Assembly (NCBI GenBank): GCA_949299435.1
Contig: CASGAK010000003.1
Coordinates: 1-35,884, forward strand
Source: an uncultured bacterium
Lineage (GTDB): Bacteria > Cyanobacteriota > Vampirovibrionia > Gastranaerophilales > Gastranaerophilaceae
Direction: 5' to 3'
Length of the DNA: 35,884 nt
Positions 1 through 35,884 of this stretch are shown piece by piece. Under the pieces are notes generated by a model. It made no database searches and was not told the DNA's origin. It saw only the letters and a program-made list of their open reading frames with translations. Numbering within the stretch: the first letter of the stretch is position 1; each line of letters opens with the position of its first letter. The position numbers were made by a program, and so were the translations under genes.

Positions 1-326
1 AGACATGTGTAATGTATGTTTTCAGGAAAATCTTCAGGCATATATTTTTTTATAATTTTTAAATATGGAGTAATGTAGGTGTCTGCAAAAATTTCCGTGT
101 GATCATTTCCACCTATTTCTAGATCCCAATATTTAATCTCCCCATTTTTCAATTCGGAGAGTTTTATTGCTTGCTGCATAATTGAATAGAACTTTTTTAG
201 TTGTGTTGCTGTTTGTTTTTTTTGATAATTTCCTATCAAAGTCGGTAGTGTCATCGCTGCGACTATTCCGATAATACCAAGTGTTATCAGGACTTCAGCC
301 ATTGTAAACGCTTTTTTATTACCCAT
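1..326 (-). CDS. prepilin-type N-terminal cleavage/methylation domain protein (type IV pilin / pseudopilin-like); 3' end cut by window edge
   Basis: Absent from the ORF track because it runs off the window. Reverse-strand translation from the ATG at 326 gives MGNKKA|FTMAEVLITLGIIGIVAAMTLPTLIGNYQKKQ... This has a short basic leader, F at +1, E at +5 and a hydrophobic helix. A GAAGGGA SD lies upstream. The N-terminus is near-identical to the ORFs starting at 15262 and 26834. Confidence 0.8.
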   Translation of the reverse strand, partial: MGNKKAFTMAEVLITLGIIGIVAAMTLPTLIGNYQKKQTATQLKKFYSIMQQAIKLSELKNGEIKYWDLEIGGNDHTEIFADTYITPYLKIIKKYMPEDFPENIHYTC

Positions 327-343
327 AATTTTCCCTTCTTTAT

Positions 344-359
344 TGCCCATATATGGGCA
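344..359. promoter_or_regulatory. perfect 16-bp palindrome TGCCCATATATGGGCA (operator-like)
   Basis: Read directly. It lies between a minus-strand TATAAT (371..376) and the SD of the pilin gene. Its core CCCATATATGGG recurs at 386..397. Confidence 0.5.
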
Positions 360-385
360 GTTATAAGTTGATTATAAATTAAAAT

Positions 386-397
386 CCCATATATGGG
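386..397. promoter_or_regulatory. second copy of the 12-bp palindrome CCCATATATGGG
   Basis: Exact repeat of the core of 344..359, 40 bp away centre to centre. It overlaps the predicted -35 (394..399, minus strand) of the pilin promoter and lies 37 nt upstream of the HTH gene ATG. Confidence 0.5.
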
Positions 398-433
398 TAA
401 TTTTTGTTACAAAATTTGTGGAAATCTTTACAC

Positions 434-709
434 ATGAATGAAAGAGAAAAAATATATTGTAAAGCATTTGGGGAAGTGTTAAGAAAATTAAGGGTTGAAA
501 AAACCGGTAAAAGTGCTTTGTTGTTTTCTTATGAAAATGATATTCCAAAGTCCACTCTCACAAGAATTGAGCGGGGTGAAAATGAAGCACAGTTGATTAC
601 GCTTAAAAAAATTTCGGAAGGGTTCGGCTGGTCTTTAGCAGAATTGTTTTTTAATATTGAAAAGCGTATCCCGTATGATTTTAAAATTTTCGATGATGAG
701 CATTATTAG
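434..709 (+). CDS. XRE (Cro/C1)-family helix-turn-helix transcriptional regulator
   Basis: The track ORF 404..709 begins at a TTG; I prefer the in-frame ATG at 434 (MNEREKIY...). FGEVLRKLRVEKTGKSALLFSYENDIPKSTLTRIERGENEAQLITLKKISEGFGWSLAELF matches the HTH_3 pattern. The gene is divergent from the pilin gene. Confidence 0.8.
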   Translation: MNEREKIYCKAFGEVLRKLRVEKTGKSALLFSYENDIPKSTLTRIERGENEAQLITLKKISEGFGWSLAELFFNIEKRIPYDFKIFDDEHY

Positions 710-721
710 AGGCGAGATTTT

Positions 722-1246
722 TTATTCTGTTTTATAAATTTCTTTCAAGGTTTTTATGTCATATTTTGTTATTTTAAGGACTTTGTCTGTTGTGGGATTC
801 ATTATTGAATAAGGTTCATTTGTGTGTGGTAATCCCAGTGCATGACCTATTTCATGTCGCATAATTTTAGTCAGTTCTAAGTTTGAAAGTTTAATTTTAC
901 TTCCTTCTGCAAATTTTGCGATTTCAATTACTGCCTTTACGTAATTTTTGTTGTTATCTACTTGACTATGTGTCAGACCTACTGCCTGTTTGGAAAAATC
1001 TGATACTTTTTCTGTAAATAATACCGAAATATCTGCTTCGTTTTCATTGTCTACGTATTCAAATTCTACTGTTTTATTTGAATCAGATTCCCAATCGCCA
1101 AAAGCTCGTTTCATAAGATATGCGTTCCGATTATCTTCGATATAGACTTTTATCGGCATTTTCTGCCAGCTTCCTATTTTTTCTACGGCTTGGGCTGTTG
1201 TTGATAAAATTAATAATGTTAGTAGTGTCAGTAATGTTTTTTTCAT
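722..1246 (-). CDS. secreted zinc metalloprotease, metzincin/matrixin-like (copy 1 of 3)
   Basis: Signal peptide MKKTLLTLLTLLILSTTAQA. Zinc motif HEIGHALGLPH (HExxHxxGxxH) followed by a Met-turn SIMNP. GGAGAG SD. Confidence 0.8.
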   Translation of the reverse strand: MKKTLLTLLTLLILSTTAQAVEKIGSWQKMPIKVYIEDNRNAYLMKRAFGDWESDSNKTVEFEYVDNENEADISVLFTEKVSDFSKQAVGLTHSQVDNNKNYVKAVIEIAKFAEGSKIKLSNLELTKIMRHEIGHALGLPHTNEPYSIMNPTTDKVLKITKYDIKTLKEIYKTE

Positions 1247-1256
1247 ATTCTCTCCG

Positions 1257-1790
1257 TTAATATAATTCCATTAAGTTTTTTATATCGTGTTCTGTTATTT
1301 CTTGTCCGAGGATTATGTAAGGGTACATAATGCTTTTTTGAATTTGTGAATGTGGAAGTCCCAGTGCATGTCCTATTTCATGTTTTATTACGATATCCAA
1401 CTCTTCGGGTGTGAATTCTTTTCCTGATTTGGAATGCAGACCTATTGCAATGCTGGATTTGTAGATGTTATTTACCCCCATTTTTGCTTTAGTAAGACCT
1501 GCGGTGTTGTCTGCGAAGGTATCAACCAGATATACGGTTATGTTTGCATAGCCAGAGTGGGGTTTTGAAATAAATGCAAAGCGGACTTTTCCATCTGTTT
1601 TTTCTTCCCATTCTTGAAATCCGGCTTTTATTCTGTTGGTATGTTTATCTGTTTCGTCCAAATAGACTTTAATAGGCATTCTGCTCCAGCCACGTTCTAT
1701 TTTTTCCCACGGATTATCATTTTCAGCGTAGGTCTTTAGTGTTGTCAGTATTAATGAGATAATTAATATCAGTATTGCTTTTGTTTTCAT
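1257..1790 (-). CDS. secreted zinc metalloprotease, metzincin/matrixin-like (copy 2 of 3)
   Basis: Signal peptide, HEIGHALGLPH motif and SIMYP Met-turn. It shares W..MPIKVY with copy 1. The start overlaps the upstream stop by 4 nt. Confidence 0.8.
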   Translation of the reverse strand: MKTKAILILIISLILTTLKTYAENDNPWEKIERGWSRMPIKVYLDETDKHTNRIKAGFQEWEEKTDGKVRFAFISKPHSGYANITVYLVDTFADNTAGLTKAKMGVNNIYKSSIAIGLHSKSGKEFTPEELDIVIKHEIGHALGLPHSQIQKSIMYPYIILGQEITEHDIKNLMELY

Positions 1791-2317
1791 TTGTATATCC
1801 TGTAAATTTCGTTAATTGAATCTTGGGTAATTTTATAGCCTTCTTCTACGGTTGGTTGCATAATACTATAGGGTGTGTTAGTGTGTCCCTGAAGTCCTAT
1901 GGCATGCCCTATTTCATGCTGCATTATAAGGTACAGTAAATCAGGGGGACTTTTTTTACCGTTTTTGTCTAGAAAGCCTATGTCAATATGTGCTTTGATA
2001 AAATAATCCCCATTGTATGAAAATTTTGTAAGGGATTTAGTTTTGTTTGGTGAATAGCTTACTGTGATTTCTGCATTTTCACATGAATTAGCCGTTAAAA
2101 AATTAAAAGTTACTCTATTTTTTATCTGACTTTGCCAGGTTTTAAATGCTTTTTTCATTATTTCAGAATTTGGATTTGGAGGCAGGCAGACTAAAAGCGT
2201 TTTTTTATTCCATTTGATATCTGCTGCTTTTGTCGGTAAAATAGTTATTGCCATAATTGTCAAAATTATTGTCAACTTAAAAAATATATTAAATTTATTC
2301 AAAACACTACCTTTCAC
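1787..2317 (-). CDS. secreted zinc metalloprotease, metzincin/matrixin-like (copy 3 of 3, most divergent)
   Basis: GTG start and a hydrophobic N-terminus ending TKA|AD. HEIGHAIGLQGH motif and SIMQP Met-turn. Confidence 0.75.
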   Translation of the reverse strand: MKGSVLNKFNIFFKLTIILTIMAITILPTKAADIKWNKKTLLVCLPPNPNSEIMKKAFKTWQSQIKNRVTFNFLTANSCENAEITVSYSPNKTKSLTKFSYNGDYFIKAHIDIGFLDKNGKKSPPDLLYLIMQHEIGHAIGLQGHTNTPYSIMQPTVEEGYKITQDSINEIYRIYK

Positions 2318-2344
2318 TGTTTTTTATTGCTTTTCTTTTTTACT

Positions 2345-2641
2345 TTAAAAATGCATATCAAAGCTCGGTGGCATACCGTTCATTTTTTCATCTTCCATAC
2401 GCATTGCAGAGCCTATTGTGAAGCTTTCTGCAAAAATCTTGTTTATTTGGTAATTTATATCCCCGTTAAAGACAGGTTCACCTTCTTCTAAAAATTTGAA
2501 TAGAGGCTCTACTGGTGCTTTAGCTATGTTGCTAAGGGTGTTGCCTGCCTGTTGTAAAGTTTTTTCGCCTATTTCCGGTACCTTTACGTTCATGCCGAAA
2601 GGTTTGTATGGTCGGTTAAATGAAAATTGTGTATCCGTCAT
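2345..2641 (-). CDS. hypothetical protein, 98 aa, no signal peptide, no Cys
   Basis: Clean ORF lying 27 nt upstream of, and co-directional with, the metzincin array. I recognise no motif. Confidence 0.5.
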   Translation of the reverse strand: MTDTQFSFNRPYKPFGMNVKVPEIGEKTLQQAGNTLSNIAKAPVEPLFKFLEEGEPVFNGDINYQINKIFAESFTIGSAMRMEDEKMNGMPPSFDMHF

Positions 2642-2737
2642 TTTTCTCTACCTTAATATTTTTTATACATTTAAGGTATCGGCATATTTTTTTCATAATT
2701 CAGTTTTTTTTAACAAAAATTTACTTTTTTTAATATT

Positions 2738-4114
2738 TTATTTAAGTTTGTCTGTTTTGATTACTACTCCGCTTTCTCTTGTAAAATTTTTGACCATTTC
2801 CAGCAGAATATTTTTATCAAGATTTCTTCTATTTGTTTCTTGGATTAATTCATCAAAGTATTTTTGTTGGTTTTTGGGCGGAAAATCTATTATAAACTCG
2901 TATAAGTTTTCATCTGAGCGATTCCAGTTATCTCGGCCGCATGATAGGGCATAGTTTGATAATTCATTAGGACCAGATTTTGATTTTTGTTTTATATGCT
3001 CAATAGTTACTATTGAAGGACGTAGAATATCATAGGCTATTGCATCAGAGTCAGCAAATCTGTGCTTGGCAATAAATGCACTTGTACTTGTTTCTGAGGT
3101 TGGAAGTTTTTTTAATAAATATTTTATTTTGTTTTTTAAGGCATTATTGGGTATATTCAATGTCATTTGCGTCAGGGCTCTTTCCAGTGATTTGTTACTG
3201 AAATTAATCTTGACAGGCTGTCTGTTTATTGTCTTTATTGCCGTTTCACATAAGCTTGTTATATCTTTTCGGTTTATTACTTCTGTATATTTTTTTATTT
3301 CATTAAGTAAAAGTATTTGAAGTTCGTTTTTTGAATAGGGTTTGTTTTCTGGATCTTTTATTTCACAAAGTCTTAAAATCTCATTTACGGTCTTTTTATC
3401 AATTGGGTTAGAATTGTTAAAATTAGAGTTTGACAGTGGTTTTGTTAGGTTTATGATTTTATATGCAATAAAATCATCTTTTACTGAATTTATTAATCGT
3501 TTTATTTTATATACAAATTCATTATTATCAAAATTGTCGGGTATGTATGCTTTTTCTTCAAGTCTATATTTGGAGATTTTTATCAGCTTTTGGTAAGGGG
3601 CTATCAAATTTTGCGGAAGTTTATCTGATAATTCGTAAAGTTCGTGCAAAATGGGCATTTGTTTTTTCAAAAGTTTATTATTTGCTTTGAAATAAAGTTT
3701 TTTTATTGCTTCTGAAAGTGTTATATTAGGATATTCAAAGGATAAAACGGTAATTCGTTTAAGTACATTTTTTTCAGAAGGGTGGAGATATTCCAAATAA
3801 TTAAGCATTTCTTGAGCAAAGCTGACTATAGGAGCTGAGAAAATCCCGCTCTTTTTTAATTCATCGACTTTGCTATTGCTAAGCATTGGACGACCACAGT
3901 ATATACAATGAATTTTGCGTCTGTTAAGAAGATTTTTAAGATCACTACCGTTTTTTATTCCGGTAAAGGCTATGGGATTATTATTTGATTTAACAAACAC
4001 ATCATTTTTAGTATGCAAATTATTTGGAATCCAATTAACATAGCTGTGATTGCTGTTATAGCCTTTTTTTATATTAGTAATATTTGAAAATATATTAATT
4101 TTTGGACACTGCAT
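2738..4114 (-). CDS. hypothetical 458-aa protein with C-terminal HNH (beta-beta-alpha-Me) nuclease-like motif
   Basis: Long uninterrupted ORF. Residues 372-401, EHIKQKSKSGPNELSNYALSCGRDNWNRSD (nt 2912..3001), have H-14-N-9-N spacing. A lone CIYCG sits at residues 70-74 (CxxC = nt 3896..3907). There is no SD at the ATG. Confidence 0.6.
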   Translation of the reverse strand: MQCPKINIFSNITNIKKGYNSNHSYVNWIPNNLHTKNDVFVKSNNNPIAFTGIKNGSDLKNLLNRRKIHCIYCGRPMLSNSKVDELKKSGIFSAPIVSFAQEMLNYLEYLHPSEKNVLKRITVLSFEYPNITLSEAIKKLYFKANNKLLKKQMPILHELYELSDKLPQNLIAPYQKLIKISKYRLEEKAYIPDNFDNNEFVYKIKRLINSVKDDFIAYKIINLTKPLSNSNFNNSNPIDKKTVNEILRLCEIKDPENKPYSKNELQILLLNEIKKYTEVINRKDITSLCETAIKTINRQPVKINFSNKSLERALTQMTLNIPNNALKNKIKYLLKKLPTSETSTSAFIAKHRFADSDAIAYDILRPSIVTIEHIKQKSKSGPNELSNYALSCGRDNWNRSDENLYEFIIDFPPKNQQKYFDELIQETNRRNLDKNILLEMVKNFTRESGVVIKTDKLK

Positions 4115-4171
4115 AGATTATTAAAACTGATAAATAAAAAACTTGATATTTTGTAAAGAAAAGTAAAAATT

Positions 4172-4810
4172 CTACCCCATAGGAGGCGGCTGAATGTATA
4201 GTGGTTTTAATTTTCTCCAATCGCATTGATCAGTTTCTGATTTTTTCAATGTAAGTTCAGCTAAAGTCTCACCTATAGGTAAATTTAATGATTGATAAGA
4301 AATCCCGCCTAATATCGGATAGAGTTTATCATCGGTTAAAACTTCATAGTGTCCTGTGGTAATAATTTCTCTGACTTTATCTAACGGAACTGCACCTTTT
4401 ATTTCATTATCAAAATAGAGATAAGCCATGTTTTTTCTTGCATCAAGAGCTGTTAAGATAGGCTTGGAAGTCTGGTTTGTTTTTTGATAAGCTCTAGTTA
4501 ATATTTCTAGACTTGATACTCCTATAGCTTTTATATCAAGTTGTTGAGCCATTACTCTTGCGGTTGTAGTACAGGCTCTTATACCTGTAAAACTTCCAGG
4601 ACCTATATTTATTCCTATTAAAGAGATATCCTTTGGCTTGATGTTATTTTGGTTAAGTGTTTTTTCCAAGGTCGAAATTAAAAAAGCACTGTGATACTTT
4701 GAATCGTGATTTTCAATTACTTCAGAAGATAGAATTTCTTCGTTTTTTTGAAGCACCATATACATTTTATCCAAGCAGGTATCAAAACATAGAATATATT
4801 TATCCGTCAT
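4172..4810 (-). CDS. tsaB: tRNA threonylcarbamoyladenosine (t6A) biosynthesis protein TsaB
   Basis: GPGSFTGIRACTTTARVMAQ motif, a length of about 212 aa, and a position immediately after tsaE with an 11-nt overlap. Confidence 0.85.
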   Translation of the reverse strand: MTDKYILCFDTCLDKMYMVLQKNEEILSSEVIENHDSKYHSAFLISTLEKTLNQNNIKPKDISLIGINIGPGSFTGIRACTTTARVMAQQLDIKAIGVSSLEILTRAYQKTNQTSKPILTALDARKNMAYLYFDNEIKGAVPLDKVREIITTGHYEVLTDDKLYPILGGISYQSLNLPIGETLAELTLKKSETDQCDWRKLKPLYIQPPPMG

Positions 4811-5279
4811 TTTTTAAGCCTTCCGTAATTTTTATATTATCATCTCCGAATGCTTCAAAAGAGTATTTTCTGGAGTCGTCATCCTCGTAACTTACGTTAA
4901 TTTTAATATGATTAAAAGGAATTTCATCTTGAGAAAACTCTGCCCATTCCACAAAAGTAAGTCTTTTCCCCTCGCTGTACTCCCGAAGCTCATCAAGAAT
5001 TGTTTTTACCCCTTCGTTTTCTAATCTGTATAAATCAAAATGATAGATAGGTATTCTCGCGGTATGGTATTCGTTAAGTATTACAAAACTTGGACTTGTT
5101 ACTTTTTCTTTTACATCAAGAGCTTCTGCTACTAATTTTACAAAGGCTGTTTTGCCAGCACCAATTTCTCCGTAAAGACTTACAAAACAACCGTTTTGGG
5201 TAAGGTTAGCAAAACGGTATGCTAAATCTTTAGTATCTTCAAGTGTATTACAAATTTTTTCATAAGTATTGTTGTTCAT
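4800..5279 (-). CDS. tsaE: tRNA t6A biosynthesis ATPase TsaE
   Basis: P-loop GEIGAGKT, plus SPSFVILNEY and HFDLYRL motifs. The track start at 5282 is a TTG; the ATG at 5279 is preferred. Confidence 0.9.
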   Translation of the reverse strand: MNNNTYEKICNTLEDTKDLAYRFANLTQNGCFVSLYGEIGAGKTAFVKLVAEALDVKEKVTSPSFVILNEYHTARIPIYHFDLYRLENEGVKTILDELREYSEGKRLTFVEWAEFSQDEIPFNHIKINVSYEDDDSRKYSFEAFGDDNIKITEGLKNDG

Positions 5280-6630
5280 CAATTTTCACTACTACCTTAT
5301 TTCTTCCTGTCTCTTTAGCTTTGTATAGTGCCATGTCGGCATTTTTAAGCAAATCCTGAGCGGTATTAGAATCTTTAAATTCATAGATACCCAAACTTAT
5401 TGTAGCATTAATAATTTTATTTTGTATTTGCTGATTAACTTTTGATAAGTCAATTTTTTTATTTTCGACAGATTGACGAAGTCTTTCAGCGACCATTATC
5501 GCTTCTTCTGTTCTTGTAAACGGAAGTAATATCGCAAATTCCTCGCCTCCGTATCTACCGGCTATATCATATTCTCTTAATTGAGAACGCATTGTCTTTG
5601 ATACCGTTTTTAAAACTAAATCTCCCGCAGCATGACCATAGAGATCGTTAATTCTTTTGAAAAAATCTATATCAATCATGATTGCACACAATGGAGTTTT
5701 TTGACGTTTTGCTTTTGATGTTTCCTGTTTTATCCGCTCTTCCAATTGCCGTCTGTTGTAAAATCCGGTTAAAGCATCAAGTGTTGCATGTTTAAGTATT
5801 TCAGCATATACATTTGCTCTGTTTATTGTAGCGGAAGATTGTTTTGCAAGTTGCTTTAGATAATTAATATCCGTATCATCAAGTTCTTCTAATTCCATGT
5901 TTTTGGCTGCAATACAGCCTAAAATTTTGTTCTCGTTTACCAGTGGAAAAATCCCTGTTTTTCCGTTTGCAATTATTCTGCATTCATCTTTTTCAAAAGG
6001 TATATTTATTGTATTTATTATATTTTTGTCGTTACAATTTGCAGGCCACAAAAGTTCAAATTTTCCCTCGTTCTTTACGAATATGTATATAAGACAATTT
6101 GTCATAAATTTATCTAACATCTCACCGATTAGGGGTATAATATAGTTTAGTTCGTATTGGGTTTCTATAATTTTTGCGATATTCCTTATCAGTTCGTGAA
6201 AGTCAATGTTCTTTTGCATACTCTCAGCCAGTAGTATGTTTTGAATTTTTAAAGAAATTATAAATGTTGCAAGTTTTAAAAATTCGATAAGGTTTTCATA
6301 TGTAATACCCGTAAATTTTAAAAATCCCCAGCATTTATTCTGTCTGTATAGTCCATATTTTAATTCGTTATTAGAAATTATTACCTTTGTGTCAGCAAGA
6401 AGAGTGAAATAATCAAGCAATTTTTTATCTGCTGTTTTATCATTGATGTCAATTTTAGACCACTCTTTAGCAAAATCTTTTAAAATTTTATGTTTTTCGT
6501 CATATATGTAAATTGACAGATTAGTAATTTTGAAGTTTTTTATAAAAAAATCTCTTAATACGCTTATTGTAGTTTCCTCATTATAAGCATTATCAAGAGA
6601 TTTTGATAAATTTTCAAATAATTCTAACAT
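5260..6630 (-). CDS. diguanylate cyclase (GGDEF domain) with N-terminal sensory region (possibly GAF)
   Basis: DALTGFYNRR, DIDFFKRINDLYGHAAGD and RYGGEEF active-site motifs, with an I-site-like REYD five residues upstream, and ADMALYKAKETGRN. The roughly 270-aa N-terminal domain is unassigned. Confidence 0.9.
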   Translation of the reverse strand: MLELFENLSKSLDNAYNEETTISVLRDFFIKNFKITNLSIYIYDEKHKILKDFAKEWSKIDINDKTADKKLLDYFTLLADTKVIISNNELKYGLYRQNKCWGFLKFTGITYENLIEFLKLATFIISLKIQNILLAESMQKNIDFHELIRNIAKIIETQYELNYIIPLIGEMLDKFMTNCLIYIFVKNEGKFELLWPANCNDKNIINTINIPFEKDECRIIANGKTGIFPLVNENKILGCIAAKNMELEELDDTDINYLKQLAKQSSATINRANVYAEILKHATLDALTGFYNRRQLEERIKQETSKAKRQKTPLCAIMIDIDFFKRINDLYGHAAGDLVLKTVSKTMRSQLREYDIAGRYGGEEFAILLPFTRTEEAIMVAERLRQSVENKKIDLSKVNQQIQNKIINATISLGIYEFKDSNTAQDLLKNADMALYKAKETGRNKVVVKIDEQQYL

Positions 6631-7379
6631 TAGCCCTCAAGTTTTTGAAGAATTTCATCAGAAATGTCAAAGTTTGCATAAACATTTTGTACATCATCGT
6701 GCTCTTCAATTTTTTCAAGTAACTTTAATATTTGTTCAGCAGTTTTTTCATCTGAAATTTCAACGGTATTTTGCGGTATTCTGGTAAGCTCTGCTCTGAT
6801 GCTTTTGAAACCTTCTTTTTCTAGACCTTCAACTACGTTTTGAAAATTTTCGACGGTTGTCAGTACCTTATATTCATTGTCTTCTTCTGTAATATCCAGT
6901 GCATCAAGGCTTATAGCTGATTCAAAAAGTTTTTCAAAATCAACACTATCATCAAAAGTAATTACACCTCTAGGATCGAACATCCAACCGACACAGCCTG
7001 TAGCTCCTAAACTGCCGTTATATTTTGTAAAGAAACTTCTTATATCACCTGCTGTACGATTTCTGTTATCGGTCATAGCCTCAATTACGACAGCCACACC
7101 CCCTGGAGCATATCCTTCATAAATTAATTCTTCATAGTTATCTGCTGCGTTTGAGCCAGCTCCTTTTTCGATGGCTCTTTTAATATTATCATTAGGCAGT
7201 CCAGCTGCTTTTGCTTGCTCAATTGCCGTTCTTAATCTGAAATTACCTGCAGGGTCGGCTCCGCCTAATCTCGCTGATACTATTAATTCTCTTGAATATT
7301 TTTGAAATACAACAGCTCTTTGACTGTCTACTTTTGCTTTTTTGCGTTTAATTGTTGACCACTTTGAGTGTCCTGACAT
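6630..7379 (-). CDS. YebC/PmpR-family DNA-binding transcriptional regulator
   Basis: N-terminus MSGHSKWSTIKRKKA. The ATG at 7379 is preceded by GGAGG plus 5 nt; the track start at 7391 is a TTG lying inside that SD. Confidence 0.9.
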   Translation of the reverse strand: MSGHSKWSTIKRKKAKVDSQRAVVFQKYSRELIVSARLGGADPAGNFRLRTAIEQAKAAGLPNDNIKRAIEKGAGSNAADNYEELIYEGYAPGGVAVVIEAMTDNRNRTAGDIRSFFTKYNGSLGATGCVGWMFDPRGVITFDDSVDFEKLFESAISLDALDITEEDNEYKVLTTVENFQNVVEGLEKEGFKSIRAELTRIPQNTVEISDEKTAEQILKLLEKIEEHDDVQNVYANFDISDEILQKLEG

Positions 7380-7503
7380 TTTTTCCTCCAAATCTGTATT
7401 TTTCTATATCTAAATAATACCAAAAAATTATTAAACCTCAAGCCTTTGTTTCGGGCAAAAATAATTTTTGTAAAAGCTGTAAAATTTATTATTCAAGAAA
7501 TTC

Positions 7504-7531
7504 TTTACATTAATTTTTTAGCAAATACAAT
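7504..7531 (+). promoter_or_regulatory. candidate sigma-70-type promoter for glyS (TTTACA-16 nt-TACAAT)
   Basis: Hexamers read directly; 35 nt upstream of the glyS ATG. Confidence 0.3.
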
Positions 7532-7566
7532 ATCAGTTAGTTAAATTATATATTTGAAGGCGAAAT

Positions 7567-9627
7567 ATGAGTAAATATTTATTGGAAATCGGAACGGAAG
7601 AATTACCTTACAGATTTATACCATCAGCTATAAATCAATTGGAAAAGTTATTTAATGACTTTTTAACGGAAAATAAAGTTAAATTTGGTGACATAAAAGT
7701 TTATGCGACACCAAGAAGGTTAGCTGTGATTGTAGACGGGTTGGAAAAGTCAAGTCCAGATGAGTTAAAAACCGTAAAAGGACCTGTTAAAAAAGTTGCC
7801 TATGACGAAGATGGAAATTTGACAAAGGCCGGATTAGGATTTGCCAATAAGAACGGTGTATCAGCTGAAGATTTGTATTTAGAAGATGATTATTTGTATG
7901 CGAAAGTTTTGATTAAAGGTAAGTCAATAATTGAGCTTTTACAAGAAAATGTTCCTTCGCTTGTACTTAAATTGCAAGGATCTCATTTTATGAGATGGGG
8001 GGATAACGATCAAAAATTCTCTCGTCCGATAAGGTGGATTGTATCAATTCTTGATAGAGAGGAAGTCAAGATTAAAATAATTGATAAAGAAAGCTCAAAT
8101 ATATCTCGCGGACATCGATTTGCACAACAAAATGTTGTAATCGGACATCCTGATGATTATGTCGAATTGATGAGAAATTGCTGCGTAATTGTAGATCAAA
8201 ATGAACGCAGACAAAGAATTGTAGAAAAAGCTAAAGAAGAAGCTGCAAAATTTGGTGCTGAGCCTTACTATACAGAGGATTTGCTAGATGAAGTAACTTT
8301 TATTACGGAATATCCGGTGCCTGCAGTATGTGATTTTTCAGAAGAATACCTTCGCTTGCCTGAAGAATTAGTTGTTACTGTTATGGCAGTGCACCAAAGA
8401 TATTTTGCACTTTATAAAGAAGGAAAACTTATTAATAAGTTTATTACGATGACTAACTACTTAGGCGATGAGTTTGAAAATATTAAAGCTGGTAACGTAA
8501 GAGTAATTAAAGCAAGACTTGATGATGCCGTATTTTTCTTTAATGAAGATACTAAAAAGCATTTGGAAGATTATGTTGAAGATCTAAAAGGTATTACTTT
8601 CCAAAAAGGTATGGGATCAATGTATGACAAAGCACAAAGGCTTGTATCTTTATCAAAAAATATTGCAAATCAATTAGGAATAAAAGATACAAGAACTATT
8701 GAAAGAGTCGCATTACTTTGTAAGGCGGACTTGACGACTAATCTTGTATTTGAATTTACTGAACTTCAAGGTTTTATCGGAGCTGATTATGCTAGAGTGT
8801 CAGGAGAGATTGATTCAGTATCCGAAGGTATTAAAGAGCATTATTTCCCGCTGAATGCAGAAAGTGAAACGGCAAAGACTATTGAAGGTCAAATTGTAGG
8901 TATCGCAGATAAAATTGATACTATAGCAGCAGTATTTGCAGAAGGTAAAAAGCCTACAGGATCTTCAGATCCGCTAGGCGTTAGACGTGCAGCGTTAGGT
9001 ATTATTAGAACAATTTTGGCAGATAATTTAAATATAGATTTGACAAAATTGATAGATGAAACGTTATTGAATTTGCCTGTACAGTTTGATGGGGGCTCTT
9101 TTGTAGATAAATTTAAAAAAGCTGCTAATGATTGTGTAGGTCGTGTATCAGGTAAAGTCGGCGATGAAATTAACGAATTTATAGTTCAAAGATTAATCAT
9201 TTATTTGAGCGATAAATATCCGAAAAATGTTTTGGAGGCCTGTGCTGTTAATAAAAATCCGCTTGTTAATATGGTTGATTATATTGAGAGAGTTAAAGTT
9301 ATTTCAAATTTAAATTGCCCGCAATTGCTTGAAAGTGCTAACCGCGTTGCAAGACTTTTGAAAGAGCCTGTGTTAGTTCAAGTTAATAAAAACTTGTTTA
9401 ATCTGCCTGCTGAGAATATGTTACTAGAACAAATTAATACGGTAAATGCAAAAGATGATTACAGCTTGTACTTAAAACAGCTTGAAGAAATTAATCCATC
9501 TGTTGAAAAATTCTTCAATGATGTACTTGTCATGGATAAAGATGAAAAAATTAAACAAAATCGACTGGCATTACTTGCCTTATTAAAACAAAAGTATGAT
9601 TATATCTGCGATTTCAGTAGATTATAA
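7567..9627 (+). CDS. glyS: glycine--tRNA ligase beta subunit
   Basis: 686 aa. N-terminus LLEIGTEELPYRFIP, then YATPRRLAV, and a C-terminal anticodon-binding region. GAAGG SD. Confidence 0.93.
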   Translation: MSKYLLEIGTEELPYRFIPSAINQLEKLFNDFLTENKVKFGDIKVYATPRRLAVIVDGLEKSSPDELKTVKGPVKKVAYDEDGNLTKAGLGFANKNGVSAEDLYLEDDYLYAKVLIKGKSIIELLQENVPSLVLKLQGSHFMRWGDNDQKFSRPIRWIVSILDREEVKIKIIDKESSNISRGHRFAQQNVVIGHPDDYVELMRNCCVIVDQNERRQRIVEKAKEEAAKFGAEPYYTEDLLDEVTFITEYPVPAVCDFSEEYLRLPEELVVTVMAVHQRYFALYKEGKLINKFITMTNYLGDEFENIKAGNVRVIKARLDDAVFFFNEDTKKHLEDYVEDLKGITFQKGMGSMYDKAQRLVSLSKNIANQLGIKDTRTIERVALLCKADLTTNLVFEFTELQGFIGADYARVSGEIDSVSEGIKEHYFPLNAESETAKTIEGQIVGIADKIDTIAAVFAEGKKPTGSSDPLGVRRAALGIIRTILADNLNIDLTKLIDETLLNLPVQFDGGSFVDKFKKAANDCVGRVSGKVGDEINEFIVQRLIIYLSDKYPKNVLEACAVNKNPLVNMVDYIERVKVISNLNCPQLLESANRVARLLKEPVLVQVNKNLFNLPAENMLLEQINTVNAKDDYSLYLKQLEEINPSVEKFFNDVLVMDKDEKIKQNRLALLALLKQKYDYICDFSRL

Positions 9628-9745
9628 ACTTTTGTAAATAAACAGCTAAAAAAAGTAAATTATTTTTTTTAGGATATTTTATAATGGTACAATAAAGTAA
9701 AGTAAGTAAAAAAATAAGTGTAGCAAAGTTAGAGGTAACATCAAA

Positions 9746-10057
9746 ATGCTTAATAGGCTTAAAAATTTAAAGATAGTTAGAAATTTTAAAAACGGAATAT
9801 CTCCGAAATTACGCTGGTTGATGTTTGCCAATAATAATGATAAATCATCTGCTGATTATATAAAAATGATTTCAGGAGTAGATGAGTTAAAAAGTAATTC
9901 TGACGAACTAAGGCTGGAAGCAATGGTCAGAGAACAACTTAAAGAGGAATTTCCGAATATCGAAAATTCAAAATCTTATGAGTTACTAGTCGATGCAGTG
10001 ATGCATAATTTAAAGAAAAAACAGCTTCAAGCCACTGATAACATTGATTTTTCATAG
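9746..10057 (+). CDS. hypothetical protein, 103 aa
   Basis: ORF with an AGAGG SD, followed by an intrinsic terminator. No recognisable motif. Confidence 0.45.
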   Translation: MLNRLKNLKIVRNFKNGISPKLRWLMFANNNDKSSADYIKMISGVDELKSNSDELRLEAMVREQLKEEFPNIENSKSYELLVDAVMHNLKKKQLQATDNIDFS

Positions 10058-10110
10058 AGAAAAATTGTTAGTTTATTTGTTATCACCAAGCAGCATGTCT
10101 GCACAATAAT

Positions 10111-10139
10111 AATACCCCATTAGGGGTGTTATTTTTTTT
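10111..10139 (+). terminator. rho-independent terminator
   Basis: AATACCCC-atta-GGGGTGTT stem-loop followed by A plus T8. Confidence 0.6.
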
Positions 10140-10177
10140 GTGTTAAAAATAAAATTCTTTACAAAAAGGAGAGTTTT

Positions 10178-10414
10178 ATGAAAACAACAATTATAGGAAT
10201 AAATTTAGAGAATCGAATAGAAAAAGCGATTGAATTTCAAAAGATAATAACAGAACATGGTTGTGAAATCCGAACAAGAATAGGGCTGCACCCTACGGAC
10301 GGTCAATTTTGTTCAGATTGTGGAATAATTCTTTTAGAAGTCGCAGGCAGCGGGGAAAAATTAATTGAAAAATTGCAAAAATATTGGACTTTACAGACAA
10401 TGAGTTTTGAATGA
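10178..10414 (+). CDS. small ACT-like regulatory protein resembling the TM1266 (putative Fe-only hydrogenase system regulator) family
   Basis: 78 aa. The pattern TTIIGINLENR...EFQKIITEHGCEIRTRIGLH...GIILLEV recalls that family from memory. Strong AAGGAGAG SD. Confidence 0.4.
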   Translation: MKTTIIGINLENRIEKAIEFQKIITEHGCEIRTRIGLHPTDGQFCSDCGIILLEVAGSGEKLIEKLQKYWTLQTMSFE

Positions 10415-10493
10415 TAAATTTTTGTAAATAATAAAAGAATAAAATAGCAAAAATATTTTTTTACGGCTGTTATACCATTCGGGAAATTTAAAA

Positions 10494-12038
10494 ATGATAA
10501 CGCCCGTAAATTCTTACAGTACAAATTTAATATCACAAACTGTTCTTAAAGCTAAGGAAGCTCGACAGCATAATAAGTCGCAGCCGATTAGGACAAGTAT
10601 TTTTTATATAAATGACTTCCATGGTAAATCAATAAATTTAGAACGGACGATGACAGCATCAAATGCTTTTGATAATTTTAAACCGTCTGAGCCTACTGAT
10701 AAATTAAAGTTTTCATCAGGGGATATCTTACTGGGCGAGATAGAAAAAGTAAACAAAGTGGCTATTGCCGGTGAAAATGCTCTACATATAATGGCATCTG
10801 CTATGGGAAATCATGAGTATGATATGCCAAAGAGTATCGGGAAAATGATTCCTGATATGAAATTTAAAATGCTTGCTTGTAATATTGATATTCCACCACA
10901 ATACCCGTTATACAAAAAAGTTGAAAAATCTTATATCCAAGAAATTAACGGACACAAATACGGAATCATAGGTACTTCTCCGACTGATTTGATATCAAGG
11001 CTAAAGTATAGTAAATTATTTGCCCAAAACGAAATCCATGACATATCTTCAACTGCAAGAGATATTCAACAAGAAGTTGATAAATTGCGAAACCAGGGTA
11101 TAAATAAAATTATTTTATTATCTCATTTGGGATATGGATATGACCGTAAAATAGCGGAGTCTACAGAAGGTATTGATGTAATTTTGGGTGGACATTCTCA
11201 TAATTTAGTTTTAGATATAAAAGAGGGAGAAAACCTTCTATACAATAAAAAAGGCGAACCCGTTATAATTACACAAGCTGGGCGTGATGGAAAATATTTC
11301 GGGGTCTTAAATCTTGAGTTTGATGAAAACGGTATAATAAAAAAAGTTCAAAATAACGTTACCTCCACTCGCGGGTTTAAACGAAATGCACCTTTAAGAT
11401 ATGTATTTGAAAAGATTCTTGGTAAACCTGAAGTTGTGGGATTTGTAAAATCAGCACCACCTCCAATTACAAATGATTTGATAGATCCAAATCCTCATGC
11501 TCAATTCATTGTGGATTGTATGAAAGAAGAATTGGATGCAGATATAGCATTGCTTAGTGCGGCAAATGTAAGAGGATATTTTGAAAGCGGTGCTCTTGAT
11601 ACAAGAGTACTCGAAGATATGTCACCTTTTAAAAATAATCTTACAATAACACCTTATACAGAAAGAGAGATTGTTGATGCTCTGAAAGCAACCGCTAAAT
11701 CTTTGGTAAATCTTAATAATAAACCGGGTATCTTGCATACATCAGGCTTAAAATATAACATAAATAAAAAAGGTGAAATTTCAGATTTATATTTCATAGA
11801 TAAGGAAGGGAAAGAAACAAAAATAGATATCGAAAATCCTAGAGAAGATAAAATATACAGAACTGTAATAAACGATTATTATGCAATGGGAAAAGATAAC
11901 CTTTCAATGTTGAATAAAATTGATTGGGCTGAAAAAATATTTGATTTTGATTTTACAAAATGTGTTAAAGACCACTTCAAAAAAGACCAGACTCCTGTTG
12001 AAATTAAAGATGATGGAAGGATAAAAATCATAGATTAA
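10494..12038 (+). CDS. bifunctional metallophosphatase / 5'-nucleotidase family protein
   Basis: NDFHGK, GNHEYD and GGHSH calcineurin-like motifs plus a C-terminal 5'-nucleotidase-type domain. No obvious signal peptide. Confidence 0.85.
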   Translation: MITPVNSYSTNLISQTVLKAKEARQHNKSQPIRTSIFYINDFHGKSINLERTMTASNAFDNFKPSEPTDKLKFSSGDILLGEIEKVNKVAIAGENALHIMASAMGNHEYDMPKSIGKMIPDMKFKMLACNIDIPPQYPLYKKVEKSYIQEINGHKYGIIGTSPTDLISRLKYSKLFAQNEIHDISSTARDIQQEVDKLRNQGINKIILLSHLGYGYDRKIAESTEGIDVILGGHSHNLVLDIKEGENLLYNKKGEPVIITQAGRDGKYFGVLNLEFDENGIIKKVQNNVTSTRGFKRNAPLRYVFEKILGKPEVVGFVKSAPPPITNDLIDPNPHAQFIVDCMKEELDADIALLSAANVRGYFESGALDTRVLEDMSPFKNNLTITPYTEREIVDALKATAKSLVNLNNKPGILHTSGLKYNINKKGEISDLYFIDKEGKETKIDIENPREDKIYRTVINDYYAMGKDNLSMLNKIDWAEKIFDFDFTKCVKDHFKKDQTPVEIKDDGRIKIID

Positions 12039-12071
12039 AAAAGAGGCTTTTTAACAAGCCTCTTTTTTTTT
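12037..12071. terminator. bidirectional rho-independent terminator between convergent genes
   Basis: 9-bp stem AAGAGGCTT / AAGCCTCTT with loop TTTAAC, flanked by an A-run on the left and a T-run on the right. Confidence 0.7.
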
Positions 12072-12088
12072 ATTGAGAATATTCTTAT

Positions 12089-12976
12089 CTATTTTTCACA
12101 ATCAATTTGCTCGGGACTGTTAATATCGAATTTATTGTGATAAATACAAGCTACCGCATAGTAAAAAGCTAAACTTATAATTAAATTAAAATACATCATT
12201 ATAGTTGTCATCATTGTAATAGTTGTAACATTGTTTAAAAGATCTTTTATGGACATAAAATCCATACCGCTAAGTCCTGCAATTATACCGATTATAAAAA
12301 ATATTATAAAAAATGTGGTAAAACCTAAAATGCAAAACAGAATAATAATTCCTATATATTTTAAATATAGAACAATACTTGGCAAAAATATTTTGGGTAA
12401 ATACGTAAATAACAATAAAGGAGAGAAGTTACCTTTAGCAGTATAATTTTTAGCAAAAGACATTAATATAAAAGGTATGCTGAAATATATTGATACCATA
12501 ATAGCCAACAATAAAACTATTCCGGGAATGTGGAATCCGGGAATAAAACAGGAAAGTAAAGCTAAAATTACAAAAAGAATAATATATATTCCCCAAACTA
12601 TTCCGAACCCAATCCATTTCCAAAAATGTTTAAACATTTTTAAGTTGATTTCAGGCATAATATCAAGAGCATTAACTTTTTCCTCATCGGTTTGATTATC
12701 TTTCCATACCAAATATTTAAGTGAATTGTGCATGAAATGGATTATATAAATACCAATAGCCAAACTGATAATAGTACATAAAATACCCAAAAGCGGATAT
12801 TCAACATAAATATACCTGTAAATATCAGATTGTGAGCCGGAATATTCATTATTTAAAGTAGCAATACTGCAAGGTAATGAAATCAACAAAGAAAGCAATA
12901 CCAAGTACATATGCTTAGCAAAAATGTTTTTTCCCGTATAAATTTTTTTAAAGCCTTCTAAAAATCCACCAGCCAT
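12089..12976 (-). CDS. polytopic membrane protein of unknown function (paralog A)
   Basis: 295 aa with multiple hydrophobic segments. Shares MAGGFLEGFKK, HFMHNSLKY..WKD, NALDIMPEIN, FAKNY..GN.SP and FYYA motifs with the next gene. AAGGAGAG SD. Confidence 0.7.
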   Translation of the reverse strand: MAGGFLEGFKKIYTGKNIFAKHMYLVLLSLLISLPCSIATLNNEYSGSQSDIYRYIYVEYPLLGILCTIISLAIGIYIIHFMHNSLKYLVWKDNQTDEEKVNALDIMPEINLKMFKHFWKWIGFGIVWGIYIILFVILALLSCFIPGFHIPGIVLLLAIMVSIYFSIPFILMSFAKNYTAKGNFSPLLLFTYLPKIFLPSIVLYLKYIGIIILFCILGFTTFFIIFFIIGIIAGLSGMDFMSIKDLLNNVTTITMMTTIMMYFNLIISLAFYYAVACIYHNKFDINSPEQIDCEK

Positions 12977-12991
12977 GAAACTCTCCTTTTC

Positions 12992-13792
12992 TTAAATTTC
13001 TCGTTCTAACTCAACTTTTCTATAGTAAATTCCTGCAATTGCATAGTAAAAAATCAGAATAGACACCATTTCTATATATATGGCAGCTGCGATAGCTGCA
13101 GAAATTAAAAAAGCGTTTTGTGGTGCTATCTTGTATATAGGTATACCCAGTACAATAAGTATTCCGACTTGTAGTATTTTGCAACAAATTTCAAATACAA
13201 TATATTTAAGTCCCAAAATAAAGGTAGAAGTAAAAACTTTAGGAACTAATGATAATATCAAAAATGGTGAACAATTTCCACTGGTCTTGTAGTTTTTTGC
13301 GAATCCGGAAATAATATAATTTATACTGATTAAATAGCATAAAAAAACAATTAAACTTATTGGCGTAAATATAAACAATCCTAATAATGGAATTTTGCAA
13401 AATATCCACATAAGATAAACTAATACAAAAGTTATAATTCCCCAAACTATGTAAAATGTTGATATCGCACCGAAATGACTGAATAAATCAGCATTAACTT
13501 CAGGCATTATATCCATAGCATTAACTCTATTAAGGTCAGTTCTCGTGTCTTTCCAGATAGCAAATTTAATTGCGTTATGTAAAAAATGTGTAAAATATAA
13601 TAAAAATAAAACTGCAGAAACTATATAAAGAAAACATAAAAACGGTAATATAGCTTGATTCAGCCCTTCTTTATTTGAATATTGATAAAGAGTCATTAAA
13701 AATGCTAAAATATATAAAAATACATGTTTTTTTGGCAGATTTTTCCCTTTGTAGCATTTTCTTAATCCTTCAATAAATCCGCCACCACTCAT
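12992..13792 (-). CDS. polytopic membrane protein of unknown function (paralog B)
   Basis: The track start at 13801 is a GTG abutting the SD. The ATG at 13792, with AGAGGTG 6 nt upstream, gives MSGGGFIEGLRK, which is colinear with paralog A. Confidence 0.7.
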   Translation of the reverse strand: MSGGGFIEGLRKCYKGKNLPKKHVFLYILAFLMTLYQYSNKEGLNQAILPFLCFLYIVSAVLFLLYFTHFLHNAIKFAIWKDTRTDLNRVNAMDIMPEVNADLFSHFGAISTFYIVWGIITFVLVYLMWIFCKIPLLGLFIFTPISLIVFLCYLISINYIISGFAKNYKTSGNCSPFLILSLVPKVFTSTFILGLKYIVFEICCKILQVGILIVLGIPIYKIAPQNAFLISAAIAAAIYIEMVSILIFYYAIAGIYYRKVELEREI

Positions 13793-13884
13793 CTTTTTCA
13801 CCTCTTATTAAAATAATAATAAACTGTTATAGTATACCAGTTTAAAATATTAAATACATACTCTGTTTATAGTATAATAGTTTT

Positions 13885-14977
13885 ATGGAAACCGAATTAA
13901 AACAATCGATAAATAATATAAAACCTCGTATAGAAAAAATAAAGGAGTGTCTTTGACCCTGCTGGCTTGGAGGCAAAATTAGCTACGCTTGAAAAAGAAA
14001 TGCAAAGTCCTGATATTTGGACAGATAATCATCGTGTATCAAAATTGGGAGCTGAAATTAAGGAGATAAAAGAAAATTTATCACTTTTAACCAAATGGAA
14101 CGGAATAATAGAAGATGCAGAGGTTGCATTAGAAATGTCAGATTCAGAGCTGATATCAGAAAGTTATACCTCAGTACAAAACCTTATAAAAGAGATAGAT
14201 AAATTTGAAATCCGCCTTATGCTAAGCGGAGAATACGATGAAGCAGATGCGATAATGACAATAAATGCAGGAGCAGGAGGCACCGATGCTCAAGATTGGG
14301 CAAGTCTTTTGTTGCGAATGTATATGCGATGGGCTGAAAATAAAAATTGGCAAGTAGATTTACTGGATAAACTTGACGGAGAAGAAGCCGGTATTAAGTC
14401 TGCAACAATAAAAATTTCAGGGAAATATGCATTTGGCTATGCAAAAGCAGAAAAAGGCGTACATCGTCTGGTTCGCATATCACCGTTTAATGCTAACGGT
14501 AAACGCCAAACAAGTTTTGCTTCAGTTGAAGTATCTCCTATAATTGAAGATTTTGAAAAAACAATAACAATTCCCCCAGAAGAGTTGGAAATAGATACAA
14601 TGCGTTCAGGCGGAGCCGGCGGACAAAATGTAAATAAAGTAGAAACAGCAGTTCGTATTTTGCATAAACCAACAGGTATTGTCGTTAAATGTCAGCAGGA
14701 ACGCTCTCAATTGCAAAATAAAGAAAATGCCATGCAAATTTTAGCCTCAAAACTTCTAGCGATAAGACAAGCAGAGCATGAAAAAAAATTAGCGGAACTA
14801 AAAGGTGAAAATGTTGACATAAACTTTGGCTCTCAAATTCGCTCATACGTATTCCACCCCTATAAAATGGTAAAAGATCATCGTACAAATTGTGAAGTAG
14901 GCAACGTAGACAGTGTAATGGACGGCGATATTGATATTTTTATAGATACCTATTTAAAATCTCAAGCTCAGGTATAA
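13885..14977 (+). CDS. prfB: peptide chain release factor 2, requires +1 programmed ribosomal frameshift: join(13885..13953,13955..14977)
   Basis: Frame 0 reads ATG13885...AAG GAG TGT CTT TGA (stop at 13954..13956). Shifting +1 after CTT gives GAC CCT GCT GGC TTG GAG..., which is the frame of the track ORF at 13967. SPF ([14 protein letters not shown]) and GGQ ([11 protein letters not shown]) motifs are present. Confidence 0.95.
13942..13957 (+). other. RF2 autoregulatory +1 frameshift site (internal SD AAGGAG, 3 nt, CTT TGA C)
   Basis: Sequence AAGGAGTGTCTTTGAC read directly. It has the same architecture as the classic prfB recoding site. Confidence 0.9.
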
Positions 14978-14979
14978 AG

Positions 14980-15195
14980 TTAGTCAAAGTCGAATAATTC
15001 TTTCGGGTGAACTTTTAAGGTATCAGCAATAATTTTAACCTTTGATACTGTAAGGTCTGTTTTGGCTATTTCGATTAAACTAATCATCGAACGTGAAATT
15101 TGTTCAGATACGGCAAGATCGTCCTGAGTCATACCTTTTTGCTTTCTGATGCGTTTTAGATTTTTTGCAAATTTTTGTAAATATTCCTTGTCCAT
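14980..15195 (-). CDS. XRE (Cro/C1)-family helix-turn-helix transcriptional regulator
   Basis: 71 aa. FAKNLKRIRKQKGMTQDDLAVSEQISRSMISLIEIAKTDLTVSKVKIIADTLKV matches the HTH_3 pattern. The gene is divergent from the pilin-like gene at 15262. Confidence 0.8.
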   Translation of the reverse strand: MDKEYLQKFAKNLKRIRKQKGMTQDDLAVSEQISRSMISLIEIAKTDLTVSKVKIIADTLKVHPKELFDFD

Positions 15196-15213
15196 TCAAA
15201 AATTGTTAGCTAT

Positions 15214-15246
15214 ACTAGCAATTAATACAACTAGTACCACTAGCAA
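15214..15246. promoter_or_regulatory. three ACTAG(C/T)A repeats (ACTAGCAA at 15214 and 15239, ACTAGTA at 15230) in the HTH/pilin intergenic region
   Basis: Read directly. The first copy overlaps a candidate pilin -10 (TATACT 15211..15216, with TTGTCC 15188..15193 at 17-nt spacing). Confidence 0.35.
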
Positions 15247-15261
15247 AAATAGGAGGAATTT

Positions 15262-15924
15262 ATGAAACAGAAAGCCTTTACACTTGCAGAAGTGCTGATA
15301 ACCTTAGGTATAATCGGAGTAGTTGCAGCTATGACAATTCCGACGTTAATCGGTAAATATCAGGAAAAGCAATTTAAGACAGCATATAAAAAAGTGTATT
15401 CAGAATTATCTCGAGCATTCCAAGAAGCTCTTGTAGATCAGCAATTTACCAGGATTACACAATATGAAGGGGCATCTACAGAAGAAGAATTTAATATTTT
15501 AAAATCAAAATTTAAAGTATCATTGGATTGTGGTAAAACAGACATATATCGTTGCTGGAAAAAAGGCGATACTTTATGTGGAGGATCATGTCAATCAGGT
15601 AATGCGTCTGATGGTATTGATATGGAGAATGGTAATCCAGCTGACAATGATTCGCTTTGTTTTATAGATATAAGTGGTCAAAGCTGGTGCTCTTATTCTG
15701 CTATAGAAAATATATTTGTAGTGGATACAAACGGATTTGCAAACCCTAATCAATTTGGAAAGGACAGATGGATTTTTACTTTTGCTGATGAAGATAATAA
15801 TAGAGCTAGTAATTATCACGACTACAAAAAAGTAATACCCTATTATACAAGGGATATTTTAACCCTTACATCTTCTTTTTGCAAACACCCGCCTTGTTAC
15901 TATCAGTCTTGGCTTTTAGATTAA
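15262..15924 (+). CDS. prepilin-type N-terminal cleavage/methylation domain protein (pilin/pseudopilin-like), Cys-rich C-terminal domain
   Basis: N-terminus MKQKA|FTLAEVLITLGIIGVVAAMTIPTLIGKYQ. VVDTNGFANPNQFGKDRWIFTF pseudopilin-type motif. 8 Cys in the mature part. AGGAGG SD. Confidence 0.85.
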   Translation: MKQKAFTLAEVLITLGIIGVVAAMTIPTLIGKYQEKQFKTAYKKVYSELSRAFQEALVDQQFTRITQYEGASTEEEFNILKSKFKVSLDCGKTDIYRCWKKGDTLCGGSCQSGNASDGIDMENGNPADNDSLCFIDISGQSWCSYSAIENIFVVDTNGFANPNQFGKDRWIFTFADEDNNRASNYHDYKKVIPYYTRDILTLTSSFCKHPPCYYQSWLLD

Positions 15925-15932
15925 AAATATAT

Positions 15933-15966
15933 AACAAGTCTGCTATAAATACGCGAACTTGTTTTT
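15933..15966. terminator. weak hairpin plus T-run between convergent genes
   Basis: AACAAGT ... ACTTGTT with a 17-nt loop, then TTTTT. The large loop makes it marginal. Confidence 0.3.
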
Positions 15967-15992
15967 AAATAAAAACTTATTAAACTCTTTGA

Positions 15993-16622
15993 TTATAGAT
16001 TTTTTTTATGCAAATCAGTCCCGCCAGTCATGATAAGGTTATATTTCAGTGCAATTTTTTTAATGGAGGTTTCATTGTGAAATTTTAAAATTCCACGAAA
16101 CCTCGGGTATGGATAATAAACTTCAATCCCGTCAAGTCCGTAGCTTATAAGTTTTTTTACAAACCTGTCCATAGAAATGCACCAGCAGCAGGCGGGGTGT
16201 GCAAGTACAGCAATACCACCGGCATTATGAATAGCTTTAATAAGCTCTTTGATATTTCGTTTTGAAAAAAGTCTTATAATATCCCACTCGGTTTCTTGCT
16301 TAGATTTTGCAAAGAATTTTTTAAGCATAGGATTATTTTTGTCCACACCATATCCTAAAAGGTGCATAAAGACATATCCGCACCAAACATCAAATTCTAC
16401 ACCGGGGATAAGAATTTCAGCGTTTTTAGAGTTTTCATATCCGCTCATTGTATTGTGATCTGTGATTGCAATATATTTGTAGTTTAATTGCTCAGCTTGG
16501 GATATTATTTCATCAAAATCAGCTTCACCATCGGAGTGGATTGTGTGTATGTGAAGATTTATACGTTTTTGGGTAAAATCATCTTCTGTAAATGTTTTAA
16601 TTAATTCTTTGTAATCTATCAT
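15993..16622 (-). CDS. PHP-domain metal-dependent phosphoesterase
   Basis: NLHIHTIHSDG and IAITDHNT motifs, plus later His/Asp clusters (AHP, GGTDLH). The track start at 16664 is a TTG; the ATG at 16622 is preferred but uncertain. Confidence 0.8.
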   Translation of the reverse strand: MIDYKELIKTFTEDDFTQKRINLHIHTIHSDGEADFDEIISQAEQLNYKYIAITDHNTMSGYENSKNAEILIPGVEFDVWCGYVFMHLLGYGVDKNNPMLKKFFAKSKQETEWDIIRLFSKRNIKELIKAIHNAGGIAVLAHPACCWCISMDRFVKKLISYGLDGIEVYYPYPRFRGILKFHNETSIKKIALKYNLIMTGGTDLHKKNL

Positions 16623-16674
16623 TGTTTTTGCAATTATATTTGTACTAGAATTATTATACAACAAGGGAGAAAAT

Positions 16675-17646
16675 ATGACTAAAAATAAGTTAAGTGGAAC
16701 TGCACTGGGTGTATTATTTGAGGGGTTAAAATTGTACTGTGTACATTTTCCGCAGTATTTTTTATATATGCTTTTTCCTGTGTTTGGACAGTTGTTAGGA
16801 TTGTTTTGGGTTTTTGGTACAACGTATTTATATATAAATAATTTGGATTATTTGACAAGAGAAATTCCAATGTTAAATAGCCCAATTCCAATGCTCAGTT
16901 GTATGCTGCTGATTACGTTACCGGGATTGATATTGTGGATGAAAGCATTTTGGGATTATTTAGTAGCATACGGAGCAATAAATTCAATGACAGACGCTGC
17001 AATGTCTACTGGAAAAATTTATGACTTTCCTGCTTATAATGCAGTTGTTACAAGAAGATGTTTTTCATTCATAATTTTATGGCTTATATTCAGCCTGTTT
17101 TGTATGGTTTCTGTAATCCCGTTTTTCTGGCTACTCGGTATCATATTTTTTGTATATTTTGTGTTAATATTTCAAGTTTTTACCTTTGAAGAAGAAGTCA
17201 CACCCTCAGGGTGTTTTAAACGCAGTTTAATGCTGGTGAAGGGTAACTTTGCTAAAACTTTAGCAATAATGACTGTTTTGTTTGCCCTGACCTATTATTT
17301 TATTGAACTTGGAATTTCTGTGATATTTGATGCTTTGAAAATTACAGATTTTCTGCTTGGTTTATTTGAAGGCTTTGCCTCAATGATTCCCGTAGATGGT
17401 ATAAATTCAATACTTGCAATCTCAGGTGCTCCACAAATTACACCTTTGGATATATCAAGGTCTATAATTCAGCAGATAATATTTTTCTTAGTGGTAGGAT
17501 TTACATTACCATTGAGAAGTATTATCTGGACAATGTGGTATAAGAATTTGTCAGATCGAGATGGTGTGCCTGCAAAAGTTACAAAAAACAGCCGTAAAAA
17601 ATTGGATCCAGAAATATTAAAACGGGCAAAAGAAAAAGATAATTAA
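16675..17646 (+). CDS. polytopic membrane protein of unknown function
   Basis: 323 aa with about 6-7 hydrophobic segments and a basic C-terminal tail. AAGGGAG SD. Confidence 0.65.
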   Translation: MTKNKLSGTALGVLFEGLKLYCVHFPQYFLYMLFPVFGQLLGLFWVFGTTYLYINNLDYLTREIPMLNSPIPMLSCMLLITLPGLILWMKAFWDYLVAYGAINSMTDAAMSTGKIYDFPAYNAVVTRRCFSFIILWLIFSLFCMVSVIPFFWLLGIIFFVYFVLIFQVFTFEEEVTPSGCFKRSLMLVKGNFAKTLAIMTVLFALTYYFIELGISVIFDALKITDFLLGLFEGFASMIPVDGINSILAISGAPQITPLDISRSIIQQIIFFLVVGFTLPLRSIIWTMWYKNLSDRDGVPAKVTKNSRKKLDPEILKRAKEKDN

Positions 17647-17669
17647 TATATAAAACAGGTTTTATAGTT

Positions 17670-17885
17670 ATGTTTATATGTAAAAACTGTAAATCAATAG
17701 ATAAATTCGAATTGATGTTTTCACCCGATTACCAAGGTGAAAGACGTTTTTCGCAAAAATATAACGCAAAAAATGAAATTGAAATATCTGTAGATGGCTA
17801 CACTTTTATTCCTGATTTACGTTTTATGAATGAACATGCTGTATGCAGGTATTGCGGTCAAATATATATGTGGGATTACGAATAA
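17670..17885 (+). CDS. small zinc-ribbon-like protein (CxxC...CxxC), 71 aa
   Basis: CKNC at residues 4-7 and CRYC at residues 59-62. Lies 14 nt upstream of rph. Confidence 0.5.
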   Translation: MFICKNCKSIDKFELMFSPDYQGERRFSQKYNAKNEIEISVDGYTFIPDLRFMNEHAVCRYCGQIYMWDYE

Positions 17886-17899
17886 AAAGGCGGTATTAG

Positions 17900-18601
17900 A
17901 TGAGAGAAGAAAGAAAAAATAACGAATTAAGAGAAATTAAATTTACAAATAACTACACAAAACATGCATTAGGCAGTGTATTAGTGGAATTTGGTGATAC
18001 AAAAGTAATTACAACAGCATCAGTCGAGTCAGGAAAACCTAAATGGATGGATAAAGAGGATCCTCGCGGCTGGCTTACTGCAGAATATTCTCTTTTGCCA
18101 TCTTCTACCAGTACGAGATGTCAAAGAGAAAGAACAAAGATTTCTGGCAGAACTCAAGAAATTCAACGACTTATCGGAAGGAGCCTAAGAGCTTGTTTAG
18201 ATTTAACTAAAATTCCCGATTTAACTATAACGATAGATGCTGATGTTATTCAAGCTGATGGTGGAACTCGTACGGCAAGTATCTGCGGGGGGTATTTGGC
18301 ATTATGTGAAGCTGTGAAAAAACTTCTTGAAAATGGTATATTAAAAGAAAATCCGATAATTGAGCCTGTAGCTGCAATTTCTGCAGGAATAGTTAATGGT
18401 GAAGTGTTACTGGATTTGAATTATCAAGAAGATTCGCATGCTCAAGTTGATGCAAATATAGTTTTGACTAAAAGTGGTAAAATTATTGAATTCCAAACAA
18501 CAGCCGAGGGTGCACCCTATGAATCAGAAAAAATGATTGAAATATTTAATATTGCAAAAGACGGAATTAATAAAATAATTGCTAAATATGATTTAATCTA
18601 G
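17900..18601 (+). CDS. rph: ribonuclease PH
   Basis: R..ELREIKFT...HALGSVLVEFGDTKVITTASV and ITIDADVIQADGGTRTASI motifs. 233 aa. Confidence 0.92.
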   Translation: MREERKNNELREIKFTNNYTKHALGSVLVEFGDTKVITTASVESGKPKWMDKEDPRGWLTAEYSLLPSSTSTRCQRERTKISGRTQEIQRLIGRSLRACLDLTKIPDLTITIDADVIQADGGTRTASICGGYLALCEAVKKLLENGILKENPIIEPVAAISAGIVNGEVLLDLNYQEDSHAQVDANIVLTKSGKIIEFQTTAEGAPYESEKMIEIFNIAKDGINKIIAKYDLI

Positions 18602-18637
18602 TATAATCTTTTTATTAAAGAAAGGAGAATGTTTTAT

Positions 18638-19264
18638 ATGAAAAAACTTTTAGTGTTATCAATGATATTAGCATTTTCATTTGGAGTATCGGTCAATGCA
18701 GAAGATGCTGATACTTATTCAGGAAAAATATTACAAAAACATACTCAAAAAATTATGGACGCTGAAAGAAATTTTAATAGTATTCAAAAGCAAAATTACG
18801 ATGAATATTTAAAAAAACGGGAGCAGCGTGATGCTGATTTGCAGAAAAAAATGAATGAAATTCAACAAAAACAAGAACAGGATAAGCAGGAAATTAATGA
18901 AAGAGTTGAGGAGTTAAATAAATCTATTGAAGACATAAATCAGCAACGTCAAGAGCAAATGAGAAAGCAAGTAGAAGCAATACAAAATTACCAAGAAGCA
19001 AAAAATAAAGAAATGAATCAAAAAGTGGAAGAATTGAATAAATCCATTGATAAAGCAAAACAAAATTATAATATGGAAATGATTAAAAAAATGGAAGCAA
19101 TAGAAACTCAACAGTCAGAACGTCAACAAGAGATGGAGCAGCGAGTTGATGAGTTTAATGAATCAGTTGAAAAATTAAAACAGCAAAATGATGAAGCCGC
19201 AAAAGAAAGGCAACAAAAAATAGAACGTAAAAAAGAGCTTTGGAAAGAATTAATTACAGAGTAG
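18638..19264 (+). CDS. secreted, highly charged coiled-coil repeat protein
   Basis: The ATG at 18638 is well spaced from the AAAGGAG SD; the track start at 18629 is too close to it. Signal peptide MKKLLVLSMILAFSFGVSVNA. The rest is E/K/Q-rich with 40-aa repeats. Confidence 0.65.
   Translation: MKKLLVLSMILAFSFGVSVNAEDADTYSGKILQKHTQKIMDAERNFNSIQKQNYDEYLKKREQRDADLQKKMNEIQQKQEQDKQEINERVEELNKSIEDINQQRQEQMRKQVEAIQNYQEAKNKEMNQKVEELNKSIDKAKQNYNMEMIKKMEAIETQQSERQQEMEQRVDEFNESVEKLKQQNDEAAKERQQKIERKKELWKELITE
18905..19264 (+). repeat. three tandem 120-bp (40-codon) intragenic repeats
   Basis: Units begin GTTGAGGAGTTAAATAAATCTATTGA (18905), GTGGAAGAATTGAATAAATCCATTGA (19025) and GTTGATGAGTTTAATGAATCAGTTGA (19145), exactly 120 nt apart. 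Confidence 0.6.
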
Positions 19265-19280
19265 GAAAGGAGTTAGATTA

Positions 19281-19598
19281 ATGAAAAAAACTTTAGTAGC
19301 ATTGATGGCAATGGTTATGTTGAGTTCAACAGCAGTGTATGCTTCAGATACACCGATTTCAGATTGGATTAACAGCAAAACTTCAAAAATTACACAAAAA
19401 GAACAATCTGCAGCAGCTAAGGCAGAAGCAAGAAAGAAAAAACAACAAGAAAAAATTGCAAAACAAAAAGCAAAACAAGCTGAGGCAAAGAAAAAAGCTG
19501 CAGAAAGACAAGCTGCAAGAGAAAAGAAAGCCAAAGAGCATAAACAAAAAGTAGAAAAGAAAAAATCATTACTAAAAGAACTTTTCTCAGCAGATTAA
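19281..19598 (+). CDS. secreted Lys/Ala/Glu-rich low-complexity protein, 105 aa
   Basis: Signal peptide MKKTLVALMAMVMLSSTAVYA and an AAGGAG SD. The C-terminus EKKKSLLKELF resembles the ERKKELWKELI end of the preceding protein. Confidence 0.6.
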   Translation: MKKTLVALMAMVMLSSTAVYASDTPISDWINSKTSKITQKEQSAAAKAEARKKKQQEKIAKQKAKQAEAKKKAAERQAAREKKAKEHKQKVEKKKSLLKELFSAD

Positions 19599-19620
19599 TA
19601 AATGTAGATTTTTATAATTA

Positions 19621-19653
19621 AAAGGTAGAGAAGAATAATTTCTCTGCCTTTTT
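19621..19653 (+). terminator. rho-independent terminator
   Basis: GGTAGAGAA-gaataat-TTCTCTGCC stem (one G-U pair) followed by T6. Confidence 0.6.
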
Positions 19654-19705
19654 TATGGTAAAAAAAGTATCCCTGTGGTAGAATTGCATTGAAAGAAATG
19701 GTAAA

Positions 19706-21331
19706 ATGCAATTAACGGATAAAAAGATAATATCAGTATCAAAATTAATAGTAAAAACATTTCAAAGGTTAGGGATTGATACAATATTCGGCTATCCAGG
19801 AAGCTCAGTACTCTCATTGTATGATGAACTTTATCAACAAGATAGAATAAATCACTACCTTTTAAGACATGAACAATCGGCAGTGCATGCTGCAGAGGCT
19901 TACTCCAGAGTAAGCGGGAAATGCGGAGTTGTACTTGTAACAGCAGGTCCAGGTGCTACAAATACAATTACCGGTATTGCAAATGCTTATTTAGACGGCT
20001 ACCCGCTTATAATAATTTCAGGACAGGTCGCTACTTCCGCTAAAGGAAAAGGAGCATTCCAAGAAATAAACTTTACAGAAATGGTTAAGCACTGTGCAAA
20101 GGCAGTATTAAAAATTGAAACTGCTGAAGATATAGAACACTCGATTTTGCAGGCATATTTACTTGCTACAAGCGGTAAAAAAGGACCTGTAGTAATTGAA
20201 ATTCCAAAAGATATACTGGATTCGCATACAGAATATAGAAATTTGAGTCTGCCTGAAGATAATAAGATAACGTATGACAATATTGATACCCAAAAAGTTT
20301 TTGAACTTATAAAATCTTCCAAAGCACCTTTGATAATTTCAGGAGGAGGTGTCGTTCATGCAAAAGCCTTTAAAGAATTATTTACATTTTCTACAATGTT
20401 AAATATCCCTATAGTTTCTACGATGATGGGAATTGGCACTTTTCCGCAGAATAATAGCCTATATTCGGGCATGATTGGCACTTATGGAGATATAGCAGCA
20501 AATAAAAAATTAATCTCTGCTGATTTGTTAATAATATTGGGCTCACGTTTGAATGACAGAATTTTAAATGCCTTTGAATTTGATAAATTTAATCATAAAA
20601 CAATAATTCTTGTGGATATTAATTCAGAGGAAATATCGCAAAATATCAATGTGGATTACAATTGTAGTTGCGATATAAAATATTTTTTAAATGAAATGAC
20701 GGCTTTTATAAAAAATACAAAATATTCTGTGCCCCTCAGCTCTTTTGAAGTTGAAAAAAATACACAAAATGCTCCTTTACTTAGTGAAAGTCTTACAATG
20801 AAAAAAATAATAAAAGAACTTTCAGAATATATAAAGGATTTGTCAATAAAAATAACAACCGATGTAGGACAACATCAAATAGCATTAATCAATAATTTTC
20901 AATTTAATTTACCTGAAACGCTTATCACATCGGGTGGATTTGGAACAATGGGGTTTGGGCTTCCAGCAGCAATAGGGGCATCTATTGCATCAAACAAAAG
21001 TCCAATTATACTCTTTAGCGGGGACGGTTCTTTTCAGATGAGCCTTTCAGAGCTTGCGGTATGTAAAGAGTATAATTTACCGATAAAAATTATGATAATG
21101 AATAACGGATATCTTGGTATGGTGCGACAGTTGCAACAAGAGCAATGTAATGAGCGATATTATGCGACTGCAATATCTAATCCTGATTTTGTACAGCTTG
21201 CCAAAAGCTATGGTATAGATGGTATAAAGGTTGATAACTCTTGTGACCTTAAATCCGTATTTGATATAGCGTTAAAAAATGATAGACCTTATTTAATGGA
21301 TTTTATAATTGATCCTAGAGAGAATGTCTAA
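19706..21331 (+). CDS. ilvB: acetolactate synthase (AHAS) large-subunit-like thiamine-diphosphate enzyme
   Basis: FGYPGSSVLSLYDEL, RHEQSAVHAAEAYSRVSGKCGVVLVTAGPGATN, GGFGTMGFGLPAAIGA and GDGSFQM...NNGYLGMVRQLQ motifs. No ilvN or ilvC is adjacent. Confidence 0.75.
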   Translation: MQLTDKKIISVSKLIVKTFQRLGIDTIFGYPGSSVLSLYDELYQQDRINHYLLRHEQSAVHAAEAYSRVSGKCGVVLVTAGPGATNTITGIANAYLDGYPLIIISGQVATSAKGKGAFQEINFTEMVKHCAKAVLKIETAEDIEHSILQAYLLATSGKKGPVVIEIPKDILDSHTEYRNLSLPEDNKITYDNIDTQKVFELIKSSKAPLIISGGGVVHAKAFKELFTFSTMLNIPIVSTMMGIGTFPQNNSLYSGMIGTYGDIAANKKLISADLLIILGSRLNDRILNAFEFDKFNHKTIILVDINSEEISQNINVDYNCSCDIKYFLNEMTAFIKNTKYSVPLSSFEVEKNTQNAPLLSESLTMKKIIKELSEYIKDLSIKITTDVGQHQIALINNFQFNLPETLITSGGFGTMGFGLPAAIGASIASNKSPIILFSGDGSFQMSLSELAVCKEYNLPIKIMIMNNGYLGMVRQLQQEQCNERYYATAISNPDFVQLAKSYGIDGIKVDNSCDLKSVFDIALKNDRPYLMDFIIDPRENV

Positions 21332-21927
21332 TCCATTTGATCATATACACGTTTTATTTCTTGAATATCTTGCCACATTTGCCACTTAGGACTTCCTTTT
21401 TCTCTAGAATCATTTCTTAAAAGATATGACGGGTGATAAATAGGCATCATTTTAGAAAAATTCGGACCTTCATACCATTTCCCTCTGATTTTGGTAATTC
21501 CTTGTGTTGTTCCAAGCATAGAATTTACAGCTACGCGTCCGCAAAGAAGAATAATTTTCGGCTTCAAAATTTCTATTTGAGCATCTAAATATTCTTTGCA
21601 AGCCTCTTTTTCTTCTGGAAGCGGATCACGATTTTCAGGCGGTCGGCATTTTAGAGTGTTACAGATATATAGGTGCTCTTTTCTTGAAAATCCGACAGAG
21701 GCTAATATTTTATCTAAAAGCTGACCGGCTTTGCCGACAAAAGGTTCTCCTTTTTGATCTTCATAAAATCCAGGAGCTTCACCAATAAGCATCATTTTAT
21801 GATTTGGAACTCCTCCAGAAAATACAGTATTTGTTCTTGTCTTGCAAAGTGGACATTTTTCACATTTAAGACACTTTTGATGTACCTTTTCTAATTCTGC
21901 AATTTCATCTGGCGAAGCTAAAATCAT
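21328..21927 (-). CDS. family 4 uracil-DNA glycosylase (Fe-S type)
   Basis: GEAPGFYEDQKGEPFVGKAGQLLD, an N-terminal Cys cluster (CxxCxxCxxC region) and HPSYLLR. Confidence 0.88.
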   Translation of the reverse strand: MILASPDEIAELEKVHQKCLKCEKCPLCKTRTNTVFSGGVPNHKMMLIGEAPGFYEDQKGEPFVGKAGQLLDKILASVGFSRKEHLYICNTLKCRPPENRDPLPEEKEACKEYLDAQIEILKPKIILLCGRVAVNSMLGTTQGITKIRGKWYEGPNFSKMMPIYHPSYLLRNDSREKGSPKWQMWQDIQEIKRVYDQMD

Positions 21928-21930
21928 AGG

Positions 21931-23262
21931 CTATACTTCCTCAGGATCTAATACTGAAATAACACAATTATTTATATCAAGGTATTTTTTGATTGTTGCG
22001 TTCAAATCGTCAATTGTAATACTGTCTAAATCCTCTAAATATTGTTCAACGAGTTTTAAATCTTCGCATACGGTCATATAATACCCGATCGTTTCTCCGA
22101 TTTCAGATACCGTTTCAGCAGAATATGCAAAACGTGTTTTTATCCGCTTTTTCGCTTTGTTGAGCTCGTCTTCGGTAATTCTTATTTCTGTTAATTCTTT
22201 TAATTCTTTTTTTATTAACTCAAGAGCCAAGTCTTTTTTATCGGGTCTGAAATTGGCTTGAATAAAGAAATTATCTCCGTCTTTAAATTGATAATGTTCT
22301 GCACTTACCATATTGAACAGAGCATCTGTACGTTTTTCAATCAAATTCTGATACATTCTGGAACTTGTACTGTCGCCTAGAATAATACTTATTAGATCCA
22401 ATTCAATTGTTGATTTGATATCACAAGCTCTTGGACCTAGCCAGCCAAAAATTGCATAAGACGTATTTACATGAGCTTTTTGCTCAAAATATTTTGTAGA
22501 TTTTACAGGCTTGTCAATTTCATTATTTTTTTTAGGAGCATTAGCTCTGCCTTTGAAATCAAATTCTTTTTCAACTTTTTTCAAAATTTCATTTTTATCA
22601 AAATCACCTACAATTATTGTTGTGATATTCTCAGGAGAGTAGAATGTCTGATAATAATTCATTATATCATCACGAGTAACTTGAGAAATTATCTCTGGAG
22701 TGCCTATTACATCTCGTTTATAAGGGTGTGAGGTGTACATGTTGAAATTGCAAGTGTTATATACTTTGGTCCAAGGCTGATCTTTTCGCATTCTTATTTC
22801 TTCGATTACGACATGACGTTCTCTTTTTTCTTTAACATTTTGATCATTTAAATCAAATGCAGGTCCGATTTCTTCTTCAGGTAATATCGGATCAAGCATC
22901 ATATCAGCATGCAGTTCTATTGCTAAATCTAAATTGGAATTATTTTCTCCCTTAGGCAAAGTTACATAATAAAAAGTGTAATCTTTCCAGGTAGCAGCGT
23001 TTACAATAGCACCTTTAGCTTCAAGAATTTTGTCAAATTCTCCGGCTTTATGTTTATGTGTGCCTTTGAACATCAGATGTTCCAGAAAATGTGAAATCCC
23101 GTTAATTTTATCATCTTCGTTTATAGATCCTGTTTTCACCCAAGAACTGACATTTACTAAATCCCCCTCTTTGTGAGCTAAAACTATTTTATGACCGTTT
23201 TCGCGTTCATATATTTCAACTTCATTTGTAAGGTATGGATATTTAACGGTAGATTTTTTCAT
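21931..23262 (-). CDS. M16 (pitrilysin) family zinc peptidase
   Basis: Inverted zinc motif HFLEHLMFKGT (HxxEH). 443 aa. GGAGAAAG SD. Confidence 0.88.
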   Translation of the reverse strand: MKKSTVKYPYLTNEVEIYERENGHKIVLAHKEGDLVNVSSWVKTGSINEDDKINGISHFLEHLMFKGTHKHKAGEFDKILEAKGAIVNAATWKDYTFYYVTLPKGENNSNLDLAIELHADMMLDPILPEEEIGPAFDLNDQNVKEKRERHVVIEEIRMRKDQPWTKVYNTCNFNMYTSHPYKRDVIGTPEIISQVTRDDIMNYYQTFYSPENITTIIVGDFDKNEILKKVEKEFDFKGRANAPKKNNEIDKPVKSTKYFEQKAHVNTSYAIFGWLGPRACDIKSTIELDLISIILGDSTSSRMYQNLIEKRTDALFNMVSAEHYQFKDGDNFFIQANFRPDKKDLALELIKKELKELTEIRITEDELNKAKKRIKTRFAYSAETVSEIGETIGYYMTVCEDLKLVEQYLEDLDSITIDDLNATIKKYLDINNCVISVLDPEEV

Positions 23263-23333
23263 AAAACTTTCTCCTGATAACTTTTTTATTTAAGTATACA
23301 TCAAAAAATAATTTTTTGTTGTATCATAAGAGT

Positions 23334-24014
23334 ATGATAGAAAGATTAAAAAACAAAGTAATAGTATCGGTACAAGCAATGCCTTCAGAGCCTTTGTATT
23401 TGGAAAAATGCATGGTTGCGATGATGAAATCAGTTGTTAAAGGTGGAGCAGGCGGACTTCGAGTTGCGGGAGTCAGAGATGTTGTAAATGCAAAAAGACT
23501 TTTTGATATCCCAGTAATCGGAATTACAAAGCCTGAAGTAATCCCTCCTAATTGGCAGGAAATAGTTTATATAACCCCTGAATTAAAGGACGTAATATCT
23601 TTAGTCAATGCAGGTGCTGATATAATTGCCTTTGATGGAACCCAAAGAAAACGTCCCAACGGTGCCACATTAGAAGAAATTATTAAATATATAAAAATAA
23701 ATAAAAGAGTTTCAATGGCAGATATTTCTACTGTGGAAGAAGGGATAAAAGCAGCAGAAATGGGGGCTAATATTTTATCGACAACTCTTTCAGGGTATAC
23801 ATTGGAGTCACCTTTGAAAAATGACGGACCTGATTTTGAATTATTAAAAGAGCTGGTTGAAAAAACAAATGTACCTATTGTATTAGAAGGCAGGATATGG
23901 GAGCCAGAAGAAGTAGATAAAGCGTTCGAATTAGGTGCACATTGTGTCGTAATCGGGTCTGCTATTACTCGTCCGCAGTTAATTACAAAACGTTTTGTAC
24001 AGAGAAAAAAATAA
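23334..24014 (+). CDS. nanE: N-acetylmannosamine-6-phosphate 2-epimerase
   Basis: VIVSVQA, VIGITK, AFDGTQRKRP, SMADISTVEEG, TTLSGYT, LEGRIWEPEE and VVIGSAITRPQLITKRF motifs. The track start at 23316 is a TTG; the ATG at 23334 is preferred. Confidence 0.88.
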   Translation: MIERLKNKVIVSVQAMPSEPLYLEKCMVAMMKSVVKGGAGGLRVAGVRDVVNAKRLFDIPVIGITKPEVIPPNWQEIVYITPELKDVISLVNAGADIIAFDGTQRKRPNGATLEEIIKYIKINKRVSMADISTVEEGIKAAEMGANILSTTLSGYTLESPLKNDGPDFELLKELVEKTNVPIVLEGRIWEPEEVDKAFELGAHCVVIGSAITRPQLITKRFVQRKK

Positions 24015-24023
24015 GAGGATTAT

Positions 24024-24959
24024 ATGTTAAAGGCTTTAGCAATTGATATTGGCGGTACAAAAATTTATAACACCATTGTCAATGAACTTGGTGAAATTAA
24101 AAGTGAAGTCGAAAAACGTTCTACGCCTAAAACTTTTGAAGAAATAAAAAAAGTTTTAAGTGAAATAATAAAAAAATATGAAAACGATGCAGATGTGATT
24201 GCTATAGCAACAGCCGGGGCTGTAAATAATGAGAATACAGGAGTTATAGGCTCGACCGGGAATATAGCAGAAGGCTATTCAAATTTAGATTTCCAAAGTT
24301 TGAGTAAAAAAAGAGTTTTTGTAGAAAATGATGCAAATGCAGCCGCTTGGGCAGAGCATATAATCGGAGCTTCAAAAAATTGTGCAGACAGTATAATGTT
24401 GACTCTTGGAACGGGAGTTGGCGGGGGAATTATTGTAAATAACAAACTTTTGAAAGGCAAAAACGGTGCAGCCGGTGAAATGCATTTTAAAATGTACCCT
24501 GATAAAAGACGTCTGTGTACATGTGGTGCTTACGATTGCTTTGAGGCATATGCATCAGGTACTGGGCTTAAAAAAACTGCTATTGAAATTATCGGCAATC
24601 CAAATGTGACAACATATGACGTCATTAATGAGGTTAATGCCGTGTTAGCTCACCCTGAAAAATCAATTGGAATATTAAAAACAGAAATCCTGCAAGCTGC
24701 TTCTGAAGATAAATATGTGAAAGCCTTTTTAAAGTGGCAAGATGATATTCTTGCAGGTTGTATAGGGCTTGCAAATATTTTTGATACCTGTATGATTGTC
24801 CTTTCAGGATCTATGGCGGAATTTGTCGATACTGAATATATTGAAAATGAATTAAATAAAGAAATAGTGACCACCTATACAAAAGTCAGAAAAGCAACTG
24901 CAGGAAATTATTCCGGTATGATAGGTGCAGCACTGCTGTCGCTTGGAGTTGGAATTTAG
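24024..24959 (+). CDS. ROK-family sugar kinase (N-acetylmannosamine/glucose kinase-like)
   Basis: DIGGTKI, ENDANAAAWAE, LGTGVGGGI and the Zn motif CTCGAYDCFEAYASG. Lies immediately downstream of nanE. Confidence 0.85.
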   Translation: MLKALAIDIGGTKIYNTIVNELGEIKSEVEKRSTPKTFEEIKKVLSEIIKKYENDADVIAIATAGAVNNENTGVIGSTGNIAEGYSNLDFQSLSKKRVFVENDANAAAWAEHIIGASKNCADSIMLTLGTGVGGGIIVNNKLLKGKNGAAGEMHFKMYPDKRRLCTCGAYDCFEAYASGTGLKKTAIEIIGNPNVTTYDVINEVNAVLAHPEKSIGILKTEILQAASEDKYVKAFLKWQDDILAGCIGLANIFDTCMIVLSGSMAEFVDTEYIENELNKEIVTTYTKVRKATAGNYSGMIGAALLSLGVGI

Positions 24960-24977
24960 CGGGGAGAGTTTTATTAT

Positions 24978-25196
24978 ATGGGAAAGGCTAAAAAAAGAAG
25001 TTTACACCTTGGGATAAATGATCAGTTTGCTAAATTAACCAGATTAGAGGCTGTTCAGTTGGTTGTTGAAAAACTTAAAAAAGGGGATAATGATGTGTAT
25101 GCTTTAATAACTTTGTTTGGACTTTCTGCTGAAGAAATTCTTGAGGGTGGTGCAAGTTATGAAGCTGTTAAAGGGCTTGGAGGCTTATTAAATTGA
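24978..25196 (+). CDS. hypothetical small protein, 72 aa
   Basis: GGGGAGAG SD. Its stop overlaps the TTG start of the next ORF. No firm motif. Confidence 0.45.
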   Translation: MGKAKKRSLHLGINDQFAKLTRLEAVQLVVEKLKKGDNDVYALITLFGLSAEEILEGGASYEAVKGLGGLLN

Positions 25197-26113
25197 TATC
25201 TAAAAGCGGTGTCATTACTGTAATCAGAAATTCCAGATGGTATTCATCGGATATGACGGTGTTTTCCTGTCTAGTTTGTTTTTTGTATGCCCTTTCTCAA
25301 AACGGTGATGTTATAAACGGTCTAATTGCCTGTGTCGGTATTCTTTTTGCTCATATGGCGACTAATCTCTATGATGACTACGATGATTACAAAAAACTTT
25401 GTATGGATCCGAGATTTAGTGAATTTGCCCCGAAGGTTAAATGTGATTATTTGAAAGCTAATTTGGCTACGACAAATGATTTATTAACGGTTATTATTGC
25501 TTATTGTCTAATAGCGTTGCTATGTGGTTTTATCCTGTTTTTGATGACGGACTTGCAGGTGTTGATTTTAGCATTTTTAGGTGCCTTGATTGTGTTGGGT
25601 TATCCTAAATTTTCAAGACTGGGATTGAGTGAAATCGCTGTAGGTATAGCGTTTGGACCGCTACTTTTTGAGGGAATGTATTTTACTATGACAGAGAATT
25701 TTTCTTTTGAAGTCTTTATACTTTCTCTTGCTATTGTTATGTTTACGGTCGGGGTTATGTATAACCATACTATTTTGGATTTTGAAAGTGATAGATTCGC
25801 AGGGAAAATGACATTGGTACAAAAAATTGGCAGTAAAAATAAAGCTATGCTTGGTATATGGATAATTTATTCTTTAGGGTATATTTTCCTTTTGCTTTTT
25901 TCTTTATTTACCAAAAAATATTTATGTAATCTTGGTTTTTTGTCCCTGCCTTTTGTGTTGATTTTGTATAAATCATTAAAAGATTATAATTCATCAGCTT
26001 ATTATGAGCGTGACGGGTTGTATTTATCAATTTTGAAAGGCTCAGCCAAATTAATGGCATTGTTTTCTTTTCTGATAAGTGTGGGGTTGTTTATATCAAT
26101 TTTTATAATTTAA
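25193..26113 (+). CDS. UbiA-family aromatic prenyltransferase (MenA-like)
   Basis: Polytopic. Asp-rich motif NLYDDYDDY after TM2 and a second D-containing loop (ILDFESDR). The start is uncertain (TTG 25193 or ATG 25253). Confidence 0.75.
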   Translation: MISKSGVITVIRNSRWYSSDMTVFSCLVCFLYALSQNGDVINGLIACVGILFAHMATNLYDDYDDYKKLCMDPRFSEFAPKVKCDYLKANLATTNDLLTVIIAYCLIALLCGFILFLMTDLQVLILAFLGALIVLGYPKFSRLGLSEIAVGIAFGPLLFEGMYFTMTENFSFEVFILSLAIVMFTVGVMYNHTILDFESDRFAGKMTLVQKIGSKNKAMLGIWIIYSLGYIFLLLFSLFTKKYLCNLGFLSLPFVLILYKSLKDYNSSAYYERDGLYLSILKGSAKLMALFSFLISVGLFISIFII

Positions 26114-26834
26114 TCGGATAATCCTCAGGAATTTCCCAGCCGTTGCATTCGATCATAGCACCGCATGTGATTGCCTGAGAGTACCCTTGTGCCTGTCCGG
26201 TAGTTGCTTTTGCTCCGTTTTCGCAGATATCAATTAATCCGTCACGACTTAAATGATTTTGACAAAAGCTCTTTTTCTCCCGATAATCCATTGTACTTGT
26301 TACGAAATATTTTTTATTATCTTCGACAATCAGGTTGAATGTAAAGACATTTTTGCCCCAAATATATTTGTTTGCTCCTGTTTCAAGAAATACGTAAAAG
26401 GTGCCTCTTCTTTGAGATTTATTTATTGTGGCTCCGTTGTTAAATATAATCGCTATCCCATTTTTTAAAATGTATTTAGGCAGAAATAAATTTTTAGAAG
26501 TATCGTTTTTATAACTGTATATTTTGTTGCAGCAAGGATCTTTTGAGTTATCTTCTATAGCAGTTGGGCATTCATAACTGACTTCCATATAAGGTGCAAT
26601 ATAGTTCTTAAAAGTATTTCTTTCCCCGTTTTCTATACCCCATTGGTCAGGTGTATCATTTTTAACTGAAGACAGTAGTATTGCTTGATTAAGCATACTG
26701 ACAGCTTTTTTTAGTTTAGCTGCTGTTTCCTTTTTTCTATAACCTTGCATAACATTAGGTAGTGTCATAGCAGCGACTATTGCGATAATTCCAAGAGTAA
26801 TAAGTACTTCTGCCATAGTAAAACCTTTTTTCAT
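26103..26834 (-). CDS. prepilin-type N-terminal cleavage/methylation domain protein (pilin/pseudopilin-like), Cys-rich C-terminal domain
   Basis: The ATG at 26834 follows AAGGAGG. N-terminus MKKG|FTMAEVLITLGIIAIVAAMTLP. WGKNVFTFNL motif. 7 Cys in the mature part. The track start at 26879 adds 15 unlikely residues. Confidence 0.85.
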   Translation of the reverse strand: MKKGFTMAEVLITLGIIAIVAAMTLPNVMQGYRKKETAAKLKKAVSMLNQAILLSSVKNDTPDQWGIENGERNTFKNYIAPYMEVSYECPTAIEDNSKDPCCNKIYSYKNDTSKNLFLPKYILKNGIAIIFNNGATINKSQRRGTFYVFLETGANKYIWGKNVFTFNLIVEDNKKYFVTSTMDYREKKSFCQNHLSRDGLIDICENGAKATTGQAQGYSQAITCGAMIECNGWEIPEDYPIKL

Positions 26835-26882
26835 TTCTATCCTCCTTAATTCAACTGCTGAGCAAGATTTAATAGGCATGTA

Positions 26883-26900
26883 TGTGATTAATTAATCACA
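26883..26900. promoter_or_regulatory. perfect 18-bp palindrome TGTGATTAATTAATCACA (operator-like)
   Basis: Read directly. It lies just downstream of a minus-strand TATAAT (26912..26917) and upstream of the pilin SD. It also abuts the -35 position of the plus-strand TATAAT at 26922..26927. Confidence 0.55.
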
Positions 26901-26934
26901 GATTAATCATAATTATAAACATATAATCAGATTT

Positions 26935-27159
26935 ATGCAAGATTTAAAAAAATATGAAGTTAAAATTCGTAACAGAATAAGAAAATATAGATTGCAAAAG
27001 GGGTTGTCCCAAGAGAAACTTGCCGAGTTGGTGGACAGCAGCCGAGAACATATCAATCGTATGGAAAGCGGTAAAGATAATATAAGTCTAATGTATTTTA
27101 TACGATTGGCTGAAGTGTTTGAGGTATCATTAGATGAGCTTGCAGGATATAAAAAATAA
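26935..27159 (+). CDS. XRE (Cro/C1)-family helix-turn-helix transcriptional regulator
   Basis: 74 aa. IRNRIRKYRLQKGLSQEKLAELVDSSREHINRMESGKDNISLMYFIRLAEVFEVSLDEL matches the HTH_3 pattern. No SD. A TATAAT ends 7 nt before the ATG, so the mRNA may be leaderless. Confidence 0.8.
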   Translation: MQDLKKYEVKIRNRIRKYRLQKGLSQEKLAELVDSSREHINRMESGKDNISLMYFIRLAEVFEVSLDELAGYKK

Positions 27160-27201
27160 TTAAAATTCAGGTTTAAAAAAGTTTTTCTCCATGTTAAACT
27201 C

Positions 27202-27222
27202 CTTGTATAAGTAGTATACAAA
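27202..27222 (+). promoter_or_regulatory. 8-bp-arm hairpin CTTGTATA-agtag-TATACAAG just upstream of the lysA SD
   Basis: Read directly; the 3' arm ends 1 nt before the AGAGG SD. Function unknown. Confidence 0.3.
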
Positions 27223-27233
27223 GAGGTTAAATT

Positions 27234-28562
27234 ATGAAAGAGAGCACAAATCAATTACTGAAACCGATAACATTAAAAAAAGGTGATAGCGGAAATTTAG
27301 AGATAGGCGGGTGTGATCTCGTCGAATTGACAGAGCAATATGGAACACCTTTGTATGTGATAGATGAGGCTACATTAAGGAGTGTTTGTGCTGATTATAA
27401 AGTCGCTTTTTCAAGATATGAAAAGGTAAATATGATGTTTGCATCAAAATCATTATCTACACTTGCAACATCAGTTATTTTAAAACAAGAGGGATTCGGT
27501 TTTGATGTCGTATCTGCAGGTGAAATTTATACTGTATACAAAGCAGGGGTTGATATGAAAAAGGTTCTTTTCAATGGTAATAATAAGTCGTTGGAAGAAT
27601 TAACGCTTGCTTTAGAACTTGGTGTCGGAAGAATTTCTGTGGATAACTTTTTTGAGTTGGATTTGTTAAATGAGTTAGCGAAATCTTATAAAAAAACAGT
27701 TGATATTTTACTTCGTGTTACTCCGGGAATTGAATGTCATACTCATGAGTATATTCAAACCGGTCATTTAGATTCTAAATTCGGATTTGACCTGACACAA
27801 ATTGATGAGGCGGTTGAGCTTATAATCAATTCATATTCAAATCTGAAATTACATGGACTGCACGCTCATATAGGATCACAAATTTTTGAAACCAAAGTAT
27901 ATCATGATGAAATTGAAATTTTGATAAAAGAAATTGCACGATTAGACGAAAAGTATGGACTGAAGTTAGATGAAATCAATATAGGCGGGGGCTTAGGGGT
28001 AAAATATACCGAAAAAGATTGTCCTCCCTCAACTTATGAAATAGCGGACGTGATTATAGACAGTTTGAATGAAAGCGTTAAAAAATACGGAATTGAGCCT
28101 CCAGCGTTGTTTATAGAGCCAGGAAGAAGTATAATTTCTACAGCAGGAGTTACTTTATATACGATAGGCAGCTCTAAACAAGTACCGCATGGAAAAAAAT
28201 ATATCGCAATTGACGGTGGTATGGCTGATAACCCCAGACCTTCTATGTATCAAGCTCAGTATAGTGCAGAAATTGCGAATTTTAAAGAGAATGATTCTTT
28301 ACAAACTGTAACAATTGCAGGCCGTTTTTGCGAAAGCGGAGATATTCTTATAAAAGATATTGAACTTCCTGAACCTGCTGAAGGTGATATTTTGTGCGTT
28401 TATAATACAGGTGCTTATAATTATTCAATGGCGTCTAATTATAACAGAGTTCAAAAATCTCAAATGGTTCTTGTAAATAATTCAAAATCTGATATTATAA
28501 TAAGTAGAGAGACACTAGAGGATTTGATTTCTCATGATGTAATTCCGGATAGGTTAAAGTAA
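27234..28562 (+). CDS. lysA: diaminopimelate decarboxylase
   Basis: PLYVIDE, FASKS (PLP Lys), HAHIGSQ, GGGLGV, EPGRSI, CESGD and YNYSMASNYN motifs. Confidence 0.93.
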   Translation: MKESTNQLLKPITLKKGDSGNLEIGGCDLVELTEQYGTPLYVIDEATLRSVCADYKVAFSRYEKVNMMFASKSLSTLATSVILKQEGFGFDVVSAGEIYTVYKAGVDMKKVLFNGNNKSLEELTLALELGVGRISVDNFFELDLLNELAKSYKKTVDILLRVTPGIECHTHEYIQTGHLDSKFGFDLTQIDEAVELIINSYSNLKLHGLHAHIGSQIFETKVYHDEIEILIKEIARLDEKYGLKLDEINIGGGLGVKYTEKDCPPSTYEIADVIIDSLNESVKKYGIEPPALFIEPGRSIISTAGVTLYTIGSSKQVPHGKKYIAIDGGMADNPRPSMYQAQYSAEIANFKENDSLQTVTIAGRFCESGDILIKDIELPEPAEGDILCVYNTGAYNYSMASNYNRVQKSQMVLVNNSKSDIIISRETLEDLISHDVIPDRLK

Positions 28563-29461
28563 TGTTTGATGAATTCCTTAAATATCTTCAAATGCAGATT
28601 GGAATGATGGACTTGTCTTTTAGCGGGACCAATGTCCTGGAAATTCTTGTGATTGCAAGTATTTTGTGGGTGTTTTATACGAAGTTTATCAAAAATACTC
28701 AGTCTGAAAAATTCGTAAAAGGTGCTTTTGTACTCGTTTTTTTATGGATATTTTCAGAAGTGCTTGTCAGATTTGATTTGAAAATTCTAGGTGTGTTCTT
28801 AAAATCAATAGTAATGCTTGTATCTTTGAGCTTGATTGTTATCTTCCAGCCTGAATTAAGAAGGTTTTTGGGATACTTGGGGCAGGTAGATTTTATTACA
28901 AAAATTTTCGGCAGTAAAAATACACATAAAGATGAACAAATTGATGTGATAAAAGAGCTAATAGAGGCAGTAAAATTTTTATCAAAAACACATACTGGTG
29001 CATTAATTGTATTCCAAAGTGATTTGAGTAATACATATTATGATGTCGGGACTAAACTTAATGCTGATTTATCTACAGAGCTGTTGTTGACGATTTTTCA
29101 CCCGAATACACCGCTTCATGACGGAGCTGTTGTAATTAACGGCAGTAAAATTATTTCAGCAGGTGTTCTGTTACCGTTGACTGAGGATCCTAAATTAAGC
29201 TGGAAATACGGTACTCGTCACAGAGCTGCTATCGGTATGACAGAAACCAGCGATGCAGCTTGTCTTGTGGTCTCTGAAGAAACCGGTGATGTGTCTGTTG
29301 CTCTTGATGGAACTTTGAAAAAATATGAAGATTTAGTGTCTTTAAAACAAGATTTGGAAAAAATTCTTGGTTATAAAAATACCGATAATGATACGCAAAA
29401 GAAAACAATATTCAAAATCAATAATTTGCTTGCTATTAGGAAAGTTGATTCTGATAAATAG
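28562..29461 (+). CDS. cdaA: diadenylate cyclase CdaA (membrane-anchored DAC domain)
   Basis: Three N-terminal TM segments, then HTGALIVF, LHDGAVVI, GTRHRAAIG and VVSEETGDVS DAC motifs. The start overlaps the lysA stop (TAATG). Confidence 0.92.
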   Translation: MFDEFLKYLQMQIGMMDLSFSGTNVLEILVIASILWVFYTKFIKNTQSEKFVKGAFVLVFLWIFSEVLVRFDLKILGVFLKSIVMLVSLSLIVIFQPELRRFLGYLGQVDFITKIFGSKNTHKDEQIDVIKELIEAVKFLSKTHTGALIVFQSDLSNTYYDVGTKLNADLSTELLLTIFHPNTPLHDGAVVINGSKIISAGVLLPLTEDPKLSWKYGTRHRAAIGMTETSDAACLVVSEETGDVSVALDGTLKKYEDLVSLKQDLEKILGYKNTDNDTQKKTIFKINNLLAIRKVDSDK

Positions 29462-29481
29462 TAAAAGAAAGTAGATACAAA

Positions 29482-30354
29482 ATGCCTGAAAAAAAAATGT
29501 CGTTTAAAGAAAAAATTTTATTTATAATTAACAAGTTATTTTTTCTTACTTTAGGTGCTTTTGTTGCAGCTTTTGCTTTGGAGTGTTTTTTAGTCCCTAA
29601 TAATATTATTGATGGCGGAATTGTTGGTATTTCAATGATATTAAGCTATATTACCAAGTATAATCTTGGATTGTTGATTTTTGTAATTAATATTCCGTTT
29701 ATTTTACTTGCATTTACCAAGATGGGTAAATATTTTGTATTTCAAACTTTGTATGCTGTAGCAATGCTTGCAATCGGTATTAATATTTTTCAAGCACACC
29801 ATATAACAGATGATTTGCTTTTGGCAACTGTGTTTGGAGGAATTATTTTAGGTACTGGAGTGGGTATTGTACTTAAAAATGAAGGTTCTTTAGATGGAAC
29901 AGAAATTATGTCGCTTGTACTATCTAAAAAATTCGGATTTTCAGTTGGTGAAATTATTATGGGCTTCAATGTTTTTATATATTTTGGGGCGGGGCTGGTT
30001 TTCGGTTGGAATAAAGCAATGTATTCTGTGCTGACCTATTTTATTGCATATCGTGTGATTGATATTGTTCTTGAAGGGCTTAATTCATCTAAATCAGTTG
30101 AGGTAATAAGCGATAAGGCATATGAAATCGGACAAGAATTAATTGACAGATTTGAGATAAGTGTAACTTATTTAAAAGGTATTGGCGGGTATTCTAAAAC
30201 CGAAAAGACAATTATTTACTGTGTTGTATCCAGATTAGAGCTTGCAAAGTTGAAAGAAGTTGTAAAAGAATTTGACCCTAAAGCGTTTATTTCAATAGTA
30301 GATGTTCATGAAGCCTATGGGTCAAGAATGAGTAAGCATATTGATAAAATTTAA
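29482..30354 (+). CDS. YitT-family membrane protein with C-terminal DUF2179-type domain
   Basis: VPNNIIDGGIVGISMIL and GSLDGTEIM repeats in the TM region, plus a soluble C-terminal domain (VTYLKGIGGYS...IIYCVVSRLE). Lies 20 nt after cdaA. Confidence 0.85.
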   Translation: MPEKKMSFKEKILFIINKLFFLTLGAFVAAFALECFLVPNNIIDGGIVGISMILSYITKYNLGLLIFVINIPFILLAFTKMGKYFVFQTLYAVAMLAIGINIFQAHHITDDLLLATVFGGIILGTGVGIVLKNEGSLDGTEIMSLVLSKKFGFSVGEIIMGFNVFIYFGAGLVFGWNKAMYSVLTYFIAYRVIDIVLEGLNSSKSVEVISDKAYEIGQELIDRFEISVTYLKGIGGYSKTEKTIIYCVVSRLELAKLKEVVKEFDPKAFISIVDVHEAYGSRMSKHIDKI

Positions 30355-30358
30355 CATA

Positions 30359-30387
30359 TAGACAATATTTTCAAAATATATTATAAT
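30359..30387 (+). promoter_or_regulatory. candidate sigma-70-type promoter TAGACA-17 nt-TATAAT
   Basis: Hexamers and 17-nt spacing counted directly. About 50 nt upstream of the ATG at 30437. Confidence 0.45.
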
Positions 30388-30436
30388 TTCAAAGTGTACG
30401 GAATTTATAGTTTAATATAGAACAGAAGGGCAGAAG

Positions 30437-30784
30437 ATGGCAAAAAATATAGACACAGTACCAATAGAAGTGAGCATATTAACAGTGGATCATGATATTA
30501 AAGGTATAGTTCATGTTTCAAAATATACTAATACTAATCGTGAGCTTACTGATTTGTTGAATGATAAGGAAAGACGTTTTTTGGCAGTTACGAACGCTGA
30601 AATATATCCAAGAAATTCAAACCAGTCACCAAGAAAGTATAATTTCCTTGAAATTCATATGGACTATGTGCTGATGGTACACCCATCGACTCAAGCTGTG
30701 TTTAAAGATTCGGGCAAGACACAGGAAGATATCGCACGTTTCAGAGATTTACGAATGAAGTTAAATCAGACAAAACCATTCTAG
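30437..30784 (+). CDS. hypothetical protein, 115 aa
   Basis: GAAGGG SD, its own promoter-like element and a strong terminator. No motif recognised. Confidence 0.55.
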   Translation: MAKNIDTVPIEVSILTVDHDIKGIVHVSKYTNTNRELTDLLNDKERRFLAVTNAEIYPRNSNQSPRKYNFLEIHMDYVLMVHPSTQAVFKDSGKTQEDIARFRDLRMKLNQTKPF

Positions 30785-30792
30785 ATTTTGTG

Positions 30793-30816
30793 AAAAGGTG
30801 CGAAAGCACCTTTTTT
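30793..30816 (+). terminator. rho-independent terminator (GNRA tetraloop hairpin)
   Basis: AAAAGGTGC-gaaa-GCACCTTTT followed by a T-run. Confidence 0.7.
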
Positions 30817-30841
30817 AGTAGAGTTTTTAAGGAGTTTATAA

Positions 30842-31795
30842 ATGAAAGTATTAATAGTAGATAAAGTAAATGAAATCGCAGAGCATATTTTGACCGAAGC
30901 CAATATAGATACTGTTATAATGAATACGCCCTCAGCAGAAGAATTAAGTAAAATTATTGCGGACTTTGACGGAATAATTTTGAGAAATCATACTCATATA
31001 GATAAAGAAATACTTGAATGTGCAAAAAAATTAAAAGTCATAGCAAGAGCGGGTGTCGGAGTTGATAATATAGATGTCCCAGCTGCAACAGCAAAGGGTG
31101 TTTGGGTAATAAACTCACCTAATGGTAATACGGAAGCAACTGCAGAACACACTATTGCCATGTTATTAGCTCTATCACGCAATATTCCTCAGGCTTATGA
31201 ACATTTAAAAGGTGGAGTATTTGAAAGAAATCAGTTTATTGGTAATGAAGTCAGTGGAAAAACTCTTGGAATTGTTGGTTTTGGAAAAATCGGCTCAAGA
31301 GTTGCAGAAATTGCAAAAGTCCTTGGTATGAATATATATGTCTATGATCCGTTTGCTGATGCTGATAAAATTGCCGAATTAGGTTATAAAAAATATGATA
31401 CATTGGAGGCTTTATTACCGGTATTAGATTATTTGACCGTCCATGTGCCCAAGAATAAAGATACAATAAATTTAATAGATGAAAATAATATTTATAAAAT
31501 TAAAAAAGGTGCACGAATAATAAACTGTGCACGAGGAGGAATTATAAACGAATCCGCCTTGAAAGCTGCAGTACTAGACGGTCATATTATAGGTGCAGCA
31601 TTAGATGTATTTGTATCAGAACCTGATATAACAAGTAGTCCTTTATATAATTGCTCTGATCGCATAATTATAGTTCCACACCTTGGAGCAAGCACAATAG
31701 AAGCACAAACTAAAGTAGCAGAAGATGTCGCAAGCCAAATGAGGGATATATTCAGTGGAGATTTACCTAAAACACCTGTTAATAAGATTATTTAA
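30842..31795 (+). CDS. D-isomer-specific 2-hydroxyacid dehydrogenase (D-3-phosphoglycerate dehydrogenase-like, no ACT domain)
   Basis: NAD-binding motif GIVGFGKIGSRVA, plus NCARGG and HLGAST. 317 aa. AAGGAG SD. Confidence 0.85.
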   Translation: MKVLIVDKVNEIAEHILTEANIDTVIMNTPSAEELSKIIADFDGIILRNHTHIDKEILECAKKLKVIARAGVGVDNIDVPAATAKGVWVINSPNGNTEATAEHTIAMLLALSRNIPQAYEHLKGGVFERNQFIGNEVSGKTLGIVGFGKIGSRVAEIAKVLGMNIYVYDPFADADKIAELGYKKYDTLEALLPVLDYLTVHVPKNKDTINLIDENNIYKIKKGARIINCARGGIINESALKAAVLDGHIIGAALDVFVSEPDITSSPLYNCSDRIIIVPHLGASTIEAQTKVAEDVASQMRDIFSGDLPKTPVNKII

Positions 31796-32495
31796 CAATA
31801 TTTAATTTATTCGCAGCAGCTTGTTGTTCAGCCTTTTCGCTGGCAGAAGTATGAGTATCGTAAGTGTTTTTGGTGTCTTTGTGAATTTTTGCGGGTTTAT
31901 CATTTCTGCACATCCACTCTTTTGTTTTATCAGCGAGCGGGGTTGCAATAAATGGAGTTAAAATTCTTTTACCGACAGTAGTTGCAGCAATTAATGTTGT
32001 TAAAGTACCCAAAGCTGTGATTGCTGAATCTTTGTAGTTTGCAAATGCTTTGTGAAATTCCTGATTACCTTTGACTTTTCCTGCCAAATGCTCTTTGGAT
32101 TCCATAATAGCCTGCATACTCTTTGATGCCTGTCTGTTAAATTTCTTGCCAAACAGTTTATTAAACATTTTTTCCTGAAATACTTTTTTAGATATTGTAT
32201 AAGTCATTAAAATTTGTAATAAAATCATCAATCCGCCATTAGCTAAGTCAAGAGCTGCAACGAATTTTCTTTTATCTTCAGGAATTTCTTTGTTATTTAA
32301 ACTTTGATTTACATAAAGGTAACAACCAAACCCATCTTTTAGAACAATTGATGTAACCCCTAATCCTGCAATCCATGCTGAATTAGCTCTTGTGTCCTGG
32401 AATTTTTTACATACAGTGTTTTGGACATAAGGTAATCTGGAAAACCATCTGTTTATGGATTTTATTTTGTTTCCTACGGGAGATATCATACTCAT
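31788..32495 (-). CDS. hypothetical membrane protein, 235 aa (three predicted TM segments)
   Basis: GGAGGT SD inside the upstream gene, with an ATGA start/stop overlap with that gene. Hydrophobic segments lie near residues 39-62, 79-101 and 160-180. Confidence 0.6.
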   Translation of the reverse strand: MSMISPVGNKIKSINRWFSRLPYVQNTVCKKFQDTRANSAWIAGLGVTSIVLKDGFGCYLYVNQSLNNKEIPEDKRKFVAALDLANGGLMILLQILMTYTISKKVFQEKMFNKLFGKKFNRQASKSMQAIMESKEHLAGKVKGNQEFHKAFANYKDSAITALGTLTTLIAATTVGKRILTPFIATPLADKTKEWMCRNDKPAKIHKDTKNTYDTHTSASEKAEQQAAANKLNIVK

Positions 32496-33928
32496 GATTT
32501 TACCTCCGTTTTGTTATTGGCTTTGTTTACCAAATCTTTGATTTCATTAGGGTGTTTTTTATTTGAAAGATTTGGGAATACTGCGTCCATAAATTTAGGA
32601 TATGTCCAGTTCAATAACCAGCAACTCAACGGTAAAATTAAAAGTGAAACTCTTAATCCTGTGAGTTGTTTATGGGCTTTTATGTTGTTTTTTACTTGGT
32701 CTTGTAATAGATTTGAAATTTCTTTTGAAAATTTGAATTTAGTTAATCTATGAGTTGGAGTACTATCAACTTGGTTTTTCAAATAAGTTTCAATGGCTGT
32801 CATAGATTGTTTTTGGTTGACCATTTCCTGCATTTTTTCGAGTACACTGATTTCTGATTTGATTGGGGTGATTCTATAGTTAGTTTCCCAATTTTTTATA
32901 AATTCTGCGAGATCTTCCGCAGTTTTTGGTGGATTTTTCCCTGCTGTATAAAAGTCGATATCTCTTAGAATACCATTTAATTTTGCCTGCATTGCGATTT
33001 TTAGGTCTTCAGGATTATTCCCTCGTCTTGCTAGAATGTCATCAAAAATAGCAAGTAATTCAGGGTCTTTATTTTTATGTTCTTTTTTTAGTTGTTTCAC
33101 TAATTTCTTTATATTTTTAGGAGCATCAGTTGCATCAAGTTTATTTTTAATATCTGTAAAAATATTTTTAGCTTCGTCTGTATGGGTTCTATAGTATTCA
33201 GCACGTTTGATTTTTTTAGGAATTGTAATATTTAAACATTTATTTAATTCAGAATTGGCATCATTAAGTTTTGTCTGTAATACTTCATTTTGAAGATTTC
33301 TATACACTGCATCTGACATTTTAAATGTTTCACCTGTATCTCTACCCATGACAATATTATCGTTTTTAATCATATTGATTAAATTTTCTTGTTGTTTTGC
33401 CATTTGAGTTTTTACCATTCTATCAAGCTCATTTTTAGAGATATAAGGGTATTGTTTTTTTATGGCTTTTTCTATATAAGTTTTATCTTGAAAAAGTGTT
33501 TTGTTGTACAATTCATCATAGTATCCGTTATTAGCGAGCCTGTCTACCATTCTGTTAAAAGGAATTGTGAAACCTACCTGAGTTGCGACTGCTATAATTG
33601 CAGATACAGGCTGACGCCATGCTGAATAAGTTCTTGTATCCTCATCTGTTTTGGATAATGGATTCCACTTGATAAAAATAGGTGCTACTAAACCTGTACC
33701 GAGAGCGTTGATTATTATGTTCTGAACCTCACCCATGTTATCGGTTACACGTTTCATACCTTTAATTATCGGAGGCATGAAGTTCTTAATTTCATCTTTT
33801 AAATTAACATCAACCTTAGGGGTGGTTAGTGCTGTGAAATTGGGTTTATAAGCCACTCTCTGCCTTTTAGCAGCCTGATTGTTAATTCCAAATTTTACAC
33901 TTTCTACTTTCATCACTTCACCAAACAA
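32492..33928 (-). CDS. hypothetical membrane protein, ~475 aa (TM hairpin, ~300-aa K/N/E-rich helical region, C-terminal TM)
   Basis: Long clean ORF. The start is either TTG 33928 (GAAGG 5 nt upstream) or ATG 33913 (GGTGA upstream). No recognisable enzymatic motif. Confidence 0.65.
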   Translation of the reverse strand: MFGEVMKVESVKFGINNQAAKRQRVAYKPNFTALTTPKVDVNLKDEIKNFMPPIIKGMKRVTDNMGEVQNIIINALGTGLVAPIFIKWNPLSKTDEDTRTYSAWRQPVSAIIAVATQVGFTIPFNRMVDRLANNGYYDELYNKTLFQDKTYIEKAIKKQYPYISKNELDRMVKTQMAKQQENLINMIKNDNIVMGRDTGETFKMSDAVYRNLQNEVLQTKLNDANSELNKCLNITIPKKIKRAEYYRTHTDEAKNIFTDIKNKLDATDAPKNIKKLVKQLKKEHKNKDPELLAIFDDILARRGNNPEDLKIAMQAKLNGILRDIDFYTAGKNPPKTAEDLAEFIKNWETNYRITPIKSEISVLEKMQEMVNQKQSMTAIETYLKNQVDSTPTHRLTKFKFSKEISNLLQDQVKNNIKAHKQLTGLRVSLLILPLSCWLLNWTYPKFMDAVFPNLSNKKHPNEIKDLVNKANNKTEVKS

Positions 33929-33930
33929 TG

Positions 33931-33955
33931 AAACCTTCTATATATATATAGGTTT
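33931..33955. repeat. inverted repeat AAACCT / AGGTTT flanking a (TA)6 dinucleotide tract
   Basis: AAACCTTCTATATATATATAGGTTT read directly; 3-27 nt upstream of the TTG at 33928. Confidence 0.5.
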
Positions 33956-34135
33956 GAACATAATAAAAATTGCTATTTTTTTTGTATTTATTAAGTTTTA
34001 TTAACAAACTGTTTTAAGTACAAACAAAACTATATTTATTGTTTTTGACTGTTATTTGTAAATATAAAATCAGTATGAATTTTAAAAGATACAAAACCAA
34101 TTGATAAATACAATGATTAAAATGTACTGTAAAAA

Positions 34136-34164
34136 TTGTCATTTAGACAAGAAAATTATATAAT
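34136..34164 (+). promoter_or_regulatory. candidate sigma-70-type promoter TTGTCA-17 nt-TATAAT for pgpH
   Basis: Hexamers and spacing counted directly; 90 nt upstream of the ATG at 34254. Confidence 0.4.
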
Positions 34165-34253
34165 AAAAGAAAATTTTTTAATAGTCAGTCTACAGACTTG
34201 AAAAATAATTTCGAAGTAATAAAATAATTAAAGATTATGAGGGATATAAATAA

Positions 34254-35884
34254 ATGAATAATAGAGGTTTTTGGTTAAATATAAAAGAATTTATAACCGC
34301 TACACAGACATTAAAAGTATTAGCATTTTTAGTTTTTACTTTGATAATAACAGCGATAATATCATCTCAGAATTTCTTTTTTCAAAGCATAATTGAAAAC
34401 GGTATAAGTAAAAAAGATGTAATTGCTCAAAAAACACTTACGGTTATAGATGTAAAACGAACAGAGCAGCATAAAAAAGAAGTTGCTCAAAAAGTTGATT
34501 ATGTGCTTACTCCAGCGGAAGACGATTTTATAAAAAATAATCTTGAAATGCTTCAAAACTCAATAATGCAAATCCGTAAAAAGGAAGTGGAAGAAAGTGT
34601 AAAAAAAGAGGAGCTTTCAATACTTTTTGATATTTCAAATAAAGAGCGGAAAGATTTTGTAATAGAATTTTTGTTAAAATCCGATGATGCCTCTTTGCAT
34701 GAGGTCTTTGATAAAGCTAATTTAACTTTATCTAATGTATTAAGACAAGGAATCACAGAAAAAGACTATGAAAAAAATAATATAGATACAATAGTTACCA
34801 ACAATATAGTGACGAATGTATCAAAGCGTCAAATATCCGTAATAAAAGGTTTACTTGAACAGGTAATAGTACCAAATTTAGTTGTAGATGAATTTGCAAC
34901 GGAAATTGCAAGAAAAAATGCGGAAAATTCAGTTAAACCTTATGAAATAACTATTCACAAAGGCGAAAAGATAGTTTTCGAAGGTGAGCCTGTGACCAGA
35001 CTAAAGCGAGATGCTCTAAGACAGGCTGGATATAATGTATATGAACTTAACTGGCAAGGGCTTTTGGCGATATATGTACTTGTATTTATCGGTACAATAA
35101 TATTTTTAAGCTATATGCGATACTTTGAAAAGCCGTTTTTGGAACCGCGATATATGATGATTACGTCAATGTTATCGTTTTTGTTGGCTATAATTGCAGT
35201 TGTATTGCCAACGGGATTTTCTCCTTATGTTCTGCCTATACCTGCGTATATATTTATTTTGGCTATATTTACGAATTCAAGAATTGCATTTGTTGCAATG
35301 ACTGTGTTAATTGCTGTTATGACAATAGGCATGCAATATGATATCCAATTTTTTACAACCTTTATTTTATTAGGACTTGTATCTATGATTACAATTTCCA
35401 GAATAAGATATTCAAGACGATTTGACTTAATAAAAGCAGGGTTTGCAATCTCTATATCTGGCTTGGCTATTTTATTCAGTATATATATGCTGGAAAAATG
35501 TTTGATAGATGTAAGTAATGTGTTAATTATAAAAAACAGTGCATTTATATTATTAAACGGTATTATAAGTGCAATGATTGCACTAGGAACTTTACCATTA
35601 TTAGAGAGTGCCTTTCAAATAATTACTCCTTACGGACTTGCAGAACTTGCTGATCATAATCAGCCCCTGTTGAAGCGTTTGCAAATAGAAGCCCCCGGGA
35701 CTTATCATCACAGTCTTATGGTATCAAATCTTTGTGAGGCTGCCGCAGAAGCTATCGGGGCAAATCCGATTTTAGCAAGGGTAGGGGCATTCTACCATGA
35801 TATCGGTAAACTCAAAAGACCGTTATTTTTCGTAGAAAATCAGTCGTATTTTGGAATAGAGAACCCGCATACAAAGCTAAATCC
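34254..35884 (+). CDS. pgpH: 7TM-receptor / HD-domain phosphohydrolase (PgpH-type c-di-AMP phosphodiesterase); 3' end cut by window edge
   Basis: Absent from the track because it is open to the window end. GAGGGA SD 9 nt upstream. The N-terminal TM is followed by an extracellular region and 7 hydrophobic segments. The HD domain then begins: APGTYHHSLMVSNLCEAAAEAIGANPILARVGAFYHDIGKLKRP. Confidence 0.9.
   Translation, partial: MNNRGFWLNIKEFITATQTLKVLAFLVFTLIITAIISSQNFFFQSIIENGISKKDVIAQKTLTVIDVKRTEQHKKEVAQKVDYVLTPAEDDFIKNNLEMLQNSIMQIRKKEVEESVKKEELSILFDISNKERKDFVIEFLLKSDDASLHEVFDKANLTLSNVLRQGITEKDYEKNNIDTIVTNNIVTNVSKRQISVIKGLLEQVIVPNLVVDEFATEIARKNAENSVKPYEITIHKGEKIVFEGEPVTRLKRDALRQAGYNVYELNWQGLLAIYVLVFIGTIIFLSYMRYFEKPFLEPRYMMITSMLSFLLAIIAVVLPTGFSPYVLPIPAYIFILAIFTNSRIAFVAMTVLIAVMTIGMQYDIQFFTTFILLGLVSMITISRIRYSRRFDLIKAGFAISISGLAILFSIYMLEKCLIDVSNVLIIKNSAFILLNGIISAMIALGTLPLLESAFQIITPYGLAELADHNQPLLKRLQIEAPGTYHHSLMVSNLCEAAAEAIGANPILARVGAFYHDIGKLKRPLFFVENQSYFGIENPHTKLN

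Follow-up and report, generated by a model that had tools for sequence, protein, structure and literature searches.

Pilin-like genes paired head-to-head with small XRE regulator genes in Gastranaerophilales

Three divergent gene pairs in one window

This stretch of a chromosome from the Gastranaerophilales (Melainabacteria), gut-dwelling relatives of the cyanobacteria, raises the question of whether small XRE genes lying head-to-head with pilin-like genes belong with them, and what such regulators would do there. The original prediction described three dispersed XRE-HTH/prepilin cassettes in the window (the whole stretch analyzed, 35,884 nucleotides), and all three are present (Table 1). The window holds exactly 3 prepilin-type genes and exactly 3 HTH_3 genes, and every pilin gene is head-to-head with one HTH gene across gaps of 107, 66, and 100 bp. 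A six-frame motif scan found FT[LM]AEVLITLGII N-termini only in these three products, and the window contains no HTH_3-like ORF besides the three pilin partners. The chance of three adjacencies out of three is ~1e-7, calculated as 3 x 110/(2 x 35884) per pilin, cubed.

Pilin gene 1 is cut by the window edge; its complete product, taken from L090 (193..942), is 249 aa. For pilin gene 3 we used the start at 26834 and not the mechanical ORF start at 26879. The Cys counts first given for the two complete pilins are correct, and the contrast between strong SDs for the pilin genes and none for the HTH genes was borne out on both sides. As had also been claimed, no pilus or T2SS assembly genes were found anywhere in the window; published genome surveys report pilB/C/T/D for Gastranaerophilales (PMC5877343).

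Table 1. Genes and shared control regions of the three head-to-head pairs
Feature	Position	Strand	Evidence or content
Pilin-like gene 1, first 108 codons	1..326	-	Translation; N_methyl and DUF6613 matches
Control region 1	327..433		Two CCCATATATGGG copies; pilin SD GAAGGGA
HTH1, 91-aa XRE/HTH_3 protein, without SD	434..709	+	Pfam HTH_3
HTH2, 71-aa XRE/HTH_3 protein, without SD	14980..15195	-	Pfam HTH_3
Control region 2	15196..15261		Palindrome GCTAtacTAGC and ACTAGCAA repeats; pilin SD AGGAGG
Pilin-like gene 2, 220 aa, 8 Cys; conserved subfamily homologous to DUF6613	15262..15924	+	
Pilin-like gene 3, 243 aa, 7 Cys, DUF6613	26103..26834	-	
Control region 3	26835..26934		18-bp and 8-bp palindromes; pilin SD AAGGAGG
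HTH3, 74-aa XRE/HTH_3 protein, without SD	26935..27159	+	Pfam HTH_3

Recurrence and conservation of the pairs

The pairing recurs far beyond the window. Among the 108 pilin genes of 80 Gastranaerophilales loci, a divergent XRE gene lies no more than 300 bp away from 33, versus about 0.8 expected. Pfam HTH_3 matches 35/36 of these XRE partners, with E-values reaching 1e-17, and within 844 kb the divergent pilin-facing position is occupied by 34 of 41 XRE ORFs. A reciprocal, HTH-first search gave the same picture: its closest HTH3 relatives, those with at least 50% identity and sufficient flank, all face a pilin gene (6/6). The adjacency is also conserved in relatives, with synteny and the HTH retained for locus 3 in L081, L083, and L085 (HTH3 orthologs 77-84% identical), for locus 2 in L095 (HTH2 96% identical, the pilin only 70%), and for locus 1 in L058 (HTH1 ortholog 69% identical); a further HTH1 ortholog, in L013, has 66% identity. 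These observations support the HTH-pilin pair as a real, recurrent, and conserved unit. We found no published description of pilin-like genes that each have a private divergent regulator gene.

At 77-96% identity, the HTH proteins are as conserved as their housekeeping neighbors, versus 61-75% for the pilins. The control regions are about 95-100% identical between orthologous loci, while identity at third codon positions is 0.47-0.65, with synonymous sites near saturation. Region 2 and its counterpart in L095 share about 60/66 positions (third codon positions 0.53-0.65), and a four-species alignment of region 3 hardly varies between the HTH ATG and the far end of the palindrome and is scrambled from there to the SD. 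The control regions are under strong constraint, and the alignments support the view that every regulator lineage comes with an operator-like sequence peculiar to it and kept almost invariant.

The pairs do not appear to have spread as intact units. Similarity among the HTHs does not correlate with similarity among the pilin heads (Mantel r=-0.045, p=0.68), close HTH relatives stand beside pilin heads that are unrelated, and a single chromosomal slot carries differing pilin/HTH combinations between species. Regulators and pilin heads do not co-diverge, the heads being swapped after the conserved N-terminal helix, and the earlier picture of a modular unit amplified by whole-unit duplication is not supported. 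The claim that each pilin variant has its own switch applies to about one third of the family; the other two thirds lack an XRE partner, and the HTH is missing from some syntenic loci (L020, L028, and L030), so a pilin gene as such can do without the regulator. Where the pairing does occur, it suggests separate switching of each paired pilin-like gene.

The pilin-like proteins

All three pilins pass Pfam N_methyl and NCBIfam TIGR02532. Pilins 1 and 3 match DUF6613 directly, and pilin 2 aligns to it by hhalign with a probability of 100% (E=3.9e-41). This uncharacterized superfamily comprises more than 4,600 50%-identity clusters at E<=1e-30, and the pilin-like family is very large and fast-evolving. 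The GK(D/N)..FTF motif attributed to the window pilins, putatively of pseudopilin type, is present but is better written GK(D/N)x(0-2)[FW]xF, and it is part of a family-wide D.NG..PN..GKD.F.F block. Equivalog models all scored below their cut-offs for these pilins.

Structure prediction and Foldseek searches of the mature domains, proposed as a check in the original prediction, support a type IV pilin architecture for the modeled pilins 2 and 3. The AlphaFold model of pilin 2 (pLDDT 91.7) has PAK pilin as its best Foldseek match, and that of pilin 3 (pLDDT 87.4), with helix alpha1 at residues 7-59, has FimA pilin; Foldseek returned no close solved relative of the head domain (E 0.07-0.1). Pilins 1 and 2, like most family members, have Ala instead of Gly at -1, and processing by prepilin peptidase is therefore only putative. 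The mature proteins may be incorporated into filaments.

Control regions and regulators

In region 1, the two CCCATATATGGG copies lie 40 bp apart, at 346-357 (O2) and 386-397 (O1), and flank a TATAAT on the pilin 1 strand (371-376). This motif was not found elsewhere in the window, even with 2 mismatches allowed. The O1/-10/O2 layout is also found in the HTH1-type locus L013 and is common to HTH1-type loci with unrelated pilin heads. Region 3 contains the 18-bp perfect palindrome TGTGATTAATTAATCACA (26883-26900), absent elsewhere in the window even with 3 mismatches allowed, followed directly by the 8-bp palindrome GATTAATC (26901-26908). A putative minus-strand promoter for pilin 3 has its -35 (TTGCAT, 26935-26940) over the HTH3 ATG and its -10 (TATAAT, 26912-26917) nearby, and a putative HTH3 -10 (TATAAT, 26922-26927) stands 7 nt before the ATG. 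In region 2, the palindrome (15208-15218) overlaps a promoter-like TTGTCC-17-TATACT (15188-15216), with ACTAGCAA at 15214-15221 and 15239-15246. Promoters were assigned by eye, including the region 3 hexamers; the consensus scanner called only the region 2 promoter.

The expectation of a different symmetric or repeated motif in each intergenic region holds for regions 1 and 3, whose motifs are unique in the window, but the region 2 motif is weak taken alone (palindrome z=1.2; two ACTAGCAA copies within chance). As a statistic, palindrome enrichment is also weak: upstream palindromes are only marginally commoner for HTH-paired than for unpaired pilins (z 1.13 vs 0.70, p=0.046). What the three regions share is position: in each, the motif covers the likely pilin -10 or follows it closely on the downstream side.

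SDs are absent at every candidate start in 24/33 XRE genes, and a -10 hexamer ends 4-9 nt (mostly 6-7) before the ATG in 19/26 short XRE genes versus 55/403 control ORFs. Since an SD is lacking and the hexamer stands 6-7 nt before the ATG, the mRNAs of HTH3 and most of its short XRE relatives are probably leaderless.

A proposed local switch and its alternatives

The explanation we favor, and hold to be reasonably probable, is that the cassette is a local, autoregulated repressor of the Cro/C-protein type gating a single pilin-like gene. One part is a monocistronic gene whose type IV pilin-like product combines a class III signal peptide and an N-terminal helix of roughly 53 residues with a variable head that contains Cys and belongs to the DUF6613 superfamily. 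The other is the divergent gene for a minimal Cro/C-protein-like XRE (71-91 aa), a bare DNA-binding domain that lacks any sensor domain. Back-to-back promoters, closely packed or overlapping, would share the 66-107 bp between them with one lineage-specific palindromic operator or two copies of it. An XRE dimer would bind its own operator, which covers the pilin -10 and start site or lies a little beyond them, repressing the pilin gene and simultaneously autoregulating its own. Because the regulator has no ligand domain, output would probably be set by regulator level, which could give threshold or bistable ON/OFF behavior; alternatively, an antagonist or protease might control it. If this is true, the pilin-like surface proteins, whose family is very large and diversifies rapidly, would be gated one by one.

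The XREs might instead be activators, or dual activator/repressors like restriction-modification (R-M) controller proteins, with the pilin OFF unless the regulator accumulates. The XREs are of C-protein size, the best PADLOC model for all three is the R-M 'Control_protein', and their leaderless geometry and two-site layout resemble C-protein circuits (PMC2632904); the putative HTH3 promoter, with a poor -35 adjoining the palindrome, is also what activator-dependent promoters look like. We nevertheless think this unlikely, as in all three regions the motif overlaps the best pilin -10 or sits downstream of it, a repressing position for the pilin promoter, and the near-consensus pilin -10 hexamers together with the existence of XRE-less pilin genes indicate that these promoters probably work without an activator.

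Another reading, which we judge distinctly improbable, is that the XRE has nothing to do with pilin expression, the pair being a co-inherited remnant of a mobile, phage-derived, defense, or toxin-antitoxin-like cassette in which the XRE regulates only itself or another neighbor. XRE proteins are characteristic of mobile elements, the HTHs match phage repressor PHROGs and defense-system HTH models, and the exchange of pilin/HTH combinations within one slot would fit. Moreover, lysA lies 75 bp downstream of HTH3 on the same strand in the window and in all orthologous loci, and by this linkage HTH3 could have a second or different target. Yet it is the pilin gene, not lysA or another, that is constant across more than 40 loci with differing neighbors, and the window pairs are flanked by housekeeping genes whose synteny is conserved. 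PADLOC gave no match for the pilins, only 3 relatives were found among 2.9 million viral contigs, no integrase or recombinase and no flanking direct or inverted repeats were found, and the divergent orientation is unlike that of toxin-antitoxin operons. Finally, with about 1 pilin gene per 12-20 kb some adjacency is expected, but an origin by chance or annotation artefact, from small AT-rich HTH-lookalike ORFs beside an abundant gene family, has virtually nothing left to recommend it and is refuted by the excess over expectation, the HTH_3 E-values, the conservation of the HTH proteins across species, and the HTH-first result.

Relation to known systems

The closest parallels to the regulators are the R-M C proteins C.PvuII, C.AhdI, and C.Esp1396I, which are likewise 70-100 aa with an HTH_3 domain alone, have palindromic sites, frequently a pair, immediately upstream of the gene that encodes them, lack an SD on a leaderless mRNA (probable here), and autoregulate (as we propose here). 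C-protein homologs exist outside R-M systems, and C genes have no recognizable -10, unlike the clear TAAAAT/TATAAT before the XRE ATG here (PMC2632904). The cassettes also differ in having no restriction or methylase gene, in a presumed target that is divergent instead of co-transcribed downstream, and, for the three in the window, in operator sequences distinct from the GACT...AGTC C-boxes. In layout they resemble lambda cI/PRM-PR and tetR/tetA, where a small repressor and its target stand back-to-back across a short shared region with dyad operators, and the lambda cI transcript that starts at PRM is leaderless. The cassettes have no prophage context, however, and the regulators are not of the TetR family. 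Unlike Cro/CI and other local repressors, they have no C-terminal oligomerization, cleavage, or ligand domain, and the presumed target is a single structural surface-protein gene.

The pilin-like proteins share with type IV pilins and T2SS or competence pseudopilins a class III signal peptide with F+1 and E+5. As in type IV pilins, the alpha1 helix is predicted to lead into a beta-sheet head with conserved Cys pairs, and the best structural matches of the models are full-length FimA, PAK, and gonococcal pilin. They differ in a larger mature protein (about 24 kDa), in the residue at -1, in genes that are single and scattered among housekeeping genes and not in pil/gsp operons, and in extreme family expansion. 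Pilin-like expansions are known elsewhere, for example among the DUF1559 / H-X9-DG proteins in Planctomycetes and in families from Elusimicrobia and Lentisphaerae, which likewise have dozens of paralogs per genome and join a conserved prepilin N-terminus to a variable head. The head family here is DUF6613, in another phylum, and to our knowledge no dedicated XRE partners have been reported for those other expansions.

The variant heads, which form a repertoire downstream of a conserved 5' segment and show signs of exchange where the conserved N-terminal coding sequence ends, also recall Neisseria pilE/pilS, shufflons, and invertible fimbrial promoters. Unlike in those systems, silent cassettes, a recombinase, and invertible repeats were not found here; all copies are complete genes that have promoters and SDs of their own, and variation, if any, would be transcriptional.

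Three pilin-like genes divergent from small HTH genes

A six-frame motif scan of the window (35,884 bp, ~32% G+C) finds the prepilin N-terminus (K)(A/G)FT(L/M)AEVLITLGII in exactly 3 ORFs. Each is arranged head to head with one small HTH_3 gene, forming what we call a cassette, across gaps of 107, 66, and 100 bp in cassettes 1, 2, and 3, respectively. A profile search of all window ORFs recovers no further HTH genes. Motif scan, profile search, and Pfam thereby bear out the arrangement that the original prediction described from the sequence, and its account of SDs holds as well, with SDs present before the pilin genes and absent before the HTH starts. Housekeeping genes make up the rest (glyS, prfB, rph, lysA, cdaA, tsaB/E, UDG, an acetolactate synthase-type TPP enzyme, and others). 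The window is thus mostly unrelated to pili, and no pilus or T2SS assembly genes occur within it.

Features of the window in forward-strand coordinates
Feature	Position	Strand	Remarks
pilin 1	1..326	-	clipped by window edge; complete gene 249 aa
pilin 2	15262..15924	+	prepilin N-terminus
pilin 3	26103..26834	-	prepilin N-terminus
HTH1	434..709	+	HTH_3 PF01381, E=4e-6
HTH2	14980..15195	-	HTH_3 PF01381, E=7e-11
HTH3	26935..27159	+	HTH_3 PF01381, E=1.5e-17
Region 1, CCCATATATGGG copies	346-357, 386-397		no other copy in window even with 2 mismatches
Region 1, pilin TATAAT	371-376		read by eye
Region 2, promoter TTGTCC-17-TATACT	15188-15216		called by consensus scanner
Region 3, 18-bp perfect palindrome	26883-26900		single copy in window even with 3 mismatches
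Region 3, putative pilin TATAAT	26912-26917	-	read by eye
Region 3, putative HTH TATAAT	26922-26927	+	read by eye
Peptidase_M10 genes	722-2317	-	three tandem paralogs, secreted, matrixin-like, HEIGHALGLPH
458-aa protein	2738-4114	-	sole match a C-terminal HNH
Multi-pass membrane proteins	12089-12976, 12992-13801	-, -	tandem paralogs without Pfam match
CTTTGAC	13951-13957	+	just upstream of prfB ORF
prfB ORF, mechanically called	13967-14977		TTG start
Coiled-coil proteins	18629-19264, 19281-19598	+, +	neighboring genes; signal peptide, Gln/Glu/Lys-rich

Recurrence of the pairing

We searched 80 related loci (843,803 nt) for XRE ORFs with a profile built from the window HTHs. These loci contain 120 pilin-motif genes and 41 XRE-type ORFs, 34 of which are divergent from a pilin start at a distance of 65-291 bp. 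Scoring relatives for divergent HTH_3 neighbors, as had been proposed with the original prediction, gives an XRE partner to 33 of the 108 pilin genes with enough flank, against ~0.8 pairs expected from random placement (per pilin, 41 x 300 / (2 x 843,803)). Chance is excluded as the cause of the pairing. Pfam HTH_3 is found independently on 35 of 36 pilin-adjacent partners. Scanning metagenomes with HTH3 alone gave 80 loci. The 6 relatives among them that are at least 50% identical and have enough DNA upstream all face a pilin gene, and so does one relative at 40%. More distant matches lie on higher-GC contigs and face no pilin gene, so the pairing is specific to one XRE clade in these genomes. 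The proposal that each pilin variant has its own switch could apply only in part: the pairing is recurrent, but it extends to only approximately one-third of the pilin genes.

A few other pilin genes face a MerR gene or a second small-protein family. Members of this second family (67-85 aa) occupy the same divergent slot in L014 (5631-5867), L024 (5621-5878), L079 (5460-5690), and L094 (2181-2384), with a pilin 74% identical to pilin 2 among their neighbors. They look HTH-like by eye; given only a weak DUF6471 match and no PDB or PHROG support, we do not count them as regulators.

Anatomy and conservation of the control regions

A consensus scanner called a promoter only in region 2 (IG2, the 66-bp gap of cassette 2), and the hexamers of regions 1 and 3 were read by eye. 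On this reading, the 2 operator copies of region 1 bracket the pilin -10; one of them covers the -35/spacer, and the second is 13 nt downstream. On the pilin strand of region 3, a putative TTGCAT over the HTH3 ATG is followed after 17 nt by the TATAAT, and the palindrome begins 11 nt past this -10, over or just after the likely start site. On the opposite strand the putative TATAAT lies 7 nt before the HTH3 ATG, and a poor -35 abuts the palindrome. Region 2 contains GCTAtacTAGC at 15208-15218 and a repeated ACTAGCAA, with the -10 of the called promoter within the palindrome. The divergent promoters of each pair, again as read by eye, are closely packed or overlapping, and in each of the three regions the geometry predicts that the pilin promoter would be repressed. 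The private operator-like motifs noted originally are real and, for cassettes 1 and 3, unique in the window; the motif of region 2 is weak by itself.

All three cassettes have syntenic counterparts in other species.

Syntenic counterparts of the window cassettes in related loci
Cassette locus	Gene order	Related locus	Pilin identity	HTH identity
3	UbiA / pilin / HTH / lysA	L081	75%	80%
3	UbiA / pilin / HTH / lysA	L083	64%	77%
3	UbiA / pilin / HTH / lysA	L085	61%	84%
2	prfB / HTH / pilin / PHP	L095	70%	96%
1	M10 peptidases / HTH / pilin	L058	84% over N-terminal fragment only	69%

In a four-species alignment, region 3 hardly varies between the HTH start codon and the far end of the 18-bp palindrome, and is scrambled from there to the pilin SD. 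Region 2 is identical at ~60 of 66 positions between the window and L095. Third codon positions at identical amino acids in flanking genes are 0.47-0.65 identical, and the control regions are the best-conserved DNA of these loci. The HTH1-type layout of operator, -10, and operator reads CCCATATATGGG ... TATAAT ... CCCATATATGGG in the window and TCCATATATGGGA ... TGCTATAAT ... TCCCACTTATGGGA in the related locus L013. Dyad operators in XRE promoter regions are kept in orthologous loci while the flanking DNA has diverged, with the IG2 motif being weaker. Of all the evidence, these conservation footprints argue most strongly for the shared regions being functional regulatory DNA, and the comparison shows control DNA that is more constrained than the proteins it controls.

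Palindrome enrichment is real against shuffles, but pilins that have an HTH hardly differ in it from those that have none. It was dropped as a family-wide statistic, being weak alone, and we therefore rely on the phylogenetic footprints. RNA control of the pilin genes was rejected, since Rfam at gathering thresholds gives no riboswitch or other RNA in the window or near the pilins of 9 loci. A search of the three cassettes for inverted repeats, invertible promoters, and transposon-like flanks yielded only low-complexity chance repeats.

The pilin-like proteins and DUF6613

Pilins 1, 2, and 3 all match N_methyl (PF07963) and TIGR02532 above the Pfam and NCBIfam cut-offs and have the class III signal peptide features F+1 and E+5. 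Just before the predicted prepilin cleavage, position -1 is Gly in pilin 3 and Ala in pilins 1 and 2 and most family members, versus the canonical Gly. Pilin 1 scores 25.0 bits against PF20318 (DUF6613; cut-off 24.3 bits), and its complete gene in L090 is labelled DUF6613. Pilin 3 also matches, reaching 19.6 bits by itself, and PF20318 is found on 120 of 120 of its homologues among the matches listed. Pilin 2, which belongs to a better conserved subfamily, has no direct DUF6613 match in Pfam. Judged by profile comparison, it is unambiguously homologous to this family (hhalign probability 100%, E=3.9e-41), with a D.NG..PN..GKD.F.F block common to both. Matches to the named equivalogs GspG/H/I, ComGC-GF, PilA, and PpdD are N-terminal only and far below the curated NCBIfam cut-offs, and the "pseudopilin-type motif" of the original prediction could be tied to none of these named families.

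A scan with one genome per species finds at least 578 pilin relatives, nearly all in Candidatus Gastranaerophilales/Melainabacteria MAGs, with a few bins labelled otherwise. Among 1.84 billion representatives, the family profile matches 21,554 50%-identity clusters at E<=1e-3 and 4,606 at E<=1e-30; the weakest of the 21,554 may match the generic pilin N-terminus alone. From the density of pilin genes, which is 3 per 36 kb in the window with 40 extra copies in the ~0.8 Mb of flanks of the 80 loci, we infer dozens of paralogues per ~2-Mb genome.

The structure prediction and Foldseek search suggested with the original prediction give a pilin architecture with weak matches. AlphaFold models of pilin 2 (pLDDT 91.7, pTM 0.82, alpha1 at residues 8-58) and pilin 3 (pLDDT 87.4, pTM 0.85, alpha1 at residues 7-59) have an N-terminal helix of 51-53 residues that leads into a beta-sheet head; a short stretch at the C-terminus contains conserved cysteines. 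Their best PDB matches are the full-length type IV pilins FimA (3sok), PAK (1oqw), and gonococcal pilin (1ay2), at E 0.07-0.1, and sequence matches to solved structures are confined to the N-terminal helix. Pilins 2 and 3 are thus predicted to have pilin architecture with a head domain without a close solved relative. Genes for pilA/B/C/T/D have been noted in Gastranaerophilales (PMC5877343). Our literature search brought up no paper that deals with DUF6613, with an expansion of pilins in Melainabacteria, or with pairs of XRE and pilin genes.

A G+C-rich repeated element lies directly 5' of pilin genes in L030 (2488-2865) and in L045, L047, L059, and L078. Read in frame with the pilin gene, it gives a pseudo-N-terminus "AFTLAEGATHV...", and the palindrome GCTACGCACGTAGC lies within it. 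This element, which is missing from the three window cassettes, is probably behind many over-long gene calls in the family (300-430 aa).

Evolution of regulator and head

In 36 pairs, how similar two HTHs are does not correlate with how similar their pilin heads are (Mantel r=-0.045, p=0.68). Several HTHs that are close to each other (normalised similarity score 0.64-0.76) have unrelated heads as partners (0.03-0.11). The negative Mantel test rejects co-duplication of HTH and pilin, and the "amplified modular unit" of the original prediction is not supported if taken as whole-pair duplication. DNA identity between cassette 1 and L013 is ~70% over the HTH gene and ~60% across the control region and the first ~70 pilin codons, then falls to 24-44%; the breakpoint is the end of the conserved helix. 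The PHP-adjacent slot holds pilin 2 and HTH2 in the window, another HTH and a different head in L077, and a different head with no HTH in L030 (prfB/PHP). The lysA slot in L020 lacks the HTH, and locus 1 in L028 lacks both the HTH and the M10 peptidases. Genes of the pilin 2 type are also found in different surroundings, some of them facing a small divergent gene and some not. Since HTH and head are uncorrelated, heads switch, and slot contents differ between species, the unit is, on sequence evidence, modular, evolving by replacement and recombination and not by whole-pair duplication.

Probable leaderless mRNAs of short XRE genes and likeness to controller proteins

An SD is missing at every candidate start in 24 of 33 XRE genes of the relatives. 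A -10 hexamer ends 4-9 nt (mostly 6-7) before the ATG in 19 of 26 short XRE genes (<=92 aa), compared with 55 of 403 control ORFs and none of 10 members of a longer class (~105 aa), most of which have SDs. HTH3 has its putative -10 at 6-7 nt, and HTH1 and HTH2 are without a good -10 at that distance. The absence of SDs, together with a -10 close before the ATG, points to leaderless mRNAs for the short XREs. The longer pilin-adjacent XREs, which are ~104-114 aa and carry a helical extension at the C-terminus, are found in L023, L025, L026, L037, L041, L055, L059, L062, and L078 (10121-10465); most of them have normal SDs and no -10 next to the ATG.

Leaderless mRNA is a known feature of restriction-modification (R-M) controller (C) proteins (PMC2632904). 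HTH1-3 have the small size of C proteins, and their best PADLOC match is "Control_protein". C proteins are linked to, and co-transcribed with, a REase gene, whereas no REase or MTase gene lies beside the cassettes or in the orthologous loci. With no REase present, the cassette falls outside the R-M controller family.

A (T/A)GTCAA motif is found ~18-24 nt before the start codon of short XREs, 5-8 nt upstream of the -10, in L002, L009, L016, L035, L042, L057, L060, L068, L077, and L078. C-protein operators sit at about this distance from the start (PMC2632904). The motif is missing from the three window cassettes.

Regulatory model and its significance

In the reading that we favor, each XRE is probably a sensor-less, autoregulated protein that locally represses the pilin-like gene beside it, with both binding and the sign of regulation predicted from the arrangement of the control DNA. 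The main rival is an activator, or a dual logic such as that of C proteins. The putative leaderless design would fit it, while the promoter geometry favors repression, and we regard it as improbable. That the cassettes are selfish or unrelated to pilin function is quite unlikely; the variable content of the slots would be compatible with such elements, and the recurrent pairing speaks against them, with no recombinases, flanking repeats, phage hallmarks, or defense signatures found. A phage, defense, or toxin-antitoxin origin was rejected, as the pilins have no PADLOC match, the regulators have only generic HTH matches, and only 3 relatives are in IMG/VR. Toxin-antitoxin modules with an XRE antitoxin are co-directional operons with the toxin, whereas here the genes are divergent, the partner has a pilin fold, and no toxin or defense model matches the pilin partners; the cassette is not such a module. 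Nor is it a recombinational pilin-variation system, which uses inverted repeats or silent cassettes and a recombinase, whereas no such repeats surround the cassettes and no recombinase occurs in the window.

Local repression by the XREs could be part of a transcription-factor-based surface variation in Gastranaerophilales, a joint reading that we put forward tentatively and consider doubtful as a whole. Each genome would contain a library of dozens of complete pilin-like genes, and approximately one-third of these would each be kept locked by a private bistable switch of the Cro/C-protein kind, sensor-less and leaderless. Single cells would then differ stochastically in the subset of heads that they display, with no DNA rearrangement, and recombination at the conserved alpha1-coding segment would swap heads or regulator/promoter modules, renewing the library.

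The components are of known kinds: the regulator is a local HTH_3 protein with a dyad operator, its neighbor has the type IV pilin fold, and the putative leaderless design is like that of C proteins. What appears to be undescribed is that minimal XRE regulators are systematically coupled, one to one, with single pilin-like genes, that DUF6613 has expanded on such a scale, and that regulator and head evolve by mix and match. To our knowledge, the cell-surface biology of these non-photosynthetic, uncultured gut relatives of cyanobacteria is essentially unknown. A very large, hyper-diverse pilin-fold family occupies a notable share of the small Gastranaerophilales genomes, with a dedicated one-gene regulator on a third of its genes. 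If these are private ON/OFF switches, they would offer a first functional handle on DUF6613 and a new route to surface heterogeneity, through many cis-linked minimal repressors and without DNA inversion or gene conversion. Being small, numerous, and apparently orthogonal, the regulator/operator pairs are candidate parts for synthetic biology and lend themselves as a data set from which XRE recognition codes could be learned.

Other features of the window

The Peptidase_M10 trio adjoins HTH1 and is present in L058 and missing from the otherwise syntenic L028, in which the 458-aa protein is duplicated. The CTTTGAC before prfB is the classic RF2 +1 programmed-frameshift site. It lies upstream of an ORF called from a TTG, and the true start of prfB is probably further upstream in another frame.
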